From contig JAJYJM010000001.1 in assembly GCA_021789495.1 (NCBI GenBank), positions 89,004 through 153,003 of the forward strand: a stretch of DNA of 64,000 nucleotides, in the 5' to 3' direction. This document shows, in pieces, positions 1 through 64,000 of this stretch. Both the position numbers and the translations under genes were made by a program. Source of the DNA: Nitrospirota bacterium (GTDB lineage: Bacteria; Nitrospirota; JACRHJ01). The notes beneath the pieces were generated by a model. The model ran no database searches. It was not told the DNA's origin and worked only from the letters and a program-made list of their open reading frames with translations. Numbering within the stretch: the stretch's first letter is position 1; each line of letters begins with the position of its first letter.

Positions 1-108
1 ATCGCCTGGGCTATCATCCTGTGCAGTGTGCCGTGGCTGCATCCCGGACAAAACCGAAACGGCACAGGCTTCAAGGACTTAGGCCTTCCGGAAATCTGCT
101 TCAAATAG
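1..108 (+). CDS. 3' end of an unidentified upstream ORF (36 codons in frame 1, hydrophobic tail, TAG at 106-108)
   Basis: Open frame from the window edge (IAWAIILCSVPWLHPGQNRNGTGFKDLGLPEICFK*). No recognisable family, so it could be non-coding. Confidence 0.2.
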   Translation: MAWAIILCSVPWLHPGQNRNGTGFKDLGLPEICFK

Positions 109-189
109 TAACCTCAAGAAGATGGCTGGTGGGGATGCATCGGCAAAGCCCGTAAGCCCTGTAATCGCGATCGGCCTGCTATAATTTTC

Positions 190-218
190 TTGACAAACCG
201 TCGGACGCTCTGTTAATT
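190..218 (+). promoter_or_regulatory. sigma70-like promoter for tRNA-Phe (TTGACA -17 nt- TTAATT)
   Basis: TTGACA at 190-195, a 17-nt spacer, TTAATT at 213-218, then about 12 nt to the mature tRNA 5' end at 231. Confidence 0.45.
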
Positions 219-230
219 TATTGGCTTCGT

Positions 231-306
231 GCCGAGGTAGCTCAGTTGGTAGAGCAGAGGCCTGAAAAGCCTCGTGTCCGCAGTTCGATTCTGCGCCTCG
301 GCACCA
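231..306 (+). tRNA. tRNA-Phe (anticodon GAA), CCA encoded
   Basis: Cloverleaf read by hand: acceptor GCCGAGG/CCTCGGC, D-arm AGCTCAGTTGGTAGAGC, anticodon loop CTGAAAA (GAA), T-arm GTTCGATTC, discriminator A, CCA at 304-306. Close to E. coli tRNA-Phe. Confidence 0.9.
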
Positions 307-314
307 TCTTCCGC

Positions 315-1706
315 CTATTTTTTTACCTCCGTATAAACCCCTTCGGAGGCCTCCTTCTCCGCTTTCATCTTCTCCCAGACTACATCCGCAATCCCGCAAT
401 ATTCCTCGGAATACCTGTCCAGGTCCTTCGCCAGGTCGGTCAGTATCTTCTCCGCGCCCTCGTGTGTGGCCCTGGCGCCTGAGGCCAGAACGGCCTCCCG
501 GATAAATTCCGGTTTGTCTATCATCATGCAGGGCGTCAGCATGTTCTTGTTCGTCTTCTGCCGCTCGCGTATCGTCTTGAAGAAAGGCGACATCAAAGCG
601 TCTTTTATCTTCGTCTTCCTGATGTTGTCCACGGCGAAGTGGCAGAACACGCACGGCTCTATATCTCCGTGGGCGTTTATGTGCAGATATTTCCTGCCTC
701 CCGCGAGGCATCCGCCCACGACATGGCCGTCGTTCCAGAAGTCGGCAAGCAGTATCGGCTTCGTCTTGCGTATTCGCCAGACAGTCTCCCTGAGCGCGCT
801 CCTCTGGCTCGGCGTGGGCATGAGTTCGATATTCGGCTCCCTGCCTATGGGTATATACGAGAAAAACCACCCTACCGTGCAGCCCTTCTCAATCATCAGG
901 TCGTAATACCCGTCGGAAGTAATGGTCTCGAAGTTCTTCCTTGTGGCGGTGCAGGAGAAGCCGAAAAGCACCCCCGCGTCCTTCAGGAGGTCCATGGCTT
1001 GCATGACCTTCCGGAAGTGGCCTTTGCCGCGCCTCAAGTCTGTCTCCTCCTCGAACCCCTCCACGCTTATGCAGGGCAGGACGTTGCCGAGTTCCGCAAC
1101 CTCTTTTACCTTCTTCTCGTCGAGAAGCCCGCCATGCGTAAATACCAGGAACGCGACATCGTCGTGCTTCTCGAATATCTTAAGCAGATCCTGCCGGAAG
1201 AAGGGTTCCCCGCCGGAGACGACGCAGAAGAACACCCCCATCTCCTTCATCTGGTTTATTACGCCGTCAACCTCGTCGAAAGAGAGCTCGTCCGTCCTCT
1301 TGTAGCTCCCGGCATAGCACCCGAAGCAGTTGAGATTGCAGCGCATAGATGGCGAAATGACGTAAAGACCGGGCGGGTAGAAACCTCCGCCTTCGTCCTG
1401 GAACGCCTTCCGCCTGTTCGTGCCGACGAGCATCTGGCCTACTATGAACGTCTTTACCAGCCTCTTGCGGACGTTCGGGTGGGTTTCCCTCAGTATCTTC
1501 TTTGCGACCTGGAGGCTGGGGTGGCCGTCCATGAACATCCGGCGGATGGAGCGGATTGCCTTGACGTAATGGTCCTTTTTGGCGAACTTCTCGGCAAGGT
1601 ATGTAAACCTGATAAGGTTTTCATCAGAACTGTTCCCGATAATCCCAAGAAGCGCGTCCGCCGCCTGGGTAATAGTATAATTTTTAAGCTGCTCAAAATA
1701 ACTCAT
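315..1706 (-). CDS. radical SAM protein with C-terminal Cys-rich (SPASM-like) region
   Basis: CNLNCFGC (CxxxCxxC) radical SAM motif and GGEPF motif. C-terminal Cys cluster (GGCLAGG...CVFCHF...). 463 aa. Confidence 0.8.
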   Translation of the reverse strand: MSYFEQLKNYTITQAADALLGIIGNSSDENLIRFTYLAEKFAKKDHYVKAIRSIRRMFMDGHPSLQVAKKILRETHPNVRKRLVKTFIVGQMLVGTNRRKAFQDEGGGFYPPGLYVISPSMRCNLNCFGCYAGSYKRTDELSFDEVDGVINQMKEMGVFFCVVSGGEPFFRQDLLKIFEKHDDVAFLVFTHGGLLDEKKVKEVAELGNVLPCISVEGFEEETDLRRGKGHFRKVMQAMDLLKDAGVLFGFSCTATRKNFETITSDGYYDLMIEKGCTVGWFFSYIPIGREPNIELMPTPSQRSALRETVWRIRKTKPILLADFWNDGHVVGGCLAGGRKYLHINAHGDIEPCVFCHFAVDNIRKTKIKDALMSPFFKTIRERQKTNKNMLTPCMMIDKPEFIREAVLASGARATHEGAEKILTDLAKDLDRYSEEYCGIADVVWEKMKAEKEASEGVYTEVKK

Positions 1707-1777
1707 TAATTAAATTACCCTCCGATCCTTAATCTGGTAGCGTAATTTTTACAGAATGGAGGGCGTCAAGTCAAGGA

Positions 1778-2689
1778 TTAATCCCAAAAATAATAAAAAT
1801 TAAACCATTGCTCAGGATGACGGCGGACATATTTCTCAAATATTATGGCTATTTTGCTTATATTTGCTTTTAAGTCCGACTCGACGTCTCCGGTATCCGT
1901 CATTTCTATCGGAGGCTCCGCCACGGGATGGTATCTGCCGTCTTCCCCCATAATCGTAAACGCGGGTATCAGCGGCGCGCCAGTCTTCATTGCAAGGAGC
2001 ACGGGGCCTTTCGGGAGCATGGCCGGTTTTCCGAAGAAATCGGCCATAATCCCGGATTTATTCAATACCCTGTCACCCTGTATCGCCACAAGTTCGTTTC
2101 TTTTAAGCGCATTATATGTGCCCAGAGCGAACCCGGCTGGATTATCAGGAGAGATTATTTTTATCCCTCTTATCTCCTTGTTTTTGTCCAGGAGCCGGTT
2201 CTGCTCCTCTGAGTTATACAGATACTGCACGACGTTCACCTTGAACCCCAGGTATTTCAGCAGTATGCCACCCAGTTCCCAATGACCGATATGCGCGGTG
2301 AGGATTATCGCCCCTTTTCCGGACTCGATGGCCTTTTTTATATTTTCAAGGCCAATAAATTCCGGAACTCTCGATGCAATCTCGGCGTCGCTCATGCGCT
2401 CGAAGCGGAAGAGGTCTAGCAGGAACCTCCCGTGCCTGCGCCAGAGCCTGCGCACTACCTTTCGCTTCTCACGCGGGGAGACATCCGGGCCGAGGACGTG
2501 GTCGAGGTTTCTTACCTGCTCCGGGACTATATTTTCCGATTTATAGTAGAACAGCCAGTCGGCGATCCTGTTTCCTATGAAATTGGCGACAGGGGCGGGA
2601 ATATATTTTGCTCCCCAGGAAATCCACCAGTAGATGGAATGCCTGTCCAGACGGTAGGAATGCGTCCCCTTAACCATCCAAAAGCCCAA
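1778..2689 (-). CDS. lysophospholipid/lipid A-type acyltransferase (LpxL/HtrB family)
   Basis: 303 aa with an AHIGHWE (H-x4-E/D-like) motif and general LpxL-like architecture. Overlaps the downstream rSAM by about 20 nt, so the start may be the internal Met at 2677. Confidence 0.6.
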   Translation of the reverse strand: MGFWMVKGTHSYRLDRHSIYWWISWGAKYIPAPVANFIGNRIADWLFYYKSENIVPEQVRNLDHVLGPDVSPREKRKVVRRLWRRHGRFLLDLFRFERMSDAEIASRVPEFIGLENIKKAIESGKGAIILTAHIGHWELGGILLKYLGFKVNVVQYLYNSEEQNRLLDKNKEIRGIKIISPDNPAGFALGTYNALKRNELVAIQGDRVLNKSGIMADFFGKPAMLPKGPVLLAMKTGAPLIPAFTIMGEDGRYHPVAEPPIEMTDTGDVESDLKANISKIAIIFEKYVRRHPEQWFNFYYFWD

Positions 2690-4226
2690 GCCTGCTCAAG
2701 GCTTCCCTCATAGGCCCCCGGAACGGGCGGGGAGTCTCGGAGAGAAATGCGTCCCTTACGTCCTTTACCAGGACTTTCCCGGAACCCTGAGATGCGGACG
2801 TTTGCGCCTTTTTCCCAACCGCCTTGCGCGCAATAGGCCGCAAAAGCGCCGGAACCTCCGACAGCACTTTCTCGAAGACCTCGCGGGCAAGGGCGTCCCA
2901 GGAGATTTCTCTCAAATTTGATTCCGGGCGCATCCCCTGAAGGATGCCCTTCGCGGGATAGCAGACCCAGTCCGGGTGTCTCTTGAAATAATCTCCGGCA
3001 ATCGAATACAGATTATCCCCCAGTTTGTCGGAGACATAAAACTTCGGCTCCATAAGCGGGTCGCCTGGGTCAATCAGCCTTTCTTTTACGGCGAGACGGG
3101 CAAGAGGCGTGCCGGGGTATATCCGGATTCCGGCGACGGCGAAGACCTTGTCGGGTTGGACGTCTTCCAGGGTGTCGAAGGTCTCCCTTAAGGTGTCAAT
3201 ATCCTCGCCGGGACCGCCGAGGATGAGGAAAACAAGGCACATCAACCCCGCTTCCTTTGCGGCAATTATTGACCTTGCGGCCTCTTTTTTATCGAAATTC
3301 TTGCCGAGTTTTGAAAGCACCCTGTCGGAGAGCGAATCCGCGCCGACCTCCACGCTCTCGCATCCCGCCCGTTTCATCTTCTCAAGAAGTTTTGCGTCGA
3401 GACCGACGGGGCTTGCGAGGCAGCCGAAAGAAGGCTTTATGCCGCGGCTGATTATTTCGTCGCATATTGCAAAGGCGTGTTCCGGCGGGTTGTTGAAGAT
3501 ATTGTCCACAAAATAAAAAGGCGCGGAAAGTCCCCTGTCCATCGCGCCGGCCATCTCCCGCACGACTTCTGCCGGTGGCCTGAGGCGCATTTTTACCCCT
3601 TCCAGGCCGGGATATGTGCAATAGACGCACGAGAACGAACATCCGCGCTTGGACTGTATGCCGAGCATGTCATATTTATTCGCCGGGAAAATATCCCACG
3701 CGGGCATGAAGAACGAACCGGAGCCGAGCTGACTTGGCGGGTTCCGGATATAAGAGCCGTCCTCGAACCTGCAAAGGCCCGGAACGGAAGCATGTGGGAT
3801 TTTGCCCTGAAGAGCGTCCGCAAGCATCGGCACGGACATTTCGCCCTCGCCGGCTATCCCGTAGTCCGCCCCCAGGAATTCGAGCGCGGCCTTCGGCATA
3901 ATGGAATAGCCCGGCCCGCCGACGACAACCGGGGCATTCGTTTCCCGTTTTATCAGGGCTATGGTTTCTTTGTAATCCGGCAGGAGGAAGCGGCTGGAAG
4001 ACTCTATGTTGCGTATCGAGACGGCTATGAGTTCAGGTTTGGCGGAAGCAATGGTATGCTTTAGCAGGGACTCCGGATTGTCCGCGAAGAGTAGGTCGAG
4101 CGCGCGCACGTCGTGCCCAGCCCGGCGAAGCGCAGAGGCTACAAGCGCAAGGCCGAGCGGGGCCGCCGTGAACGGTTCCGTTTCCCTGTTTACGGAAACA
4201 AGCAGGATGCGCAAATGAAACTCCAA
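2670..4226 (-). CDS. B12-binding domain radical SAM protein
   Basis: N-terminal B12-binding-like region (RILLVSVN...GLALVASALRRAGHDV), then RGCSFSCVYC (CxxxCxxC). 518 aa. Confidence 0.8.
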   Translation of the reverse strand: MEFHLRILLVSVNRETEPFTAAPLGLALVASALRRAGHDVRALDLLFADNPESLLKHTIASAKPELIAVSIRNIESSSRFLLPDYKETIALIKRETNAPVVVGGPGYSIMPKAALEFLGADYGIAGEGEMSVPMLADALQGKIPHASVPGLCRFEDGSYIRNPPSQLGSGSFFMPAWDIFPANKYDMLGIQSKRGCSFSCVYCTYPGLEGVKMRLRPPAEVVREMAGAMDRGLSAPFYFVDNIFNNPPEHAFAICDEIISRGIKPSFGCLASPVGLDAKLLEKMKRAGCESVEVGADSLSDRVLSKLGKNFDKKEAARSIIAAKEAGLMCLVFLILGGPGEDIDTLRETFDTLEDVQPDKVFAVAGIRIYPGTPLARLAVKERLIDPGDPLMEPKFYVSDKLGDNLYSIAGDYFKRHPDWVCYPAKGILQGMRPESNLREISWDALAREVFEKVLSEVPALLRPIARKAVGKKAQTSASQGSGKVLVKDVRDAFLSETPRPFRGPMREALSRLGLLDG

Positions 4227-4283
4227 ATCCCCCTCAATCCCCTTTGAAAAAGGGGGAAGCCGAAGGCAGGGGATTTTTCCCCG

Positions 4284-4859
4284 TTACTTCCTCAGTTTCT
4301 CCACGAAATCCGTCAGTTTGTCGCCCAGGTCCTGCGCCTCGTGGAGCACCATCTCCCATTTGTCGTTCGTGTTGCGCAGGCCGGATGAGTTCGAGTGCCT
4401 GAACTTTGCCAGTACCTCCCCGGTCTTAGCGTCCTTGATGTCGCCTTTTACGGAAACGTTGACGCCTCCCGCTCCCCAGCCTACAAACAACCTTGTGACT
4501 GCGCTTCCGAGGTCTATCTTCGTTATCTCGCCCTCGATTATCATATCGGCCTTGTCGGCGTTCTTCCCGTCCTTGTCAATCAGGAATGCGTTTATGCCAT
4601 CGCCCTTGAGGTCGCTGACGACCGTCTTGGAAAGCCGCTTCTGCACCCTTTCCAGGAATCCGCCCTTCATCCTCCTCATCTCATCCCTGTTCACGTTATC
4701 GTAGTTTATGTTATCCGTGGAAAAGAGTTTGACGCCGATGGATTTATAGTCTTTCAGACTTTTATCCGTAAGCACTTTCGTATGATCGAGACTTCCCGCA
4801 AAAGACAATGACGGCACGGCAATAACAGCCGTTAAAACGAGAAATAAAAATTTCTTCAT
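4284..4859 (-). CDS. secreted/lipoprotein of unknown function
   Basis: Signal peptide MKKFLFLVLTAVIAVPSLSFAGS. Charged, Lys/Asp-rich mature part with no catalytic motif. Confidence 0.5.
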   Translation of the reverse strand: MKKFLFLVLTAVIAVPSLSFAGSLDHTKVLTDKSLKDYKSIGVKLFSTDNINYDNVNRDEMRRMKGGFLERVQKRLSKTVVSDLKGDGINAFLIDKDGKNADKADMIIEGEITKIDLGSAVTRLFVGWGAGGVNVSVKGDIKDAKTGEVLAKFRHSNSSGLRNTNDKWEMVLHEAQDLGDKLTDFVEKLRK

Positions 4860-4940
4860 GTTCCAACCTCCTATCGTGATTAGATCTGAAAAATCCCACA
4901 GACTATCCCGATAAACCGGAAAATGCGCCTCCTTTCTTTT

Positions 4941-6296
4941 TTATTTACTTTTTAATATCTGTCTGGCCGCCGCCCTTCCGGAGAGTATCGACGATGCGGT
5001 GCACCCGCCGACCGGCAGAACCGTAGATCCTACGCAGAACAGTCCGCGCACCGGAGTCGCCGTAGACATCTTTTCGTAATGCACGCTTTCGGCAACCGGA
5101 GAGACCGAGCTTGTAAAACCGAAATTGGTCGCGTAATCGGCAGGGGTGTAAAGTCTGCTGTCCACGGTGTTTTCACTGAAACCCGGTATCAGTGAATCCG
5201 CCCTGCCCATTATCCTTCCGGCTTCCGCCTCAATCGCCTCTCTCGGAACGGCGCCTCTCGGGACAAGGAATTTTATCGTCCCCGCCAGATGTTCCTCCGC
5301 AGCGCCGTATGCGGCATGCGGGACGGAAATGACGAACATGTTGTCTTCCGGGAAAGAACCTTCCTTCAGCGTCCTGAACATCCCGCTGACGCCGGCCGGG
5401 AACATGGCATAGACATGCGCGCCGGGGATTATTTTAGCACCTTTCTTAAACACTGTAAATACGCTCGCCATGCTGAATCCTTCCTTGTAGTAGCCGAGCG
5501 TGTTAAGAAATTCCGACGGGAAATCTTTTCTGTCTGCAAGAGAATGCACCGTGTGAAGGATTCCAGTCCCGCTTATTACATTTACCGACTCCATCTCCCT
5601 GCCGTCGAGCAGTATTCCACGCGCACTGCCGTCCCGGATGATTATTCTGTCGGGCTGCGCATTATACACTATCCCCCCGCCGTTTTCGCGTATGACTGAG
5701 GCCAAGAGTTCCGGCAGTCTCCCGGAACCCGCCCTCGGTATAAACGGCTTGTCGTATCCGTACGTCCTGCCGAAGACAAGATTGAACCAGTGCGAAGGCA
5801 TGTTCTCAGGATTGTTGCCGGAAAAAAACGCCCCGACGTTGAATATCTCCCTCAGGCTCCCGTTTTCCGTAATCCTGTTTACGAGTTCGCTGTACCCGGA
5901 TATTTTCCTGTAGCGGTTGAACATTATCTGTCCACCCGTCCGAAGCCCCAGTTTTCCCATATCTCCGGCGTTCATGCCCATGCCCCGGAAATCCCGGAAT
6001 GTATGAAGGCCGGGCGGGATTGTCATGGATGAATTTCCGTGCCTTGCGATAACCTTGAACCATACGGGGTCAAGCTCTTTTTTCTTGCCGAGTTCTGAAA
6101 ATATCCCCAGTATCTTTTTCCCGAAATAGTCCGCGCCGATGTCGAAGCGATGGCCCATAAGCTCCACGCTCCGGCAGCGCCCGCCCGGCTCGGACATCTT
6201 CTCAAGCACAAGCACTTTCCTGCCGGCCCGCGCGAGATACGCCCCGGCGGACAGCCCGCCCAGCCCCGCGCCGATTATTATCGCGTCATATTTCAT
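4941..6296 (-). CDS. FAD/NAD(P)-binding oxidoreductase, phytoene desaturase (CrtI/CrtD)-like
   Basis: N-terminal dinucleotide fold MKYDAIIIGAGLGGLSAGAYLARAGRKVLVLEK. About 450 aa, typical of the CrtI family. Confidence 0.7.
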   Translation of the reverse strand: MKYDAIIIGAGLGGLSAGAYLARAGRKVLVLEKMSEPGGRCRSVELMGHRFDIGADYFGKKILGIFSELGKKKELDPVWFKVIARHGNSSMTIPPGLHTFRDFRGMGMNAGDMGKLGLRTGGQIMFNRYRKISGYSELVNRITENGSLREIFNVGAFFSGNNPENMPSHWFNLVFGRTYGYDKPFIPRAGSGRLPELLASVIRENGGGIVYNAQPDRIIIRDGSARGILLDGREMESVNVISGTGILHTVHSLADRKDFPSEFLNTLGYYKEGFSMASVFTVFKKGAKIIPGAHVYAMFPAGVSGMFRTLKEGSFPEDNMFVISVPHAAYGAAEEHLAGTIKFLVPRGAVPREAIEAEAGRIMGRADSLIPGFSENTVDSRLYTPADYATNFGFTSSVSPVAESVHYEKMSTATPVRGLFCVGSTVLPVGGCTASSILSGRAAARQILKSK

Positions 6297-7491
6297 TTTT
6301 TATTCTCTCGACCGCCTGTTTAGCCGTATATACGCACGACTCTATGCATGGCAGGCGGTAGAAATCTCCAACGATGTAAGCTCCGGGGACTTCCGTCTCG
6401 ACGCCCCTTGTCCTGCTTGCCGGAGGGATGAGCGTTATCGCGGGCGACCAGCCGACCTTCGGAAGCTCCTTGTATTTCCCGAACACCGCTTCAATATCAG
6501 CGTCGGGCCTGTAGAGAAACATCCCGGCGATGGTCCTGCCGTCCGGGAGATGCTTCATCTCTCCGCCGTGCACGCCGTGCGGGTTGTTGAATTTCGAGAA
6601 GAGAAGGACGTCGTACTTCCGATATTGCGGACAGCGCGCCTCGAATATGACGCCGCGCGTCTTGGTGCACTTCATATTGAAATTTATCTCCGGCATTATT
6701 CTGCCGAGGCTCTCCTGCCCGGTGGCGAATACGATATTATCTGCGGTTTCCTTAAACGGCTTTTCGTCAGGCCCTATAATATTTACATCAAATGCTCCCG
6801 ATGAGTTCTTCCCGGCGCTCTCGATCCTGAATCCCGCCCTTACAACGCCCGGCATTCGCCGGACGAGTTCCGACGCCACGTCCGCCATGCCCTTGTGCGG
6901 CACGCGTATCGGCGTATCGCCGTAAGCGAGCAGAAAGAGGCCGTGGTCGGCGGCGATGTGCGGCGGGTCTATGTATCCGAAGCTTGAGAACGGCTGGACG
7001 ATATAATCGAGCATTTTCCTGGAATATCCCATGTCCCTGACACAGAACTCTTCGAGGGAGACGGAATGCAGTTCCTGGAGCTTCGGGTCCCAACTCTCAA
7101 GGCGGAAATCGAGACCCTTTATAAATTTTACGAGCCTCCTCCACTTCATATATTCCGAAATGGAAAAAAGCCCGCTTCTGAACATCGACCATGAATCGAG
7201 ACCGGTAATTTTATCGCCGACCTGGAGCGCGAATTTCTTCAGCCTTATAAGCTCATGCGGCACTCCAAGCTCGGCAATCAGTTCCGTAAAACCGCGGTTC
7301 AGTTCCGGCGCGAACATCATCGCGCCCTTGTTTATGTATACACCTTCATACTCAAGCGTCGCAAAACGACCGCCGGCTTCCGGCCTCTTTTCGTATACGA
7401 CAGGCAGGAAACCTTCATTCCGGAGGTAGTAAGCGGTGGACAGGCCGGCGATTCCCGCGCCGAATATCAAAATCCTTTTATTCAATTGCAT
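6286..7491 (-). CDS. FAD-dependent oxidoreductase (amine oxidase/protoporphyrinogen oxidase-like)
   Basis: RILIFGAGIAGLSTAYYLRNEGF...EKRPEAGGR Rossmann motif. Overlaps the neighbouring genes by 10-11 nt. Confidence 0.7.
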   Translation of the reverse strand: MQLNKRILIFGAGIAGLSTAYYLRNEGFLPVVYEKRPEAGGRFATLEYEGVYINKGAMMFAPELNRGFTELIAELGVPHELIRLKKFALQVGDKITGLDSWSMFRSGLFSISEYMKWRRLVKFIKGLDFRLESWDPKLQELHSVSLEEFCVRDMGYSRKMLDYIVQPFSSFGYIDPPHIAADHGLFLLAYGDTPIRVPHKGMADVASELVRRMPGVVRAGFRIESAGKNSSGAFDVNIIGPDEKPFKETADNIVFATGQESLGRIMPEINFNMKCTKTRGVIFEARCPQYRKYDVLLFSKFNNPHGVHGGEMKHLPDGRTIAGMFLYRPDADIEAVFGKYKELPKVGWSPAITLIPPASRTRGVETEVPGAYIVGDFYRLPCIESCVYTAKQAVERIKNEI

Positions 7492-8393
7492 AAGAGCGTC
7501 TCGAGGTTGCCTGAAAATATATTCATTTTCGACGTATCGCTTATTAAAAGTTCCTTAACCGCGTCTATCGATGCCCGTATATCCCTGTTCGCCGGAAAAT
7601 CGCTGCCCCACAGCACTCTATCCTCCCCGAAAACATTAATCGCAAGGTCGAGCATTCTCGCGTCCGCCGCGCCGGAAGTGTCGATATAAATCTTTTTCAG
7701 AACCTCTTCCGGCCCTTCGCCCATGCCTTTTACAATCCCGCGGCCCAGGAGCATTTTATATGTCCTTCCGTATCTCCCGGCGAGAAACGGCATGACGCCG
7801 GCAAAGCTTGCGAATACAAGCTTCAGCCGGGGCAATTTCTCAAGCAGCCCGCAGTCTATGATTTTTGCAAGGCATAGCGTGGTATCGAACGCATATTGGA
7901 ATACCGGCGTGATGAGCGGATGGCGAAGCTTCTCAAAACCGAAAGGCGAAAGCGTCGTCGGGTGGAAAAATACGGGTTTGCACCAGGCCTCGGCTTTCTC
8001 GAAAAACGGCAGGAACCTCCCCTCATCCGGATAGACTCCGCCGCCGTTTGTCGGCATTGTAAAACCGGACGCGCCTTCGGACAGCGCCTCTTCGCCAAGT
8101 GAAATCATCCCGCCGGCGTCCGCCAACGGAACCGCCGCAAGCCAGGATAGGCGCCCGCCTGAATTCGCGGCAATATCCTTCACGCCTCGGTTATACGCCG
8201 CCGCCGCGGCAATCTCCGTCATTGCGGCCCGGACATGGAAATCCGTCGTTGGATATGAAATCAGCGCGCGTGAGACGCCGGCCTCGTCCATAGCCCTGAG
8301 ATGACCGTCCATGCCGCCCCAGGATTCGTTATAGAAAGAGGCGTTTCTGATTACTTCGTCCGGCAGTAAGTGAAAGTGAGCGTCTAATATCAT
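7482..8393 (-). CDS. amidohydrolase family 2 (PF04909-like; decarboxylase/hydrolase TIM barrel)
   Basis: MILDAHFHL canonical start and VLWGSDFP C-terminal motif. Start moved to the internal Met at 8393, which forms a TGATG stop/start overlap with the upstream gene. The ORF track gives 8441. Confidence 0.7.
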   Translation of the reverse strand: MILDAHFHLLPDEVIRNASFYNESWGGMDGHLRAMDEAGVSRALISYPTTDFHVRAAMTEIAAAAAYNRGVKDIAANSGGRLSWLAAVPLADAGGMISLGEEALSEGASGFTMPTNGGGVYPDEGRFLPFFEKAEAWCKPVFFHPTTLSPFGFEKLRHPLITPVFQYAFDTTLCLAKIIDCGLLEKLPRLKLVFASFAGVMPFLAGRYGRTYKMLLGRGIVKGMGEGPEEVLKKIYIDTSGAADARMLDLAINVFGEDRVLWGSDFPANRDIRASIDAVKELLISDTSKMNIFSGNLETLLCN

Positions 8394-9118
8394 CAGTATC
8401 GCAGCACTTCTTTTATAGTCTGATACAACTCCGAGTTCCATACGTCGTAAACCTGCTCTCCGACCGCGCGCGCCATGGCAAGGGCAGGTTTATTCTCTTC
8501 GTAAGACGGCATCGGCTTGTCCAGGAGCGATTTGAAACCCGGATGCTCCATAGCGAACCGCTTGCCAACCATGCAGAGATTTTTCATCTCCGCCTCCATT
8601 AATGCTATTCCCGCGCAGGCGACCGACGTCGCGGTCATGGCCTTGAGGTAATGGAAGAGGTAATAAAGCGCGCCTTCCATGCCGATGGCCGCGCCGACGG
8701 CGATGTTTCCCACGGGCGCGCCCTTGAACGGATTTTTCGGATAAGCCGTTATCGTCGTGCCCCACACTTCGGAGCGTTCCTGCTCGTGGAGCGGACGCGT
8801 CCTGTGCAAGAGATTAATTACAATCGCCGGCTGCTGATACGCATAGACGGGCGATGAAAATATAAACGCGTCGGATTCTGACATCTTGTCGAAGATGAAT
8901 TTCCCGTCGTCGTCCTTGTCTTCAAGGAGCGGACAGCTAAGGCCGCAGAGGCATCGGTTGCACGCGAGACACGGCTTCACGTTGTAGTTTATCAGCCTGA
9001 TGACTTCTGACTCGGCCCCCTTTTCCTCGGCGGCCTCAAGCGCCTTGCGCAGGAAGTAATCGCTTGCGGATTTCCGTTTTCCCCTTTTATGCGTGCCGCA
9101 TATGCCGAGAATTTTCAT
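8393..9118 (-). CDS. flavodoxin-like NAD(P)H-dependent FMN reductase / iron-sulfur flavoprotein-like
   Basis: MKILGICGTHKRGK start, CLACNRCLCGLSC Cys cluster, flavodoxin fold signature. A paralog is truncated at the window end (63523-64000). Confidence 0.6.
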   Translation of the reverse strand: MKILGICGTHKRGKRKSASDYFLRKALEAAEEKGAESEVIRLINYNVKPCLACNRCLCGLSCPLLEDKDDDGKFIFDKMSESDAFIFSSPVYAYQQPAIVINLLHRTRPLHEQERSEVWGTTITAYPKNPFKGAPVGNIAVGAAIGMEGALYYLFHYLKAMTATSVACAGIALMEAEMKNLCMVGKRFAMEHPGFKSLLDKPMPSYEENKPALAMARAVGEQVYDVWNSELYQTIKEVLRY

Positions 9119-9132
9119 ACATGCCTTTCGCC

Positions 9133-9191
9133 GTCATTCCCGCCCCGGCTTTATACATACCGGGGCAGGCTCCGGTGTGAATCCAGGTTTT
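9133..9191. repeat. REP/MITE-like intergenic repeat (GTCATTCCCG...hairpin...GAATCCAGGTTTT)
   Basis: Near-identical inverted copy at 40929-40982. Related copies at 19664-19701, 19755-19783 and 34031-34061. Contains a CCCCGG/CCGGGG stem. Confidence 0.7.
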
Positions 9192-9627
9192 ATTGTGGTT
9201 TGCCGTTTTCTATTATTTCTTTTATCCTCTGCATGTTCTTTTTCGAGTGCTCGTTTATCCGGCCTTCCGCTGTCTTGTCGTCCACCGGCGCTTTCTCGTC
9301 CATCGAGAAATTCTGCTCCCAGGTCATCTCCACGCCGCCGTCCTTCTCGACGTATGTCCAGAGAAGCTCCATGTATTTGAACGGGAACATCGGCTCCTCG
9401 CGCTTCGCCGTGCATCTGTGCCCAGCCTTGTCGAGGACGCGGCTCGAACGCCAGGACTTACCTTCTTTATTGGTGAGCTGAAAAGTTATCCTGTTCCCTT
9501 CGCGCGAAAGAATCTTTGCGTCTGTATATTCGTCGAAAAGCTCCGGCCAGCGTTCGATGTCGTTTGTAATATCGAACACCTTTTCGTACGGCGCATTGAT
9601 GAATATGGAATTTTTCGTATGTGCCAT
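9190..9627 (-). CDS. SRPBCC family protein (polyketide cyclase/aromatase-like START fold)
   Basis: 145 aa. The N-terminus FINAPYEKVFDITNDIERWPELF is typical of Polyketide_cyc2/SRPBCC. Confidence 0.65.
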   Translation of the reverse strand: MAHTKNSIFINAPYEKVFDITNDIERWPELFDEYTDAKILSREGNRITFQLTNKEGKSWRSSRVLDKAGHRCTAKREEPMFPFKYMELLWTYVEKDGGVEMTWEQNFSMDEKAPVDDKTAEGRINEHSKKNMQRIKEIIENGKPQ

Positions 9628-9630
9628 TTT

Positions 9631-10398
9631 TTAGTCCTCGATTATCGCCACGGCGCGCGCCCATGCCGCGCCCGCGTCTTTTATCTTTACGGGGAAACAC
9701 GCGAACTTGAAACCATGCGTCGGCAGCGCGCCGAGGTTTGCGAGTCGCTCGATATGGCAGTATTCTTTTTTGCGCCCCAGGAGATGCACCGGCCAGAGTT
9801 TTGAACCGTCCGCCGTCCGTTGATAGTCCGCGACCATATTCATGAACGGCCTGTCCAGGCCAGGCGCGTCGGTTCCGATAGTCCGTATCCTCAGGCCGAA
9901 AAGATATTCCACCGCTTCGACGCTTAGACCTGCAAATTGCAGAAAATATTCCTTGCCGCCGAAATACCTGTCTGCGCCTGTCCTGATAAGCGCAATGTCG
10001 CCCGGCTGCGGCTGATAATCTATTTTCCCCAGCCCCCGGCGGACGTCTTCCGGCGTTATTTCACCGCCCGGCGGAAGGGCAGTCGCGTCTATTACAAAAC
10101 CGTTTCCGTAACACCACTCTAACGGGACGTCGGCTATCTTCTTGGCGGGCAGTCCTTCGGACTGCGGGCCGAAATGCCAGGGCGCGTCCATGTGAGTGCC
10201 GCAATGCACCGAGGCCTCTACCGTTTCATGCGAAAGGAACATCCCGCCGGGAAACGTATCCGGGCCAATTTTTCTCTCGCCGGGAAATTTTTCTCCTACC
10301 CTTCCCGCGCCTTCCGCATGGCCTATGCGTGCTATCCGCACAGCAAAAGGCTCCGGCGCACAGTCGTCTATGGGAATACTCAGGTCTATTATTCTCAA
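9631..10398 (-). CDS. putative cyclase family protein (PF04199; kynurenine formamidase-like fold)
   Basis: HCGTHMDAPWHF motif and 255 aa length match the 'putative cyclase' family first described in polyketide clusters. Confidence 0.75.
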   Translation of the reverse strand: MRIIDLSIPIDDCAPEPFAVRIARIGHAEGAGRVGEKFPGERKIGPDTFPGGMFLSHETVEASVHCGTHMDAPWHFGPQSEGLPAKKIADVPLEWCYGNGFVIDATALPPGGEITPEDVRRGLGKIDYQPQPGDIALIRTGADRYFGGKEYFLQFAGLSVEAVEYLFGLRIRTIGTDAPGLDRPFMNMVADYQRTADGSKLWPVHLLGRKKEYCHIERLANLGALPTHGFKFACFPVKIKDAGAAWARAVAIIED

Positions 10399-10631
10399 GG
10401 CCTTGCCGCCTCGTTTGAGAAATATTCTATTATCCCGCGAACCGTGCTCCCCCCGTTTATCGCTCCGTCAGGAATCTTAACCGAGAATTCCTTTTCCAGC
10501 GCAACCAGCAGTTCGACCATCTCCGTCGAGTCAACTCCAAGGCCCGTTTTTAAAGTGGCTTCCGGACGCAGCTCGCTTTTGTCTATGCCAATCTCCCCGA
10601 AGACCTTCTCTATTCTCTCTTCTACCGGCAT
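10395..10631 (-). CDS. acyl carrier protein
   Basis: 78 aa. GVDSTEMVELLVALEKEF carries the phosphopantetheine-Ser motif (DSx). 4-nt overlap with the upstream gene. Confidence 0.8.
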   Translation of the reverse strand: MPVEERIEKVFGEIGIDKSELRPEATLKTGLGVDSTEMVELLVALEKEFSVKIPDGAINGGSTVRGIIEYFSNEAARP

Positions 10632-10646
10632 CGCTGTACCCCTTGC

Positions 10647-11852
10647 TCAAGGTCTGCCTATTAAAAGACAGGCGTTCACACCGCCACGCCCGATGGAATT
10701 TATAACAATATTCTCTTTGATTATTTTTTTTCTGCCGCTATTATCGAAGAAATCAAACTCAGGCTCGTTTACATTCAGACACGGCGTCTCCCCGTGATTC
10801 AGCGCCATGCACGCGAAAGCCGCATCGAGCGCGCCCGATGCGCCAAGCGAATTTCCTATCTGAGGCTTAGGAGAATAAAACGGCATCTCTCCAACCATGT
10901 CTCCAAATATTCTTGAGATCGCCCTGCCCTCGGATAAATCGGCATATTTCCCCGCGTTGGCCGACGGTATCGCCATGCCAATCTCGGACGCGGTAATATT
11001 CGCCTCACGCATGGCAATGGTCATGGCGCGTGCCATGCCGTCGCCCGACACATCGGGGATTATCGGGTGCATCCCGTCGCTCGTATGTCCGAATCCTTTT
11101 ATCTCGGCATATATCCCGGCGCCTCTCGCAACCGCCCTGTCCATCTCCTCGACAACGAGCGTCGCCGCGCCTTCTCCGATTATGTAGCCGTCGCGGTCTT
11201 TACAAAACGGCCTGTAGCGCCCTGTCCGGCTCAGTTCGCCTGATGTGTTGCAGCATAAGAGCGCGTAGGGCGATACCGGCGCCTCGGCGCCTCCAGCGAG
11301 CATCACATCCGCCCTGCCCATCTTTACTGCTCGCGCGGCATATGCGATGGCCATGTGCGAACTGGCGATGTCTGAGATTATGGTCTTGGAGAAGCCTTTC
11401 AGCCCATAGAAAATGGATACCTGTCCCTGCGGCGCGGCGGGGAACCATGCGGTCGCCTGGTAGGGGCTTACCTCCCTCAGGCCGCGCGTCCAGAGGTCTC
11501 TAAGCTCCTCCTCGGCAAACGACCAGCCGCCAAGGGCGTTGCCGAAGGCAATGCCGATATTTTCCTTGTTCTCGGCGTCAAGGTCTATCCCACTGTCTTT
11601 GAATGCGGCGTCGGAAGCAGACAGCGCCATATGGGAAAACCTGTCGAGCTTCTTGATGAGCCTCTTTGTAAAAATCTCTTCGCTCCCCGGGTCTAAAACC
11701 AGGCCCGCATGACGCGAAGGATAGCGCGAGGCGTCGAAACGGTCTATTTCGCCGATAAAGCTTTCTCCGGATGACAGCCTTCCGAAAAATTCATCCGGGG
11801 TATTTCCAGCGGGACTTACTACCCCGATGCCCGTTATGACCGCTCGTCTCAT
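10647..11852 (-). CDS. beta-ketoacyl synthase-like protein lacking the active-site Cys (KS-beta / chain-length-factor-like partner)
   Basis: Thiolase fold, aligns along its length with the upstream KS. The GLKGFSKTIISDIASSH region has Ile/Asp at the position of the catalytic Cys. Start at the internal ATG 11852, which gives an ATGA overlap with the KS-alpha stop. The ORF track gives 11963. Confidence 0.7.
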   Translation of the reverse strand: MRRAVITGIGVVSPAGNTPDEFFGRLSSGESFIGEIDRFDASRYPSRHAGLVLDPGSEEIFTKRLIKKLDRFSHMALSASDAAFKDSGIDLDAENKENIGIAFGNALGGWSFAEEELRDLWTRGLREVSPYQATAWFPAAPQGQVSIFYGLKGFSKTIISDIASSHMAIAYAARAVKMGRADVMLAGGAEAPVSPYALLCCNTSGELSRTGRYRPFCKDRDGYIIGEGAATLVVEEMDRAVARGAGIYAEIKGFGHTSDGMHPIIPDVSGDGMARAMTIAMREANITASEIGMAIPSANAGKYADLSEGRAISRIFGDMVGEMPFYSPKPQIGNSLGASGALDAAFACMALNHGETPCLNVNEPEFDFFDNSGRKKIIKENIVINSIGRGGVNACLLIGRP

Positions 11853-13123
11853 GCCCGCCTCAGTATCATGGATGAATGAATGCCGGAGAAGCCGCTGCTC
11901 GTTTTTATCAGCACGTTCACCTTTTTGTCTCTGGCCTCGTTCGGAACATAGTCGAGGTCGCATTCCGGGTCTTGCTCCCTGTAATTTGCGGTCGGGGGGA
12001 TTACGCCGCGCTCAATGACCATCGCCGACAGCGCGAGTTCAATGGAATTCGCCGCCGAAAGCGGATGTCCTATCATGGATTTTATGGAGCTTACCGGCAC
12101 GCGGTATGCCATGTCTCCGAGGGCGGATTTTATCGCGTTCGTCTCGAAAACGTCGTTCTGCTCCGTGGAGCTTCCGTGCGAGTTTATGTAGTCTATGCCG
12201 GAGGCGTCAACCCGCGCCTCGTCCATTGCGAGCCTTATTGAACGGGCCAGCGCGTCGCCGTCTTTCGGCAGGTCTGTCATATGGTATGCGTTGGATGTCG
12301 AGCCGAAGCCCGCTATCTCCGCATATATCCTCGCGCCGCGCCGGACGGCATGATCGTATTCTTCGATGACGAGGATCCCCGCGCCTTCCGAGATGACAAA
12401 ACCGTTCCTTGTCCGGTCAAAGGGGCGCGAGGCCGCCTCCGGCTCGCCGTTATGCTTCGAGAGCGCCTTTATGACGTCGAACGCCGCAAGGGCGATAGGC
12501 GTAATCGGGGCCTCGGACGCCCCGGTTATCATAACGTCGCATAGGCCAAGCTGGATGTTTTCGTATGCGTAGGCAACGGAATCGGTCCCCGCCGTGCAGC
12601 CGGTCGAAATGACGCACGACCCGCCTTTCAGCCCGTAGCGCGCGGCAATGAAATTGGCGGGAGAATTGAATATCGACGCATCGTAGAGAAACGGCGAAGC
12701 AAGCGCCGGGTCGATGGGCTCGTGTCCGTTCTGCGTAACTCTCAGGAACTCCTCTTCCATCCACTTCGTGCCGCATATGGCGTTTGCAAGCGCCACGCCG
12801 CACCGCTCGCGGTTCACCTTATCAAACTCCAGCCCGGCATCATCCACCGCTAGCTTCGCCCCGGCCAGGGCGAATTGCAGATACCTGTCCATTCCCGACG
12901 CATCTTCATGCGAGATGCCGAAGAGCGCGGGATTAAAACCCTTCACCTCCGCCGCTACCTTCGACAGAAACCCGGAGGTATCGAACGCCGTGATTAACCC
13001 CGTCTGGGTGCGCGCGTTTATCATGGAGTCCCAGAAGGCGTCCTTGCCGATGCCTCCCGGAGCGATGACGCCCAGGCCCGTTATGACAACCCGCCGGACG
13101 GTCGACCGTCTTCGGAGATTCAA
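11849..13123 (-). CDS. beta-ketoacyl-ACP synthase (KS-alpha type, FabF/type II PKS KS family)
   Basis: VISTGCTAGTDSVAYA active-site Cys motif, HGSST His motif, GLGVIAPGG N-terminus. The start is uncertain: the 13171 ATG overlaps the upstream gene by 52 nt, and a TTG at 13123 overlapping the TGA stop (TTGA) is a plausible alternative. Confidence 0.85.
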   Translation of the reverse strand: MNLRRRSTVRRVVITGLGVIAPGGIGKDAFWDSMINARTQTGLITAFDTSGFLSKVAAEVKGFNPALFGISHEDASGMDRYLQFALAGAKLAVDDAGLEFDKVNRERCGVALANAICGTKWMEEEFLRVTQNGHEPIDPALASPFLYDASIFNSPANFIAARYGLKGGSCVISTGCTAGTDSVAYAYENIQLGLCDVMITGASEAPITPIALAAFDVIKALSKHNGEPEAASRPFDRTRNGFVISEGAGILVIEEYDHAVRRGARIYAEIAGFGSTSNAYHMTDLPKDGDALARSIRLAMDEARVDASGIDYINSHGSSTEQNDVFETNAIKSALGDMAYRVPVSSIKSMIGHPLSAANSIELALSAMVIERGVIPPTANYREQDPECDLDYVPNEARDKKVNVLIKTSSGFSGIHSSMILRRA

Positions 13124-13389
13124 GCCTCCACCCGCCTGACCTTGAACCGCACGTACCCTCCGTCCGGGCATGTCACGGTATTGATGGAGTTCGGGTCTTC
13201 CATGAACGGATATTTCGCGCCGAAGTTCAGCGCGAATAGCACCGGGAAGAGCGTGTGGTATGCCGCCCCGCAGAAACCCTCGGGCGTCCTGAGCCCCAGC
13301 ACCTCCACCTCCTGCCCCTGCTCGTATTTATAAAAACACGGCCCGGAGACCTCTTCGACGGAAATAATCATCTTCTTCGGATTTGCCAT
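13120..13389 (-). CDS. TIGR04076-like small Cys-containing protein (paralog 2)
   Basis: 89 aa. Motifs GPC..., PEGFCGAAYH, FPxM, TCPDGG, FKVRRVE match my recollection of the TIGR04076 family. Paralogous to the adjacent gene. Confidence 0.5.
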   Translation of the reverse strand: MANPKKMIISVEEVSGPCFYKYEQGQEVEVLGLRTPEGFCGAAYHTLFPVLFALNFGAKYPFMEDPNSINTVTCPDGGYVRFKVRRVEA

Positions 13390-13655
13390 TATAACTTCCT
13401 CACTTTAAATGTAAGATTCCCGCCGTCCGGGCACGTCGTCCGGACGCAGCCTTCAGCGTCCTTGAACGGAAATTCCGCGCCGAACGTCCAAGCGTAAAGG
13501 ATAGGGAACAGCGAATGATACGCGCCGTAGCAGAAGCCGTCCGGCGGCGTCACGAAGTCTTTTACCTCGAAAGTGTCGCCCTTTTTCAATCCCTTGAAGC
13601 ATTCCTTGCCGACTTTATCCACCGTCAGGATAAAACCCGGGAATTCCATCATCAT
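13389..13655 (-). CDS. TIGR04076-like small Cys-containing protein (paralog 1)
   Basis: 88 aa. KECF, DGFCYGAYHSLFP, TCPDGGNLTFKVRKL. Tandem paralog of 13120-13389. Confidence 0.5.
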   Translation of the reverse strand: MMMEFPGFILTVDKVGKECFKGLKKGDTFEVKDFVTPPDGFCYGAYHSLFPILYAWTFGAEFPFKDAEGCVRTTCPDGGNLTFKVRKL

Positions 13656-14650
13656 AGTCCGAACCTCCTCAGCATTTCATCGACCGACAGATACCTGTTC
13701 GTTTTTTCGATCTCCTTCACAAGCTCGACGGCCTTGCCGTTCAGCCTCGCCTCGCGCCCCGTCCTGTCTGCCTCCCTGACTACCTCGCCGTTTAAATAAT
13801 CCACCTCGGAATCCCTCCCGCGCATGACGCTCTGGAGGACGGAGCCGGGTAGCGGCAGGTGCGAAAGACCGCGCATTATGTTCCCGTAAATCTTAGGGCC
13901 TATTTCCTTCGGCGCGCACAGAAGCGATTTAAGTTTTTCGAGCGGAAGGTCCGGGAGGTCTGCCATCTCGCTGCCTGCGGCCTCGAAAACATCCCATGCC
14001 TCACGCATAAGCGAGAGGCCCAGGGAGCAGACCTCGTCTTCCGAAAACGTCTCCTGGAGGTCTTTGCCGAGGATGCAGGCGACGGCGTTATTTAAGTTCA
14101 GTATCAGCTTCGCCCTATGCACGGCCTGTATGTTTTCCGTCACATGCACCTCGAAGGCGGCGGACAGTATCTTCCCGACCTTCTCCACGATACCCCCGCC
14201 ATCCCGCCCGAATGCCTTGCCGATGACAAGCCCGCCGGGGAAATTATACGTAACGCGCCCAGGCTCTTTATACGTGGCTCCGAACATGACGACGGAAGAC
14301 ACTATCCGCTTGCTGCCGAGGATTCTTCCGGCTATCTCGTCGGCCATAAGACCGTTCTGCATCGTCAGCACCGGGAAATCTCCCATCCCCGCCATCTGCC
14401 TGCAAGCCGCTTCCATGTCCTGCGTCTTTACGGCAATCAGCGTCAGGTCTGGAATGAATTCCAGGGTTCTCGCGGCGTAGATTACATAATTTCTCCCGCC
14501 GGCTATGCCGTCGATTGAAAGGCCGTTATGATTGATTGCTCTGACCTGGCGCGGGTCCCGGCTCACGAGCGTAACCGCGTGCCCCTTTTCATGGAGCATC
14601 GCGCCCGCGACGCATCCTATTGCCCCTGCGCCGATTACAGCGATTTTCAT
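13652..14650 (-). CDS. ketopantoate reductase (ApbA/PanE) family 2-dehydropantoate 2-reductase-like oxidoreductase
   Basis: MKIAVIGAGAIGCVAGAML Rossmann start. C-terminal SVLQSVMRGRDSEVDYLNGEVV matches the KPR family signature. Confidence 0.75.
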   Translation of the reverse strand: MKIAVIGAGAIGCVAGAMLHEKGHAVTLVSRDPRQVRAINHNGLSIDGIAGGRNYVIYAARTLEFIPDLTLIAVKTQDMEAACRQMAGMGDFPVLTMQNGLMADEIAGRILGSKRIVSSVVMFGATYKEPGRVTYNFPGGLVIGKAFGRDGGGIVEKVGKILSAAFEVHVTENIQAVHRAKLILNLNNAVACILGKDLQETFSEDEVCSLGLSLMREAWDVFEAAGSEMADLPDLPLEKLKSLLCAPKEIGPKIYGNIMRGLSHLPLPGSVLQSVMRGRDSEVDYLNGEVVREADRTGREARLNGKAVELVKEIEKTNRYLSVDEMLRRFGL

Positions 14651-16590
14651 GAATCGATATCCGCTTCGCTTAAGATAACGCCGGTTTCGTTTACGTTCTC
14701 ATCCCATAAAATACTGTTTATTATCTCCTTCGGCCTTCCCGTGTTGATGTCCCAGCTGTGGCAGGCGTAGTATTCGTCGAGCATCCCGTCGTAGAGCGCC
14801 CTGTCAAGCTTCATTTTTCTTGACTCTTCGTCCAGCCCGTCCTGCAATGCAAGCGGCTCGAAATATCTCGCGGGCGGATAGTCGTCTTTGCGTCCCACGC
14901 CTTCGCGGCAGATGAACCTGCGCTCCACGTCAGTAATCGCGTTGCCCGCCTCGAACACCTCTTCCGGGGTCATATCAATGCCGCTTGCCGTTTTTATGAG
15001 GTCGCTGAAGACCCTGAAGCCGAATACGCCCGGTTCGGGCAGCGTGTGGAACGCAAGGAGCTTGCAAAGGCCGAGGGCGTCGAAAAGCGCGAGGTAGCAC
15101 TCCCACCACCAGACCACGCGCCCCTTGCCGCCATATTTCAGCGGGTCCGGCTCCACGGGGCCGCCGTAGATTCCCTCCAGGAAATTCCTGTCGAACTCGA
15201 AGGCCTCCCACGGGCACCGGCTGCGCAGGTGATCCGCGCCCCTGGTTGAAGTGGAGACGCCAAGGGCGAACGCCTTGATGAAGCGAAGGTCTACCGGGTC
15301 GGACTGCGGGAGGTTCTTTACCCATATCAGGCGGCTTTTCGATGCTTCTCCGAGCTTTGCCGAGGCTTCTTTCGCGCCGTCGGCAAGGAAATCTCCAAAA
15401 CCCCTTCGGAACGCAATATCCTCCAGAAGCCCGGCGACCGTCTCCGGAGCGTTCCAGTCGAGACCGACTCCGCCAGTCTCGGCGTCCCCTATGATGCCTT
15501 CCTTGTATAACTCTATCGCCCAGGCGATGATGTTTCCGGCGGAGCTTGCGTCTATTCCGAGGCGGTTAAGCCTGTCGTTCAGCATCAACACGGCCTCGGC
15601 GGAATTTATGCCGAGAACCGGCCCCATGTGTCCCATAACGCCGTATTCCGGGCCTTCGCCGGAAAGCCCGGCGTGCTTTCCTTTATCTATCCTGTATGAA
15701 TGCCTGCATGAGACTACGCAGTTCCTGCACCCGCGCCTGCCGGAATAGTAACCGGTTTCAAGCGTCTGCGGGGAGAGGTCTCCCGGCTCTTTCATTTTCG
15801 TGGACAGGCCGTTATACGCCCGCCCCATCTCGATATTCGTGTTTATTACATTATAGAGATGCCCGGTCCCGTAACGCGCAAGGTCCTGCGTAAGGAACTC
15901 CGCCTTCAATTTCCTGTTTATTTCGCGCGTCAGAGACGCGAAGTTTTCGGCGTCGCGCGGATGCGTTTTCCCGCTATCGACCGCCACGACCGCCTTGAGG
16001 TTCTTGCTCCCCATAAGGCAGCCCATGCCCGTGCGGCCCGCGGCGTTCTTCCTGCCGTGCATGATGCAGGCGAAGCGCACGAGGTTCTCTCCCGCGGGGC
16101 CTATGCATGCAGTCTGAACCCCCTCGCCGCACTGCTCCTCTATAGCCCTCTGCGTATCGAAGGAGTCCATGCCCCAGACGCGCGAGGCGTCCTTTATCTC
16201 GGCAATCGCGCCGCCGCCGTTTTTCCTGATGAGCAGGTAAACAGGTTTTTTTGATTTCCCCGTAATGAATAGGTGCCTGACGCCCGTGGAAACGAGGGCG
16301 CATCCAAAATCGCCTCCGATATTCGCGTCTCCGAAAAGGCCGCTCTCCGGGCTTTTGCCGGTAACGGTCAACCTCGCCGATGACGGCCCCGGCATCCCGG
16401 TTAATAGCCCGGCCCCGAATATCAACGGGTTTTCCGGACTCAGGGGGTCAAGCCCGGCCCCGGTGTTTTCAAGCAGAAGCGCGCTGTTTATTCCCCGCCC
16501 GCCGATATACCCGCGAATCAAGGCTTCCGGCATATCTCTGGTTTCACAGGAGCCGGAGGATAAATTTATGTATAAAATCTTATGGTTCAT
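14647..16590 (-). CDS. aldehyde:ferredoxin oxidoreductase (AOR) family, tungsten/molybdopterin enzyme
   Basis: 647 aa. N-terminal MNHKILYINLSSGSCETRDMPEALIRGYIGGRG is typical of the AOR family, and the Cys ligands for the 4Fe-4S cluster are present. Confidence 0.85.
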   Translation of the reverse strand: MNHKILYINLSSGSCETRDMPEALIRGYIGGRGINSALLLENTGAGLDPLSPENPLIFGAGLLTGMPGPSSARLTVTGKSPESGLFGDANIGGDFGCALVSTGVRHLFITGKSKKPVYLLIRKNGGGAIAEIKDASRVWGMDSFDTQRAIEEQCGEGVQTACIGPAGENLVRFACIMHGRKNAAGRTGMGCLMGSKNLKAVVAVDSGKTHPRDAENFASLTREINRKLKAEFLTQDLARYGTGHLYNVINTNIEMGRAYNGLSTKMKEPGDLSPQTLETGYYSGRRGCRNCVVSCRHSYRIDKGKHAGLSGEGPEYGVMGHMGPVLGINSAEAVLMLNDRLNRLGIDASSAGNIIAWAIELYKEGIIGDAETGGVGLDWNAPETVAGLLEDIAFRRGFGDFLADGAKEASAKLGEASKSRLIWVKNLPQSDPVDLRFIKAFALGVSTSTRGADHLRSRCPWEAFEFDRNFLEGIYGGPVEPDPLKYGGKGRVVWWWECYLALFDALGLCKLLAFHTLPEPGVFGFRVFSDLIKTASGIDMTPEEVFEAGNAITDVERRFICREGVGRKDDYPPARYFEPLALQDGLDEESRKMKLDRALYDGMLDEYYACHSWDINTGRPKEIINSILWDENVNETGVILSEADIDS

Positions 16591-16598
16591 TCCAGAGT

Positions 16599-16841
16599 TT
16601 ATTCCGGCATATTAAACCCGGAGTTCCTTGCGGTATCGCGCATACTCTTTTGGAACGGCGCCGGGGTTTCGGAGATAAACGCGGCGACAATATCCTGTTC
16701 TTCCACCAGCGCGGCTCCGCGCGCGGAAGCGTTTTCCTCCGCCTTCTTCCCGGCCAGCTTCTCCGCCATTTTCCTCTGAAAAAACGGTATCGTGGAAATC
16801 ATCTTATCGAACTTAGCCTTTCCTCCATGCTCCCAATCCAT
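16599..16841 (-). CDS. small protein with PCP_red-like (protochlorophyllide reductase 57 kDa subunit C-terminal-like) domain
   Basis: 80 aa. DIVAAFISETPAPFQKSMRDTA resembles the C-terminus of the 17327-18733 product (DDICAAWLRATPAPFRKLIEEKI). Confidence 0.4.
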   Translation of the reverse strand: MDWEHGGKAKFDKMISTIPFFQRKMAEKLAGKKAEENASARGAALVEEQDIVAAFISETPAPFQKSMRDTARNSGFNMPE

Positions 16842-16856
16842 AAAAATATCTCCTTT

Positions 16857-17330
16857 TTATTTCATGCCTCCTGCCTGCCCTCGCGCGGGAATTTCTGCGC
16901 CCTCAAGGGCGGATTTCATCGCGTTCAGTATCCGGACTATGTTCTCGTCGTGCATCCTGCGGTATGCAAGTTTCCATAAAATCCGGTTTATGCCGCCCAT
17001 GACTTCGTAGTCCATCAGGAAATGGACTTCGTTTGCCTTTTCGCTTTGTTTTATATACACTTGGTCCGTGCCCCGGAACATGCCGGTGATGAATCTCCTC
17101 GATATTTCATATCCGGGGGTTATCGATATTACTTCGACGTCCCATTCCGGCGCGAACGGCCTGTAAACCTTCTGGTGAAAGCACGTGCCGACCTTTACCT
17201 CCCCGGAATCCGCCCGGCTGTATTTCATGGGAGATTCGCCCGGCCACCAGGCGCTCTCGCCCCAGAGGACGATTTCTCTATATATCGCGTCTACGGGCGC
17301 GTTTATCGTTATAAAATGATGGCTTATCAA
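16857..17330 (-). CDS. SRPBCC family protein (polyketide cyclase/dehydrase-like)
   Basis: FITINAPVDAIYREIVLW START-fold N-terminus. Start reset to TTG at 17330, overlapping the upstream TGA. The ORF-track ATG at 17405 would overlap the upstream gene by 79 nt. Confidence 0.6.
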   Translation of the reverse strand: MISHHFITINAPVDAIYREIVLWGESAWWPGESPMKYSRADSGEVKVGTCFHQKVYRPFAPEWDVEVISITPGYEISRRFITGMFRGTDQVYIKQSEKANEVHFLMDYEVMGGINRILWKLAYRRMHDENIVRILNAMKSALEGAEIPARGQAGGMK

Positions 17331-18733
17331 CTCCTCATCTCCATTATTTTTTCCTCTATCAGCTTCCTGAAAGGCGCGGGAGTAGCCCTCAGCCATGCGG
17401 CGCATATGTCATCTACGCCCACCTTCCCGCCATTTGAGGCGCGAACCTCGGACGCGATCTTTTTCTCGGCGGCCTGACGAAATACTGCGGGCACAAAGTC
17501 AAGGAGCTTCTTATGCGCCTTGCCGGCATCCGCGTCCCATTCATCGGCGGAACCCGTTGAATCTTCACGGTAAATATCGCCGGAGACCAGGGATTCCAGC
17601 AGGGCCTCATATTTTCCCGCCGCCACGCCGACCATCCCTTCGTCCACCTTCAGCGCTTTTCTGGCAATCAGGCCGCAGTAGCCGCACTCCCGGCAGTCGC
17701 TCGTGGCGCAGTCTTTCGTCTTGAAAAAGCTGAGGAAATTAGATGGAATCCTGGAGTTGTCCAGCACGAGGCCTTCCGTGACCGGATAGTCCGTAATATC
17801 GGCGAATTCCATTAATTTTGCGGTATTTATATACTCATCCCTAAGGAGATATTTCACGTTTGCCGGCAGAAAGGCCTTCTTGCGCGGTAGATTTAGAAGC
17901 TCGACCAGATTTCCATCGTATCGTCTTTCGGAATAAGCCTTAAGGTAGGACAGCAGCGTCTCCGTGGTCTTGTAGCGGTCGATAATCTTGAGGCAGTCGA
18001 TCCCGGCCATCTCGTAATCCTCGACATCTTCCGGGCGTATCCACCTGATTTTTATAAGTTCTTCCGGATGCCGGACCTTTTCGCTCGTGCAGGAAAAATA
18101 GCAGTGGTCTACTAGAAATCCCTCAGAGGAATGCCCGCCCTGGGATCCATGCGTCATTACATTGGCGTGATAGAAAGAGCGCGGGCACCCGTATAGGCAG
18201 CCGGGGTTTGCAATCAGAATAAGTTTACACTTTACTGCCTTACGGATGGCCTCCAACGTCTTGAAATCCCTGTTTATTTCCTCTGAGAGCACAATGGCGT
18301 CGGCGCCTATGGATTCCCAGTACTGGGCCTTCCGCACGCTCTCGACCCGCGCCCAGCTCGATACGGCAATCTTAAGTTCCGGGAAATGCCTCCTGATTAT
18401 CTCAAGGAGATAGGGAATTGTTACCGTCACCCAGTCCGCCCCGGTGGACTCTACCCAGCCTATGTGTTGGATTATCTTGGCGAATTCGTCTTTTCTGTAT
18501 TCCCTGTTGTCGAGACAGGAGGCGTTCAGCAGGAAATTGAAGGAATATCCGGCCTTCCTTGCGGATTCGATATATTTTCCGGCGTCCGATTCGGTTATTT
18601 CCGGGGCTACGAAGGACGCCCTGCCCCCTGCGATAAGGCTTCCAGGGATGCCGCCGAAAAGCTCCACGTCCGGAAATTTCTCCAGTCCTTTCAGGAGATT
18701 AACGTCCCAGTTGCAGGCCAGTTCGAATTTCAT
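17327..18733 (-). CDS. U32 peptidase-family-like TIM-barrel protein with C-terminal PCP_red-like domain
   Basis: The N-terminus ELACNWDVNLLKGLEKFPDVELFGG has the pattern of U32 proteins (ELLxPAGN..LKAAI..GADAVY.G). It has a Cys cluster GCLYGC...CYFSC...CRECGYC and the C-terminal PAPF motif. Family assignment is tentative. Confidence 0.4.
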   Translation of the reverse strand: MKFELACNWDVNLLKGLEKFPDVELFGGIPGSLIAGGRASFVAPEITESDAGKYIESARKAGYSFNFLLNASCLDNREYRKDEFAKIIQHIGWVESTGADWVTVTIPYLLEIIRRHFPELKIAVSSWARVESVRKAQYWESIGADAIVLSEEINRDFKTLEAIRKAVKCKLILIANPGCLYGCPRSFYHANVMTHGSQGGHSSEGFLVDHCYFSCTSEKVRHPEELIKIRWIRPEDVEDYEMAGIDCLKIIDRYKTTETLLSYLKAYSERRYDGNLVELLNLPRKKAFLPANVKYLLRDEYINTAKLMEFADITDYPVTEGLVLDNSRIPSNFLSFFKTKDCATSDCRECGYCGLIARKALKVDEGMVGVAAGKYEALLESLVSGDIYREDSTGSADEWDADAGKAHKKLLDFVPAVFRQAAEKKIASEVRASNGGKVGVDDICAAWLRATPAPFRKLIEEKIMEMRS

Positions 18734-19287
18734 GCCGCATCCTTTCCGGCCTCAAGCCTGGCGATTATTCCTTCGAGAAATTTTATCTCCGCCGCCGAGT
18801 GGGCGAGGTAATGCTCCGGAATAAAAAGGAAATTTTCCGGCGCGCGTTTTGAGACAAGCTCCTCCCTGAACCTCTCCGCTTCGGCATGATATTCCTTAAG
18901 TCTTACACGGAGTTCCCGTATCTGGGCAAGAAAACTGCCACGGTCGGATTCCCGGAGGAAGTAAAAAGAGATGTCGAGCGCCAGGTGCGGACGCTCGAAA
19001 TTCGTAATGTTTTCCTGGATTAAGCTGTCGAAAGTCCTGACGCCCTCGTCGGTAATGTGGTATATCTGCTTTTCGGGATGCGCGGTGTCCTTGAGGGCGC
19101 TTTTGGTTACAAGGCCGCGTTTTTCAAGGGTTTTCAGGTTATGATAGAGGGAGCCGGAGGTGATGGGCGCCACATGGACGAGTTCCTCGTCCACAAGTTG
19201 CTTTATCTCGTAGCCATACATGGGCTTTTTCTTGAGAAGACCAAGAATAAGCACCTCTTTCGACATGGTCGTATAGAGACCGGCCAC
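18730..19287 (-). CDS. PadR family transcriptional regulator
   Basis: ILGLLKKKPMYGYEIKQLV...HNLKTLEKRGLV winged-helix signature. GTG start at 19287 with a GGGGGA RBS. An alternative ATG at 19266 is possible. First gene of the co-directional cluster. Confidence 0.8.
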   Translation of the reverse strand: MAGLYTTMSKEVLILGLLKKKPMYGYEIKQLVDEELVHVAPITSGSLYHNLKTLEKRGLVTKSALKDTAHPEKQIYHITDEGVRTFDSLIQENITNFERPHLALDISFYFLRESDRGSFLAQIRELRVRLKEYHAEAERFREELVSKRAPENFLFIPEHYLAHSAAEIKFLEGIIARLEAGKDAA

Positions 19288-19346
19288 CTCATCCCCCTTT
19301 CGTGAAGTATTACGGCTTAAAATAGTTCATGTAAAATAGTCTGCGT

Positions 19347-19375
19347 ATAATATCAGGCAAAATCCGGCATGTCAA
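19347..19375 (-). promoter_or_regulatory. sigma70-like promoter (TTGACA -17 nt- TATTAT) upstream of padR and the cluster
   Basis: Minus-strand TTGACA at 19375-19370, a 17-nt spacer, TATTAT at 19352-19347. About 55 nt upstream of the padR start. Confidence 0.5.
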
Positions 19376-19527
19376 GAGGAAGAGAGCATTAAAAAACACA
19401 CCTTCCCCGCGCCCGTTTTTTGCCCCGAAAATGCCCTAAAACGGCCCGTTTTTGAGCCGTTTTCGGTACCGGGGAAAAATTACTATTTAATCGTCTTTTT
19501 ACTTTAATAATCAGCAGGTTTTGAAGG

Positions 19528-19612
19528 CAATCCGGAACAGCTATTGATAATGAACTTTCCCGACCGATGAGGTTTACTCCTGGGCGTTCGATTTGCGATA
19601 TGAGTAAAACGC
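19528..19612. repeat. about 85-bp duplicated non-coding element, copy A
   Basis: About 80% identical to 40725-40805 (caatccggaaNNgctattgaNaatgaactttcccgaccgatgaNNtttactcNtgggcgtt...). Confidence 0.7.
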
Positions 19613-19663
19613 AAAAGCGGATTCTTCGGCGATGCCTCAGAATGACAGGCGCGCCCCCAGTCC

Positions 19664-19701
19664 GTCATTCCCGAACGCCTCAATCGGGAATCCAGGTTTT
19701 T
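19664..19701. repeat. REP/MITE-like repeat (GTCATTCCCG...GGGAATCCAGGTTTT)
   Basis: Shares ends with 9133-9191 and has a shorter internal segment. Confidence 0.6.
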
Positions 19702-19754
19702 GTTTGTCGCTCCGGTTTTGTAATTGCCCCATTTATGGGGCGGGTTTCAAGTCG

Positions 19755-19783
19755 CCGGGTTCCCGCTTTCGCGGGAATGACGG
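19755..19783. repeat. REP-like hairpin repeat (GGGTTCCCGCTTTCGCGGGAATGACGG)
   Basis: 27-mer nearly identical to 34035-34061. CCCGC-TTTC-GCGGG hairpin. Confidence 0.65.
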
Positions 19784-19789
19784 ACATGG

Positions 19790-20983
19790 CTACGACAGCG
19801 CGGCTACCGCCTTCTCTATCCTGCTGAGGCCCTTTTCGATGGCTGCCATCGAAGTCGCGTAGGACAGGCGGATGTAGTCGTCCGCACCGAACGCATCGCC
19901 GGAGACCACGGCCACCTTCGCCTCTTCAAGGAGATACGCAGCCATGTCGGAGGAGCCTTTTATCTCCTTGCCGTTGAACTTCCTGCCGTAAAGCGGCGAC
20001 ACGCGCGGGAATGCGTAGAACGCGCCGACAGGCATCGGGCACGACACTCCGGGTATGGAGTTCAGGCGCTCGACGATATACTTCCGGCGCTTGTCGAACT
20101 CCGCGACCATAGGGGCAAGGAAGTCCTGCGGGCCGTTCAGGGCCTCGACGGCGGCCTTCTGCGTGATGGAGCAGGGATTGGACGTGCTCTGGGACTGTAT
20201 ATTCGTCATGGCGCCGATGACATCCTTCGGCCCGGCGGCATAGCCCAGCCGCCAGCCGGTCATGGCGTGGGACTTGGAAAGTCCGTTGATCGTTATGGTA
20301 AGCTCTTCAATATCCCTGCCGAGAGACGCGATGCTCACGTGTCTGAAGCCGTCGTAGATAATCTTCTCGTAAATCTCGTCCGAGATTACCATGACCTTGT
20401 GTTTGACCGCAACCTCCGCGATGGCCTGAAGCGCCTCTTTCGGGTAGCCCAGGCCGGTGGGGTTCGACGGGCTGTTGAGGATAAGCGCCTTTGTCCTTGG
20501 CGTAATCGCCTTCTCGAACGCCTCCGCCGTGAGGACGAAAGACTCTTCTTCGCGTGTTTGCACTATTACGGGTTTTGCGTCATTCAGGATGACCTGGTCG
20601 GGATACGAGACCCAGTACGGGGCGGGTATTATTACCTCGTCTCCGGGGCCGTAGAGTGCCTGGGCGACGTTATAGAGCGAGTGTTTCGCGCCTGTCGAGA
20701 CGATTATGCGGGAGCGGTCGTAGGTTATGCCGTTGTCTTTTTTAAGCTTGTTTATTATCGCGTCTTTTAGTTCATCCGTGCCGCCGACGGGGGTATATTT
20801 CGTAAAGCCGCTCTTCAGGGCCTTTATCGCGGCCTCTTTTATATTCTCAGGAGTGTCGAAATCCGGTTCTCCCGCGCCGAAACCGACGACGTCTATGCCT
20901 TCCGCCTTCATCGCCTTCGCCCTCGCGTCCACCGCAAGCGTGGGAGATGGTTTAATACCCTTTACGCGCTGTGCAAGAGACAT
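19790..20983 (-). CDS. aspC: aspartate/aromatic aminotransferase (PLP-dependent, class I)
   Basis: 397 aa. The N-terminus VKGIKPSPTLAVDARAKAMKAEGIDVVGFGAGEPDFDTP is a classic AspC signature. GGAGG RBS. Confidence 0.85.
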   Translation of the reverse strand: MSLAQRVKGIKPSPTLAVDARAKAMKAEGIDVVGFGAGEPDFDTPENIKEAAIKALKSGFTKYTPVGGTDELKDAIINKLKKDNGITYDRSRIIVSTGAKHSLYNVAQALYGPGDEVIIPAPYWVSYPDQVILNDAKPVIVQTREEESFVLTAEAFEKAITPRTKALILNSPSNPTGLGYPKEALQAIAEVAVKHKVMVISDEIYEKIIYDGFRHVSIASLGRDIEELTITINGLSKSHAMTGWRLGYAAGPKDVIGAMTNIQSQSTSNPCSITQKAAVEALNGPQDFLAPMVAEFDKRRKYIVERLNSIPGVSCPMPVGAFYAFPRVSPLYGRKFNGKEIKGSSDMAAYLLEEAKVAVVSGDAFGADDYIRLSYATSMAAIEKGLSRIEKAVAALS

Positions 20984-21020
20984 TTTAAATCCCTCCTTAT
21001 TTATTTATCCCCTCTCCCTA

Positions 21021-21082
21021 CCCTCTCCCACAAGGGGCGAGGGTTAAATCATTTCACCCCTCTCCCGCTACTGGGAGAGGGG
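21021..21082. repeat. GC-rich palindromic repeats (CCCTCTCCCACAAGGGGCGAGGG; CCCCTCTCCCGCTACTGGGAGAGGGG)
   Basis: The first unit is the reverse complement of 34071-34093. The second is a perfect-arm palindrome that overlaps the last about 9 codons of cbiC. Confidence 0.65.
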
Positions 21083-21713
21083 ATGGGGGAGAGGGCTTAT
21101 TCGCCAATTTTATTATCGCATTCACAATCGCAGCCGCGACGGGAGTGCCGCCCTTTACGCCGCGATTTGTAATAAACGGAACCTCGCTAACGCCTTCCAG
21201 GGCCTCCTTGGACTCCGCCGCGCCCACGAAGCCCACCGGCACGCCCACAATTAGCGCGGGCCGCGCGCCGCCTTGCACCAGCTTTATAATCTCGAAAAGC
21301 GCCGTCGGGGCGTTGCCGATTGCCACGATGGAGCCGTCTATAAGGCCGAGTTTTGCCGCCTTACTCATGCCCGCCGAGGAACGCGTAACGCCGTTTTCGC
21401 GTGCGGACTCCTTCACGTCATCGTCCGAGACGAAACATATCGCTTCCGCGCCGCCCGGCCTGTTTTTCGTTATGCCCGCGCGCAGCATGTTGACGTCGGT
21501 TATTATTTTGCAGGACGAGGCGATAGCGGATATGCCGGAGGAAAGCGAGCCTTGCGAGAAGATTATCGTATCGGCGAAATCCGGGTCGGCTGTGGCGTGG
21601 ACGGCGCGCTTGACTACTTCCTTCTCCGGCCCGTCAAGGCCCTTGCCGGAGAGAAGCGTTTCTATGATTTCAAAGCTCCTGGACTCTATAGAACGCGGAT
21701 CGGAGGGCAATTG
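21054..21713 (-). CDS. cbiC: precorrin-8X methylmutase (CbiC/CobH)
   Basis: SIESRSFEIIE...GNAPTALFE...VGVPVGFVGAAESKE match CbiC. The 361-aa ORF-track entry has a spurious low-complexity N-terminal extension overlapping exbD, so the start is estimated at about 21713 with no ATG seen. Confidence 0.7.
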   Translation of the reverse strand, partial: QLPSDPRSIESRSFEIIETLLSGKGLDGPEKEVVKRAVHATADPDFADTIIFSQGSLSSGISAIASSCKIITDVNMLRAGITKNRPGGAEAICFVSDDDVKESARENGVTRSSAGMSKAAKLGLIDGSIVAIGNAPTALFEIIKLVQGGARPALIVGVPVGFVGAAESKEALEGVSEVPFITNRGVKGGTPVAAAIVNAIIKLANKPSPPSPLPVAGEG

Positions 21714-21718
21714 CAATC

Positions 21719-22147
21719 CTACTGGGCCCCTTCTTTCCCGCGCTCGGTGGCGATGGCGAGCTTCAGTGCTCCGGCCTGTTTCGCCACGTCCAGGATTTTC
21801 ACGACCTCGCCCTCCATGACGGTCCTGTCGGCCTTTATGACGACCGTCTTGTCCGGGCTTGTCGCCATGCGGGAGGTAAGGAGGCCTTTTAAGTCGTCGA
21901 TGCTTACCTGCGCCCTGTTCAGGTAGATTACGTCCGGCGGCGCAATGGACACGACCGTCGTCTGCGTCTCCTGCGGCTGAGCCGTTACGGCCTTCGGGAG
22001 CTTTATCTTGAAGGCGTTGTTCATCATAAGCGGAGTCGTGACCATGAATATGACCAGGAGCACCATCACGACGTCCGTAAGCGGAGTGATGTTGATGTCC
22101 GACATTATCCTTGTCTTGCTGGTCCTGGTAATGCCCCACCGCCTCAT
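21719..22147 (-). CDS. exbD: ExbD/TolR biopolymer transport protein
   Basis: 142 aa, INITPLTDVVMVLLVIFMV single transmembrane helix. Adjacent to an ExbB-like gene. Confidence 0.8.
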   Translation of the reverse strand: MRRWGITRTSKTRIMSDINITPLTDVVMVLLVIFMVTTPLMMNNAFKIKLPKAVTAQPQETQTTVVSIAPPDVIYLNRAQVSIDDLKGLLTSRMATSPDKTVVIKADRTVMEGEVVKILDVAKQAGALKLAIATERGKEGAQ

Positions 22148-22148
22148 A

Positions 22149-22778
22149 TTATGCCTTCCTCTCCAGGAGCATGTCCACGGCCTCGGAGGCCGTCGTCTCC
22201 ATCTCGGAAACCATTCTGTTGACGCGGTGCGTGTAGTAGTTGAACATTATGACCGCCGGGACGGCGACGAAAAGTCCGGACGCCGTGGCCACGAGCGCCT
22301 CGGCTATGCCGTTGGCGACGACCATCGGGCCGCCTCCGCCCGTCGAGAGTGAGAGGTCGTGGAACGCCCGGATGATGCCGATGACCGTGCCGAAGAGTCC
22401 TACGAACGGCGTGACGCTGCCTGTGGTGCCGATAATGCCCAGGTTTTTCTCAAGGTGCAGGGTCTCCTTCATCGCGGCCTTCTCCATGGATTCGCCCATG
22501 GCCTCCTCGCCGTGATGGAAGGAGTGCAGGCCGGCCTTTACGATTGTCGCAAGGGACGTGGTGGAAGCTTCGCAGAGATCTATCGCCTCGGAGACGTTGC
22601 CGGAGCGCAGTATCTTTTTGAGTTTTTTCAAGAACTCCGACTTCCCCTTCTCCGCCTTGTGGAACACCCATCCTCGTTCCAGCATTACCGCGACCGAAAG
22701 AATGGAAAAACCGGCGAGGACTATCATTGTCCAGCCGCCTTTCGACAGGAGCTGGAAGAAACTTAGTTCCTGAAACAT
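22149..22778 (-). CDS. exbB: MotA/TolQ/ExbB proton channel family protein
   Basis: 209 aa, three transmembrane helices, C-terminal signature GLFGTVIGIIRAF. Confidence 0.8.
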   Translation of the reverse strand: MFQELSFFQLLSKGGWTMIVLAGFSILSVAVMLERGWVFHKAEKGKSEFLKKLKKILRSGNVSEAIDLCEASTTSLATIVKAGLHSFHHGEEAMGESMEKAAMKETLHLEKNLGIIGTTGSVTPFVGLFGTVIGIIRAFHDLSLSTGGGGPMVVANGIAEALVATASGLFVAVPAVIMFNYYTHRVNRMVSEMETTASEAVDMLLERKA

Positions 22779-22804
22779 CGCGTCAAGACCTCCATGTTCT
22801 TAAG

Positions 22805-23071
22805 TTATTTTGAATTTTTCAGAACGAATTCGGCAAGGGCGTTTATGGAAGCGAACGCCTCCCGCCCTACCGCCTCGTCCGGAACCTGAACACCGAATTC
22901 CTGCTCCAGACCCACGACGAGCTCCAGGGCGTCGATGGAATCAAGACCCAGACCTTCGCCGAAAAGCGGCGCGTTGTCGTCTATGCCGTCCGGTTCCATC
23001 TGGAGCTTAAGCCTCTGGATTATCAATTTTTTAAGCCTGTCCTTTACACCCAGCAACTCCACTTCCTGCAT
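22805..23071 (-). CDS. acyl carrier protein
   Basis: 88 aa. LGLDSIDALELVVGLEQEFG has the DSL phosphopantetheine site. Confidence 0.8.
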   Translation of the reverse strand: MQEVELLGVKDRLKKLIIQRLKLQMEPDGIDDNAPLFGEGLGLDSIDALELVVGLEQEFGVQVPDEAVGREAFASINALAEFVLKNSK

Positions 23072-23155
23072 TACGCCCTTGCCTCCTCGATCTATAGAAA
23101 AACGAGAGTTTATTGTATTACCGGCGGCATAATCTTGTCAAGTCAAAGTTATACC

Positions 23156-23824
23156 CTACCACAGGAAGCTCCGAAGAAACATTATGCAGATGCGGTATGT
23201 GTCCGGAACCGTCCTGAAATGGCTTTTTTTAAGCGCCTCTTCGCTGTAGATCGTCCGGACAGGGACGCTTTTTATCTTAAATCCCATCATCCCCGCCCGC
23301 ATAAGCATCTCCGATTCCGCCTCGAAACCGTCGGAGCGAACCTTCATAACCCGCAGGAGTTCCGCCATGTATATCCGGAAGCCGGACTGGGAGTCAAGGA
23401 GCCGGTTCCTCGCCCTCCAGGATATGCACTTCACGCCGACCATGTTCGCCCAGTACCGGGCGGGCGGAATTTTATCCTTCTCCGAGAGCCGCGCGCCTAT
23501 GACAATCCCGAAGCCGGGCGATGCGGCGGAGAGAAGCTTCGGTATCTCGTCCGGGTCGTGCTGGCCGTCCGCATCCAGGGTCAGGACGGCGTCGCTTCCA
23601 TTTTCGAGAGCATATCCGAAACCGGTCTTCAGCGCCGCGCCCTTCCCCATGTTGCGCGGATGGGAGATTACCCTGGCGCCCGCCCCGGATGCCTCGTCCG
23701 CCGTATTGTCGGCGCTGCCGTCGTTCACAACCAGCACCTCCGGGAGATATTTCAAAGCCTTGCCGACCACACGCCCTACCGACCCCTGCGCGTCGTACGC
23801 CGGTATCAACCCCATTACCTTCAA
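23156..23824 (-). CDS. glycosyltransferase family 2 (polyprenyl-phosphate sugar transferase-like)
   Basis: VVNDGSADNT motif, DAD motif, 222 aa. Confidence 0.75.
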   Translation of the reverse strand: MKVMGLIPAYDAQGSVGRVVGKALKYLPEVLVVNDGSADNTADEASGAGARVISHPRNMGKGAALKTGFGYALENGSDAVLTLDADGQHDPDEIPKLLSAASPGFGIVIGARLSEKDKIPPARYWANMVGVKCISWRARNRLLDSQSGFRIYMAELLRVMKVRSDGFEAESEMLMRAGMMGFKIKSVPVRTIYSEEALKKSHFRTVPDTYRICIMFLRSFLW

Positions 23825-24483
23825 GGAATATCGCCCCTGATGTGTCTCACCGCCTCTTCCAGTATCTCGTCCCGGTTGGCCTCGGTTATCGTAAGGAGAT
23901 GCACGTCAAGGCGCGCCTTTATCTCCTCGACGAATGGCGGGCCTTCAGCCGGGACGGTGGCAATAAGCGGCTTTTCCCCTTCCAGAGCCGCGGCGGCTAT
24001 CTGCATAAAATGGGCTGATAGAAGCTCCATCCTGCCTATCTCGTCCATGACCACGATGTCGTCATGGGCGAGCGCGTGCTCGACGGACTTCACGCCGATA
24101 TTTTCGAGGTCTTCCATGTTCACGGTATACTTCCCGACTTTCTGACGGCCGGGGATCTTCTCGTGCGCGAGAATTCCCTCGCGTTTGTCGAGCGTGATTA
24201 TCTTAAATCCCTTCCGCTCGCCGTGCTCCCTTATCTCGCGGGTGAGAAAACCGCCGAGCTTCATGTCCTGAAGCTTCGTTACAAGCCGTTCGACGAGCGT
24301 AGTCTTGCCGGAGCCGGGCGCTCCCTGTATGATTACCTTTATCCCCTTTTTGCCGGGGTAGTCCTTTATGCTTACGTCGCGCGAGAACTCCGGACAGCGG
24401 GAAGGGTCCGCCATGCTGAACTGCTTGTTGCACGTCTGTCTCCATGCGCATATCACGCAGGAGGGTTTCACGCCGCTTGCCAT
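23821..24483 (-). CDS. P-loop NTPase (THEP1/NTPase_1-like) with N-terminal Cys-rich (zinc-ribbon-like) extension
   Basis: IIQGAPGSGKTTLVERL Walker A and DEIGRMEL Walker B-like motifs. N-terminal CVICAWRQTC...RCPEF. Confidence 0.5.
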   Translation of the reverse strand: MASGVKPSCVICAWRQTCNKQFSMADPSRCPEFSRDVSIKDYPGKKGIKVIIQGAPGSGKTTLVERLVTKLQDMKLGGFLTREIREHGERKGFKIITLDKREGILAHEKIPGRQKVGKYTVNMEDLENIGVKSVEHALAHDDIVVMDEIGRMELLSAHFMQIAAAALEGEKPLIATVPAEGPPFVEEIKARLDVHLLTITEANRDEILEEAVRHIRGDIP

Positions 24484-24561
24484 GCCTTCTCCTTATAGGA
24501 ACGCCGATATTACTTACTTTATGTTCCGGATAAGTCCGCCCCTGCTGTTGACGATAGCCGT

Positions 24562-24762
24562 CTATCTCCTCGTAAGGGACTTCACGAACCGTTCGTAGGA
24601 GCGGTCATACGACCTCTCGTCCTCAGGGCTGAAAAAACAGCCCGGCAGTTCCCCGGACTTCCTGTGATAGGAAACGCACTCGCAGCACATGCCCTTGCGC
24701 GGGCAGGGTTCATAAGTGCATGTGCATTTGGATTTGTTTTTTTCGGCGTTGCATTCGCGCAT
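24562..24762 (-). CDS. small Cys-rich protein of unknown function
   Basis: C-x-C-x-Y-x2-C-x6-CCEC-x2-YH-x8-C pattern. Start reset to the internal Met (24762) so it does not overlap the SBP gene stop. Confidence 0.35.
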   Translation of the reverse strand: MRECNAEKNKSKCTCTYEPCPRKGMCCECVSYHRKSGELPGCFFSPEDERSYDRSYERFVKSLTRR

Positions 24763-24767
24763 ATCTT

Positions 24768-25883
24768 TCACCTTGTCACCTGGACGAACTTGCCGTTTTC
24801 GACTTCCCACATGACGTAGCGGGCGTTTTCGTTGTCGCCGTTTTTGCTGAACTTGATTTTACCAAGCGGCGTGTCGAAGGTGTTTTTATGCAGATAGCCC
24901 GCAAGGACTTTGCCGTCCGTGGACTTCGTGTCGTTTATGGCCTGAAGCATGATGTCCGCCGCGACATAGGCATAAATGGAATATGGCCCCGGCTCGCCGT
25001 ATTTCGCTCTGTATCCGGCGAGGAAACCCTTCGCGCCCGGTATGCTGGACGGGTCGGGCGTAAATGTCACGTAAAAGCCGTTCGCGTCGTCTCCGGCTAT
25101 GTCGATGAGCTTCCGGTCCATCGCTCCGTCCCCGCCGACGAATATCGCATTCAACCCTATTTCGTGCGCCTGCTTCACGAGAAGACCCGCCTCCGGATAC
25201 ATGCCTCCAAAGTATATCACTTCCGGGTTCGTGTTCTTGATGCTGGCCAGGACGCTTTTGAAGTCCTTGTCGCCCTGGATGATGCTGCCGTCGTATACAA
25301 CCTTCGACTGCTGAGGGAGGTTCTTTTTAAACTCGTCCGTTATCCCCTGGCCGTAGGTAGTCCTGTCGTTTATGACGGCGATCTGCGTCTTCTTTAAAAC
25401 TCCGGTTACGAAATCCGCCGCGACCTTTCCTTGCTGGTCGTCCCTTCCGCATACGCGGAATGTGTTCCAGTAGCCCTGGTCGGTAAACTGCGGCTCCGTC
25501 GTGGACGGGCTTATCATCAGTATGTCTCCGTCCATGTAAATCTTGGACGCCGGAATCGAGCACGACGAATTGAAGTGTCCGATAAGGCCCGCTATGCCTT
25601 CGTTCGTGAGCTTGTCGGCCACGGACACGGCCTGCTTGGGGTCGTGCTGGTCGTCCTCCAGGAGCACCTCCACCTTCTTGCCCATCACGCCGCCCTTGGC
25701 CATCCACTCGTCAACTGCCATGCCGACGCCGTTTTTGAAGTCCACGCCGTAGCGGCTCTGGTCTCCGGTCATCGGTCCGGCGACGCCGATTTTTATGACG
25801 TTCTTCCCGCCGCCTTTTGAACAGCCGGAAATCAGAAGAACGGCAGCCGAAAGCGATACGAGAAATATCATTAACCAGCGCAT
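24768..25883 (-). CDS. ABC transporter substrate-binding protein (branched-chain amino acid LivJ/LivK-like), lipoprotein
   Basis: Lipobox LISGCS. IGVAGPMTGDQSRYG is typical of the Leu/Ile/Val-binding protein family. Confidence 0.8.
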   Translation of the reverse strand: MRWLMIFLVSLSAAVLLISGCSKGGGKNVIKIGVAGPMTGDQSRYGVDFKNGVGMAVDEWMAKGGVMGKKVEVLLEDDQHDPKQAVSVADKLTNEGIAGLIGHFNSSCSIPASKIYMDGDILMISPSTTEPQFTDQGYWNTFRVCGRDDQQGKVAADFVTGVLKKTQIAVINDRTTYGQGITDEFKKNLPQQSKVVYDGSIIQGDKDFKSVLASIKNTNPEVIYFGGMYPEAGLLVKQAHEIGLNAIFVGGDGAMDRKLIDIAGDDANGFYVTFTPDPSSIPGAKGFLAGYRAKYGEPGPYSIYAYVAADIMLQAINDTKSTDGKVLAGYLHKNTFDTPLGKIKFSKNGDNENARYVMWEVENGKFVQVTR

Positions 25884-26524
25884 CAGAACCTCCCGTCAAA
25901 TAATTCCACGAACCTTCTCGTCGTGTCCGCCGCGTCTTTCGCCCCGGATATTGCGGATATTACCGCCACGGCGTCAGCTCCGGCCTTAACGACCTCACGC
26001 GCGTTATCCAGTTTTATGCCGCCGATGGCGACAATCGGAATTTTTATTTTCTCCCTGATGTGTCGTATCGCGCCCGGCCCCTTTACCTCACCGGCGTCTT
26101 TTGTCCCGGTCTTGAATATCGGCCCGAAACCGATATAGTCCGCGCCGCCTGCCTGGGCCGCACGGGCTTCTTCGAGCGAGTGCGTCGATATGCCGATTAT
26201 CAGCCTGCCTCCGGCAATCTTTCGCGCCTTCGAGAGCGGCAGGTCGCCCTGCCCCAGGTGTATACCGTCGGCATCGCAGGCGAGCGCGGTTTCGAGGTCG
26301 TCGTTTACGATAAATACCGCGAGACCTCTCGTAATCTCCCGAAGCCTGAATGCCGTTTCGCGGAACTCGCCCGCGGGAAGCGACTTGTCCCGGAACTGTA
26401 TCAGCCTCGCTCCGCCGGCAATCGCATCCCGGACAATCTCCTCGTGCCCCCTCGCCCCGCGCGCCTCAGTTATGACATACAGGCCCCGGACTGCTCCCGC
26501 GGGCCGCGCGGGCTGGCCGTTCAT
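25883..26524 (-). CDS. thiE: thiamine-phosphate synthase
   Basis: LYVITEARG...[11 protein letters not shown]...[14 protein letters not shown]...IVAIGGI. Start taken at the internal ATG 26524, which forms an ATGA overlap with the accC stop. The N-terminal 97 aa of the ORF-track entry are spurious. Confidence 0.8.
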
Positions 26525-27858
26525 GGCTTGTTGAATATTTCGAGGAACGCGGTGCTGTACCTCCCGGAGCGGAATACCGGGTCCATGAATATCCTCCTGT
26601 GGAGCGGGATGGTCGTCTTGATGCCCTCGATTATAAATTCTTCGAGGGCGCGGGACATCCTCGCCATCGCCTCTTCCCTGTCTTTTCCGTGGACGATGAG
26701 TTTCGCTATCATGGAGTCGTAGTTGGGCGGGACGGAATAGTTGGAGTAGACCGCGGTATCGACGCGCACGCCTGGGCCGCCGGGGGCGTTGTAGGTGGTT
26801 ATCCTGCCCGGGCACGGCGTGAACTTCTGCGGGTCTTCAGCGTTTATCCTGCACTCGAAGCTGTGCCCGTTTATTTTTATGTCGTCCTGCCGGTACTTGA
26901 GCGTAAGGCCCGCCGCCGCCTTTATCTGTTCCTTTACGAGGTCTATCCCCGTAACCATCTCCGTGACGGGGTGCTCCACCTGTATGCGGGTGTTCATCTC
27001 CATGAAGAAGAACTTCTCGCCGGAGACTATAAACTCCACGGTTCCGGCGTTACGGTATTTGACCGACTTCGCCGCGGCAATGGCCGCCTCGCCCATCTTC
27101 TTTCGCATCTTCGGCGTAAGGGCGGGTGACGGAGATTCCTCAATCAGCTTCTGGTGCCGCCTCTGCACGGAACAGTCCCTCTCGCCGAGATGGATTATGT
27201 TGCCCTTTTCGTCGGCGAGTATCTGCACCTCGACATGCCGGGGTTCTATAACGAACTTCTCGATGTATACTTCAGGGTTCCCGAAGGAGGACATCGCCTC
27301 GGCCTGCGCCATGAGGAAGGAGTTGATGAGGCTCCCGGCGGAATGCACGACGCGCATCCCGCGCCCTCCCCCGCCTGCGGACGCCTTGATTATGACCGGA
27401 TAACCTATCTTGCCGGCGAGGGTAAGTATCTCGTCCTCGCTCCCGACAGTCCCCTTGCTTCCGGGAATTACCGGTATGCCCGCCTTGGCCATCGTCTCCT
27501 TGGCCTTGGCCTTGTCCCCCATGAGGCGGATATTCTCAGGCGTCGGGCCTATGAACTTTATCCCCGCGGTCTCGCACATCTCGGCGAAATTCGCGTTCTC
27601 GGCAAGGAACCCGTAGCCGGGGTGTATGGCCTCGGAGTCCGTAATCTCCGCGGCGGAGAGTATGGCCGGGATGTTCCTGTAGCTCCCGGCGGAGTCTGCC
27701 GGGCCGATGCAGATGGACTCGTCCGCGAAACGGACGTGCAGAGATTCGGCGTCAACGGTGGAGTGCACCGTGACGGTCTTGATACCCATCTCCTTGCAGG
27801 CGCGGATTATGCGAAGGGCAATCTCGCCCCGGTTGGCAATCAAAATCTTTTTGAACAA
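26521..27858 (-). CDS. accC: acetyl-CoA carboxylase biotin carboxylase subunit
   Basis: [29 protein letters not shown] and the ATP-grasp motifs, 445 aa. Confidence 0.9.
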
Positions 27859-27883
27859 GTTTTACCTCGGGCTCCCGGCGGGT

Positions 27884-28342
27884 TCAGACCGGCTCGATAT
27901 GGAAAAGCGGCTCGCCGTACTCGACAGGCTGGGCGTTCTCCACGAGGATGGCCGCTATCTTTCCGCTTACTTCGGCCTCTATTTCGTTCATAAGCTTCAT
28001 GGCCTCGATGATGCAGAGTATCTGTCCCTTCTTGACGACGTCTCCCACCTCGACATAAACCGCCGCGTCCGGGGACGGCGAACGGTAGAAGGTCCCGACG
28101 ATAGGCGAATTCACCGCGAAGAGGTTTTTCCCCGCCTGCGCCGGAGACTCCGGCGCAGGCGCGGCAATCTGCGGCGCGGCCTGAACGGCGAGTTCCTCCT
28201 TTGCGTCGGGCAACTGGGCCTTTTCACGGCCCGCCAGGCCCTTTTTGAGCCTTATCCTCGTCCCGGCCTTTTCCAGCTCTATCTCGGCAATATCCGAGTC
28301 TTTGAGAACTTCTATAAGCTCTTTTATCTCTTTGAGGTTCAT
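27884..28342 (-). CDS. accB: biotin carboxyl carrier protein of acetyl-CoA carboxylase
   Basis: [13 protein letters not shown] biotinyl-Lys motif, Ala/Pro-rich linker. Confidence 0.85.
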
Positions 28343-28369
28343 TTATTATCCGCTCCGTTTTTGGGCAGA

Positions 28370-28930
28370 CTACTTGACCCTTTCCAGATATTCGCCGGTC
28401 CTGGTGTCTATTTTTATGACCTCGCCCTCTTCGAGATACAGGGGGACTTTTACCACCGCGCCCGTCTCGAGCGTTGCGGGCTTCGTCCCTCCGGAGGCCG
28501 TGTCGCCCTTCACGCCGGGGTCCGCCTTTATAACCTTCAGCTCGACGAACATGGGGACTTCCACGTTTATCGGCTCGTCGTTATGATACAGGACCTGCAC
28601 TGTTAGATTCTCCTTGAGCCATTTCGCCACGTCGCCGATATGATCCGCCGTGAGCGAGAACTGCTCGTAGCTCTCCGAGTCCATGAAGAAGTATTCCTCG
28701 CCGGTATTGTACAGATACTGCATCGTCCGCTCTTCGAGATTCGGCGTCTCCACCCTCTCGCCTGAGCGGTAGGTGCGGTCTATGACGTTGCCGGTCTTGA
28801 GGCTCTTGAGCTTCGTCCGGACGAACGCGCCGCCCTTGCCCGGCTTTACGTGCTGGAACTCGACTATGACAAACGGCTCGCCGTCTATTTCTATCTTGGC
28901 GCCGTTACGGAACTCCGCGGTCGAAATCAC
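28370..28930 (-). CDS. efp: elongation factor P
   Basis: MISTAEFRNGAKIEIDGEPFVIVEFQHVKPGKGGAFVRTKLKSLKTG, 186 aa. Confidence 0.9.
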   Translation of the reverse strand: MISTAEFRNGAKIEIDGEPFVIVEFQHVKPGKGGAFVRTKLKSLKTGNVIDRTYRSGERVETPNLEERTMQYLYNTGEEYFFMDSESYEQFSLTADHIGDVAKWLKENLTVQVLYHNDEPINVEVPMFVELKVIKADPGVKGDTASGGTKPATLETGAVVKVPLYLEEGEVIKIDTRTGEYLERVK

Positions 28931-28943
28931 TATAAATTACCTC

Positions 28944-30023
28944 CTATTTGAAATCTATTCCCCTGGGAAGCGACGTCATCATCTCGCAGCCTTCCGCCGT
29001 CACCAGTACCATGTCCTCAATCCTGAAACCGCCCCAGCCGGGCATGTATATCCCCGGCTCTATCGTTATCACCATCCCCTCTTTAAGAATGTCTTCGCTC
29101 AAGTATGATACCGCCGGGGCCTCGTGCACCTCAAGGCCCACGCCGTGCCCAAGCCCGTGTCCGAAATAATCCCCGAAACCCTTTGAGGCGATATAGCCCC
29201 TCGCGGCCTCGTCAACTTCCCGGCAGGATACCCCGGCCCTGACCTTCTCTATCGCGCGCCTCTGGGCCTCGAGGACTATGTCGTATATCTCGGACTGCTT
29301 CCTGTCCGCCTCGCCCAGGACACCGCTCCTGGTCAAGTCGGACTGGTAGCCGTAGGCCTCGCCGCCGAAGTCGATTATCAGCGTCTCCCTTTCCTTCATC
29401 TCCTTGCCGGAGGCTATGCCGTGCGGCAGGGCGGCGCGCTCCCCTGAGGCGACGATTATGTCGAACGGGACTTTCCTGGCACCGAGGCCGCGGATATTGA
29501 ACTCCAGCCCGAGCGCGGTCTCGCTCTCGACCATTCCGGGAGCAATCCTTGAGATGTTTTCCCGAAAACCTCCCTCGGCCCGCCTGACGGCCTCGGAGAT
29601 CCTGTTTATCTCGTCTTCGTCCTTCACGGCCCGGAGCCTCTCCACCGCGTCTTTGAGCGGCAGGAACTGTGCCCCGGCCATTTCCTTGAAAAGCGCCTCG
29701 TGGAAATCGAACGAGACGTTTCTCGATTCAAAGGCTATCCTGTGCGCCCCAAGGTCTTTCAGCAGTTTGCCGAATTCCTCGGAAATGCGCCCTTTCTGGA
29801 TGACAATGTCGTAGCCTTCCACCTCGTCTTTGCTCTGGGTCTGATACCGCGAATCCGTAATGAACACGGCCTTTTTGTCCGTCACGACGGCATAACCCGA
29901 CGAACCGGTGAAGCCGGTAAGGTATGAGACGTTCGTTAGGTTCGTTGCAAGAAATGCGTCCGCGCCTTCGGAGACAAACCGCTCCCTAAGGCCATCCAGT
30001 CTCTTTTCTCTCATGTCAGTCAT
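28944..30023 (-). CDS. Xaa-Pro aminopeptidase / M24 family metallopeptidase
   Basis: Creatinase N-terminal domain plus M24 core ([13 protein letters not shown]), 359 aa. Confidence 0.8.
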
Positions 30024-30471
30024 CCATGTGCCTGCCGGTCTTTACGATGCCCAGGGCTGCGCGGATGCCGAGCAGGTAGCTGTTTATTCCGAAACCGGAT
30101 ATGACGCCCGCCGCGACGCCGGATATGAAGGATTTATGCCTGAATTCCTCGCGGTTGTAGATGTTCGATATGTGGACTTCGACCGTCGGGATGCTGACGG
30201 CGGCTACGGCGTCCCGTATGGCGACGCTGGTGTGGGTATACGCGCCGGGGTTTATGATTATCGCCTCAAATTTTTCTTCCGCATCCTGGATGGTATCTAC
30301 TATGTCTCCCTCGTGGTTGGACTGGAATATTTCAAGCTCAACGTCCGCCTTCGCTGCGGATTTCCGAAGCAGGGCGTTCAGTTCGTCGAACGTAACGCGC
30401 CCGTACGTCTTAGGCTCCCTTTTGCCAAGGAGGTTCAGGTTCGGGCCGTGAATCACGAGCATCTTTTTCAT
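30016..30471 (-). CDS. aroQ: type II 3-dehydroquinate dehydratase
   Basis: [16 protein letters not shown]...HISNI, 151 aa. Confidence 0.85.
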
Positions 30472-30486
30472 TGGGGGGTTGTCTCC

Positions 30487-30843
30487 TTAGAACTCTTTTA
30501 TCAGCTTGTCCGCGGCCATCCTGAGCAGGAAGCGGCCCTTGCCCATGTTGGATTCCGGGGAGAGCAGCAGGGCTATGAAATAGTCTTCGTTAATCCTGCG
30601 CATGACGAGCCACGCCCTTTCGGCGGAGATGGTTATTTCCTCCGTCTTTCCTATCGCAAGGGAGCTCGATGCGGCCTGGGCGCCTTTCAGGAGGTTCCCG
30701 TATTCCGCGCCGACGGATTGAAGATCCACCCCCGGCTCGACCGCCGCTTCCTCGACGATTATTCCGTCCATGCCCACGACCGCCGCGCCCCTCGAACCCG
30801 GCACGCCTTCCGACAGCTCTTTAAGGACTTCCGAGAAGCTCAT
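30487..30843 (-). CDS. roadblock/LC7 domain protein
   Basis: 118 aa. GSRGAAVVGMDGIIV has the MglB/Roadblock fold pattern. Confidence 0.55.
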   Translation of the reverse strand: MSFSEVLKELSEGVPGSRGAAVVGMDGIIVEEAAVEPGVDLQSVGAEYGNLLKGAQAASSSLAIGKTEEITISAERAWLVMRRINEDYFIALLLSPESNMGKGRFLLRMAADKLIKEF

Positions 30844-32231
30844 TGTCCGGCCTTTCTCCTGATTTTATCAAGGAATTTTTCCAGCCTGTCCACCGCTTCC
30901 AGGTTTACGGATTTTGCCTCCGCCTGCGGCGGCTCGATCCCCTTTTCAATTATCTTCTCTTTTTCGCCGTAAAACTCCCAGGAATTCATGGCGTCGTATT
31001 CCGATAATTCCGAAGACCCGTCCTGCAAAACCTGCACAACCTCAATATCCGCATCAGCGCTCTCCTGAACCGGAGCCGCGGGCTCTTCTTTTCTATTCCT
31101 CTTCCCGATATTCGCGAGGAGATAGAGGTCTTCGAGCTTCTGCCTGAGCTTCATGTCGGAGGGGGATTCGACTATAAGGTTCTTGTAAATATTTATCGCC
31201 CTGTCGTAGAACCCCTGGGTTATATAAAGCTCGGCCAGCGTCTCCGTCTCGAAGGCCTCCTTCCCGGCGCTCTCCGGGGCCGGCTGTGGAATCGTCCGGT
31301 CTTCGGACGGCTGAAAGTCAACGCCGTCGATTTCCAACGGCGACGCATCGTCAGTTATTTCGTAAACCGGCTCCTCGTTCTGCTCCTCGTCTGCCGATGC
31401 GTCCCTGTATACCGCGAATATATCCTCCGCCTCGGCCTGGGCCGGGCTTTCCATCCCGTATCCCTTCACCGGCCCTTCTATTTCCTCTGCCATAGCGGTC
31501 GGTATTTCCGCCTCCGGCAAGGTCTCGATTGCCGCCGGAATTTCGGCCTCCGGCAACGCCTCCGGTTCCGGCTCAGGAGCCTCAGGCTCTACCGCATCGA
31601 TATTTACTGCCGGGAACTGCGGTTCCGGCTCAGGCACCTCGTGCCCCGCCTCGAACTGGTCAGTCGGCAGAGGGACATCGCTCCCCGGCTCAGGCTCTTT
31701 CACGGCGGCATCCGTCTCGGAAATGTCGAACATCGGGACGGCCTGCGGTTGAGCAGCCTCTTCTACGGTCTGTTCGGGAGCAGGCTCGTCGCGCCTTTCC
31801 GACCGCAGCGACTCCGTCTTTTTCAGAAGTGCGGCGGCCTCTTCGTCCCTGGGGTTAAGGAGCGTTATTATTTTGAAAGAGCGGGCGGCGTCGGTATTCA
31901 TTCCCATTCCCAGGTAAATCTCGCCGAGTTTCCTCTGAGCGACGAGGTTGTCGGGATTTGCCTTGATTACCGCCTCGAACTGTTCTCTTGCCTTTTCAGC
32001 CTCTCCGTTCTCGATATATGCCTTGCCGAGCAGAACCTTTGCGCTCGTGTAATGAGGAATCGTCTTCAGGCCGTTTTCAAGCGTGGAGATTGCCTCAGGG
32101 GCCATGCCGGCCTTTAAATACAGCTCCGCAAGCTGGAGGAAAACCCTGGAGCCGGGTTCCCTGTCAACCTGTGCCGATAGACGTTCTATCTCCGGGGAGA
32201 TGCTCCCCGCCATGTCGTCAGGCGCGGTCAT
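30840..32231 (-). CDS. tetratricopeptide-repeat protein with acidic central region
   Basis: Multiple TPR-like AxxY...G motifs at both ends. Glu/Pro-rich low-complexity middle. Confidence 0.65.
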   Translation of the reverse strand: MTAPDDMAGSISPEIERLSAQVDREPGSRVFLQLAELYLKAGMAPEAISTLENGLKTIPHYTSAKVLLGKAYIENGEAEKAREQFEAVIKANPDNLVAQRKLGEIYLGMGMNTDAARSFKIITLLNPRDEEAAALLKKTESLRSERRDEPAPEQTVEEAAQPQAVPMFDISETDAAVKEPEPGSDVPLPTDQFEAGHEVPEPEPQFPAVNIDAVEPEAPEPEPEALPEAEIPAAIETLPEAEIPTAMAEEIEGPVKGYGMESPAQAEAEDIFAVYRDASADEEQNEEPVYEITDDASPLEIDGVDFQPSEDRTIPQPAPESAGKEAFETETLAELYITQGFYDRAINIYKNLIVESPSDMKLRQKLEDLYLLANIGKRNRKEEPAAPVQESADADIEVVQVLQDGSSELSEYDAMNSWEFYGEKEKIIEKGIEPPQAEAKSVNLEAVDRLEKFLDKIRRKAGQ

Positions 32232-32369
32232 AGATGCAATTCCTCAATAATTTCCTAAGCTTTCCTATTTTACCAGAGGCGGATTCAAAGTCAAGAAAAA
32301 GTTTTCCCTTGATTAAAGCCGGCTTGGATGGTAAATTCTTAATATTGAACGTTTTTCTTGAGGTCATCC

Positions 32370-33737
32370 ATGCGCGAAACCATCCTTCTGGTAGACGACG
32401 AACAGAACACCCGCGAGGCCCTTTCGATAGCGCTTGGACGGGAGGGTTACAACATAATCCCGGCCCAAAGCGGCGCTGAGGGCATGAAAATACTCGAAAA
32501 AGAGTCCGTAGACCTGATAATCACCGACATGATAATGCCGGGCGTATCCGGGATGGACCTGCTCCATTTCGCAAGGAAGCGCCATCCGGACGTAATGGTA
32601 ATCATGATTACAGGCCATGCCTCGGTCGAGACGGCAATAGCCGCCATGAAAGACGGCGCGTTCGATTATGTCACAAAACCAATAAAGCTCGACGAGGTGA
32701 AGATAATCATCCAGCAGGCCGCCGACAAAAGGAACCTCCTGCTGGAAAACCTCTTGTTAAAACAGGAACTTAGGGGCAAATATACCTTCGAGAACATCAT
32801 CGGTAACGGCAAGGCCATGCAGGAGATATTCTCCGTGATGACAAGGGTTGTCAACTCCGACAGCACCGTGCTCATCACCGGCGACTCCGGCACCGGGAAA
32901 GAGCTTGTCGCCAAGGCCCTTCATTATAACGGCCCCAGGAAGGAAAAGCCGTTTGTGGCCATTAACTGCGCCGCAATCCCAAGCGAACTGCTCGAATCGG
33001 AGCTTTTCGGCCATGTGAAAGGCTCGTTTACCGGCGCAATTGCCAACAAGTCCGGCAAGTTCGAGCAGGCCAATACCGGGACGATGTTCTTAGACGAAAT
33101 AGGCGCAATGTCGATGGCGCTCCAGGGCAAGCTCCTCAGGGCGCTCCAGGAAAAGGAGATTGAGCGGGTCGGCGGCGCGAAACCCCTGAAGGTTGACGTC
33201 AGGATAATCTCGGCGACGAATACCGACCTCGAAAAGGCGGTTAAGAAGGGTCTGTTCAGAGACGACCTTTACTACCGCCTGAACGTCATCCCCATACACC
33301 TTCCCTCCCTGAAGGACCGCGCGGAGGACATACCGCTTCTCGCCGCCCATTTCATAAGAAAATACAACGAAAAGCTGAATAAAAAAATAAAAGGGCTTGC
33401 GCGCGGCGTCATGGACTACCTCGTGGCGTACGAGTGGCCGGGAAACATCCGGGAACTTGAGAATGTAATCGAGCGCGCGGTAACCTTGACGGACGGGGAA
33501 TACATAATGGAAGACACCTTGCCGCAGTCCATACTCGGAGTTCCAGGGCGGGAGTTTTATAACGTCCCGCAGATACCCGACAAGGGAACGGACCTGGAAA
33601 GGGAGCTTGAAGGTTTCGAGGCGGCAATGATTAAGATGGCCCTGAAAAAATCCGGCGGCGTAAAATCGAGGGCCGCCGATTTATTGAATTTAAAGCGTAC
33701 AACTCTGATAGAGAAGATGCGCAGACTTAACCTCTGA
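32370..33737 (+). CDS. sigma-54-dependent response regulator (NtrC family: REC + AAA+ + Fis-type HTH)
   Basis: LLVDDEQNTREAL...D(54)-like site, GDSGTGKE Walker A, GAFTGA-like (GSFTGA) motif, ESELFGH, C-terminal HTH. Start set to ATG 32370. The ORF track uses TTG 32358. Confidence 0.85.
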   Translation: MRETILLVDDEQNTREALSIALGREGYNIIPAQSGAEGMKILEKESVDLIITDMIMPGVSGMDLLHFARKRHPDVMVIMITGHASVETAIAAMKDGAFDYVTKPIKLDEVKIIIQQAADKRNLLLENLLLKQELRGKYTFENIIGNGKAMQEIFSVMTRVVNSDSTVLITGDSGTGKELVAKALHYNGPRKEKPFVAINCAAIPSELLESELFGHVKGSFTGAIANKSGKFEQANTGTMFLDEIGAMSMALQGKLLRALQEKEIERVGGAKPLKVDVRIISATNTDLEKAVKKGLFRDDLYYRLNVIPIHLPSLKDRAEDIPLLAAHFIRKYNEKLNKKIKGLARGVMDYLVAYEWPGNIRELENVIERAVTLTDGEYIMEDTLPQSILGVPGREFYNVPQIPDKGTDLERELEGFEAAMIKMALKKSGGVKSRAADLLNLKRTTLIEKMRRLNL

Positions 33738-33744
33738 CTACGTT

Positions 33745-33846
33745 AGAAAAGAACTCCGGTCCATATCCTGTACATGCTTACGAGCAGGTAAAGGAATATC
33801 GCACATGCTACGTAGTTCCTGCCGCAACCTATGTCCTTTTCCATGA
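33745..33846 (-). CDS. possible 33-aa hydrophobic micro-protein
   Basis: MEKDIGCGRNYVACAIFLYLLVSMYRIWTGVLF with a GGAGACGGAGG RBS-like stretch upstream. It lies downstream of a terminator and is unsupported otherwise. Confidence 0.15.
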
Positions 33847-33940
33847 CAGCCTCCGTCTCCTGTATTAATTTTGATGATAATATAGCACATGAATATTAAA
33901 AACTCATTAATGATAAATTAAATAATGTTAAGGAAAGAAT

Positions 33941-33972
33941 CGTAAAAACAGAAAAGGCGCCGAAAAAGCGCC
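33941..33972 (-). terminator. rho-independent terminator (minus strand) after the ahcY operon
   Basis: GGCGC-cgaaaaa-GCGCC hairpin followed, in the minus direction, by TTTTCTGTTTTT. Confidence 0.5.
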
Positions 33973-33982
33973 TTAATAGTTC

Positions 33983-34019
33983 GTCACCCCCGTGAAAACG
34001 GGGGCCCAGTGACTTTTTT
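33983..34019 (+). terminator. rho-independent terminator (plus strand)
   Basis: GTCACCCCCGT-gaaa-ACGGGGGCCCAGTGAC extended hairpin followed by TTTTTT. Confidence 0.55.
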
Positions 34020-34030
34020 AAGAATTAAGT

Positions 34031-34093
34031 CCCTGGATTCCCGCTTTCGCGGGAATGACGGGCCTTTTTACCCTCGCCCCTTGTGGGAGAGGG
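34031..34093. repeat. clustered intergenic repeats (REP-like 34031-34061; GC palindrome 34071-34093)
   Basis: Matches 19755-19783 and, as an inverse copy, 21021-21043. Confidence 0.65.
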
Positions 34094-34138
34094 TGGCGCG
34101 CCAGCGCCGGGTGAGGGTTGATGGGGACCAAGGGTGAG

Positions 34139-36542
<2,404 letters not shown>

Positions 36543-36546
<4 letters not shown>

Positions 36547-37772
36547 TTTGCTGATCTCCCTTTCGATTTGATTTCCTTCAACTGCAAAAGTCCGGCGGCC
36601 ACGTCGAGAAGCCGGCCCGCGGCCTCGTCTTTCGAGACAAGCCCCGTATCCATTACAAGCCCTTTTCTGTCGTATATGTAAAGCCTGTTTGTCAGGCAAC
36701 CGAAACCCGTATTCTCTCCGATAATGTTCGCCGCTATAATATCGGCGTTCTTTTCCTTGAGTTTCTTGAGAGCGTTCGGCCCGGCGTCGTCCGTCTCCGC
36801 GGCGAAACCGACGACCACCTGCCCCTTTTTCTTGTCTTTTCCAAAGGCGCTTAATATATCAGGAGTTTTAATCAGCTTCAACGAATAATTTTGCAGCCCC
36901 TCTTTTTTTATCTTGGAGGCGGAATATTCCGCAGGGGCGAAGTCCGAAACGGCGGCGGCCATGATGGCCATGTCCGCGTTACTGAAAGCCTCAAGGGCAG
37001 CCTTCGCCATCTCCCGGGCCGAACGGACGGCTATGGCCTTCACGCCCGGAGGCGGGACAAGAGCCGCAGGCCCGCATATCAACGTAACCTCGGCCCCGCG
37101 GGAAAGCGCCTCTTTTGCGACGGCGAAACCCATCCTGCCCGTGGAGCGGTTCCCGATGAACCGCACCGGGTCGAGGTCCTCAAATGTCGGCCCCGCGCTC
37201 ACCAGCACCCTGACGCCGGAAAGCGTCTTCTCCTTGAACAGCGAAACAGCCGCCCGCAGAATATCCGCAGGCTCGCTCATTCTCCCCAGGCCGAATTCGT
37301 TGCAGGCCATCGGGCCAACCGAAGGCCCGACAAAGAGAACACCCCTGTCCCTGAGTATCTTTAAATTAGCCTGGAGGGCCGGGTTGTCGAACATACGGCA
37401 GTTCATGGCCGGGGCGAAAAGAACCGGGCATTTCGCGGCCATAAGCATGGTGGAGAGCAGGTCGTCCGCGATGCCGTTTGCCGCCTTGCCGATAATATTT
37501 GCCGTGGCCGGGGCGACGATAAACGCGTCCGCCCTGGCGGTAATGTCGATATGTGTAATACCGTGCGGCTCGAAAAGCTCTGCTCTCGCCTCCCTGCCGG
37601 AAAGCGCGGAGAACGTAAGCGGCGAGACGAACCTGCACGCGGCATCTGTCATAACGACGCTTACCGACGCGCCGTTTTCGCGCAGACCACGGACAAGCTC
37701 GCATGACTTGTATGCGGCTATGCCGCCGGTAATTCCAACTATAATCTCTTTACCGTCGAGCGGCAGGCCCAT
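36543..37772 (-). CDS. coaBC: bifunctional phosphopantothenoylcysteine decarboxylase / phosphopantothenate-cysteine ligase
   Basis: [21 protein letters not shown] flavoprotein domain plus a C-terminal CoaB domain, 409 aa. Confidence 0.9.
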
Positions 37773-37778
37773 GTAAAA

Positions 37779-38201
37779 TTATTCCTCGAAATCCTCTTCC
37801 GGGGACCCTTCGTCTTCCGGAATCACCTCTTCCTCAATGCCTTCCTCCGGCTCCTTCCCGGACATTGCCGCCGTCTCCGCCTTGTAGGCCTCTTTTATCT
37901 CCTCCATCTTCTCAAGCGACACTGCGGCGGCCTCTTCCATGCTTTCCCTGGCCATCCTCTCGCGACGCATCCGGTATTCATAAGACCTGGCGCGTTTTGC
38001 GTCTTCGCCGGTAAGATACTTCAGATGGCCTTCGATGCCCTCTTCCAGCGCGAGGCTTATGTTTTTCACGTATCTCTTTTTCACCAGCACCGGCGAGCCT
38101 TCAGTAAGCTGTCTTGCCCTCTGGGCGGTAACAAGCACAAGCCTGAACCGGCTGTCGAAAAGTTCGTTCCCGTATTCTATCGGCAGTTTGATTATCTCCA
38201 A
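37779..38201 (-). CDS. rpoZ: DNA-directed RNA polymerase subunit omega (with acidic C-terminal extension)
   Basis: RFRLVLVTAQRARQL core. Sits in the conserved rpoZ-gmk neighbourhood. Confidence 0.7.
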   Translation of the reverse strand: MEIIKLPIEYGNELFDSRFRLVLVTAQRARQLTEGSPVLVKKRYVKNISLALEEGIEGHLKYLTGEDAKRARSYEYRMRRERMARESMEEAAAVSLEKMEEIKEAYKAETAAMSGKEPEEGIEEEVIPEDEGSPEEDFEE

Positions 38202-38228
38202 TTCCTGTCCCTCCCGGTTATTTTGTCC

Positions 38229-38840
38229 TTATGCAAGCCTAAATTTTTTTCTCACTGCAGCGGTGTCCGTATTGACAAGTCTGCACCTCTCGGCGATTAT
38301 AACGGATTTCAGCGCGTCAAGGGCCTTGCCGAGGTTGTCGTTTATGATTACGTAATCGTACCGGTCGAAGCTTTCCAGCTCCTCAAGCGCCCTTTTGAGT
38401 CTTCTCGCTATCTCCGCCTCGTCGTCCGAATCCCTGCCCCGAAGCCGCCTTTCAAGCTCCTCCATCGAAGGCGGCAGTATGAAGATGAACGTGCCCTCGA
38501 TGCCAGCATTCCTTATCTGCGTCGCGCCCTGGGTATCGATGTCGAGTATGACGTCTTTTCCCTGGCCGAATATGCGCTCAAGCTCTTTCTTAGACGTCCC
38601 GTACAGGTGGCCGTGCACGGTGGCGTATTCCACGAAACCGCCGCTTTCGGCGAGTTTTTTAAATTCCGTTTCGGAGACGAAATAATAATGTTCGCCCTCT
38701 TTTTCCGTCGGGCGCGGCGCCCTCGTGGTATGGGAGATTGCGTGAGATATGTCCGGCAGGAAGCCTGAAAGCTCCTTGCAGAGAGTGGTCTTGCCGGCGC
38801 CCGAAGGGGCGGATACGATGAACAGAAGGCCCTTATTCAA
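38229..38840 (-). CDS. gmk: guanylate kinase
   Basis: LFIVSAPSGAGKTTL P-loop and GMP-binding signature. Confidence 0.9.
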   Translation of the reverse strand: MNKGLLFIVSAPSGAGKTTLCKELSGFLPDISHAISHTTRAPRPTEKEGEHYYFVSETEFKKLAESGGFVEYATVHGHLYGTSKKELERIFGQGKDVILDIDTQGATQIRNAGIEGTFIFILPPSMEELERRLRGRDSDDEAEIARRLKRALEELESFDRYDYVIINDNLGKALDALKSVIIAERCRLVNTDTAAVRKKFRLA

Positions 38841-39699
38841 TATTCTGCACCTGTTCCCGAATTTTCTCCATCTCGGATTTCATTTCGATTACGCGCCTCG
38901 CTATCTCGAAATCGGACGCCTTGCTCCCGATGGTATTCAGTTCCCGGTTTATTTCCTGTATCAGGAAGTCCAGCTTCCTGCCCACGGGGCCGCCGTCGTC
39001 GAGCATCCTGGTAAGCTGGGCAAGGTGGCTCCTGCCCCGGACGACTTCCTCCGTGATGTCGCATCTGTCAGCCATCAGGGCCGTTTCCTGCGCAAGCCTT
39101 TCACCGTCGAGTTCAATTCCCTGCGCAAGCTTTTCCACGCGCTCCTTGAGCTTAGCCTGGTATTCCCTGACAACTTCCGGCGAGCGTTTCGCCACTTCGT
39201 CGAGACCGAGTGAGATATTCCGCGAGCGGCTCCGGATGTCGGCGCCTAAGTTTGCGCCCTCCTCGGCGCGCATCCTCTCAAGCGCGTCCATCGCTTCCCT
39301 GAGCGGAGCTTCCAGGGCCGCCCAGAGCGCCTCCACGTCGCCCGTTTCCTCCTGGACGATAATTATATCCTTAAGCGAGCCGACCATGTTCAAGTCTACC
39401 TCTCCGGGCAGGCCGAAGCGGGACTTAAGCTCCGATAAAAGCTCGATATATTGCTTAGCCGCCGGGACGTCGAGCTTCAGCGCCCTGGGGCCTTCCTCTG
39501 AGCCGCCGGAGGTAACAAAGACGTCTATCCTGCCGCGCGAGAAACGCTCTCCGATGGCCTTCTTAAGCCGCGCCTCAAGCGGGGAAAGTATCTTCGGCAG
39601 CCTCGGCGCGATGTCGAGGAACTTGTGGTTGACGGAGCGCATTTCGACGACGAAACCGCCGCCCTCGCCCTTGCCGAAACCGGTCATGCTCCTTATCAT
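38833..39699 (-). CDS. yicC: YicC family stress-induced protein
   Basis: MIRSMTGFG start. 288 aa with the YicC N-terminal and DUF1732 C-terminal pattern. Confidence 0.8.
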   Translation of the reverse strand: MIRSMTGFGKGEGGGFVVEMRSVNHKFLDIAPRLPKILSPLEARLKKAIGERFSRGRIDVFVTSGGSEEGPRALKLDVPAAKQYIELLSELKSRFGLPGEVDLNMVGSLKDIIIVQEETGDVEALWAALEAPLREAMDALERMRAEEGANLGADIRSRSRNISLGLDEVAKRSPEVVREYQAKLKERVEKLAQGIELDGERLAQETALMADRCDITEEVVRGRSHLAQLTRMLDDGGPVGRKLDFLIQEINRELNTIGSKASDFEIARRVIEMKSEMEKIREQVQNIE

Positions 39700-39778
39700 G
39701 TATCAGTCCCTCAAAATTAGGAATCATATTATAAAAAATCCCTTTTGTCAACGGGGCTTTTATGCTATCTTTCGATAC

Positions 39779-40597
39779 ATGCAGGGACGCTTCAGGCTCA
39801 TAGATTCGGGGGCGGGGGACGCCGCATGGAACATGGCGGTGGACGAGGCGCTGCTCGTTTTGTGCGGCCCGGAGCCTGTCCTGAGGTTCTATTCCTGGAA
39901 TGCCCCGTCGCTCTCAATCGGTTCATTTCAAAAGGTTTTTGCCTTTGACTTAGACGGCATTTCGGCCAGAGGCATTCCCCTTGTCAGAAGGCCGACCGGC
40001 GGACGCGCGGTGCTGCACGACTCGGAGCTTACATACAGCCTAACATGTTGTATTCCCAACGATTTTTTCCAGTCAGACCTCATGGGTTCCTATAAGAAAA
40101 TCGGCGCGTGTTTCCTTCGCGGGCTGAATTCCATCGGGCTTCCGGCGGAGCTTGTTCCTGTAAAAAAAAATAGCAATAACAACAGGTTAAGCGGGCCGTT
40201 ATGTTTTTCGTCGCCGTCGTGGCACGAGGTTTTGGCGGGCGGGAAAAAGCTTATCGGCAGCGCGCAGAGAAGGCTGAAAAACTCTTTTCTTCAGCAGGGT
40301 TCCATAATTATCGATAAAGATTACGATGCGCTTTTGTCGCTTATGAGGTTCGAGGACGAATCAGGCAGGGAAACCGCGCTTGAGACGCTTTCCCGAAAGA
40401 TGACGGCCCTGAGGGAACATCTGCCGGAGGTCGATATTTCCGAGCTTAAGTCTGCTATTATAAAGGGATTTTCCGATGTGCTCGATGCGGATTTTCTGCC
40501 CGGTTCCCTGACGACGGAAGAGGAGGCCCTGGCCCGCGACCTGCTGGAGAACAAGTATTCGCGCCCTGAATGGAACCTCGAAAGACGCCTTTCCTGA
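39779..40597 (+). CDS. lipoate-protein ligase / octanoyltransferase family (BPL/LPL catalytic domain)
   Basis: LIDSGAGDAAWNMAVDEALL...RRPTGGRAVLHD...KLIGSAQRR. Start at ATG 39779. The 558-aa ORF-track entry is a chimera with a spurious N-terminus. Confidence 0.7.
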   Translation: MQGRFRLIDSGAGDAAWNMAVDEALLVLCGPEPVLRFYSWNAPSLSIGSFQKVFAFDLDGISARGIPLVRRPTGGRAVLHDSELTYSLTCCIPNDFFQSDLMGSYKKIGACFLRGLNSIGLPAELVPVKKNSNNNRLSGPLCFSSPSWHEVLAGGKKLIGSAQRRLKNSFLQQGSIIIDKDYDALLSLMRFEDESGRETALETLSRKMTALREHLPEVDISELKSAIIKGFSDVLDADFLPGSLTTEEEALARDLLENKYSRPEWNLERRLS

Positions 40598-40724
40598 CCC
40601 ACGTTTTTGGCCCGAAACCCGCCCGCAGAGACCAAATTTAACCCCGTTTCCGATGCCGGGGGAAAATTGCGATTTTTACCAATTTTACCTTGAAGAATCG
40701 GTGGGTTCCAAATACAATCCGGAA

Positions 40725-40805
40725 TTGCTATTGACAATGAACTTTCCCGACCGATGATATTTACTCTTGGCGTTTTGGCGACAAGTATGAGCAAATCCCC
40801 ATCGT
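40725..40805. repeat. about 85-bp duplicated non-coding element, copy B
   Basis: Matches 19528-19612. Contains TTGACA followed 19-21 nt later by GATATT/TATTTA. Confidence 0.7.
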
Positions 40806-40928
40806 CCCGACCGAAGCGGAGGGACCTAACTTTGACTTTTGAAGTCAACTGTGGATTCTTCTGACGGCGAACCCTCACCCGGCCTTCGGCCACCCTCTCC
40901 CATGAAAGGGCGATGGTAAGAAAAGTCG

Positions 40929-40982
40929 CCGGGTTTCCGCTGGAGCCTGCCCCGGTATGTTTAAAGCCGGGGCGGGAATGAC
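40929..40982. repeat. REP/MITE-like repeat, inverse copy of 9133-9191
   Basis: The reverse complement gtcattcccgccccggctttaaacataccggggcaggctcc matches the 9133 copy with 1-2 mismatches over about 42 nt. Confidence 0.7.
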
Positions 40983-41090
40983 CGACCTTCATCCCCCTCT
41001 TAAGTTAAGAGGGGGACAGAGGGGGCGTTATGAAATTTGCGTCCGGGCGGCGGGTTTATGGTATAATGCGCAATAATCCGGAGGTGGCCT

Positions 41091-41936
41091 ATGCCTGTGA
41101 GGGTTCCTGTAGCCGCGCCGTTTTATTCAGGGGACATCCGTGCGCAGATGGAGAGATACGAACGCGGGTTCACGCCTCCATCCGGCCTGCCGGAGATAAT
41201 TTCGGGCGGGATTGTCCCTCATGCCGGATGGTATTATTCCGGCGGGACAGCGTCGAAGGTTTATCTTTCCATAAAGCTCAGGCGCTCTCCCAGGACGTTC
41301 GTCATCTTCGGGGCCGTGCACGCTCCCGGCGTCAGTTCTTTCGCGGTCTATCCCGACGGCTCATGGCAGACCCCTATAGGCGAGGCAAAGGTAGACCGCG
41401 CGCTTGCCGAAATGTTCCTTGAAGAGATACCGGATTTACTCGTGTCCGACACGCGCGCCCATGCCCTGGAGCACTCGATAGAAGTCCAGCTCCCGATGAT
41501 AAAACACCTCTTTACGGATGCCATGATAGTGCCCGTCGCGGCGCCGCCGCTCGAAGAAGCCGTGAAGGTCGGCGGCAGGATAGGAAGGCTGATTGCCGGG
41601 ATGGACGTTGCGGTGATAGGCTCGTCCGACCTCACGCATTACGGAGACGATTACGGCTTTACTCCCGCCGGATACGGCGAAGGCGCAAGGGCGTGGATGC
41701 GGTCAAACGATATGAAGATTATCCGCGCCGCGCTCGACATGCATGAAGAGAGCATAATCCCGGAGGCCGAGGCGGACGGGAACGCATGTGGGGCGGGCGC
41801 GATGGCCGCGACAGTCGCCGCCGCGAAATCCCTCGGCGCAGAGAAAGGGATTTTACTGGAACACACGTCGAGTTTCGACGCGCATCCTGAGGGCGAGTTC
41901 CGTATGGCGGTAGGCTATGCGGGGATTATTTTCTGA
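41091..41936 (+). CDS. AmmeMemoRadiSam system protein B (Memo-like)
   Basis: APFYSGD...IVPHAGWYYSGGTASKVY and 281 aa length fit the MEMO1 family. Confidence 0.7.
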   Translation: MPVRVPVAAPFYSGDIRAQMERYERGFTPPSGLPEIISGGIVPHAGWYYSGGTASKVYLSIKLRRSPRTFVIFGAVHAPGVSSFAVYPDGSWQTPIGEAKVDRALAEMFLEEIPDLLVSDTRAHALEHSIEVQLPMIKHLFTDAMIVPVAAPPLEEAVKVGGRIGRLIAGMDVAVIGSSDLTHYGDDYGFTPAGYGEGARAWMRSNDMKIIRAALDMHEESIIPEAEADGNACGAGAMAATVAAAKSLGAEKGILLEHTSSFDAHPEGEFRMAVGYAGIIF

Positions 41937-42408
41937 CGTCGCGCGGAGGCTCCACGTCGGTAATGGTCCAGCCGACCTTGATCTTGAGGTCTTTCCTGAG
42001 GGAATGATAAACCGAGCAGTATTTTTCCTGCGAGAGCGCAACCGCGCGCTCGATGCGCCGCTCGGTGATACCGCTTCCGCTCACGTGTATGTGCATCGTG
42101 ATAGACTTGAAATACTGCGGCGGGGTGGTGTTCCTTTCGGCGTCGATGTCCACCTTGAACTTCTCGATACGGCATTTCATTTTTTTGAGGAAGCTCAGGA
42201 CGTCTATCCCCATGCACCCGGCAAGCGAGAGCATAAGCGACTCCGTCGGCATACAGCCCCACTGCACCTCGGCGTCGAACTCAATCTCGTAGCCGGACTG
42301 CGTCATGCCCTTGAAGAGCAGGTCTCTCTCCCAGAAGAGAAAGCCCTTCATTTGGCCCCTTACCTTGCTTTTATATTCCTCAAGCTGAAGTTCCGCATCG
42401 TGCGTCAT
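41926..42408 (-). CDS. OsmC/Ohr family peroxiredoxin-like protein
   Basis: 160 aa with two conserved Cys (LAGCMGID ... CSVY). Confidence 0.7.
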   Translation of the reverse strand: MTHDAELQLEEYKSKVRGQMKGFLFWERDLLFKGMTQSGYEIEFDAEVQWGCMPTESLMLSLAGCMGIDVLSFLKKMKCRIEKFKVDIDAERNTTPPQYFKSITMHIHVSGSGITERRIERAVALSQEKYCSVYHSLRKDLKIKVGWTITDVEPPRDVRK

Positions 42409-42410
42409 TT

Positions 42411-43196
42411 TTAAATTTTCGCCTTTTCTTCCGCCGCCATGTATTCAGACAACAGGGTTTTGAATTCCTTGCGAAGACCTACCACCTCTCCGATTACGAT
42501 AAGCGCCGGAGTGTCGAGCCCCGCCGCCGAAGCCGCCGAAAAAAGCTCCGAAAGCGGCGCGATCACCTGCCTCTGGCCGTGCGAAGTCCCGTGGCTTATG
42601 ACCGCCGCGGGCGTGTTTCCGGGGCGTCCGGCGGAGATGAGGCGCTCCGCTATCTCGGGGAGGCGCGTAAGTCCCATGTATATTACAATCGTGCCGACGG
42701 CGGTGGAAAGCTTCTCCCAGTCCACGGGGTCTTCAAGCCCGCTTCCCGGATGCCCCGTGACGAACGCGACGCTGCCGGAGACGCCCCTGTGCGTGACGGG
42801 TATGCCGAGCGAACCGGGGACGGCCACGCCGGACGTTACGCCGGGGACGACCTCGCAGGGAACGCCCGCTTCGCCGAGCGCCATGACCTCCTCGCCGCCG
42901 CGCCCGAAGACAAACGGGTCTCCGCCCTTGAGCCGCACGACCGTATTGCCAGCCAGCGCCTGCTCTATGAGCGTGCGGTTTATCTCTTCCTGCGAAGGGC
43001 ACATCCTGCCCGCGCGCTTGCCCATGTACAGGAGCTTTGCGTCCGGAGGCGCGAGCTTAAGGAGCGACTCCTGCACGAGGGCGTCGTAGACCACCACCTG
43101 CGCCTTCTTCAGGATGGCCGCGCCTTTCAGGGTTATAAGCTCCGGGTCTCCGGGACCCGCACCGATGAGATATACGATGCCTGTTTTTACTGCCAT
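42411..43196 (-). CDS. cobA: uroporphyrinogen-III C-methyltransferase (SUMT)
   Basis: VYLIGAGPGDPELITLKG...VVRLKGGDPFVFGRGGEE signature, 261 aa. Confidence 0.85.
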   Translation of the reverse strand: MAVKTGIVYLIGAGPGDPELITLKGAAILKKAQVVVYDALVQESLLKLAPPDAKLLYMGKRAGRMCPSQEEINRTLIEQALAGNTVVRLKGGDPFVFGRGGEEVMALGEAGVPCEVVPGVTSGVAVPGSLGIPVTHRGVSGSVAFVTGHPGSGLEDPVDWEKLSTAVGTIVIYMGLTRLPEIAERLISAGRPGNTPAAVISHGTSHGQRQVIAPLSELFSAASAAGLDTPALIVIGEVVGLRKEFKTLLSEYMAAEEKAKI

Positions 43197-43215
43197 TGCA
43201 AACTTCCTTTTGCTG

Positions 43216-43566
43216 CTATTCTTCGGGATGAAGCGGCCCCTGGAGATATACCAGGATTTCTTCGCCCGGATTCGGGAGTCCCGCCACCTTCCACGCCTTC
43301 AAAGGGTCCATTTTAAACGGCCTTGACGCGCAGGTCTTCGGTTTATGAAGGTTGGTGCATACCATCTTGAGTAGCGGGAACGAATGGAATTTGATGTAAT
43401 AGTTTCTGAGGAACTTTATTACTTCCAGGCGGTCTTCCGTAAGCTTGCTGATCCCTTCACGCTTCGCAATCGCTGCCGCCACGGCCTCGTTCCAGGCGTT
43501 GATGCTTGCCAGATAGCCGTTTTTATCCAACTCGACGCTGCCGCCTTCATATTTCAGCGATGGCAT
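43216..43566 (-). CDS. TusE/DsrC-family protein lacking both C-terminal redox cysteines (DsrC paralog)
   Basis: Aligns with the bona fide DsrC at 60156-60491 (NAWNEAVAA/NDWNEDVAG; KVAGLPNPGEE vs KIAGLPKPTGCV), but the Cys(B) position is Trp and the C-terminal GCV is replaced by an extended tail. Confidence 0.6.
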   Translation of the reverse strand: MPSLKYEGGSVELDKNGYLASINAWNEAVAAAIAKREGISKLTEDRLEVIKFLRNYYIKFHSFPLLKMVCTNLHKPKTCASRPFKMDPLKAWKVAGLPNPGEEILVYLQGPLHPEE

Positions 43567-43585
43567 GAGACCTCCGTTTTAGTTT

Positions 43586-44029
43586 TTACTGGTAGCCCTC
43601 GAATTTGCCTTCGATGTAGTCCTTGAGGTAGCGGTTCTCCGCCTCCACCTTGTGCATCAGCCCGCGCACAACGTCCCTGATGGATATAATGCCGGTAAGG
43701 TTCTGCCCGGACATGACGGGCAGATGGCGGATAGTGTTCTTCGTCATGATGTTCATGACGTAGTCGAGGTCGTCGTCTACAAGCCCGATAAGGATGTTGT
43801 GGGACATGACCTCGGCCACCTTGCGCGCACCGTATCCGCCGGGGTTGTCGTGGACCTCGCGGAGAATGTCTCTCTCCGCGATGACGCCTTTTAAGCTGCC
43901 GTTGCCGTCGATGACGGGAAGACAGCTTATCTTGTTGACAATGAGGGTCTTGAGAGCTTCCGAGACTTTCTGGTCAACATTTGCCGTTATAAGGCCCCTG
44001 CTGGTATCGAGAATGTCCTTGATCTTCAT
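43586..44029 (-). CDS. CBS domain pair protein
   Basis: Two CBS motifs (HLPVMSGQNLTGIISIRDV; CLPVIDGNGSLKGVIAERDI), 147 aa. Confidence 0.7.
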   Translation of the reverse strand: MKIKDILDTSRGLITANVDQKVSEALKTLIVNKISCLPVIDGNGSLKGVIAERDILREVHDNPGGYGARKVAEVMSHNILIGLVDDDLDYVMNIMTKNTIRHLPVMSGQNLTGIISIRDVVRGLMHKVEAENRYLKDYIEGKFEGYQ

Positions 44030-44091
44030 TGCCGCCCCCTTTGTCTGAAGCCCGGAGGCCCCGGAAGGCCGGGGCCTCGCATGCCCTTATG

Positions 44092-44334
44092 CTACTTCGT
44101 CTTCTTTATGAAGTAGTGCTGCTTGCCGTCTTTGTCTTCCGTGCCGAGAAGCTCGTTGCCCGTCCTCTTGGCCCATGCCACGATGTCGTTGACGGTGCCG
44201 AGGTCGGTGCCTATCATCTCAAGAATCTTCCCGGTCTCCATCTTCTTCACGGTCATGTTGGTCTTCAGTATCGGCTCCGGACATACCATCCCGGAACAGT
44301 CGAGCACCTGATCAGCCTTGATGTCCATGATCAA
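44092..44334 (-). CDS. tusA: TusA-like sulfurtransferase
   Basis: 80 aa with the LDCSGMVCPEPILK (CPxP) motif. Confidence 0.75.
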   Translation of the reverse strand: MIMDIKADQVLDCSGMVCPEPILKTNMTVKKMETGKILEMIGTDLGTVNDIVAWAKRTGNELLGTEDKDGKQHYFIKKTK

Positions 44335-44439
44335 CCCCCTTGTGTTACGCGTTTATAGATAGATGCGCCCCAAAAATATTTCGGCGAAGACAAATCAACA
44401 AATCATAGCGCCCCTGCATCCCGGCCCCCTTGCGCCGGC

Positions 44440-45909
44440 CTACCTGCTCCACCACTCGCCGGTCTTTAAGTACTGGTCTATGTTCTTTGCGGCGCTTCTG
44501 CCCGCGCCCATCGCCAGGATAACCGTGGCGGAGCCGGTGACGATGTCGCCGCCCGCGAAGACGCCCTTCTTGGTCGTCCGGCAGGTCTCTTCGTTTTCCA
44601 CTTCGATATAGCCCTTCTTCGTCTGGCCGAGGCCCGGAGTCGTCTGGAACAAAAGCGGATTGGAGCTCGTGCCGATGGACACGACCACGGCGTCCACTTC
44701 CAAAGTGAACTCCGAGCCCGGCTTCGCAACCGGCCTGCGCCTGCCGGAATCGTCCGGAAGGCCGAGCTCCATCTCTATGCACTCAAGGCCCTTGACCCAG
44801 CCCTGCTCGTTTCCAAGAACTTTAACCGGCGCGACAAGGAGCTTGAACTGCACGCCCTCGTGCATCGCGTGCTCGACCTCTTCCTTTCTGGCCGGAAGCT
44901 CGTCCTTCGAGCGCCTGTAGACGATATAGGCGTTGTCCGCGCCGAGCCTCAGCGCCGTGCGGACGGCGTCCATTGCGACGTTGCCGCCGCCGACTACCGC
45001 GACATTTTTGAACCTCTTTATCGGCGTGTCGTATTCCGGGAACCGGAATGCCTTCATGAGGTTCGAGCGCGTGAGGAACTCGTTGGCGGAGTAGACGCCG
45101 TTCAGGTTCTCGCCGGGTATGCCCATGAACCACGGAAGCCCCGCGCCGTTGCAGATATATACTGCGTCGAAGCCGTCCTCGCTCATGAGCTGGTCTATTG
45201 TCTTTATCTTGCCGATGACGTAGTTCAGCTTTATCTCGACGCCCATCTGCTCAAGCACCTTGACCTCGCGCTCGACGATGGCCTTCGGAAGCCTGAACTC
45301 CGGTATGCCGTATACCAGAACGCCGCCGGCCTTGTGCAGGGCCTCGAATACCGTTACCTTGTGGCCCATCACAGTGAGGTCGAACGCGGCTGTCAGGCCG
45401 GACGGCCCCGCGCCGACTATGGCAATCTTTTTGCCGGACGGCGCCGCGGCCTTGGGTATACGGCCTCCGCCGTGCTTCGCCTGAAAATCGGCCACGAACC
45501 GCTCAAGGCGCCCTATGGCCACGGAATCGCCCTTCTTGCTGAGGATGCAGACCTTCTCGCACTGCATCTCCTGCGGGCATACGCGCCCGCATACCGCGGG
45601 CAGGAGGCTCGACTCCTTTATCTTCGCAAGCGCGGAGAGGTAGTCCTTGCTCTGGATGAGGCCGATAAAAGACTTGATGTCGATACCTACCGGGCATCCC
45701 GTGGTGCAGAAAGGCTTCTTGCACTGGAGGCACCGCGACGCCTCAAGGAGCGCCTGCTCCTCCGTATAGCCCAGCGTCACCTCGTCGAAATTTTTCGCCC
45801 GTACGTGCGGGTCCTGCTCCGGCATGGCCTGCCTGGGGACCTTGGGCTTGGCCTGCTTTTGGCCACCTTCCCCCTGGCCCGCCTGACCCTCTTTTTTCTC
45901 TTCGCTCAT
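44440..45909 (-). CDS. GltD-like NAD(P)H oxidoreductase large subunit (NfnB/SudA-type)
   Basis: 489 aa with two N-terminal Cys clusters and FAD and NAD(P) Rossmann motifs (IAIVGAGPSGL; VAVVGGGNVAMD). Confidence 0.8.
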   Translation of the reverse strand: MSEEKKEGQAGQGEGGQKQAKPKVPRQAMPEQDPHVRAKNFDEVTLGYTEEQALLEASRCLQCKKPFCTTGCPVGIDIKSFIGLIQSKDYLSALAKIKESSLLPAVCGRVCPQEMQCEKVCILSKKGDSVAIGRLERFVADFQAKHGGGRIPKAAAPSGKKIAIVGAGPSGLTAAFDLTVMGHKVTVFEALHKAGGVLVYGIPEFRLPKAIVEREVKVLEQMGVEIKLNYVIGKIKTIDQLMSEDGFDAVYICNGAGLPWFMGIPGENLNGVYSANEFLTRSNLMKAFRFPEYDTPIKRFKNVAVVGGGNVAMDAVRTALRLGADNAYIVYRRSKDELPARKEEVEHAMHEGVQFKLLVAPVKVLGNEQGWVKGLECIEMELGLPDDSGRRRPVAKPGSEFTLEVDAVVVSIGTSSNPLLFQTTPGLGQTKKGYIEVENEETCRTTKKGVFAGGDIVTGSATVILAMGAGRSAAKNIDQYLKTGEWWSR

Positions 45910-45928
45910 TAGTTACCGTCCTTATCGC

Positions 45929-46780
45929 TTAAGCCGAATGGCAGAGTTTTTTCCTGCATATGTCAGCCGCCTGCTTCTCCTCGGGCAGATACTGCCTCTG
46001 GCGCGCCATCATCTCGTCGTAGTCCACCTCGTGCCCGTCGAACTCCGGGCCGTCAACGCAGACGAACTTTGTCTTCCCGCCGACGGTTACGCGGCACGCG
46101 CCGCACATCCCGGTGCCGTCCACCATGATGGTGTTGAGGCTGGCGAAAGTCTTTAGTCTGTGCGGCTCCGTAACCTTGCAGACGAACTTCATCATAATCG
46201 GCGGGCCGATTACGACGACAAGGTCGACAGGTATCTTCTCGACCTCTATCATCTGCTTGAGCTCGTCCGTCACGAAGCCTTTCTTCACGTATGAGCCGTC
46301 GTCCGTGGTGATGCGCACCTCGGTCGAAGCCTTTCTCATCAGGTCTTCGTATATCAAAAGGTCCTTCGTCCTGGCACCCAGGATGGATATGACCTTGTTG
46401 CCTGCGTCTTTCATGGCCTTCGCAATCGGATGTACCGGCGCGATGCCCACGCCGCCCCCGATGCAGACGACCGTTCCGAATTTCTCCACGTGCGTCGGCT
46501 TGCCGAGCGGCCCCGCGACATGCATGAGCTTGTCGCCTTCCTTGAACGAGCCGAGGAGCATCGTGGAGGCCCCGACTTCCTGGAACAGGATGTTTATGGT
46601 GCCCTTTTCGGCGTCCTTGTCGGCAATCGTGAGAGGTATCCTCTCGCCCGATTCCCGCGGTATTATGATGACGAACTGCCCGGCCTTGTGTGCCCTGGCT
46701 ATCTCCGGAGCGTCAAGCACGAACTCCGTTATCCTCGGTTCCTGCGCAGACCAAACTGTCTTTTTTAAGATTTCGTACAT
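45929..46780 (-). CDS. ferredoxin-NADP reductase-like small subunit (NfnA/SudB-type, 2Fe-2S)
   Basis: 283 aa. FAD/NAD-binding PDR-like fold plus a C-terminal GTGMCGACRV...C cluster. Confidence 0.75.
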   Translation of the reverse strand: MYEILKKTVWSAQEPRITEFVLDAPEIARAHKAGQFVIIIPRESGERIPLTIADKDAEKGTINILFQEVGASTMLLGSFKEGDKLMHVAGPLGKPTHVEKFGTVVCIGGGVGIAPVHPIAKAMKDAGNKVISILGARTKDLLIYEDLMRKASTEVRITTDDGSYVKKGFVTDELKQMIEVEKIPVDLVVVIGPPIMMKFVCKVTEPHRLKTFASLNTIMVDGTGMCGACRVTVGGKTKFVCVDGPEFDGHEVDYDEMMARQRQYLPEEKQAADICRKKLCHSA

Positions 46781-46792
46781 TCAGCCCCGTCC

Positions 46793-47263
46793 TTAGTTAT
46801 GTTCTATTTCTCTCATAAAATCGTCGTATTTCTCCTCGAAACCCCTCAAATGCCTGCTCTCTTCGTCCGCCAGCAGAAGGAACAATTTCCTGGCCTTCGG
46901 GTCGTCGGACAGCGCGGCGTATTTCTTGTAAGACTCGAACGCCTCTTTCTCCTTGGCCATCGCCGCCCTGAGCACGTCCTGGTAGCTCGCCGTCTCGTCC
47001 AGCCTTACCGAGCCTACGTAATCGGCATATCCGAGCGGTTTCGCCACGCCTTGCGACTTCGGTATCTTTCCGCCTTTTTCGACCTTCTTTTCCAGCTCGT
47101 TCAAGTGGTCGATGTGTTTCTGCTCCTCCTTCGCCAGGTGCTGGAGGTATGCCCGGACGTTATCAACCGAGGACTTTTCAGCGGCCTCAAGGTAGAAACG
47201 TTTTGAGTTCTCCTCGTTTATCCTGGCGTAGTCGATTATCTCTCTCAGCGTGATTTCTTCCAT
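46793..47263 (-). CDS. rubrerythrin/ferritin-like diiron domain protein
   Basis: Repeated E...EExH motifs (AKEEQKH; ADEESRH), 156 aa. Confidence 0.5.
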   Translation of the reverse strand: MEEITLREIIDYARINEENSKRFYLEAAEKSSVDNVRAYLQHLAKEEQKHIDHLNELEKKVEKGGKIPKSQGVAKPLGYADYVGSVRLDETASYQDVLRAAMAKEKEAFESYKKYAALSDDPKARKLFLLLADEESRHLRGFEEKYDDFMREIEHN

Positions 47264-47273
47264 TCAGATCTCC

Positions 47274-47323
47274 TGATAAAAAACAGCCCGGAGGGTCCGC
47301 CTAATGGACAGGCGGCCCTCCGG
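47274..47323 (-). terminator. rho-independent terminator after the dsrL-like gene
   Basis: On the minus strand, CCCGGAGGGCCGCCTG-tccatta-GGCGGACCCTCCGGG is followed by CTGTTTTTTAT. Confidence 0.6.
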
Positions 47324-47340
47324 GTGACGGAACGAATATT

Positions 47341-49020
47341 TTAGAACATGTCTATATAGCCGCAGGGACAGGCTTCCGCGCATTTTTTGCAGCCCTGGCA
47401 CTTGTCCAAGACGAACTCGTAATGCGTGCCGCGCGGAGTATCCTTCGCCTTCTTTTCCACCGCGCCGTCCGAGCAGTACATCCAGCAGTTGTCGCAGTCG
47501 AAGCACAGGCCGCAGCTCATGCAGCGCGAGACCTCTTCCTTGAACTCCGGATCCGAGAGGGCTATCATCGGCTCTTTCGTCATGCTCGCCTTCACCTCGG
47601 ACGCCGGGATGTACTTTGTCGCGTTCCGCTCCTTCTTGACGAAGAAGTCTCGGTACATGTTCTGATACCTGATGACCGTAAGCGGGGCCTCGGCGGGCTT
47701 CTCCTTCTTCTGGATGAAGTCGTCGATGGCCTCGGCGGCCTTCCTGCCAAGGCCGATGGCCTCCGTTACAAGGCCGAGCTGGTTCGTGACGTCGCCGCCC
47801 GCGAAGACTCCGTCCGCCGGGGTCTTGCCGCCTGCGTCCGTGGATATCCAGCCCTTTTCGTTCTTCAGGCTCTCAAGGCCGCCAAACTCCGGCTCCTGGC
47901 TGATGGACGGGCAGACGAACGTCGCCTCCACCACGAACTCGGAACCCGGCACCGGGACAGGCCTGCGCCTGCCGGAGGCGTCCGGCTCGCCAAGCTCCAT
48001 CCTCTGGAGCTTGAGACCTGCCGCCTTGCCGTCCTTTACCACAACCTCGACCGGGGCGGTAAGGTATTCGAACTTGACGCCTTCTTCCTCGGCGGAATGT
48101 ATCTCGTGCTCGATTGCCGGCATTTCGGTCCTGGTCCTGCGGTAGGATAGTGTCACGTCCGCGCCGAGCCTCAGGGCGACTCGCGCGGCGTCGATGGCGC
48201 TGTTTCCGCCGCCGATTACCACAACCTTCCTGCCTATATCGACCTTTTCGCCTTCATTGACCCTATGCAGGAATTCCGCGCCGGTCATGACATTCGGCGC
48301 GTTCTCCCCGGGAACTCCGAGCTTCTTGCCCGCATGGGCGCCGATGCCCATGAAGACGACGCTGTTGGACTTCCGTATCTCGTCGAACGATACGTCTTTC
48401 CCAACCTTCGTCTTCAGCTTGAGCTGCACGCCAAGGTCGAGGATTTTCTTGATCTCGGCGTCGAGCACGTCTTCCGGCAGCCTGTAGGAAGGTATGCCGT
48501 AGCGCAACATGCCGCCGGCCTTTTCAAAGGACTCGTAGATGGTCACGCCGTAGCCGCGCCTGGCAAGCTGATATGCGCAGGAGAGACCCGCCGGACCGGA
48601 GCCTACCACCGCGACTGATTCAGCTTTCTTCTCCGTCGGCGCCGTGAGCGGCAGGTTGTTCTTGATGCCGTAGTCGCCCATGTAGCGCTCGATGTTGTTG
48701 ATGTTCAGCGGCCCTTCGAGGCTTCCCCTGTTGCACTCGCTCTCGCACGGATGCGGACAGACCCTGCCGGTTGTGGCCGGGAGCGGGTTCTTGTCCGTAA
48801 GCATGTACCAGGCCTCTTTCATGGACTGGTCGAAGGTCCTGCCGTACATCTCCGACTGGTTGACGTGCATCACGTAGCCGCGGATGTCAACGCCTGACGG
48901 GCACTTGAACGTGCACGGCGGCGTTTTCGGCTGGTATTTGGGCCTCAGCGCGGAAGCCTGCGTCGCGGAGCCGGCTTTTATGCTGTAGTCCTTCTTTTTC
49001 TTCTTAACTACAATGGCCAT
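47341..49020 (-). CDS. DsrL-like NAD(P)H oxidoreductase (GltD-like core plus C-terminal 2x[4Fe-4S] ferredoxin domain)
   Basis: 559 aa. N-terminal Cys clusters (CTFKCPSG; CPHPCESEC), FAD/NAD Rossmann motifs, C-terminal CMSCGLCFDCDNC...CQGCKKCAEACP. Sits immediately downstream of dsrABD. The DsrL assignment rests on architecture and context only. Confidence 0.55.
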   Translation of the reverse strand: MAIVVKKKKKDYSIKAGSATQASALRPKYQPKTPPCTFKCPSGVDIRGYVMHVNQSEMYGRTFDQSMKEAWYMLTDKNPLPATTGRVCPHPCESECNRGSLEGPLNINNIERYMGDYGIKNNLPLTAPTEKKAESVAVVGSGPAGLSCAYQLARRGYGVTIYESFEKAGGMLRYGIPSYRLPEDVLDAEIKKILDLGVQLKLKTKVGKDVSFDEIRKSNSVVFMGIGAHAGKKLGVPGENAPNVMTGAEFLHRVNEGEKVDIGRKVVVIGGGNSAIDAARVALRLGADVTLSYRRTRTEMPAIEHEIHSAEEEGVKFEYLTAPVEVVVKDGKAAGLKLQRMELGEPDASGRRRPVPVPGSEFVVEATFVCPSISQEPEFGGLESLKNEKGWISTDAGGKTPADGVFAGGDVTNQLGLVTEAIGLGRKAAEAIDDFIQKKEKPAEAPLTVIRYQNMYRDFFVKKERNATKYIPASEVKASMTKEPMIALSDPEFKEEVSRCMSCGLCFDCDNCWMYCSDGAVEKKAKDTPRGTHYEFVLDKCQGCKKCAEACPCGYIDMF

Positions 49021-49034
49021 TGATTTTTCTCCGT

Positions 49035-49280
49035 TTATGCGTTCGCGCTTCCCTCTACGTGCGGAAGCTCGATCGTAGTGCCGCCGAAATAGCCATATAC
49101 GAGCTTCTCCTCGTCGATCAGCTCCTTAAGGGCCTCCTTCACGTCTTTCTTGGAGCACGCGGCCTCGCCGAAGTGCTCTATGACTTCCTGGGTAAGGTGG
49201 GGAACCTTCACCTGCTTTTTGCCGGCATAGGACTCCACCTTGTGGAACAAGTAGTCTTTTATCTCTTCTAAGGACGCCAT
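49035..49280 (-). CDS. dsrD: DsrD (dissimilatory sulfite reductase D, winged-helix)
   Basis: 81 aa, Lys/Glu-rich, directly downstream of dsrB. YGYFGGTTIEL is typical of the DsrD C-terminus. Confidence 0.7.
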   Translation of the reverse strand: MASLEEIKDYLFHKVESYAGKKQVKVPHLTQEVIEHFGEAACSKKDVKEALKELIDEEKLVYGYFGGTTIELPHVEGSANA

Positions 49281-49291
49281 TTTAGCACCTC

Positions 49292-50368
49292 TTAAAATTT
49301 AACGTGTGTAGAGGAATTGTACGTGCTGGACGCCAGGGTGTAGTCGTCGATATGGTACTTGGTGAATTCCAGGCCCGTCTTCTCGAAGAACTTCTGCCAG
49401 CCTATCCTGCCTATCCACTCGCCGACCCTCTCGTACTTCTTCGCGTCTTTCGCGTAGGTCTCGACGATGTTCTTGACCGCGCTCGTGACTTCCGGCCAGC
49501 GCGGCGGGTTGTTCGGGAGATAGGGTATCGCGAGCTTGGAGAACATCGGAGCGGTGCGGGAGTTGGAGACCTTGCCGCCAACCCATATCGAGATACCGTC
49601 GTTCAGCGGGTTCGCTATCGGCATCGCCGGGCAGACGGTGTAGCAGTTGCCGCAGTACATGCAGAGGTCCTCCACCACCTCGACCGTCTTCTTGCCGGCT
49701 ACCACCTTCGGGCGTATTGCTGCCTTCGGGCAGGAGGCGACGGTTGACGGGATTTCGCACATGTTGGCGAGCTTGTCATTATCTATCGTCGGCGGAGTCC
49801 TGTGGATGCCGAGGATGGCGATGTCGGAGCAGTGGACCGCGCCGCACATGTTGAGGCAGCATGCGACCGCTATCCTCAGGTGCGCGGGAAGCGTCATGGA
49901 CGTGAAGTAGTCGATAAGCTCGTCCATGGTGGCCTTCACCACTCCGGATGCGTCCGTCGCGGAGCTGTGGCAGTGAACCCAGCCCTGGGTATGGACGATG
50001 TTTGAGATGGAGTTACCCGTGCCGCCGACCGGCTGCCCCATCTTGGCGAGCTCGTCGATAATCGGCTGGATGTTGGCTTCCTTGTCCGTCATGAACTCGA
50101 CGTTGTTGCGGCTCGTGAACCTGAGATACCCGTCGCAGTACTTGTCGGCAAGGTTGCAGTAATCGCGTATCTTCTCGATGCTTACAAGCCTTGATGACGC
50201 CGCGCGGATGGTATACAGCTTGTCGCCGGTCTCCGAGACGTGCATCAGAACGCCCGGCTTGACTTTCTCGTGATACTTCCACTTGCCGTAGTTCTTCTTC
50301 ACCATAGGGTGGAGCATCTGTTCGTAATGGGGTGGCCCTATGTCTGTCTTTCTCTTCGGAGCTGCCAT
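49292..50368 (-). CDS. dsrB: dissimilatory sulfite reductase beta subunit
   Basis: Closely matches Desulfovibrio DsrB (DIGPPHYEQ...[10 protein letters not shown]...[11 protein letters not shown]...[13 protein letters not shown]). Confidence 0.9.
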
Positions 50369-50470
50369 TTTCTCATTCCCTCCGTTTTTATTTATTCGTA
50401 GACCTGTTTACAATAAGTCGTTAATCCTGCTAATTCCGCCGGGGCGCTTTCACTCCGCCCCCGGCCACCA

Positions 50471-51649
50471 TTATTCTTCGTCGAAATACTCTTCGTAGAA
50501 GATATACGGGTTGGACCTCGGCTCCTTTATCATGGCGGGAGTAGGCTCAAGACCGACTTCCTCGACAAAGTTGCCCTTGCCGATACGGACGATCATCTCG
50601 CCTATGCGCTCCCTGTTCTCGCCGTGCTCATCCCAGAACTCCCATATGCGGCGGATAAGGTCCTTGAACTCCTCGTACGGCGGCTCCATTTTTATAAATG
50701 GAACCAGCACGGAAGAGAGCAGGGCGCCCTGGACAATAGGGGCCTTTGCGCCGAGAAGTATCATCGCGCCCTTGTCCTTGCCGGGGCGAAGAGCCTTCGG
50801 CATGACGTTTATGCAATGCATGCAGCGGTTGCAGTTCTTGTTGTCAATGGAGAGCTTGGAGCCGTCCCATGACATGCAGCCGGTCGGGCATTTCGCGACG
50901 ACGTCATTCGCTATATCCACCTTGCCGCCCTTGGCGTATTCCGTGATTGCGGCGTTGTCCTGCTGGATATCGTCCCTCCATGTGCCGATAATGGAGCAGT
51001 CGGAGCGAGCTATCGAGGCGACGCAGTCGTTCGGGCAGCCCGACATCTTGAACTTGAACTTGTACGGGAACGCCGGCCTGTGAAGCTCGTCCTGGTACTC
51101 GTTCGTCAGGTCGTAGCATAAGTTCATGGTGTCGTAGCAGGCGAACTCGCAACGGGCCATGCCGTTGCAGCAGGACGGGGTGCGGACGTCGGAGCCGGAG
51201 CCGCCAAGGTCCCAGCCGTGCTCGGAGAGGTCTGTGAATATGTCTTCGAGGTGGTCGGTAGTGGTGCCGAGCATGATGAAGTCGCCGGTCGAGCCGTGCA
51301 GGTTCGTAAGACCGGAGCCGTGCTTCTCCCAGAGGTCGCAGAGATAGCGGAGCGCGCCGGTGTTGTAGAACCATGCGGATGGCTGGTTCACGCGGACGGT
51401 GTGGAAGTGGGAGACGTTCGGGAACTTCTCCGGCGAATCGGAATAGCGGCCTATGATGCCGCCGCCGTAACCGCGGACGCCGACTATGCCGCCGTGTTTC
51501 CAGTGCGTCTTCTTGTCCTTGTAGGACATCTCAAGGAGACCCAGGAGGTCTTTGCACATGGCGTTCTTCGCGGCCATCCTCTTGATGTCCTTGATGAAGC
51601 TCGGCCATGGGCCGGTTTCAAGCTGGTCAATCATTGGGGTATCTGACAT
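50471..51649 (-). CDS. dsrA: dissimilatory sulfite reductase alpha subunit
   Basis: [17 protein letters not shown]...[11 protein letters not shown]...CEFACYD...[14 protein letters not shown]...[10 protein letters not shown]. 392 aa, shorter than the typical DsrA. Confidence 0.9.
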
Positions 51650-51719
51650 CTACTTTCTCCTTTTCTGGTTATGAAACTAAACCTAAGAAAATGCCGAACC
51701 GGGCTATTCCTCACCTCCT

Positions 51720-52385
51720 TTATTCGTCGTTTTTCCGAATTTTTTCGAGCGCGTCGCCCGCGGCGCGCGCTACGCTAATATTTGTTAAGGCATCTCCCTC
51801 GTAAAGACTAATAACGGCTTCGTCCCCTGTAAGTTTCCCGAGGCCCTCTTTAGCCGCCGCGAAACGCATCCTGCCGAGCGCCCATGCGGAGAAGCCCCTT
51901 ATCACCGGCTCCGGGTCTTCAAGGAACTTCACGAGCGCCGGTCCCATCTCCGAAACCAGCGCAGGCTCGTCTTCCGCAAGCGCCCCGATGGCCCAGACGG
52001 AACCCGCGAGTATCGGCGTATTCCTGTTCGCGGGAAGGGAAACTTCCTCGTCGTCGGAGAGGTGGAGAACCGCTCGTATGGCGTCCCGCGCCATGCCCGG
52101 ATTATTTCTGTATATCTCCGCGATGGCCTGCGCGGAACACCAGCCTACGGTGCTCGATTCCTCGTTGAGGAACCATAGAAGCCGTCTCACCGCCGGCGCG
52201 AGGTCGGTACTGCCCTCAGCCGCAACCAGCCCCAGCAGCGTCACGGCCCTCCATCTGAGAAGCTCCTCCTCGGAATATAAAAGACCGAGCAGAATCCGCA
52301 GGTTTCCATGTCTTTTTTTAACGAGGTCCATCGCTTCCTGATACTTCCGGGCAAGCAGTAGTTCCGACAGGGTTTCCCTGTCCAT
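51720..52385 (-). CDS. HEAT/PBS-lyase-like repeat protein
   Basis: 221 aa of repeated helical LLxxLxDxxxxVRxxAxxALG-type units. Confidence 0.5.
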   Translation of the reverse strand: MDRETLSELLLARKYQEAMDLVKKRHGNLRILLGLLYSEEELLRWRAVTLLGLVAAEGSTDLAPAVRRLLWFLNEESSTVGWCSAQAIAEIYRNNPGMARDAIRAVLHLSDDEEVSLPANRNTPILAGSVWAIGALAEDEPALVSEMGPALVKFLEDPEPVIRGFSAWALGRMRFAAAKEGLGKLTGDEAVISLYEGDALTNISVARAAGDALEKIRKNDE

Positions 52386-52390
52386 GTTTA

Positions 52391-52687
52391 TTAAAGCCAG
52401 GTCATCGGCTTGTGCTGCTCGACAAGATCGACAAAATCGGCGTAGTCGATTACTTTCACGCCGGGGGTCAGGCTGCCCGCGAGGCCCCTCGCGGAAATGT
52501 CCGCGCCGAGCGCGTAGACCGGGTGGTCCTTAAGCGCGCCCTGGACAAGGCCCTCCACCGAGCCTCCAACGGCGGCGCCGAGCACGGCGTCTTCAATAAG
52601 CAGTATCGGGGCGTTCTTCTGCGCCACCCTGATGCAGCTCTCCAGGCTGCTTTTCATGTACGGAGATTTGTTTACTATGTGAAGCAC
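52391..52687 (-). CDS. dsrH: DsrH/TusB family sulfur relay protein
   Basis: 98 aa. MLHIVNKSPY..., VYAL..D..ARGL..., IDYADFVDL align well with E. coli TusB. Confidence 0.7.
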   Translation of the reverse strand: MLHIVNKSPYMKSSLESCIRVAQKNAPILLIEDAVLGAAVGGSVEGLVQGALKDHPVYALGADISARGLAGSLTPGVKVIDYADFVDLVEQHKPMTWL

Positions 52688-52703
52688 CTTGAAAGCCTCC
52701 TGT

Positions 52704-53060
52704 TTAAAAGGGCAGTATCACGTCCTGCTCTTCCATTATCTTGCCGATGCCCGCCGAATCCATCACCTCGACCGGTATTGCGAAATCATCCACCTTCAGG
52801 CCGCGTTTTTCCATGGATTCCTTGTCCACGTATATTTTCTCGCAGCCGTAGTCCTCAAGCACAGGCAGGGTCTGGAGAAATCCCTTTATGCCGAGTGCCG
52901 AGGTATCCTGCCCTTTTTTGAGGGAGAAAACGGCGTCGTCCATGTAGACGGCGGAGAGCTCGTTTTCGTATGCGCCGAAGATGAGGACGACTTCCAGCCC
53001 TTCCCAGGCGTATATCGTCCCGTGCGGGGCGTTCCTGTTCACGAACATTATCTTTGCCAC
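52704..53060 (-). CDS. dsrF: DsrF/TusC family sulfur relay protein
   Basis: 118 aa. NRNAPHGT...EGL, DDAVF, DVILPF match the TusC pattern. Confidence 0.7.
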   Translation of the reverse strand: MAKIMFVNRNAPHGTIYAWEGLEVVLIFGAYENELSAVYMDDAVFSLKKGQDTSALGIKGFLQTLPVLEDYGCEKIYVDKESMEKRGLKVDDFAIPVEVMDSAGIGKIMEEQDVILPF

Positions 53061-53080
53061 TTTTTAAATCTCCTTTCCTC

Positions 53081-53437
53081 TTAGTCTCCGAAGGTGACTA
53101 CGCGCTCCGCCTCGGTGCATATCTCGCTAAGCTGGCCCAGGCCGGATATTCTTGTATTATCGACTATAAGTTCCGGCTTCATCCCGCGCCTCTTGGCCGC
53201 CGCCACGCAGACGACTATGTCAACGCCCTTGGCCCCGAGCTCCGACCACCGCCTTGCGATATGCCTGTCGTCCTGCGGCGGCTCCATGTGCTTGGCGACG
53301 TTCGTAACCGCGTCGTCATAGAGAAAGACGCCCTGGATGGTATGACCCTTGGCCATTGCCGCTTCGATAAACTTGTAGGCGGTATCGGAGGCCTCGTGGT
53401 TATACGGGCCTTCCTGTATCATTACGCCTATTTTCAT
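53081..53437 (-). CDS. dsrE: DsrE/TusD family sulfur relay protein (conserved active-site Cys)
   Basis: 118 aa. VFLYDDAV...CVAAAKRRG matches the TusD/DsrE Cys motif. Strong AGGAGG RBS. Confidence 0.75.
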   Translation of the reverse strand: MKIGVMIQEGPYNHEASDTAYKFIEAAMAKGHTIQGVFLYDDAVTNVAKHMEPPQDDRHIARRWSELGAKGVDIVVCVAAAKRRGMKPELIVDNTRISGLGQLSEICTEAERVVTFGD

Positions 53438-53561
53438 TTCCCCCTCCTCTAAGATGTTCTTTCAGATATAAATTGCGTTGAAACCCCGCACTCTAAAACC
53501 TTGCATATCGACACGAGAAGCCATTCCTCTATCCGGGCATAACCAGCCCCCCGCCCCGGTT

Positions 53562-55340
53562 TTAACTTTCCGTCGCGCCTATCTTGCCGGCCTTCTGAAG
53601 GGCCTTGCTGAATATGTCGGCGGCCCTGGTCTTGTCGTATTTCGCGCAGGCGGAGGCAATCTTTGCAAGCAGGTCGGCTGAAGCGGCATTGTCGCTCACG
53701 GAAGAGGCGGACTTAACCGCCATGTCCCAGACCATCGGCGAGCGGTAATCGCCCTTGGCCGAGAAATCCGCCGCAATCTCGGAGAGGTAGCCAGCCTTCA
53801 TGTCGTCGTCGCCTTCCAGGCCCGCCGCGTAAGAGACGAACTGGTTCGGGTCCAGCCTGCAAAGCGCGACGGCTGTCTTCCATTGAAGCGCGTCGCTTTT
53901 AGCCGCGGCAGCCGCGGACGCGGCCCTTTTGTAGAGCTTTATGGCGGCGGCAGGGTCTGTCTGCTCCTTGAGCTTTGCGGCGGCGTAATATGCGCGCGCC
54001 TGCTCGTAAACCGCTTCGTCATTTGCGAACCTCGGCACGTCAATTTTGTCGAATTCTTTTTTGAATGCCTTGTCTCCGTCCTTTGAAGCCGCAGCCGCGA
54101 GCGACGCGTATATCGCGTCCTTTATGGCCGGATATTCCTCGTCTCCGGCCAGTTTCCCGGCCTTGTTGGGGTCGGAACCGACAAGCGAATCCGCCGTAAG
54201 CTCAAGCGCCTTAGCCCGGTCGTACGGATCCGATATCGCCTGGGCGGTCTCGATAACGCCGGACATGTCTGCGGCATTACAGCTTCCGCCCGCGGTGGCG
54301 GCCTTCATCATGGCTGCGAACTTGGCGTCGTTATGCTCTATCTTCGAGGCATATGCGTCCGCATCGTCTGGATTCGCTCCGGAAAGGGCCATTGCGACGT
54401 CGCTCATCGCATAAGACCTGGCGTACGGCTGCTTTATCGATGAGGCGATTTCTTCCGCCCTTGAGAACATGGTCCGGGACTTTGCGGCGTCGGAATCCTT
54501 CAGCGCGAGGGCGGCATTGGCGAGCGCCCTGGCGGAATACGCCATCAGGTCCCCTTTTTCCTTTGCGAGGACTGCCGCCTTTACTTCGGGAGGAGTCGAG
54601 TCGGTGATAAGGTCGCTCGTGGGTTCCATGTTAAGCACGGCCTCTGCCGCATCGCCCGCGGCGGCAAACGCGGAGGCCGCGTCGCCGGAGCCGTTCGCCT
54701 TCGCAGTCTTGCCCATTTCCATGTATGCCCAGGCCCTTATCCTTGGGTCGGAGATCTTCGCGGCGGCGTCCATGCCTGCCTTGAAATCAAGCTCCGCGAG
54801 CGCTGCGGAAACTCCGCGAAGGTCGAGGTCCCGGTATTTCGGGTCCGGTATGGACTCTGCGTCCTGCGCCGCCTGGTTAAGGATTCCAATCGCCTTCGCC
54901 TTGTCGAGCTTCGCTATGCCTTCGGCAATGGAGCGTATAACCCAGACGCGGGTGGAGTCGTTTGTAATCCTTTCAATCAGTGGGTCGATGGCCTCGTGGT
55001 CCTTAGGCCCCCACTCGCTCGACATCCGGCGCAACCCCGCCGCATATGTCTGGTTGGACTGCGCCCGAACCTGCGTCGCAAGTTTCAGGGCAGAGTCGAG
55101 GGTATCGGACGCGCCGGAGACTCCCTGCTCCGCCATCGCCATCCCAAGCTTTCCGAGCTCGAACGCTTTGAGGTTCATGTTGTCCAGGGTGTCCGCAGTC
55201 TTGCTCGCCTGAGAGACGGCTGCGGCCACCACCTTGGGGTCTGCCGAGTTGCCCTCCTTTTGTCCGTTATATTCGGAACAGGAGGAAAGGAAGGCCAGCA
55301 GCGTGACAGCACATGTTATTGCGAATATTCTTTTGAGCAT
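53562..55340 (-). CDS. Ala-rich lipoprotein of unknown function
   Basis: Lipobox LAFLSSCSE. 592 aa of Ala/Asp/Lys-rich helical repeats with no catalytic motif. Confidence 0.5.
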   Translation of the reverse strand: MLKRIFAITCAVTLLAFLSSCSEYNGQKEGNSADPKVVAAAVSQASKTADTLDNMNLKAFELGKLGMAMAEQGVSGASDTLDSALKLATQVRAQSNQTYAAGLRRMSSEWGPKDHEAIDPLIERITNDSTRVWVIRSIAEGIAKLDKAKAIGILNQAAQDAESIPDPKYRDLDLRGVSAALAELDFKAGMDAAAKISDPRIRAWAYMEMGKTAKANGSGDAASAFAAAGDAAEAVLNMEPTSDLITDSTPPEVKAAVLAKEKGDLMAYSARALANAALALKDSDAAKSRTMFSRAEEIASSIKQPYARSYAMSDVAMALSGANPDDADAYASKIEHNDAKFAAMMKAATAGGSCNAADMSGVIETAQAISDPYDRAKALELTADSLVGSDPNKAGKLAGDEEYPAIKDAIYASLAAAASKDGDKAFKKEFDKIDVPRFANDEAVYEQARAYYAAAKLKEQTDPAAAIKLYKRAASAAAAAKSDALQWKTAVALCRLDPNQFVSYAAGLEGDDDMKAGYLSEIAADFSAKGDYRSPMVWDMAVKSASSVSDNAASADLLAKIASACAKYDKTRAADIFSKALQKAGKIGATES

Positions 55341-55351
55341 CCTCAGACCTC

Positions 55352-55939
55352 TTATTCCTTTACGGTTTTCTTAAGCCCCAGGAAGAAAAGCAGGGAGACA
55401 ATCATCACCACGAGCAGGCCAAGCCCTATCACCTTTTCCAGCTTGTAGTCGTCGCGGAGCTTGTTTATCTTCTCGTAGATTTCTCCCATACCCTTTTTAA
55501 TTTTCAGGTTCGGTCCCGCGAAGGAATCTATGGAGTCCACGTCCTTCGTTCTCAGGTCTGCATACTTTATGTTGTATTTGACCAGGTCCGCCCGCATATA
55601 TTCCGGGTATCTCATGGTCTGCTCTTCGAGGTCGCTCAGGAACTGGTTGTATTTCAGGAGCCTGCTTTCCGTGAAATACTGCTCCTTCTTTATCTCGAAA
55701 AGCCCGGGGCAGAGCGTGCTCTTCTGCTCCTGATAGATGCTCCTGTCCCATTTCATCAGGCTCCCGAATGAGGCAATTTCGCCCGCGGTATGGCATTCGG
55801 CGCAGTAGTTGTCCTTGGCCGCCGCGTAAGCCGGGATAAAAAGCACGATGAGAACCGCTGCTATAAAAATTCCTCTTACTCTCCCTGTCACGGTATACTC
55901 CTTTTTATTAAGAGTAATGTCCCACGATTGTAAGGCCAA
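55352..55939 (-). CDS. membrane-anchored monoheme c-type cytochrome
   Basis: One CAECH heme-binding site, N-terminal and C-terminal hydrophobic helices. The start overlaps the upstream gene by about 30 nt and may lie downstream. Confidence 0.55.
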   Translation of the reverse strand: MALQSWDITLNKKEYTVTGRVRGIFIAAVLIVLFIPAYAAAKDNYCAECHTAGEIASFGSLMKWDRSIYQEQKSTLCPGLFEIKKEQYFTESRLLKYNQFLSDLEEQTMRYPEYMRADLVKYNIKYADLRTKDVDSIDSFAGPNLKIKKGMGEIYEKINKLRDDYKLEKVIGLGLLVVMIVSLLFFLGLKKTVKE

Positions 55940-56339
55940 CGAAAATTAAAACGCCGCCTATAATGGCAGCCTTGCCGAGCATTGACCGATTCTTCCAGCC
56001 CTTCGCCGGCCCCCTGTCAAGGAACGGCAGCAGGAAAAGCCCCGTTATCGCGAGCACCTGCACCCCCATGCCTATCAGTTCCGCCACGTCTCCGAAGATG
56101 GTGGTCGGGAACATCTTCAGCGTCTGGTACGCCGCAAGGAAATACCACTCCGGCTTCACGCCGAGCGGGGTGTTGGTGGTGTCAGCAGGCACCTCCGGCG
56201 GCAGGAAAAGCTTTGGAATAAAAAAGGCAATCAGGAAGAAGATGCCGATTATAATGGAGGCTATTATCCCCTTGTCTATTACGTCGTTCGGCCAGAAAGG
56301 TTCAAGCTCGCCTTTCCAGTTGTCCTTGTTATATTTCAT
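55908..56339 (-). CDS. cytochrome b C-terminal domain / b6f subunit IV-like protein
   Basis: PEWYFL motif, three transmembrane helices, 143 aa. Confidence 0.75.
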   Translation of the reverse strand: MKYNKDNWKGELEPFWPNDVIDKGIIASIIIGIFFLIAFFIPKLFLPPEVPADTTNTPLGVKPEWYFLAAYQTLKMFPTTIFGDVAELIGMGVQVLAITGLFLLPFLDRGPAKGWKNRSMLGKAAIIGGVLIFVGLTIVGHYS

Positions 56340-56354
56340 TCTCCATTCCTCTCT

Positions 56355-57020
56355 TTATAACTGCTCTTGAATGCCCGACCTTCTAATCATCATAAAGTGG
56401 AAGGCCATGAGAAGCGACATGACTACCGGAAGCGCCAGGTGCAGGGCGAAGAACCTGCCGAGCGTGGCGCCGGAAACCGCGTCCGCGCCGCGTATCACCT
56501 TCATCATTATCGGCCCGACGACAGGCACGACGGAGAACGAGGTCGTGAGAACCGTGACCGCCCAGTAGGAGAGCTGCGTCCAGGGAAGCAGATAGCCGGA
56601 GATTCCCATCATCATCGTGAGCATAAGAAGGGCGAAGCCTGACAGCCAGTGGAACTCCCTGGGGGCCTTGTACGCCCCGGTCATTATCACTTTCAGCATG
56701 TGTATCATCACGAGGAGTATCATGACGTTGGCGCCTATGGCGTGCAGACGTCTGAAGAGCCAGCCGAAATAGACGCCGTTGTCGATGAATACGACGCTGG
56801 AGAAGGCCTCCTTCGGCGAGGGCGTGTAGTAGATGAGGAGAAACGTGCCCGTGAGCACCTGGATTACAAAGAGTATGAGGGACATCCCGCCGAAGCAGCC
56901 GAAGAACTCGTACCACTTTTTGATAGTCGGGGCCTTCTTGGAAAACACCTCGTCGTCCAGCAGCTCGGAGATCCCCGTGCGGGAATCTATCCATTCAATC
57001 ACCTTGCTCATCCTATGCAC
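56355..57020 (-). CDS. cytochrome b6-like (cytochrome b N-terminal domain)
   Basis: 221 aa, four transmembrane helices, conserved His pairs (RRLHAIGANVMILLVMIHM). Confidence 0.8.
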   Translation of the reverse strand: MHRMSKVIEWIDSRTGISELLDDEVFSKKAPTIKKWYEFFGCFGGMSLILFVIQVLTGTFLLIYYTPSPKEAFSSVVFIDNGVYFGWLFRRLHAIGANVMILLVMIHMLKVIMTGAYKAPREFHWLSGFALLMLTMMMGISGYLLPWTQLSYWAVTVLTTSFSVVPVVGPIMMKVIRGADAVSGATLGRFFALHLALPVVMSLLMAFHFMMIRRSGIQEQL

Positions 57021-57498
57021 CTCCGACTATCAATTTGTCGCCGGCAATCTTGTAATCGAGCTTCTCGAGAGGCGCGGGAGGAGGACCGCCTTTGTTTATC
57101 CCGTGCTCGTCGTACCAGCCGTCATGGCAGGGGCACTTGAAAATCTTCTTGTCCGGTTCCCATTTTACCGTGCAGCCCAGATGGGTGCACTTCAGGGATA
57201 TAACCTCCAGTCCCGTCTTCCTGTTGAAGACCATGAAGGAATATCCGGCGTAAACGCCCTTCGCGGAACTTCCGACGGGTATATCCCCCAGGTTCATTAT
57301 CGCGGGTTCAGGCTTGCCTCTCTGGACGGGCGTGAAGGACGCCAGAAGCGGAACACCGACAAGCCCCGCGCCCAGCGCGCCTACGCATCCGGCGAAAGCG
57401 CCAAGGAAAGCCCGCCTTCCGGCCATGAATTTTCCACCGTGGTGCTCTTCGGGCACCGGGGCGGCGCCTTCTTTAGCGGTGTTTTTATTTTCTTCCAT
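57013..57498 (-). CDS. Rieske [2Fe-2S] iron-sulfur protein
   Basis: CTHLGC...CPCHDGW Rieske boxes. N-terminal Tat-like RR (AGRRAFLGA). Confidence 0.8.
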   Translation of the reverse strand: MEENKNTAKEGAAPVPEEHHGGKFMAGRRAFLGAFAGCVGALGAGLVGVPLLASFTPVQRGKPEPAIMNLGDIPVGSSAKGVYAGYSFMVFNRKTGLEVISLKCTHLGCTVKWEPDKKIFKCPCHDGWYDEHGINKGGPPPAPLEKLDYKIAGDKLIVGGA

Positions 57499-57514
57499 GA
57501 TTTGAGATCCCCCT

Positions 57515-57820
57515 TTATTCGTATCCTGAGACCCTTTTGACGCCTACATAATCATGGCAATTATTGCACGAGGTGTTCGCGTCGTGGCAGAGCATGCACT
57601 CGTGCTTGTTGTAGTCGCCTCTTTTAAGGATGTCCATGTGGTGGTCTTTCCAGTAATCGACCGGCTGATGGTATTCCGGGGAGAGGATTCCCGGAGGAAG
57701 CTTGAGCGCAAGCGGCCCCGTGCCCTTGAGCTCCGGCTTGGCGACTCGCTCGTTGGAACAGCCGACGGCGAAAACGGCCAGAAGGGATATAAACAGCAGG
57801 ACAAGGATTGGTTTCCTCAT
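57515..57820 (-). CDS. small diheme c-type cytochrome lipoprotein
   Basis: Lipobox AVGCS and two CxxCH motifs (CMLCH, CNNCH), 101 aa. Confidence 0.65.
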   Translation of the reverse strand: MRKPILVLLFISLLAVFAVGCSNERVAKPELKGTGPLALKLPPGILSPEYHQPVDYWKDHHMDILKRGDYNKHECMLCHDANTSCNNCHDYVGVKRVSGYE

Positions 57821-59323
57821 TTATATCCCCTCCTTCCCGCCGAGAACAATCGCGCGGCTGACGAGCTGGTGCACTCCGCCGACTTCCTCCATCTCATACC
57901 CGTAATACGGGAAGACCTTCGTGAACTGCGCCTTGCATATTGCGCAGATGAGCGCGAAGAAGTTTGCTCCGTGGCTGTCCTTGACGGCTTTATACGCCTG
58001 CATTCTCGGCATAACGCCTTTTATGCGAAGGTCGATTATCTCGTCGGCGAGCAGTCCTCCTCCGGCTCCGCAGCAGAATGTCTTTTCGCGGATGGTGTCC
58101 GGGTGCATGTCCACGAACTTGTTGCACGTGGCCCTGATTATCGCCCTCGGTATCTCGAACTGGCCTCCGGGACTGTTGCCCATCCTCGATGCGCGGGCCA
58201 CGTTGCAGGAGTCGTGGAATGTGACGACGAAATCGTCGTTGGCCGTCTTGTCGAGTTTCAGCGCCCCCCTGTTTATAAGGTCGTACGTAAACTCGCAGAT
58301 ATGCTGCGGCGCGGGATATTTCGGGTCGAGGGAATCGAACGGCCCGATGAGGGTATTCCAGAAGCTGTAGGCCACGCGCCAGGCATGGCCGCATTCGCCG
58401 TGTATAAGCCTCTTCGGCTTAAGTTCGTTTATTGCCACCTTTATCCTGCCGGCAATCTTGCGCATATGCTCGTAGTTTCCGTTGAACATGCCGAAATTGC
58501 CGGCCTCGGAGGCGTATGACGAGAGCGTCCATGAAATCCCCGCCTGGTGAAACACCTTCGCGTATCCGGCGAGCGACTCGACATGCGGCGTGGCGAAGAA
58601 ATCAGCCGAAGGGGTTATGAGCAGGACATCCGCTCCCTTTACGTCCATCGGGAACTTCACCGGGACGCCTGTCTGCTCCTTGACGTCTTCTTCCATGAAG
58701 TCGAGCGTGCTGCGGATGGCCGGGCCGGGCATTCCGAGGTTGTTGCCTATCGTTATAGCCTTGTTGATGGTCTGAAGAGGATATTTCGCGCCAAGACCAA
58801 CGGTGTCCATTATCTCCCTGGCGGCCATGGTTATCTCTGCGGTGTCTATGCCGTAAGGGCAGAAGAGCGAACAGCGCCTGCACTCCGTGCACTGGTAAAA
58901 ATAGGTATACCATTCTTCCATGACTTCTCTGGTTAGATCCTCCGCCTCGGCCAGCTTGCCCAATACCTTTCCGGCCGTCGTGAAGTAGCGGCGATAGACC
59001 TTCCGCAGGAGCTCAGCCCTCGCCACCGGCATATTGCGCGGGTCCTTTGTGCCGAGGTAGAAGTGGCACTTGTCGGTACATGCGCCGCACTTGACGCAGA
59101 TGTCCATGAAGACCTTGAGGGAGCGGTATTTCTTGAGAAGCTCGGCGAACTTGGCGACCGCCTTCTCTTTCCAGTCCGGGACAAGCTCCGTGGGAAAACC
59201 CAGGTCGGTCATGTCCTTCGCCGGCGCGTTATGGCTTTTTACAGCCGCCGCGGCGTCTTCTTTCAGGCCGGGTATCGCTATCTCACCGGTCAGTTCCGGG
59301 ACCTCAAACTTTACTTTTGCCAA
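57821..59323 (-). CDS. dsrK: DsrK (HdrD-like FeS/CCG-domain subunit)
   Basis: Two ferredoxin motifs (CVKCGACTDKC; CTECRRCSLFCP) and CCG-domain motifs (FCCGAGGG). Immediately downstream of dsrM. Confidence 0.75.
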   Translation of the reverse strand: MAKVKFEVPELTGEIAIPGLKEDAAAAVKSHNAPAKDMTDLGFPTELVPDWKEKAVAKFAELLKKYRSLKVFMDICVKCGACTDKCHFYLGTKDPRNMPVARAELLRKVYRRYFTTAGKVLGKLAEAEDLTREVMEEWYTYFYQCTECRRCSLFCPYGIDTAEITMAAREIMDTVGLGAKYPLQTINKAITIGNNLGMPGPAIRSTLDFMEEDVKEQTGVPVKFPMDVKGADVLLITPSADFFATPHVESLAGYAKVFHQAGISWTLSSYASEAGNFGMFNGNYEHMRKIAGRIKVAINELKPKRLIHGECGHAWRVAYSFWNTLIGPFDSLDPKYPAPQHICEFTYDLINRGALKLDKTANDDFVVTFHDSCNVARASRMGNSPGGQFEIPRAIIRATCNKFVDMHPDTIREKTFCCGAGGGLLADEIIDLRIKGVMPRMQAYKAVKDSHGANFFALICAICKAQFTKVFPYYGYEMEEVGGVHQLVSRAIVLGGKEGI

Positions 59324-59335
59324 TTTGAAATCTCC

Positions 59336-64000: not shown

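Follow-up and report, generated by a model that had tools for sequence, protein, structure and literature searches.

A 19-kb region next to tRNA-Phe, in the 64-kb stretch of Nitrospirota DNA analysed here (the window), probably encodes synthesis of an aromatic type II polyketide and, taken jointly with that reading, probably acts as a single operon-like biosynthetic cluster belonging to a large non-actinobacterial clade (Table 1). The preliminary description of this DNA had proposed such a cluster from the letters of the sequence, and both the ketosynthase tree and the presence of TcmN-type and PF04199 cyclases supported it. The tailoring-type genes that it placed around the core were also found, comprising U32, aldehyde:ferredoxin oxidoreductase (AOR), radical SAM enzymes and flavoenzymes.

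Table 1. Features of the cluster and its flanks, numbered by position in the window
Feature	Position	Strand	Evidence or remark
tRNA-Phe (GAA)	231..306	+	ARAGORN; convergent with final cluster gene
Radical SAM/SPASM enzyme, 463 aa	315..1706	-	PF04055 and PF13186; same position in L094
LpxL/PatA-like acyltransferase	1778..2689	-	PF03279, E 4e-43
B12-binding radical SAM enzyme, C-terminal PCP_red/DUF2621-like domain	2670..4226	-	TIGR04072-like
DUF4410 protein, N-terminal signal-like sequence	4284..4859	-	PF14366
CrtI/phytoene-desaturase-like flavoenzyme	4941..6296	-	PF01593, PF13450; crtI_fam 87 bits, under cutoff
Amine-oxidase/protoporphyrinogen-oxidase/HpnE-like flavoenzyme	6286..7491	-	PF01593; weak NCBIfam matches
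Amidohydrolase_2, ACMSD-type non-oxidative decarboxylase, core gene	7482..8441	-	PF04909
FMN reductase fold, iron-sulfur flavoprotein type	8393..9118	-	PF03358; CX2CX2CX5C motif
Monodomain TcmN-type aromatase/cyclase (SRPBCC)	9190..9627	-	TcmN 2REZ 120 bits, E 5.6e-34; WhiE-ORFVI also matches
PF04199 (OxyN-type) polyketide cyclase	9631..10398	-	PF04199, E 2e-30; HxGTHxDxPxH motif
Acyl carrier protein	10395..10631	-	PF00550; GVDS motif visible
KSbeta/chain-length factor, catalytically dead	10647..11855	-	Cys to Ile, His to Ser, His to Asn, no Gln; CLF clade
KSalpha ketosynthase (STGCTAG; Cys-His-His intact)	11849..13123	-	Bit scores, NJ tree
Two tandem TIGR04076-family small proteins	13120..13655 (13120-13389 and 13389-13655)	-	
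Ketopantoate-reductase (ApbA/PanE)-family NAD(P)H reductase, core gene	13652..14650	-	PF02558, PF08546; 81/86 loci
Aldehyde:ferredoxin oxidoreductase family, tungstopterin type	14647..16590	-	PF01314, PF02730
orf80, stand-alone PCP_red/DUF2621-like domain protein, core gene	16599..16841	-	In 73/86 loci
orf182, divergent SRPBCC-family protein	16857..17405	-	Start codon uncertain; family matches only
U32-family protein, Cys clusters and C-terminal orf80-like domain	17327..18733	-	PF01136 50.5 bits; PDB 5D88 matches
PadR-family regulator, first gene	18730..19287	-	PF03551; heads 19 loci
Sigma-70-like promoter, TTGACA-17-TATTAT, TG-extended (upstream TG)	19347..19375	-	11/12 matches

Locus organization

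The minus strand from 19287 down to 315 carried 21 tightly packed co-directional genes, from the PadR gene at the head to the radical SAM/SPASM gene at the end. An earlier count of 22 was not reproduced on recounting the open reading frames, and since the intergenic spaces (at most 81 nt) are too small for an extra gene, 21 is taken as the full number. Overlaps of 1-11 nt, described earlier as the rule, were present but not throughout, as gaps of up to 81 nt also occurred with the most plausible start codons. The reported adjacency to tRNA-Phe was borne out, with 8 nt separating the tRNA from the end of the final gene, and the promoter suggested upstream of the PadR gene corresponded to a sigma-70-like site. 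Single-operon organization is supported by tight or overlapping genes behind this one strong promoter-like site, and by a domain of about 75 aa common to orf80, the U32 protein and the B12-radical SAM enzyme. In the relative L094, whose B12-radical SAM protein was 55% identical, gene order was the same as far as the SPASM gene and tRNA-Phe. Because this adjacency is conserved and G+C content was even over the whole window, there was no sign of recent island insertion. The host is an uncultivated sulfite-reducing Nitrospirota bacterium; its description as dsr-carrying agrees with a dsrAB-like pair of NIR_SIR proteins at 49292-51649.

Ketosynthases, carrier protein and cyclases

The predicted trio of KSalpha, Cys-less KSbeta and acyl carrier protein was confirmed, KSbeta lacking the Cys and both His residues. 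KSalpha scored highest against act KSalpha (410 bits) and AntD (388), ahead of FabF (at most 348), 9S5H_B, which we take to be an anammox ketosynthase (292), and Iga11 (234), and was 51-53% identical to Streptomyces KSalpha. In a neighbour-joining tree (300 bipartition bootstraps; anammox FabFmut left out), KSalpha fell in a clade that also held the act and Streptomyces KSalphas, AntD and a ketosynthase from a staphylococcal plasmid (98%), and within it in a non-actinobacterial subclade with AntD and a Firmicutes plasmid ketosynthase (93%). KSbeta grouped with actinobacterial chain-length factors (CLFs; 99%), a grouping that long-branch attraction could inflate, and FabF was split from KS and CLF (94%). 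The grouping with FabF/FabB that had been named as contradicting a polyketide origin was thus not seen. The KS and CLF genes were translationally coupled, and Cys-His-His was invariant across 87 family KSalphas.

The CLF was atypical in carrying Ile where the canonical Gln is expected; of 72 family sequences, 64 had Arg at this site, 5 had Ile and 3 had Lys. The canonical Gln is used for decarboxylative priming, so a separate starter unit may be needed for chain initiation in this system. The W/A/L gate residues were inspected, and chain length and ring pattern could not be deduced from them.

The PF04199 cyclase assignment held, and its closest plasmid-borne relatives (on Staphylococcus and Kitasatospora plasmids) adjoined KS/CLF or ACP genes. 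This context, with the TcmN/WhiE-ORFVI homology of the aromatase/cyclase, marks the cyclases as polyketide-type rather than the catabolic hydrolases raised earlier as a possible refutation. Two SRPBCC proteins had been proposed: the one beside the PF04199 gene was a strong TcmN homologue, but orf182 had no Pfam match of its own and was negative against the TcmN family in hhalign. As Polyketide_cyc2 matched 6 of 12 orf182 family members (best E 3.2e-6), orf182 is assigned to SRPBCC by family membership only. The core also included the Amidohydrolase_2 decarboxylase gene, conserved in 46 loci, and all solved relatives of its product are decarboxylases (ACMSD, IDCase, LigW, gamma-resorcylate and 2,3-DHBA decarboxylases).

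Tailoring genes

Along its entire length, the U32 protein shared 31-35% identity with the U32 proteins of loci L100 and L101. With only 15-17% identity to UbiU/UbiV and 24 bits against the TrhP model (cutoff 534), a hydroxylase activity can be proposed by analogy only. The AOR scored 282 bits against Pyrococcus furiosus AOR and 146 bits against BamB, the latter over the N-terminus alone. The motif of the iron-sulfur flavoprotein was read as CLACNRCLCGLSC, and the set of U32, AOR, B12-radical SAM and FMN_red genes was found together again elsewhere. The orf80-type domain, which alignment placed at the C-termini of the U32 and B12-radical SAM proteins, was elsewhere fused to the lipid-handling domains SCP2 and LuxC.

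In the downstream third, the expected LpxL-like acyltransferase was present, its top NCBIfam match being a PIM acyltransferase (129 bits, cutoff 209). The best NCBIfam matches of the SPASM enzyme were NirJ/AhbD and maturases, all well under cutoff. The B12-radical SAM enzyme reached 334.7 bits against TIGR04072 ('lipid biosynthesis B12/radical SAM'), 25 bits short of the cutoff of 360, and was 38% identical to a Brocadia homologue whose neighbours were chorismate-lyase-like, ACP, AMP-ligase and O-methyltransferase genes. Homologues bearing the same domain fusion were also found where no PKS is present.

Distribution among anaerobes

The syntenic core recurred at 86 loci distributed over several phyla, and stood in the same order in at least 80 species-level MAGs of Omnitrophota, Nitrospirota, Syntrophaceae and others. 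Synteny was read in the best 80 of at least 575 confirmed relatives and the core was found in 80/80; its carriers, so far MAGs throughout, probably amount to several hundred species-level MAGs. KS-CLF pairs from Omnitrophica and Nitrospirae, all uncharacterised, had been catalogued in 2023 (PMC10132072). The view that such systems are rare outside Actinobacteria and very rare in strict anaerobes is therefore not upheld in sequence space. The Nitrospirota version adds U32, tungsten-type AOR, iron-sulfur flavoprotein, TIGR04072-like B12-radical SAM, SPASM radical SAM, two CrtI-like flavoenzymes and the LpxL-like acyltransferase.

Comparison with known systems

Gene order matched the 'ancestral' non-actinomycete layout KS-CLF-ACP-OxyN-TcmN, and the same core of KSalpha-CLF-ACP with TcmN- and OxyN-type cyclases occurs in ant (AQ-256, Photorhabdus), den (dendrubins, Dendrosporobacter) and clr/wex (clostrubin, wexrubicin; Clostridia) (PMC7693217). 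Likeness to Clr, Wex and Den follows their published description, AntD alone having been compared by sequence (KSalpha subclade, 93%). As in the window, the hosts of clr, wex and den are strict anaerobes. Acylation and methylation of polyphenols are known for the dendrubins. In contrast to these systems, the TcmN protein of the window has a single domain and follows the OxyN-type cyclase, its CLF has Ile (Arg or Lys in relatives) in place of Gln, its core includes additional conserved genes (ApbA-family reductase, TIGR04076 proteins, orf80 and ACMSD-type decarboxylase) and its tailoring set consists of U32, tungsten-type AOR, B12-radical SAM, SPASM radical SAM and iron-sulfur flavoprotein. Actinobacterial act/tcm/whiE share KSalpha at 49-53% identity, a close TcmN/WhiE-ORFVI homologue and KS/CLF translational coupling, whereas the window CLF is just 31-33% identical to theirs and lacks Gln, and the cluster has anaerobic tailoring enzymes without ABM or FAD monooxygenases, SDR C-9 ketoreductase or O-methyltransferases.

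Anammox 'ladderane' cluster I (amxACP, amxFabZ, amxFabF2/amxFabFmut, radical SAM enzymes) likewise combines a KS/dead-KS heterodimer, in a lipid pathway (bioRxiv 10.64898/2026.05.19.726425), with a dedicated ACP, B12-radical SAM and an anaerobic host, and the TIGR04072 family is nearest to the window's radical SAM enzyme. However, the Brocadia homologue lies in a different cluster, and the window has aromatase and cyclase genes and no FabZ. The O2-independent hydroxylation proteins UbiU/UbiV/UbiT, TrhP and RlhA offer a further parallel: in them, as in the window protein, a U32 domain is followed by Cys clusters, SCP2 fusions among its relatives recall UbiT, and an anaerobic setting and a hydrophobic aromatic substrate would be shared. 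The window protein nevertheless forms a separate subfamily with a C-terminal PCP_red/DUF2621-like domain.

Alternative explanations

An unusual membrane lipid, the alternative offered by the preliminary description, would require KS/CLF, together with the ACP, to start or synthesise a modified fatty acyl chain, a role recently shown for the anammox amxFabF2/amxFabFmut pair; the B12-radical SAM enzyme and CrtI-like desaturases would then modify this chain and the LpxL-like protein install it. The downstream third lends it substance, with two phytoene-desaturase-like genes, the acyltransferase and a radical SAM enzyme whose nearest family is annotated for lipid and not aromatic biosynthesis, as do the precedent of the anammox heterodimer and the SCP2 and LuxC fusions. 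Nevertheless, we consider a lipid product quite improbable: KSalpha is nearer act and AntD than FabF or 9S5H_B, the conserved core includes a genuine TcmN aromatase/cyclase and a PF04199 cyclase of the kind associated with PKSs, FabZ, FabG and FabI-type genes are absent, the TIGR04072 cutoff is missed, and only the Nitrospirota version has the lipid-like genes, whereas every version has the aromatic core. The downstream third resembles an addition for lipidation or tailoring more than a substitute for an aromatic product. A highly improbable reading is a catabolic one: the 'cyclases' would open rings, and AOR and decarboxylase would degrade aromatics. Kynurenine formamidase and other hydrolases do belong to PF04199 (arylformamidase match weak, 38 bits, cutoff 223) and AOR and ACMSD-type decarboxylases are known from degradation too, but neither an intact KSalpha/CLF/ACP set nor a TcmN aromatase/cyclase has a known catabolic role, the AOR is not BamB-like, and CoA-ligase, thiolase and beta-oxidation genes are absent from the cluster.

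The locus might instead comprise two independent adjacent units, a type II PKS operon (about 7482-19287) and a lipid or cell-envelope modification unit (315-7491). None of the CrtI-like, DUF4410, TIGR04072-like, LpxL-like and SPASM genes occurs in the versions from Omnitrophota, Syntrophaceae and others, B12-radical SAM homologues occur in unrelated contexts, and L094 carries lipid A and BamA genes further downstream. Such a division is unlikely, however, given the 10-nt overlap between the decarboxylase gene and the first CrtI-like gene, the common direction of all genes with no evident promoter or terminator break, the order kept even in Nitrospirota relatives whose radical SAM identity is as low as about 53-55%, the pairing of KSalpha and radical SAM matches, apparently on the same contigs, and the rare adaptor domain that U32 on the PKS side and B12-radical SAM on the lipid side share with core orf80. 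It is also conceivable, if rather doubtful, that the product is a physiological core metabolite, such as a polyketide-derived quinone-like electron carrier or protective membrane pigment, and not a sporadic antibiotic. Its syntenic prevalence across phyla, its accompaniment by a PadR regulator and an MFS transporter rather than resistance genes, and the parallel of U32 and SCP2 fusions with UbiU/V/T of anaerobic ubiquinone synthesis would fit, but the cluster has no prenyltransferase or other quinone-tail gene, and prevalence alone does not demonstrate essentiality.

Proposed pathway

For the aromatic type II polyketide that we favour, the active KSalpha, dead CLF and discrete ACP form the set required for making a poly-beta-keto chain out of malonyl-ACP, and the TcmN-type monodomain aromatase/cyclase and OxyN-type cyclase would fold and aromatise it. 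Against this reading, the CLF lacks the canonical Gln, and the cluster contains no SDR-type KR, malonyl transferase or PPTase. The released aromatic acid may then be decarboxylated by the ACMSD-family enzyme, while the ApbA-family reductase and tungsten-type AOR could reduce or oxidise carbonyl or carboxyl groups. We postulate that tailoring of the rings proceeds without O2. Analogy with UbiU/V, TrhP and RlhA makes the U32 protein a candidate hydroxylase, the B12-radical SAM enzyme would perform C-methylation or other C-C chemistry, and the SPASM enzyme, the iron-sulfur flavoprotein and both CrtI-like proteins may also contribute. The LpxL/PatA-like acyltransferase may acylate the product or link it to lipid, yielding a membrane-associated polyphenol or quinone. 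The product is most likely a polyphenol that has been decarboxylated, tailored anaerobically and possibly acylated, made by a type II core surrounded by oxygen-independent tailoring enzymes in place of the usual oxygenases.

Organization of the gene cluster and its surroundings

Between 315 and 19287, 21 open reading frames (ORFs) were encoded on the minus strand, where the preliminary description had counted 22. Taking the likeliest start codon for each, adjacent genes either overlapped by 1-11 nt or lay at most 81 nt apart. The overlap was, for example, 4 nt for PadR/U32, ApbA/AOR and KSα/TIGR04076a, 7 nt for KSβ/KSα and 11 nt between the two flavoenzymes. The promoter proposed earlier upstream of the PadR gene corresponds to a σ70-like site (11 of 12 matches), with TTGACA and TATTAT elements separated by 17 nt and a TG extension. 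Judged from its sequence, the cluster forms one operon-like unit. Its proteins had their nearest relatives in metagenome-assembled genomes (MAGs) labelled Nitrospirota.

Features of the polyketide cluster and its surroundings, with cluster genes in order of transcription
Feature	Coordinates	Strand	Remarks
tRNA-Phe(GAA)	231-306	+	Sole tRNA in the window (ARAGORN)
Promoter	19375-19347		σ70-like
1. PadR regulator	19287 (start)	-	GTG start
2. U32-family protein		-
75-aa domain at U32 C-terminus	17327-17560	-
3. orf182		-
4. orf80	16599-16841	-	75-aa domain over whole protein
5. Aldehyde:ferredoxin oxidoreductase (AOR)		-
6. ApbA/PanE-family reductase		-
7, 8. TIGR04076 small proteins		-	Two genes
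9. KSα		-
10. KSβ		-
11. ACP		-	PF00550, E 3e-10, GVDS motif
12. PF04199 cyclase		-	PF04199, E 2e-30, metal motif
13. SRPBCC protein		-	145 aa; TcmN, E 5.6e-34
14. FMN reductase-fold protein		-	CX2CX2CX5C motif (iron-sulfur flavoprotein type)
15. Amidohydrolase_2 protein		-
16, 17. Amine-oxidase/CrtI-like flavoenzymes		-	Two genes
18. DUF4410 protein		-
19. B12-binding radical SAM enzyme		-
75-aa domain at B12-radical SAM C-terminus	2670-2910	-
20. LpxL-like acyltransferase		-
21. Radical SAM/SPASM enzyme		-
NIR_SIR/ferredoxin-domain protein	49292-50368		358 aa
NIR_SIR/ferredoxin-domain protein	50471-51649		392 aa

We rejected a tRNA-linked genomic island because G+C was uniform (about 0.52-0.58 in the cluster, compared to about 0.51-0.60 for the window as a whole, and without a step where the cluster starts or ends), and because the tRNA-Phe again followed the SPASM gene in L094, a Nitrospirota relative whose B12-radical SAM protein was 55% identical. 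Elsewhere in the window, the two adjacent NIR_SIR proteins were consistent with dsrAB and were followed by GltD-like, Fe-S and rubrerythrin genes. Genes for cobalamin biosynthesis (CbiC-domain and CobQ/CobB-like), SAM synthetase and SAH hydrolase were also present (21054-22139, 60783-62186 and 34139-36699), and would provide for those cluster enzymes that depend on B12 and SAM.

The ketosynthase pair groups with type II polyketide synthases

The preliminary description had read the locus as an aromatic type II polyketide synthase (PKS) cluster, a reading supported here by the clades of its ketosynthases, its ACP and both of its cyclases. In phmmer searches against the PDB, KSα scored 410 bits with the actinorhodin KSα (1TQY_A) and 388 with AntD (6SMO_B), compared to at most 348 bits with any FabF, 292 with 9S5H_B (probably the anammox amxFabF2 of bioRxiv 10.64898/2026.05.19.726425) and 234 with the highly reducing Iga11 (6KXD). 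Its best plasmid-borne relatives by tblastn were all Streptomyces type II PKS KSα genes (51-53% identity); the two of these loci that we checked were canonical clusters with a chain length factor (CLF), one of them also with an ACP and an aromatase/cyclase. KSβ scored higher with FabF (246 bits) than with the act CLF (170) or AntE (140), which is uninformative because a canonical Streptomyces CLF showed the same pattern toward all but its own clade. In a neighbour-joining tree of 25 sequences (MAFFT alignment, Kimura distances, 300 bipartition bootstraps, anammox FabFmut left out), KSα fell into a clade with act, two Streptomyces KSαs, AntD and a KS from a Staphylococcus haemolyticus plasmid (98%), KSβ grouped with actinobacterial CLFs (99%), and both clades stood apart from the FabFs (94%). 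Given this separation, the alternative that the pair are ordinary FabF/FabB paralogues was not upheld.

KSα carried the motifs STGCTAG, HGSS and GHPL, and the Cys-His-His residues (TGCTA, HGS, GHP) were kept in all 87 KSαs of the family. The partner described earlier as Cys-less indeed had Ile for Cys, along with Ser and Asn for the two His residues. Among the 72 family KSβs, the Cys position was held by Arg in 64, by Lys in three and by Ile in the window protein and four Nitrospirota relatives. Most of the family had Asp for the first His, a trait of canonical CLFs too, and Asn for the second. The canonical CLF Gln of decarboxylative priming was absent from all 72, the window protein included, which suggests that priming may be non-decarboxylative and draw on a separate starter unit. 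Prediction of chain length from the CLF gate residues was rejected, since W/A/L was conserved through the family and lacks calibration. By its sequence, the scaffold machinery comprises a competent KSα, a dead CLF and an ACP.

Cyclases and a decarboxylase-family enzyme

The 145-aa SRPBCC protein matched the TcmN aromatase/cyclase domain, as well as WhiE-ORFVI and a Streptomyces coelicolor cyclase. Proteins of the TcmN and WhiE-ORFVI type are monodomain cyclases of unreduced aromatic polyketides. The PF04199 protein had an HxGTHxDxPxH motif, and its best plasmid relatives (40-45% identity) came from many phyla. Because the two that we inspected adjoined either a KS and KS-N-like pair (S. haemolyticus plasmid) or an ACP (Kitasatospora), we placed it in a PKS-associated subfamily and did not adopt a generic hydrolase function. 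The cyclase identities put forward previously were therefore retained over hydrolases, given the TcmN match and the PKS-linked relatives of the PF04199 protein. In the ancestral KS-CLF-ACP-TcmN-OxyN architecture, a subject of PMC7693217, this PF04199 subfamily corresponds to "OxyN". For the Amidohydrolase_2 protein, every relative with a solved structure was a non-oxidative decarboxylase (ACMSD, IDCase, LigW, gamma-resorcylate and 2,3-DHBA decarboxylase). By its sequence, the cluster encodes two polyketide cyclases together with a decarboxylase-family enzyme.

A second SRPBCC protein had been proposed alongside the TcmN-type one. This candidate, orf182, had no Pfam match of its own and no significant hit in a PDB profile search; in a per-member Pfam scan, 6 of 12 members of its family matched Polyketide_cyc2 (best E 3.2e-6), and its assignment holds only through these relatives. 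A close TcmN paralogue was rejected, as no more than 16-17 residues could be aligned with the TcmN family by hhalign. The single-sequence AF2 model of orf182 (pLDDT 39.5) was unusable.

Predicted tailoring enzymes and a shared domain of about 75 aa

The AOR resembled canonical AORs (282 bits); a BamB-like dearomatising reductase was rejected, as BamB scored 146 bits over the N-terminus only. The U32 protein comprised a U32 domain (PF01136, 50.5 bits against a gathering threshold of 22.4), two downstream Cys clusters that fit Fe-S ligands (NPGCLYGCP...DHCYFSC and CATSDCRECGYC, read in the sequence) and a C-terminal extension. It fell outside the characterised hydroxylase equivalogs (24 bits for TrhP against a cutoff of 534) and was only 15-17% identical to Escherichia coli UbiU/UbiV.

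One domain of about 75 aa occurred three times in the cluster, at the C-termini of the U32 protein and the B12-radical SAM enzyme and as the whole of orf80, with invariant W, P, R, A, V, D, A and PxPF. It scored weakly as PCP_red/DUF2621, and only 60 clusters were found among 1.84 billion representative proteins (E <= 1e-3). Most of these were stand-alone proteins, and others were fused to U32, to U32 and SCP2, to LuxC and SPASM radical SAM, or lay within SCP2-containing multidomain proteins. The domain may serve as an adaptor or present substrates. Its fusion to radical SAM enzymes was not PKS-specific, since P0174, a homologue with the fused domain, had no PKS nearby.

Loci beyond the window again combined these subfamilies of U32 and AOR with related enzymes of the B12-radical SAM type. 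One such locus (L100; GCA_024644125.1, JAHELQ010000032.1) encoded an FMN reductase, four B12-radical SAM enzymes, three U32 proteins (one with SCP2), an alpha/beta hydrolase and two AORs, the first of them 46% identical to that of the window. It has the look of a locus packed with anaerobic tailoring genes, with the scaffold gene lying off the contig. Another (L101) held two U32 proteins (31-35% identity, full length), a B12-radical SAM enzyme, PNP_UDP_1, two IF-2B and two SPASM radical SAM genes, adjoining a squalene-hopene cyclase and a polyprenyl synthase.

Distribution and synteny

When one genome for each GTDB species was scanned for the pattern, at least 600 matches were obtained, of which at least 575 were confirmed relatives. 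The best 80 of these all came from MAGs: Nitrospirota at 78-96% KSα identity, then, at 55-63%, Omnitrophota and MAGs labelled Planctomycetales, Syntrophaceae, Dehalococcoidales and Thermodesulfobacteriota. The rarity of type II PKSs in strict anaerobes, noted in the preliminary description, thus holds among characterised pathways but not among genomes. Gene order was kept across 86 loci as [PadR]-orf80-ApbA-[TIGR04076]-KSα-KSβ-ACP-cyclase-SRPBCC-Amidohydro_2, accompanied by a BchE-like B12-radical SAM enzyme and, outside Nitrospirota, also by an SDR.

Around this core, the U32 protein, orf182, AOR, FMN reductase, both flavoenzymes, DUF4410, the TIGR04072-like radical SAM enzyme, the LpxL-like acyltransferase and the SPASM enzyme were specific to Nitrospirota, in an order that held down to about 55% radical SAM identity. 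Omnitrophota loci added an AMP-ligase, PNP_UDP_1, two IF-2B-family proteins, a class II aldolase-SCP2 fusion, an aldehyde dehydrogenase and an MFS transporter, either upstream of the core or downstream of it (840-7134 in L001; downstream in L033, L067 and L082). Homologues of the PNP and IF-2B genes (32-36% identity) also lay beside U32 and B12-radical SAM genes in L101 (9720-12186). These genes could salvage 5'-deoxyadenosine. Alternatively, by analogy with HpnH/HpnG and MqnE/MqnB, which trim adenosylated intermediates, they could process such an intermediate and possibly supply the starter unit. Of 50 loci with a full upstream flank, 6 encoded an AOR, 27 an aldehyde dehydrogenase and none both. 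This mutual exclusion suggests an aldehyde/acid step in the pathway, at which the two enzymes would be non-orthologous replacements.

In L094, the cluster and tRNA-Phe were followed by genes for POR subunits, HemN, BamA, OmpH, LpxD, FabZ and LpxA (9297-16796), so that the polyketide/acyltransferase cluster adjoined an outer-membrane and lipid A gene block. The S. haemolyticus plasmid (L096, NZ_CP120084.1, 23.7 kb) had consecutive genes for a PF04199 cyclase, a KS and a truncated partner of KS-N-like type (5022-8017), and its KS grouped with AntD (73% bootstrap); this small plasmid of a Firmicutes species carries a cassette that is type II PKS-like.

Comparison with other pathway classes

An unusual membrane lipid had been offered as the alternative product of the cluster. 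The B12-radical SAM enzyme gave it some footing, scoring 334.7 bits with TIGR04072 ("lipid biosynthesis B12-binding/radical SAM protein"), which lies under the equivalog cutoff of 360, and showing 38% identity to a Candidatus Brocadia protein. A ladderane-type cluster was nevertheless not recovered: the 21 genes included no FabZ/FabA-fold gene and no SAM methyltransferase as partners resembling a fatty acid synthase (FAS), and KSα scored lower with 9S5H_B than with FabF and act. The Brocadia homologue itself (L092, 1321-11413) neighboured a second B12-radical SAM enzyme, a chorismate pyruvate-lyase-like protein, an ACP, an AMP-ligase, a hydrolase and an O-methyltransferase; this cluster is of the aryl-ACP type and not classical ladderane cluster I. 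Nor did the window cluster resemble a housekeeping FAS II or lipid A locus, as its acyltransferase scored below cutoff with all LpxL/PatA models and it had no fab or lpx neighbours. An aryl-polyene or highly reducing type II PKS fitted no better, the cluster having neither SDR nor hot-dog dehydratase and KSα scoring poorly with Iga11.

In contrast, the cluster has the features that define an aromatic type II PKS, the CLF Gln excepted. A 2023 catalogue (PMC10132072) placed KS-CLF pairs of Ca. Omnitrophica and Nitrospirae, without products, in a "previously unexplored, primarily non-actinobacterial clade", and a type II PKS cluster was noted in Ca. Desulfofervidus in 2019 (PMC6638757). We found only these catalogue-level mentions and no characterised product in the literature on this KS-CLF clade, in agreement with the preliminary description, which knew of no match to a characterised pathway. 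What is familiar is the scaffold machinery; the Gln-less CLF, the extra conserved core genes and a wholly anaerobic tailoring and lipidation set are unfamiliar.

Proposed pathway and implications

In the pathway we propose, a chain would be built from malonyl-ACP, cyclised and aromatised, then released and decarboxylated, with the ApbA-family reductase and AOR processing carbonyl and carboxyl groups. The U32 protein might hydroxylate the ring without O2, by analogy with UbiU/V, TrhP and RlhA, which are O2-independent U32 hydroxylases, and the B12-radical SAM enzyme might alkylate the ring system. Finally, the LpxL/PatA-like acyltransferase would acylate or lipid-link the product. Dendrubins offer a precedent for acylated and methylated polyphenols in an anaerobe (PMC7693217).

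More speculatively, the accessory enzymes (U32, tungsten-type AOR, iron-sulfur flavoprotein, B12-radical SAM and SPASM), linked by the rare 75-aa domain, might be a portable O2-independent cassette for hydrophobic polycyclic scaffolds. Here it would serve an ancestral aromatic PKS with a Gln-less CLF that depends on an external starter, yielding a lipid-anchored, redox-active polyphenol or quinone that is physiological in Nitrospirota and, in different dress, in Omnitrophota. Taken as a whole we think this unlikely. If true, the cassette would do for anaerobes what oxygenases do in polyketide tailoring elsewhere. To our knowledge, aerobic Actinobacteria are the source of almost all characterised aromatic type II polyketides, with oxygenases doing most of the tailoring there, and few are known from strict anaerobes (clostrubin, wexrubicin and dendrubins).

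The cluster represents a very widespread clade of uncultivated anaerobic phyla with uncharacterised chemistry, in which an ancestral KS-CLF-ACP-cyclase core is joined with an entirely oxygen-independent enzyme set. Its minimal set (9190-13123) is compact enough for heterologous work. Solving the product would show how a CLF without Gln initiates chains, whether on aromatic scaffolds the parts of oxygenases and SAM methyltransferases are taken by U32 and B12-radical SAM enzymes, and what role aromatic polyketides have in Omnitrophota and Nitrospirota.

Follow-up and report, generated by a model that had tools for sequence, protein, structure and literature searches.

The window analysed here, a 64,000-nucleotide stretch of a Nitrospirota genome, contains a block of 21 genes at 315-19287 (about 19 kb), all on the minus strand and with a PadR regulator at the front. 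From the upstream to the downstream border, its features are:

19347..19375 (-): best sigma-70-like promoter match within 1-20000 (TTGACA-17-TATTAT, 11/12, extended TG)
18730..19287 (-): PadR-family transcriptional regulator, gene 1 (Pfam PadR, 65.8 bits)
17327..18733 (-): U32-like Fe-S protein (Peptidase_U32, 50.5 bits, cut-off 22.4, residues 86-171 only)
16857..17330 (-): divergent SRPBCC protein, TcmN-type polyketide cyclase-like, 157 aa, called via homologues
16599..16841 (-): stand-alone PCP_red/DUF2621-like protein, 80 aa
14647..16590 (-): aldehyde:ferredoxin oxidoreductase (AOR) family enzyme, tungsto/molybdopterin plus [4Fe-4S] (AFOR_N 231.7, AFOR_C 296.5 bits)
13652..14650 (-): ketopantoate-reductase-family (ApbA/KPR) NAD(P)H reductase (ApbA 106, ApbA_C 58, TIGR00745 172 bits)
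13120..13655 (-): two tandem TIGR04076-family small Cys-rich proteins, 88 and 89 aa (41.9 and 52.4 bits, cut-off 33)
11849..13123 (-): KSα, triad Cys176/His316/His353 intact
10647..11852 (-): KSβ, chain-length-factor-type (CLF) partner, catalytically dead (Cys to Ile, both His lost)
10395..10631 (-): acyl carrier protein (ACP; PP-binding 40.5 bits), phosphopantetheine-site Ser in a DS motif
9631..10398 (-): PF04199 'Cyclase', OxyN/DpsY-type, metal-dependent (106.1 bits; HxGTHxDxPxH motif at H65)
9190..9627 (-): TcmN-type SRPBCC aromatase/cyclase (Polyketide_cyc2 47.1, Polyketide_cyc 43.9 bits)
8393..9118 (-): iron-sulfur flavoprotein (FMN_red 69.7 bits; CX2CX2CX5C)
7482..8441 (-): Amidohydro_2 protein (77.6 bits)
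6286..7491 (-): CrtI/amine-oxidase-superfamily flavoprotein B (Amino_oxidase 64.9 bits)
4941..6296 (-): CrtI/amine-oxidase-superfamily flavoprotein A (Amino_oxidase 60.2 bits; crtI_fam 87, cut-off 238)
4284..4859 (-): DUF4410 secreted protein (61.1 bits) with an N-terminal signal peptide
2670..4226 (-): B12-binding radical SAM enzyme (B12-rSAM) of the 'ladderane-type lipid' kind (B12-binding and Radical_SAM; CX3CX2C at C196)
1778..2689 (-): LpxL/HtrB-type acyltransferase, lysophospholipid/lipid A family (Lip_A_acyltrans 148.1 bits)
315..1706 (-): radical SAM/SPASM enzyme, last gene (Radical_SAM 71.5, SPASM 32.1 bits; CX3CX2C at C123)
231..306 (+): tRNA-Phe(GAA), downstream border

Coding sequence makes up 98.3% of the block, the largest gap is 81 nt, and genes overlap at 12 of the 20 junctions. 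Since the PadR gene overlaps the U32-like gene (by 4 nt), the block reaches slightly past 18733, where the sequence-only reading had ended it. The sigma-70-like site precedes the start of the PadR gene by about 60 nt and is a consensus match only; promoter-like sites in total show no excess over shuffles. Gene order from PadR to SPASM stays intact among Nitrospirota loci even where identity has fallen to 53-78%, and the flanks change; PadR is kept at this position in loci L005, L008-L010 and L012, where the upstream flank varies. In locus L092 the polyketide synthase (PKS) genes and the 3' module that follows them are contiguous, with a B12-rSAM 51% identical to the window's copy. Therefore, in view of the dense coding, the overlapping junctions, the promoter match, the conserved order, and the contiguity in L092, the block is predicted to be one PadR-fronted biosynthetic operon.

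Relatives were gathered by scanning species genomes with KSβ as the seed, which gave 476. The best 80 of these 476 loci are all from metagenome-assembled genomes (Nitrospirota, Thermodesulfobacteriota/Syntrophaceae, Dehalococcoidia, Omnitrophota, 'Planctomycetales' bins, and similar), that is, from anaerobe-type lineages as judged from taxonomy and gene content. The host genome encodes DsrA, DsrB, and DsrK (586, 530, and 582 bits, each above its NCBIfam cut-off) and has a DsrM match below the cut-off; from these genes the host is identified as a sulfite-reducing, Dsr-encoding anaerobic Nitrospirota bacterium. The sequence-only reading would have been refuted if homologous clusters lay mainly in aerobes, and by these results they do not. 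The core common to the best 80 loci consists of KPR (61/80), the TIGR04076 pair (52/80), KSα, KSβ, ACP, two cyclases, Amidohydro_2 (48/80), and the B12-rSAM (58/80); accessory sets of AOR, Fe-S flavoprotein, U32, and glycyl radical enzyme vary with lineage. Since comparable families accompany the PKS again and again in 80 loci of several phyla, the gene-set pattern is not due to chance.

The best solved relatives of KSα are the actinorhodin ketosynthase (1TQY_A, 410 bits) and the Photorhabdus anthraquinone ketosynthase (6SMO_B, 387 bits), and FabF structures reach at most 348 bits. The score of 458.9 bits is below the FabF equivalog cut-off (493.75), and the protein is closer to the actinorhodin and AntD ketosynthases than to FabF. 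The Gln that canonical chain-length factors use for decarboxylative priming is absent from KSβ, and family-wide this position is R, I, S, V, N or T. A starter-unit ligase is absent from the window cluster, and an SDR ketoreductase from the Nitrospirota version of it. The PF04199 cyclase was found in 68 and the TcmN-type aromatase/cyclase in 61 of the best 80 loci. As for the 157-aa SRPBCC-like protein, the window copy has no Pfam match, six of twelve aligned homologues match PF10604 Polyketide_cyc2 (best E 4.3e-6), and its similarity to the second SRPBCC protein of the cluster is weak when profiles are compared.

The den, ant, and pcy clusters have an ancestral non-actinomycete layout, KS-CLF-ACP with OxyN-type and TcmN-type cyclases; the window cluster has the same components, but in a different gene order (PMC7693217). 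As predicted from these sequences, the scaffold is made by a complete type II PKS, aromatic and of the non-actinomycete 'ancestral' type. The sequence-only reading had left a choice between a polyketide and a lipid scaffold; the first is retained, and a plain lipid is rejected, since the cluster has KSα with its dead partner KSβ, an ACP, and three cyclases, one OxyN-type and two SRPBCC. The TIGR04076 proteins, fused into one in most Omnitrophota, are the most conserved of the cluster, with 54-72% identity across phyla where KSβ has 45-50%; their AF2 model (pLDDT 85) has no fold match in the PDB.

Seven enzymes had been named beforehand (SPASM, B12-rSAM, AOR, U32-like, Fe-S flavoprotein, Amidohydro_2, and KPR), and Pfam and NCBIfam models place each of them at its coordinates. 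The label 'tailoring', however, does not suit KPR and Amidohydro_2, which belong to the conserved core of the cluster family and not to an optional set. The AOR-family protein matches Pyrococcus furiosus AOR (1aor) over its full length with 282 bits, whereas BamB matches the N-terminus only (146 bits), and the ligands Cys288-x2-Cys291-x3-Cys295 and Cys509 are present. Its gene overlaps that of KPR by 4 nt (start/stop) and lies directly upstream of it in every one of the 12 displayed loci that carry an AOR, which represent four lineages. All solved relatives of the Amidohydro_2 protein, with E about 1e-13, are non-oxidative decarboxylases (ACMSD, IDCase, LigW, and the enzymes for γ-resorcylate and 2,3-DHBA), and it is probably a non-oxidative aromatic-acid decarboxylase. 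The Fe-S flavoprotein, whose cysteine motif is the compact one of iron-sulfur flavoproteins, shows 94-98% identity within the close Nitrospirota relatives, and outside this phylum the values are 59-73%.

The U32-like protein has two four-cysteine motifs (C179/183/211/215 and C342/347/350/353), invariant in six homologues, and ends in a PCP_red/DUF2621-like domain. The B12-rSAM carries such a C-terminus as well, and the stand-alone 80-aa protein, found in 51 of the best 80 loci, is paralogous to both tails. Identity to Escherichia coli UbiU/UbiV is only 17-19%, and its cysteines are spaced CX3CX27CX3C instead of the canonical CX6CX15CX3/4C (PMC6747719). The protein is a candidate O2-independent hydroxylase or oxidoreductase; because it is so distant from UbiU/UbiV, the hydroxylase role is an extrapolation.

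A cluster without oxygenases is to be expected in a strict anaerobe. Models of P450, Rieske, ABM, and class-A flavin monooxygenases gave no match in the 21 ORFs beyond a generic FAD-binding N-terminus, which bears out the absence claimed earlier. P450 and Rieske signatures were likewise missing when the window cluster was taken together with 88 related loci (3217 ORFs), and no oxygenase family was found among the recurrent families examined (those of the window cluster and ten more submitted to Pfam) or in the Pfam-annotated contexts of related loci. It had been asked whether the CrtI-like pair could be O2-dependent monooxygenases; judged by family, they are not, since both belong to the PF01593 amine-oxidase/phytoene-desaturase superfamily and share with class-A monooxygenases the FAD-binding N-terminus only. 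CrtI/PPO-type flavoproteins of other organisms can nevertheless take O2 as electron acceptor. The O2-independence of the cluster enzymes is therefore supported at the family level, and 'entirely', as first put, goes beyond what sequence can prove.

The 3' module comprises the two CrtI-like flavoproteins, DUF4410, the B12-rSAM, the acyltransferase, and SPASM. In flavoprotein B the FAD-binding N-terminus alone matches solved structures, and copies 44-47% identical occur in Thermodesulfobacteriota clusters; the best solved relative of flavoprotein A is CrtI (4dgk). The DUF4410 protein has no lipobox Cys, and the acyltransferase falls under every equivalog cut-off. SPASM, 90-96% identical in Nitrospirota relatives, fits no described subfamily (best 87 bits, cut-offs at least 265). 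The best family of the B12-rSAM is TIGR04072, 'lipid biosynthesis B12/rSAM' (334.7 bits, just under the cut-off of 360), for which we know of no demonstrated reaction, and among solved structures it is closest to TsrM, a C-methyltransferase (130 bits). It is 38-43% identical to homologues of Brocadia, of Geobacteraceae, and of aryl-polyene-like clusters; in aryl-polyene/ladderane-like clusters the neighbours of such homologues include amine oxidases, MMPL, and a glycosyltransferase. Such clusters were described for anammox bacteria and Desulfotalea (PMC2649909). The 3' module resembles them, and this likeness suggests an envelope-anchored product. Alternatively, the module could act on another lipid, and its genes from flavoprotein A to SPASM are limited to Nitrospirota-type clusters; the intact gene order and L092 speak for a single unit with the PKS.

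Overall, we consider it probable (roughly 0.78) that this PadR-fronted operon of an anaerobic, Dsr-encoding host directs an aromatic type II polyketide that is finished by enzymes without need of O2. Anaerobic tailoring is thus upheld for the enzyme families, and the single reactions of the following scheme are deduced from family membership. Malonyl-ACP would be elongated by KSα/KSβ to a poly-β-ketone, which the cyclases would fold and aromatise; the TIGR04076 pair is an obligate companion of the KS genes. Amidohydro_2 would remove an aryl or terminal carboxylate, AOR and KPR may interconvert carboxylate, aldehyde, and alcohol with ferredoxin and NAD(P)H, and the B12-rSAM may alkylate or rearrange carbon. 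The U32-like protein could carry out O2-free hydroxylation or dehydrogenation, with the Fe-S flavoprotein and the CrtI-like flavoproteins as redox partners. The LpxL-type acyltransferase, and in relatives also a glycosyltransferase, may attach the product to a carrier, acyl or lipid, that is destined for the cell envelope. Since all helper families work without oxygen and related clusters occur in many uncultured anaerobic lineages, the cluster offers specific candidate enzymes for the O2-free decoration of polyketides in anaerobes. Relatives carry further strictly anaerobic enzymes, namely second B12-rSAMs and second AORs and, in one of them, a glycyl radical enzyme and the activase that belongs to it.

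The polyketide cluster is a block of 21 genes at 315-19287 of the window, for which the gene order was assigned with Pfam and NCBIfam.

Genes of the block, from the PadR regulator to the radical SAM/SPASM enzyme, with the tRNA gene that closes it (window coordinates, strand, assignment and source)
18730-19287, minus, PadR regulator (Pfam/NCBIfam)
17327-18733, minus, U32-like protein (Pfam/NCBIfam)
16857-17330, minus, 157-aa protein (p157)
16599-16841, minus, 80-aa PCP_red/DUF2621-like protein (p80)
14647-16590, minus, AOR (Pfam/NCBIfam)
13652-14650, minus, KPR-family reductase (Pfam/NCBIfam)
13389-13655 and 13120-13389, minus, two TIGR04076 proteins (NCBIfam)
11849-13123, minus, KSα (Pfam/NCBIfam)
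10647-11852, minus, KSβ (Pfam/NCBIfam)
10395-10631, minus, ACP (Pfam/NCBIfam)
9631-10398, minus, PF04199 cyclase (Pfam)
9190-9627, minus, SRPBCC polyketide cyclase (Pfam)
8393-9118, minus, FMN_red protein with CX2CX2CX5C (Pfam)
7482-8441, minus, Amidohydro_2 protein (Pfam)
6286-7491 and 4941-6296, minus, two flavoproteins of the amine-oxidase/CrtI superfamily, CrtI_B and CrtI_A respectively (Pfam)
4284-4859, minus, secreted DUF4410 protein (Pfam)
2670-4226, minus, B12-binding radical SAM enzyme (Pfam/NCBIfam)
1778-2689, minus, LpxL-type acyltransferase (Pfam)
315-1706, minus, radical SAM/SPASM enzyme (Pfam)
231-306, plus (opposite strand), tRNA-Phe, which closes the block

All real genes within 315-19287 lie on the minus strand, 98.3% of the DNA is coding, 12 of the 20 junctions overlap, and the widest intergenic gap is 81 nt. 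Promoter and terminator scans gave totals that were not above those of shuffled sequences, and only the position of the best promoter match is used here: the best sigma-70-like match of the first 20 kb sits just upstream of the PadR gene. No strong internal promoter or terminator stands out within the block. A recent horizontal transfer island beside tRNA-Phe was considered and rejected, there being no anomaly in GC or skew (GC of 0.53-0.58 in the cluster and 0.51-0.60 in the window).

According to the domain calls, predicted enzymes of the Fe-S, radical and pterin types stand together in a single operon-like array. The sequence-only reading had held that the tailoring complement of 315-18733 is entirely O2-independent and fits anaerobic tailoring of a polyketide or lipid scaffold. 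The seven enzymes it named are all encoded where it had placed them, according to the Pfam and NCBIfam calls across the block, and none of the 21 products matches a model for a P450, a Rieske oxygenase, an ABM or a class-A flavin monooxygenase. Enzyme families, host and distribution all support anaerobic tailoring, and the individual reactions are those that we infer.

[quoted passage not shown] KSα has an intact triad (Cys176 in TGCT, His316 in SHG and His353 in GHP), and its best solved relative is the actinorhodin ketosynthase 1TQY_A (410 bits), against 387 bits for the Photorhabdus anthraquinone ketosynthase 6SMO_B and at most 348 bits for any FabF; its score is also under the FabF equivalog cut-off. 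The KSα and KSβ genes overlap by 4 nt. Since the active-site Cys of KSβ is replaced by Ile and both His are gone, KSβ is a subunit of the chain-length-factor (CLF) type. The active-site Gln of a canonical CLF, which serves decarboxylative priming, is absent, the residue being Ile here and R, I, S, V, N or T in 21 aligned relatives. The ACP (PP-binding, 40.5 bits) carries its phosphopantetheine Ser in a GVDSTEM (DS) motif. The PF04199 protein (Cyclase, 106 bits) contains the HxGTHxDxPxH motif, and the SRPBCC protein matches Polyketide_cyc2 at 47 bits. The 157-aa protein p157 itself has no Pfam match; because 6 of 12 aligned homologues match Polyketide_cyc2, it is probably a second, divergent SRPBCC cyclase, for which the match to the SRPBCC protein of the cluster by hhalign (E 0.005, probability 7%) and the PDB profile search are both weak. 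By these profiles, the window cluster encodes a complete minimal PKS with three cyclase-type proteins. It contains no starter-unit ligase; AMP-ligases occur upstream of two related loci, L084 from Omnitrophota and the Syntrophobacter-like L085.

A KS pair of this kind might also make a reduced or polyene fatty-acyl chain of the ladderane/polyunsaturated-hydrocarbon or aryl-polyene type. On that reading, desaturation would fall to the CrtI-like proteins, and cyclisation or methylation of the chain to the radical SAM enzymes. In its favour, KSβ matches FabF at 245 bits and the actinorhodin CLF at only 170 bits, and, as in anammox, Desulfotalea and aryl-polyene-like clusters, a TIGR04072-like B12-binding radical SAM enzyme and an LpxL-type acyltransferase are accompanied by radical SAM genes and two 'phytoene dehydrogenase'-like genes. 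However, by Pfam the window cluster has no ketoreductase (KR), dehydratase (DH) and enoyl-reductase set (no SDR and no FabA/FabZ/ApeI-like gene) and has three cyclase-type proteins instead, its KSα is nearest to aromatic-PKS ketosynthases, and an aromatic-acid-type decarboxylase is conserved; a fatty-acyl product is therefore very improbable. Anammox and Desulfotalea clusters with radical SAM and 'phytoene dehydrogenase' genes have been described (PMC2649909). Together with the aryl-polyene-like clusters, they resemble the window in a B12-binding radical SAM enzyme, paired 'phytoene dehydrogenase'-like flavoproteins, radical SAM genes and acyl/glycosyl transferases. In the ladderane, polyunsaturated-hydrocarbon and aryl-polyene-like clusters, the KS sets are reducing and come with KR, FabA/ApeI-type dehydratases, methyltransferases and MMPL, and cyclases are absent; the aryl-polyene-like cluster with a homologue of the B12-binding enzyme combines KS pairs, KR, a FabA-type dehydratase, MMPL, amine oxidases and a glycosyltransferase. 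In contrast, the scaffold enzymes of the window are of aromatic-PKS type. Membership of the scaffold in a ladderane/FAS-like lipid cluster was rejected on its act/Ant-like KSα, its three cyclases and the absence of a KR/DH set, and the resemblance is kept only for the 3' module (CrtI_A, DUF4410, the B12-binding enzyme, the LpxL-type acyltransferase and the SPASM enzyme).

The aromatic scaffold may be compared with the clusters for dendrubin (den), clostrubin (clr), the anthraquinone AQ-256 (ant) and pyxidicycline (pcy), with which it has in common a discrete KSα, KSβ and ACP with SRPBCC (TcmN-type) and PF04199 (OxyN-type) cyclases after them. In den, ant and pcy, KS-CLF-ACP with OxyN-type and TcmN-type cyclases is a layout described as ancestral for non-actinomycete aromatic PKSs, and den and clr come from strict anaerobes (PMC7693217). 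The window cluster has the component set of den, ant and pcy in another gene order and a KSα most similar to the actinorhodin and AntD ketosynthases. Unlike the four clusters, it has a KSβ without the active-site Gln and is known here from genes alone, and a TIGR04076 pair, a KPR-type reductase, a predicted decarboxylase of the Amidohydro_2 family and one or more B12-binding radical SAM enzymes are conserved with the PKS. The Nitrospirota version further adds the AOR, the U32-like protein, the Fe-S flavoprotein, two CrtI-like proteins, the LpxL-type acyltransferase and the SPASM enzyme, whereas den is described with only two cyclases and one oxidoreductase besides regulators and transporters (PMC7693217).

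Among the tailoring enzymes, the AOR matches AFOR_N (231.7 bits) and AFOR_C (296.5 bits), aligns over residues 5-624 with 1aor (282 bits) and has the [4Fe-4S] ligands C288, C291, C295 and C509. The full-length match, both AOR domains and the CX2CX3C…C ligands liken it to the AOR of Pyrococcus furiosus, which is of the tungsten type; the metal of the window enzyme may be W or Mo. Unlike the P. furiosus enzyme, it lies inside a polyketide operon, directly upstream of a KPR-type reductase. No tungstate transporter is present among the annotated window genes. Assignment as a BamB-type dearomatising reductase was rejected, because BamB matches the N-terminal domain only (146 bits) and classical AOR the full length. 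The Amidohydro_2 protein (77.6 bits) has ACMSD, IDCase, LigW and γ-resorcylate decarboxylases as its top 25 solved relatives, at modest E values of 1e-13 to 1e-8; all are non-oxidative decarboxylases, including iso-orotate, 5-carboxyvanillate and 2,3-dihydroxybenzoate decarboxylases.

The PF04199, Amidohydro_2 and AOR families all include enzymes of anaerobic aromatic degradation, and one relative of the cluster (L081) is in MAG ORM2a of a benzene-degrading culture. The cluster could accordingly be catabolic, breaking down aromatic or phloroglucinol-type compounds anaerobically with a ring-opening PF04199 cyclohydrolase, an Amidohydro_2 decarboxylase and the AOR as aldehyde oxidase. However, an ACP of its own, SRPBCC cyclases and the pairing of an intact KSα with a dead KSβ make up a biosynthetic signature, the partial match of the AOR to BamB also speaks against breakdown, and an MFS exporter is common in relatives. 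Catabolism is thus extremely unlikely.

In the biosynthetic cluster, the B12-binding radical SAM enzyme reaches 334.7 bits with TIGR04072 over model positions 1-421 of 443, below the cut-off of 360, and the next family is BzaD (174 bits). It contains B12-binding (59 bits) and Radical_SAM (67 bits) domains with C196-x3-C-x2-C, and the nearest solved enzyme is the methyltransferase TsrM. Homologues from Brocadia, Geobacteraceae, Deltaproteobacteria and an aryl-polyene-like cluster are 38-43% identical to it and are found in lipid clusters; in the window its neighbours are CrtI-like and LpxL-type genes and the synthase is of aromatic-PKS type. It ends in a PCP_red/DUF2621-like tail, unlike homologues of 454-470 aa that lack the tail. 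At L091, a homologue with the same tail stands alone beside a toxin-antitoxin pair, which is uninformative. The SPASM enzyme (Radical_SAM 71.5 bits; SPASM 32.1 bits, cut-off 21.5; C123-x3-C-x2-C) reached no named NCBIfam subfamily, with a best score of 87 bits against cut-offs of at least 265.

The flavoprotein at 8393-9118 (FMN_red, 69.7 bits) has the motif C50-x2-C-x2-C-x5-C; a compact CX2CX2CX4-7C motif is what we take to be the mark of an iron-sulfur flavoprotein (Isf), from the Methanosarcina Isf. CrtI_A (87 bits) and CrtI_B (26 bits) are below the TIGR02734 cut-off of 238, pass only the broader PF01593 (Amino_oxidase) and match solved structures only through the FAD-binding N-terminus. 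By these matches they are not class-A monooxygenases, and their electron acceptor is not readable from sequence. CrtI_B is one intact ORF of 401 aa at 6286-7491; in the near-identical assembly GCA_027340465.1 (L001, 18169-19373) it is called as two genes of 173 and 242 aa, so that there is a frameshift or an assembly difference between the two assemblies.

The U32-like protein matches Peptidase_U32 at 50.5 bits (cut-off 22.4) over only profile positions 3-86 of 233. UbiU/UbiV, TrhP and RlhA are U32 Fe-S proteins of O2-independent, prephenate-dependent hydroxylation; only for UbiU/V has this chemistry been demonstrated genetically, and for TrhP and RlhA it is a proposal (PMC10990095). The window protein resembles them in the U32 domain and in four invariant Cys after the barrel, as expected of a [4Fe-4S] site (PMC6747719, PMC10990095). 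It differs in the spacing of these Cys, which is CX3CX27CX3C compared with the canonical CX6CX15CX3/4C (PMC6747719), in a second invariant motif (CX4CX2CX2C) and in a PCP_red-like tail. Identity is 19% to Escherichia coli UbiU (BLASTP E 0.029) and 17% to UbiV, and the TrhP model gives 24 bits against a cut-off of 534. A UbiT-like SCP2 partner is absent from the window cluster. Because the Cys motifs are invariant and identity to UbiU/V is so low, the protein is likely to be Fe-S in nature, and a role as hydroxylase is only a hypothesis.

One genome per GTDB species was scanned with an alignment of KSβ homologues, and the best 80 of the 476 relatives found were taken with 10-kb flanks. All of these 80 are MAGs: 12 loci are from Nitrospirota, six from Thermodesulfobacteriota/Syntrophaceae/Syntrophobacter, four from Dehalococcoidia, about 16 from bins labelled Planctomycetales and a few from single other bins, with the majority from Omnitrophota. 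By tblastn with the 21 window proteins and de novo clustering of all co-directional ORFs, the conserved core comprises KSα/KSβ (80/80 loci), ACP (70), the PF04199 cyclase (68), KPR (61), SRPBCC (61), the B12-binding radical SAM enzyme (58), TIGR04076 (52), a p80-like protein (51) and Amidohydro_2 (48); these counts are lower bounds because many loci are cut by contig ends. The association of the PKS with predicted Fe-S, radical and pterin enzymes is conserved in predominantly anaerobic lineages.

Accessory gene sets vary with lineage. Clusters of the Omnitrophota type have, in addition, an SDR ketoreductase and an MFS exporter as well as a PNP/MtnA/aldolase/aldehyde-dehydrogenase set; AOR occurs in clusters of Thermodesulfobacteriota, Dehalococcoidia, Syntrophaceae and Nitrospirota, and the clusters of some relatives also carry the Fe-S flavoprotein and CrtI_B. 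L085 (14666-17967; equal to L028) has a glycyl radical enzyme (PFL-like and Gly_radical) and its activase between Amidohydro_2 and a second B12-binding radical SAM gene, the sole case among the 80 loci. Only at L084 does the locus end (17975-21233) encode a xanthine-dehydrogenase-family molybdenum hydroxylase (FAD_binding_5, Fer2_2, Ald_Xan_dh_C), a water-dependent and O2-independent type of hydroxylase. No oxygenase family was found among the recurrent families examined (those of the window cluster and ten more by Pfam) or in the Pfam-annotated contexts, and a scan of 3217 ORFs for P450 and Rieske signatures gave no motif.

An oxygenase-free pattern could, however, be uninformative, as it is expected of any cluster of a strict anaerobe. 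DsrA (586 bits), DsrB (530 bits) and DsrK (582 bits) are above their NCBIfam cut-offs in the window (49292-51649 and 57821-60067), with a DsrM match below its cut-off (188 against 300 bits). These genes indicate a host of the dissimilatory sulfite/sulfate-reducing type with an anaerobic lifestyle, so that its whole genome would be expected to lack oxygenases. Some of the listed enzymes might also have no part in tailoring: KPR and Amidohydro_2, with the frequencies given for the core, would be core pathway enzymes, and the AOR, like the aldehyde dehydrogenase (Aldedh) of Omnitrophota, could clear aldehydes that arise when by-products of the radical SAM enzymes are salvaged (5'-deoxyadenosine/methylthioadenosine (MTA) salvage). 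In Omnitrophota-type loci (L084 1001-5422; L018, L025, L030, L041 and others), genes for PNP_UDP_1, an IF-2B/MtnA-like isomerase, a fusion of class II aldolase with SCP2, and Aldedh flank the PKS, and their order is fixed. Beside two B12-binding radical SAM genes, this set looks like a 5'-deoxyadenosine/MTA salvage route. Aldedh and AOR co-occur in 0 of 29 loci. Aldedh was considered as a functional stand-in for the AOR, an equivalence that is not claimed; bound in fixed order to the PNP-MtnA-aldolase genes, Aldedh is more likely a member of the salvage route.

In each of the 12 AOR-bearing loci displayed, which represent four lineages and include loci without salvage genes, the AOR lies directly upstream of KPR and the KS genes, and it is duplicated inside two clusters; this fixed AOR-KPR-KS arrangement argues that it is pathway-specific. 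Moreover, the accessory families (radical SAM, B12-binding radical SAM, glycyl radical enzyme, U32, AOR and Fe-S flavoprotein) are replacers of O2 chemistry rather than random genes of anaerobes. In actinomycetes, type II clusters nearly always carry ABM or FAD oxygenases. That these are replaced here is therefore instructive as to mechanism, and it is unlikely that the pattern says nothing about tailoring.

The full 21-gene order is kept in Nitrospirota loci down to protein identities of 53-78%, with different flanks. It is also kept in the metagenome contig L092 (7773-10004 and 14230-21548), where the B12-binding enzyme is 51% identical to that of the window and a 743-aa GT4+GT2 fusion is inserted between DUF4410 and this enzyme. 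After the block in L092, as in L087 (9297-16796), come POR, HemN, BamA, Skp, LpxD, FabZ and LpxA, a setting that hints at an outer-membrane glycolipid-like fate of the predicted product. With the block directly upstream of BamA-Skp-LpxD-FabZ-LpxA in these two loci, one might suppose two abutting units, an aromatic type II PKS cassette (about 7482-19287) and an envelope-lipid module (315-6296) acting on a membrane lipid or lipid A. The 3' module is indeed missing from about 70 non-Nitrospirota loci with the PKS core, and its B12-binding enzyme is most similar to enzymes of fatty-acid/aryl-polyene-like lipid clusters. Yet every module-bearing genome found has the module contiguous with the PKS, on the same strand, with gaps of at most 81 nt and overlapping junctions, and this contiguity holds down to the roughly 51% identity of the B12-binding enzyme. 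CrtI_B, the neighbour of CrtI_A, also accompanies the PKS in Thermodesulfobacteriota, and the lack of a strong internal promoter or terminator likewise counts against two units. A PCP_red/DUF2621-like domain is, in addition, common to the B12-binding enzyme of the module and to the PKS-proximal U32-like protein and p80. Two independent units are therefore decidedly unlikely, and the block is treated here as a single cluster.

The window cluster contains three paralogous copies of this domain of about 75 aa, one stand-alone (16599-16841), one at the C-terminus of the U32-like protein (about 17327-17560) and one at that of the B12-binding radical SAM enzyme (about 2670-2920), which have invariant W, P, R, A, D, P and F in common. 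In Omnitrophota, the stand-alone gene directly follows a gene for a B12-binding radical SAM enzyme. The domain may be a shared docking or substrate-presenting module. The TIGR04076 pair (window 13120-13655; L084 8158-8727) is always directly upstream of KSα and, of all the proteins of the cluster, is the best conserved between phyla, with identities of 54-72% against 45-50% for KSβ; in most Omnitrophota the pair is fused into one protein of about 190 aa. The proteins have three to four conserved Cys and a confident AF2 model, for which no solved structural relative was detected.

A proposed pathway can be potentially described as follows. The chain would be built from malonyl-ACP and aromatised without C-9 ketoreduction, since the Nitrospirota version has no SDR ketoreductase. 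The Amidohydro_2 enzyme would decarboxylate the polyketide, the AOR and KPR may act on a carboxylate, aldehyde or alcohol function, and the B12-binding radical SAM enzyme may alkylate or rearrange carbon. The U32-like protein, the Fe-S flavoprotein and the CrtI-like proteins are candidates for O2-free oxidation or hydroxylation. The LpxL-type acyltransferase would join the product to an acyl or lipid partner bound for the envelope, possibly with DUF4410, the SPASM enzyme and, in relatives, a glycosyltransferase.

A bolder reading, doubtful when taken as a whole, would make the window the best-equipped member of a large, anaerobe-restricted clade of aromatic type II PKSs (at least 476 species genomes). 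The TIGR04076 pair and the KPR-type reductase would be new obligate synthase-associated subunits, the ring would be oxygenated by a new U32-type Fe-S hydroxylase, a ferredoxin-driven AOR would reduce a carboxylate, and B12-radical SAM enzymes would tailor carbon. The PCP_red/DUF2621-like domain would dock or present a planar substrate, and the product would be a glyco/acyl-anchored envelope polyketide and not a secreted antibiotic. If true, U32-type Fe-S hydroxylation would be the first use of that chemistry in natural-product biosynthesis.

KS-CLF pairs in Nitrospirae, Ca. [quoted passage not shown] That text describes no accessory genes, O2-independence or TIGR04076/KPR/B12-binding radical SAM core. 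Apart from this catalogue (PMC10132072), the literature search, as far as its partly accessible sources go, found no description of the accessory genes, the core or the product of the cluster family. The family thus appears to belong to an already known kind of type II PKS, with an accessory set and a conserved core not found described in the literature searched.

To our knowledge, the understanding of aromatic polyketide tailoring rests nearly all on O2-dependent enzymes (ABM anthrone oxygenases, flavin monooxygenases and P450s). We know of few aromatic polyketides from anaerobes (clostrubin and the dendrubins), and these do not show by what means an anaerobe oxidises, reduces, decarboxylates and alkylates rings without O2. 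For such steps, a defined set of candidate enzymes recurs in the cluster and its relatives: the AOR fixed beside a KPR-type reductase, B12-binding radical SAM enzymes, the U32-like Fe-S protein, the Fe-S flavoprotein, the TIGR04076 pair and, in one relative, a glycyl radical enzyme. Hardly any natural products are known from the phyla concerned (Nitrospirota, Omnitrophota, Dehalococcoidia and Thermodesulfobacteriota). The set, if confirmed, would open the question of anaerobic tailoring to experiment and provide oxygen-free biocatalysts for aromatic chemistry.

The nearest relatives of the cluster are all MAGs named 'Nitrospirae/Nitrospirota bacterium', and the exact AOR protein is also found on a Nitrospirota MAG contig (GCA_027340465.1). 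Elsewhere in the window, NfnAB/GltD-like Fe-S flavoproteins are encoded at 44440-49020. Genes of the cobalamin pathway (a CbiC fusion, a CobA-type uroporphyrinogen methyltransferase and a cobyrinic acid a,c-diamide synthase), as well as SAM synthetase and SAH hydrolase, occur in the same 64 kb as the cluster with the B12-binding radical SAM enzyme (21054-22139, 42411-43196, 60783-62186 and 34139-36699). A second ACP-like gene (PP-binding, 88 aa) is located outside the PadR block at about 22800-24500 (L001 1177-2855), where it adjoins a family 2 glycosyltransferase and an NTPase_1 gene, upstream of ExbB/ExbD.

Follow-up and report, generated by a model that had tools for sequence, protein, structure and literature searches.

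The window analysed here (the whole stretch of DNA, 64,000 nt) comes from an anaerobic Nitrospirota bacterium of an uncultured MAG lineage. Its minus strand carries two adjacent ketosynthase (KS) genes, KSalpha and KSbeta, followed by an ACP gene and two cyclase genes in the order KSalpha–KSbeta–ACP–PF04199–SRPBCC (Table 1). The coordinates and gene calls of the original prediction for the two KS genes are correct, and the translational coupling it described through an ATGA junction is real, the KSbeta start and KSalpha stop codons sharing these four bases, with a GAGG 8 nt upstream of the KSbeta start. KSalpha itself begins with TTG, overlapping the preceding stop codon (TTGA). Annotated KSalpha and chain-length factor (CLF) coding sequences in three Streptomyces plasmid clusters have the same 4-base overlap, and the KSalpha–KSbeta pair is kept in those genome loci that extend far enough. 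A longer KSbeta reading frame, with an ATG at 11963, was rejected because homologues are 401–415 aa long and start at the equivalent of MRRAVITG.

Table 1. Features of the KS gene pair and its neighbours in the window.
Feature	Position	Strand	Basis or remark
Amidohydro_2 protein, 319 aa	7482..8441	minus	conserved core
SRPBCC polyketide cyclase/aromatase, 145 aa, TcmN-type monodomain	9190..9627	minus	PF10604/PF03364
PF04199 'Cyclase' protein, 255 aa	9631..10398	minus	profile match 2.3e-30; TTG start overlaps ACP stop
ACP, 78 aa	10395..10631	minus	PF00550, 40.5 bits (cutoff 20.8)
ACP phosphopantetheine Ser35	10529..10527	minus	in GVDSTEMVE
KSbeta / chain-length factor, 401 aa	11852..10647	minus	full length; PF00109 (2.3e-42) + PF02801 (5.6e-18)
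KSbeta Ile162 (ATC)	11369..11367	minus	in TIISDIASS
KSbeta Asp161	11372..11370	minus	Cys-1 position
KSbeta start ATG	11852..11850	minus
KSalpha stop TGA	11851..11849	minus
ATGA overlap, KSalpha stop / KSbeta start	11849..11852	minus	translational coupling
KSalpha, catalytic ketosynthase, 424 aa	13123..11849	minus	PF00109 + PF02801
KSalpha Cys176 (TGC)	12598..12596	minus	in VISTGCTAG
Two tandem TIGR04076 small proteins, 89 and 88 aa	13120..13655	minus	directly upstream of KSalpha
ApbA/ketopantoate-reductase-like NAD(P)H oxidoreductase, 332 aa	13652..14650	minus	conserved core

The catalytic triad of KSalpha is intact (Cys176/His316/His353), and Lys348 and Phe412 are present as well. Its best solved relatives are the actinorhodin KSalpha (1tqy_A, 7e-122) and AntD (6smo_B), and among solved structures it is nearer to the actinorhodin KSalpha than to any FabF. 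One PDB entry, 9s5h, whose chains B and C are a heterodimeric KS pair, matches both KSalpha and KSbeta.

The active site of KSbeta is vestigial. Opposite Cys176 of KSalpha and Cys163 of FabF lies Ile162, in the motif that had been proposed for this site from a manual alignment. Four independent alignments agree on the placement: BLASTP of the pair, HMMER against the sequences of FabF crystal structures, MAFFT with 120 homologues, and L-INS-i with a reference set of CLFs, KSalphas and FabF. In an AF2 model, residues 161–162 sit at the elbow between a strand (155–158) and a helix (161–177), the seat of the KS nucleophile. The original reading of an Ile/Asp replacement thus holds for the isoleucine but not for the aspartate, since Asp161 occupies the position one residue before the Cys equivalent (Cys-1). 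An alignment artefact was rejected as the cause of the missing Cys, because the four alignments are concordant and no Cys or Gln displaced by a few residues occurs in TIISDIASSHMA.

The remainder of the site has changed with it. Relative to FabF, His303 is replaced by Ser297, His340 by Asn334 and the gating Phe400 by Arg389, while Lys335 is kept as Lys329. Because the Cys and both His are missing, KSbeta should be unable to form an acyl-thioester at the canonical site, as had been claimed. Its fold matches that of E. coli FabF (KAS II; TM 0.82, Foldseek against the PDB with a monomeric AF2 model whose interface loops at 34–68, 107–139 and 192–205 are of low confidence, pLDDT <50), which also gives the top pairwise sequence scores; FabF, however, is a homodimer with Cys163/His303/His340/Phe400, and KSbeta has none of the four, so that neither the Cys–His–His triad nor the gating Phe that mark FabF/KAS II is found. 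KSbeta also falls below the cutoffs of TIGR03150 and NF005589.

We followed these positions through an ortholog family that spans Omnitrophota, Thermodesulfobacteriota and Nitrospirota, sampled as 120 proteins and in 80 genomes. No single residue is kept at the Cys site (it may be R, K, I, V, L, M, T, N, S or C), and Gln occurs there in 0 of 120 homologues and 0 of 80 genome orthologs. The commonest state is Asp–Arg, with Arg at the Cys site, together with Asp at the His303 site; in Nitrospirota lineages this Arg/Asp pair is replaced by Ile/Val/Leu plus Ser/Ala. The two sites covary. In the 120-homologue alignment a basic Cys site (Arg or Lys) is paired in every case (75/75) with an acidic His303 site (Asp or Glu), and an uncharged residue in every case (44/44) with Ala, Ser, Gly or Asn, a pattern that recurs across the 80 genomes. 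Since Cys163 and His303 lie close together in KS enzymes, the Arg and Asp may be in contact and may occlude the pocket. That one combination gives way to the other as a compensated change argues that the Cys site of KSbeta is a structural filler and not catalytic. Other positions are fixed: Asp161 is invariant in the 120 homologues and the 80 genomes, Cys200–Cys201, Lys329 and Arg389 are invariant in the 80 genomes, and the tunnel positions Trp110/Ala113/Leu117 are invariant in the ortholog family. With about 100 invariant positions and a dN/dS of 0.07–0.12, similar to that of KSalpha and indicative of purifying selection, KSbeta is neither a pseudogene nor a decaying paralog; its dN/dS marks it as a functional protein.

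Phylogeny places this protein among the CLFs. In a simple NJ tree with 100 bootstrap replicates, a single clade (bootstrap 100) unites KSbeta with every other Cys-less partner, among them the actinorhodin (act) CLF and three CLFs from Streptomyces, so that KSbeta groups with CLFs and not with FabF or KSalpha (bootstrap 100), and the KSalphas of the family group with Streptomyces KSalphas (bootstrap 100). The Gln-CLFs are a nested subclade within the CLF clade, inside which internal support is weak. Gln was indeed found in the act CLF and the three Streptomyces CLFs, and it is absent from KSbeta as originally stated; calling it the usual residue, however, fits Streptomyces-type CLFs only and not the wider CLF clade (bootstrap 100), where Asp–Arg is the commonest state and which takes in aromatic type II PKS partners from Clostridium beijerinckii, Ktedonobacter racemifer and Archangium. 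Among the CLFs sampled, Gln is limited to the Streptomyces-type subclade. Nor is the aspartate of KSbeta unusual, since nearly all CLFs carry an acidic residue at Cys-1 (Asp161 here, Glu160 in the act CLF, D/E in the CLFs of loci L081–L083). KSbeta is thus not of the canonical Gln type at the Cys site, yet it carries the acidic Cys-1 residue, and judged by sequence it is a Gln-less 'ancestral' CLF of a kind already known outside Streptomyces-type systems. KS–CLF pairs have been catalogued in Omnitrophica, Nitrospirae and Planctomycetes; our literature search found no papers on the active-site residues of non-actinobacterial CLFs.

The neighbouring genes point to an aromatic polyketide pathway. 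The original prediction did not mention the ACP; 72 of the 80 genome loci carry a homologue of it on the downstream side of KSbeta, and the ACP, both cyclases and the Amidohydro_2 gene are in conserved synteny. The PF04199 protein is assigned to the OxyN-type cyclase family. The TIGR04076 genes are likewise syntenic in most loci; a literature search on TIGR04076 returned nothing relevant. An 'ancestral' non-actinobacterial architecture has been described in which KS–CLF–ACP is followed by TcmN-type (SRPBCC) and OxyN-type (PF04199) cyclases, and the window cluster has this arrangement, with an aromatic product predicted from its genes. The window cluster further contains an AOR, a U32-family protein, radical SAM enzymes, an FMN reductase and an LpxL-like acyltransferase. 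Lying 3–10 kb away are a B12/radical SAM protein resembling TIGR04072 ('lipid biosynthesis (ladderane)'), the LpxL-like acyltransferase and desaturase-like FAD enzymes; synteny of these lipid-like genes does not extend beyond Nitrospirota, while several phyla share the PKS core. When the window was scanned for Rfam families and tRNAs, a tRNA-Phe was the only hit.

The closest parallel is a type II PKS locus of C. beijerinckii / C. puniceum, the clostrubin producers and likewise anaerobes, with the same gene set and order. Identities to the window are 45% for KSalpha, 41% for KSbeta, 51% for the TIGR04076 domain, 41% for the ACP, 45% for the PF04199 cyclase, 52% for the 145-aa SRPBCC cyclase and 27% for Amidohydro_2. 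The KS partner of this locus, P0129 (ADRASG), resembles KSbeta in having no Cys, no Gln and an Asp at Cys-1, but its residues at the Cys and His303 sites are Arg and Glu where KSbeta has Ile and Ser. The clostridial cluster also differs in encoding PPTases and in having its TIGR04076 domain and ACP fused into one protein; the further genes named above, from the AOR to the LpxL-like acyltransferase, are found in the window cluster instead. Going solely by the producer organisms, this locus would be the clostrubin (clr) cluster and P0129 would be ClrB.

More distant systems share parts of this pattern. Non-actinobacterial aromatic clusters of K. racemifer (KrKSCLF, WP_007919165) and Archangium violaceum, whose hosts are aerobes, contain a FabF-like, Gln-less partner (SDRASG and CDRASG) with Asp at Cys-1 as in the window and, unlike the window, Arg at the Cys site. 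Both have a PF04199 cyclase, an SRPBCC cyclase (50% identical to that of the window in K. racemifer) and an ACP, and their KSalphas are 51% and KSbetas 39–40% identical to those of the window; they differ from it in lacking TIGR04076 and in their oxygen-dependent tailoring (FAD monooxygenase, SnoaL, cupin). The actinorhodin KS/CLF (PDB 1TQY) likewise has a KSalpha–KSbeta pair followed by an ACP, and its CLF, like KSbeta, lacks the Cys and both His, has an acidic Cys-1 residue, retains the Lys and has Arg at the Phe400 position. It differs at the Cys site (Gln161 in AEQAGG, confirmed in 1tqy_B, versus Ile162) and at the tunnel gatekeepers, Phe109/Thr112/Phe116, whose positions are taken in KSbeta by Trp110/Ala113/Leu117, and KSbeta is overall the more FabF-like in sequence. 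In the literature, Gln161 of the act CLF is linked to malonyl decarboxylation, and Gln is conserved in known CLFs.

We therefore suggest that KSalpha, KSbeta and the ACP probably make up the minimal module of a non-actinobacterial, 'ancestral' aromatic type II PKS in which KSbeta is a catalytically inert CLF. The translational coupling, co-conservation and invariant Trp110/Ala113/Leu117 are consistent with a heterodimer in which KSbeta sets chain length: KSbeta would dimerise with KSalpha, those three residues shaping the product tunnel, and KSalpha would do all the chemistry, holding the growing chain on Cys176 and decarboxylating malonyl-ACP with His316/His353. The former pocket of KSbeta would simply be filled, in most members by an ion pair between Arg at the Cys site and Asp at the His303 site, and in the Nitrospirota lineage by Ile162 and Ser297. 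Chain initiation would most likely occur on KSalpha itself, by decarboxylation of KS-loaded malonyl. According to one review, acetate priming of the KS/CLF takes place on the KS cysteine, and a FabF-like non-actinobacterial minimal PKS yields aromatic products in vitro. Because Gln characterises the Streptomyces-type subclade, its lack would mark no special mechanism. Of the two options originally offered, the variable, covarying Cys site favours a structural partner, while a different priming mechanism, though possible, is indicated by nothing that we tested.

Such a mechanism could take the form of a non-acetate starter passed to KSalpha by another enzyme, so that CLF-assisted malonyl decarboxylation would be unneeded. 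The absence of Gln would fit, such priming is common in type II PKSs, the FabF-like Gloeocapsa PKS takes a salicyl starter, and the AOR, U32-family protein and radical SAM enzymes of the Nitrospirota version are unusual redox enzymes. We nonetheless consider this unlikely, since neither the conserved core nor the Omnitrophota version encodes a KSIII, an acyltransferase or an acyl-CoA/AMP ligase, the Gln-less state is found across many different aromatic PKS clusters, and a Cys-site residue that varies with compensation is not tuned to a particular chemistry. A second look-up of cluster members, in which a Gloeocapsa relative was sought, returned only Paenibacillus and metagenome proteins. With Lys329/Asn334 retained and Cys200–Cys201 invariant, some residual chemistry on KSbeta is conceivable, and the fixed state of Asp161 and Arg389 could likewise reflect catalysis, with Cys200–Cys201 as a relocated nucleophile or redox switch, Lys329/Asn334/Asp161 as a decarboxylase, or an AmcG-like cyclisation. 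Two KS partners without the catalytic Cys, ApeC (aryl polyene) and AmcG (the cispentacin 'cyclization factor'), are known to pair with a type II KS, and a non-CLF role has been proposed for AmcG. ApeC, however, is about half-size, a single thiolase half, and AmcG is without known motifs and some secondary structure, whereas KSbeta is full length, has both Pfam KS domains and lies in the CLF clade. The decarboxylation dyad has lost its two His, Cys201 aligns with FabF Phe202, which lines the pocket and is not at the elbow, and dedicated cyclases are already encoded next to the pair; a catalytic KSbeta is thus highly improbable.

It is more improbable still that the pair is a FabF-derived elongation system for fatty acids or lipids, akin to a ladderane-like lipid cluster. 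Among solved structures KSbeta scores best with FabF enzymes (5e-72, compared with 9e-49 for the act CLF), its top matches are NCBIfam FabF-type models, and the lipid-like genes lie close by. These genes, however, do not follow the PKS core outside Nitrospirota, the core has no FabG/FabZ/FabI set, two types of polyketide cyclase follow the ACP, and KSalpha is allied to the actinorhodin and Streptomyces KSalphas and not to FabF.

The idea that the CLF glutamine drives chain initiation stems from Streptomyces systems. Reading KSbeta as an inert, Gln-less CLF, one might speculate, with the whole CLF clade outside Streptomyces-type systems taken to be without Gln and the filler swapped in this Nitrospirota lineage to Ile/Ser, that CLF-assisted initiation is a late actinobacterial add-on. 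The TIGR04076 proteins, adjacent to KSalpha in the window and fused to the ACP in Clostridium, would then supply initiation, transfer or release in the anaerobe lineage, and the product of the cluster that Omnitrophota, Thermodesulfobacteriota and Nitrospirota have in common would be one aromatic polyketide, made without oxygen and with a role in physiology, perhaps lipid-anchored in Nitrospirota, and not a lineage-specific antibiotic; we regard this larger scenario as doubtful. The window locus and 473 related genome loci hold natural KS/CLF pairs with Arg, Lys, Ile, Val, Leu, Ser or Thr at a Cys position evidently free of catalytic constraint, and so offer a natural variant panel for testing the share of the CLF in priming. 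Non-actinobacterial FabF-like KS–CLFs have been expressed in E. coli, and such pairs may be practical to work with. The cluster itself represents a widely conserved, uncharacterised, predicted aromatic polyketide pathway of uncultured anaerobes.

KSalpha, the catalytic ketosynthase, and KSbeta, its Cys-less downstream partner, each contain the two Pfam ketosynthase domains, and their coordinates bear out the ATGA junction named in the original prediction: the ATG of KSbeta overlaps the TGA of KSalpha, with GAGG 8 nt upstream. KSalpha has the complete residue set of an elongating ketosynthase (Cys176, His316, Lys348, His353 and Phe412). All four catalytic positions are substituted in KSbeta, by Ile162, Ser297, Asn334 at the second His and Arg389 at the gating Phe, while Lys329 is kept. 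Ile162 falls opposite the Cys in four separate alignments, made with BLASTP (the two proteins against each other), HMMER (FabF sequences from crystal structures), MAFFT (120 homologues) and L-INS-i (reference sequences), and an AlphaFold2 model of KSbeta (pLDDT 74, pTM 0.81; TM 0.82 against FabF) places residues 161-162 at the strand-to-helix elbow that is the site of the KS nucleophile. Neither Cys nor Gln was found at the KSbeta active-site position under proper alignment, and the absence of the catalytic Cys claimed from the sequence alone is thus confirmed. The claim that 'Ile/Asp' replaces it holds for Ile162, the Cys equivalent, but not for Asp161, which is the preceding residue (Cys-1).

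Across 120 homologous proteins and 80 genome orthologues, the Asp at Cys-1 has no exception, but the Cys position itself varies. Arg occupies it in 68 of the 80 genomes; the Nitrospirota proteins closest to that of the window have Ile, Val or Leu, another Nitrospirota group has Ser, and Lys, Thr, Met, Asn and a single Cys occur elsewhere. FabF Cys163 and His303 adjoin in the KS catalytic triad, and the residues at these two sites co-vary perfectly in the KSbeta family. In the 120-homologue alignment, Arg or Lys at the Cys site is accompanied by Asp or Glu at the His303 site (75/75), and an uncharged residue by Ala, Ser, Gly or Asn (44/44). Given this covariation between neighbours, the simplest reading is that a buried Arg-Asp ion pair fills the dead KSbeta pocket in most family members, and that it may have been exchanged for a small or hydrophobic pair in Nitrospirota. 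Such a compensated, lineage-specific swap would be the behaviour of a structural residue, not a catalytic one. KSbeta is nonetheless under strong constraint: in comparisons with four relatives its dN/dS is 0.07-0.12, and that of KSalpha is similar. Trp110, Ala113, Leu117, Cys200-Cys201, Lys329 and Arg389 are invariant in 80/80 genomes; the first three align with the tunnel residues Phe109, Thr112 and Phe116 of the actinorhodin chain-length factor (CLF), and Cys201 lies opposite FabF Phe202. The first Cys of the pair is also frequent in other non-actinobacterial CLFs.

For comparison with canonical CLFs we used the actinorhodin protein (checked against 1tqy_B; 100% identity over 406 aligned residues) and three KSalpha/CLF pairs annotated on Streptomyces plasmids. 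All four CLFs have an E/D-Q motif (AEQAGG, ADQSGG, TEQAGG, SDQAGG), so the acidic Cys-1 residue is shared with KSbeta and Gln alone is missing from it. In a neighbour-joining tree (100 bootstraps), every Cys-less partner, whether from the window family, from among the other Asp-Arg proteins or a canonical CLF, falls in a single clade with 100% support, within which the Gln-type CLFs are nested as a subclade; the window-family KSalphas join those of Streptomyces at 100%. The CLF Gln has been termed 'highly conserved' in the literature. Calling the 'usual Gln' missing was correct as to the residue, but among the sequences compared here that Gln is limited to the Streptomyces-type subclade.

A search of 1.84 billion representatives recovered many more partners of about 410 aa with [A/S/C]-D-R-A-S/G. 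They include WP_007919165 of Ktedonobacter racemifer, a CLF whose minimal PKS had previously been expressed in E. coli, one protein common to the clostrubin producers Clostridium beijerinckii and C. puniceum, and an Archangium protein. K. racemifer, C. beijerinckii and Archangium each carry theirs in an unmistakable cluster for an aromatic type II PKS. The C. beijerinckii locus (L084) has gene-by-gene counterparts to the window (identities: KSalpha 45%, KSbeta 41%, ACP 41%, TIGR04076 51%, PF04199 cyclase 45%, SRPBCC 52%, Amidohydro_2 27%), except that TIGR04076 is fused to the ACP N-terminus (L084 7260-7787 and 11656-11946) rather than encoded separately; the clusters of the aerobic K. racemifer and Archangium, unlike the window, lack TIGR04076. 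From these loci, a Gln-less CLF with Asp at Cys-1 is the norm in the non-actinobacterial branch, and the Ile of the window protein is an additional lineage-specific variation. KSbeta is a member of a catalogued CLF lineage with relatives in known aromatic PKS clusters; published KS-CLF pairs already include those of Omnitrophica, Nitrospirae and Planctomycetes.

Features of the window and of one Omnitrophota comparison locus (L042)
Feature	Position	Strand	Remarks
tRNA-Phe (GAA)	231..306	plus	sole RNA gene detected
Lipid-like gene set	315..7491	minus	radical SAM/SPASM, LpxL-like acyltransferase, B12/radical SAM, DUF4410, two flavoproteins
SRPBCC polyketide cyclase	9190..9627	minus	145 aa; after PF04199 cyclase
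PF04199 cyclase	9631..10398	minus	TTG start overlaps ACP stop
ACP	10631..10395	minus	78 aa; 15 nt after KSbeta; absent from the original gene list
KSbeta	11852..10647	minus	401 aa
KSbeta Ser297	10962..10964	minus	His303 position (E. coli FabF numbering)
KSbeta Cys200-Cys201	11250..11255	minus	invariant Cys-Cys pair
KSbeta Ile162	11369..11367	minus	ATC; Cys position
KSalpha	13123..11849	minus	424 aa; TTG start shares TTGA with upstream stop
Two tandem TIGR04076 proteins	13120..13655	minus	directly upstream of KSalpha
AOR, 80-aa protein, 182-aa protein, U32-peptidase-family protein, PadR regulator	14647..19287	minus	same orientation as PKS
Biotin carboxylase (AccC-like)	26521..27858	minus	13 kb from PKS
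Sigma-54 response regulator	32358..33737	plus	main plus-strand gene
TIGR04076 proteins fused to each other	L042 8130-8735		Omnitrophota locus

The ACP (Ser35 in GVDSTEMVE; PF00550, 40.5 bits) completes a KS-CLF-ACP minimal type II PKS, accompanied by the SRPBCC protein, a TcmN-type cyclase, and by the PF04199 protein, which we take to belong to the OxyN-type family. This is the published layout of 'ancestral' non-actinomycete aromatic PKSs. The TIGR04076 proteins have three conserved Cys and one His. Also upstream are a ketopantoate-reductase-like oxidoreductase, an aldehyde:ferredoxin oxidoreductase (AOR), a U32-family protein and a PadR regulator; the 80-aa protein has a weak PCP_red match and the 182-aa protein no family match. 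Downstream lie an FMN reductase and Amidohydro_2, then two flavoproteins (amine-oxidase/phytoene-desaturase-like) and DUF4410, and further on the B12/radical SAM protein (TIGR04072, 'lipid biosynthesis (ladderane-type)', 334.7 bits, below the cutoff of 360), the acyltransferase and the radical SAM/SPASM protein.

Relatives are encoded at 473 loci (one genome per species), the closest in Nitrospirota MAGs (78-89% identity), which assigns the window to that lineage. The remainder are mainly Omnitrophota- or Planctomycetales-labelled, and some belong to Thermodesulfobacteriota, among them the complete genome of ORM2a. The cluster is widely conserved among anaerobes. Its core (s80, KPR-like reductase, TIGR04076 twice, KSalpha, KSbeta, (B12 rSAM), ACP, PF04199 cyclase and SRPBCC, with Amidohydro_2 further along) is syntenic in essentially all loci of sufficient length. 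The left-flank lipid-like set is co-syntenic with it only in Nitrospirota loci, AOR also occurs in Thermodesulfobacteriota versions, and genes for an MFS transporter and an SDR are additionally present in one Omnitrophota locus.

The best-supported reading of these comparisons is that KSbeta would be an inert, structural chain-length factor; the compensated Cys-site swap favours the 'purely structural heterodimer partner' among the options originally raised, the heterodimer itself being putative. KSalpha would hold the chain and carry out the decarboxylative condensations, KSbeta would contribute half of the product tunnel, and initiation would most likely take place on KSalpha, a presumed priming route that agrees with a recent review, which assigns acetate priming in KS/CLF to the cysteine of the KS, and with a FabF-like minimal PKS from a cyanobacterium that is active on malonyl-CoA in vitro. 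Possibly a dedicated non-acetate starter primes the synthase instead, although the conserved core includes no priming KSIII, acyltransferase or ligase. Residual chemistry in KSbeta and a fatty-acid-type function of the pair are minor possibilities.

In some Omnitrophota- or Planctomycetales-labelled orthologous loci (L021, L034, L079) the KSalpha and KSbeta genes do not overlap and are 300-800 nt apart. Fusions of about 800 aa, frequent among the nearest representatives (P0121, P0122, P0127, P0130 and others), consist of a KS with the full Cys-His-His triad and a KSbeta-like half that lacks the Cys and varies at that site. Only one block of the window has reduced GC (0.51) together with positive AT skew, and the sigma-54 regulator sits in it. 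Adjoining the Omnitrophota cluster is a gene for the acetyl-CoA carboxylase carboxyltransferase alpha subunit (L042 5174-6121); this gene or the AccC-like gene could reflect a link to malonyl-CoA supply or could be coincidence.
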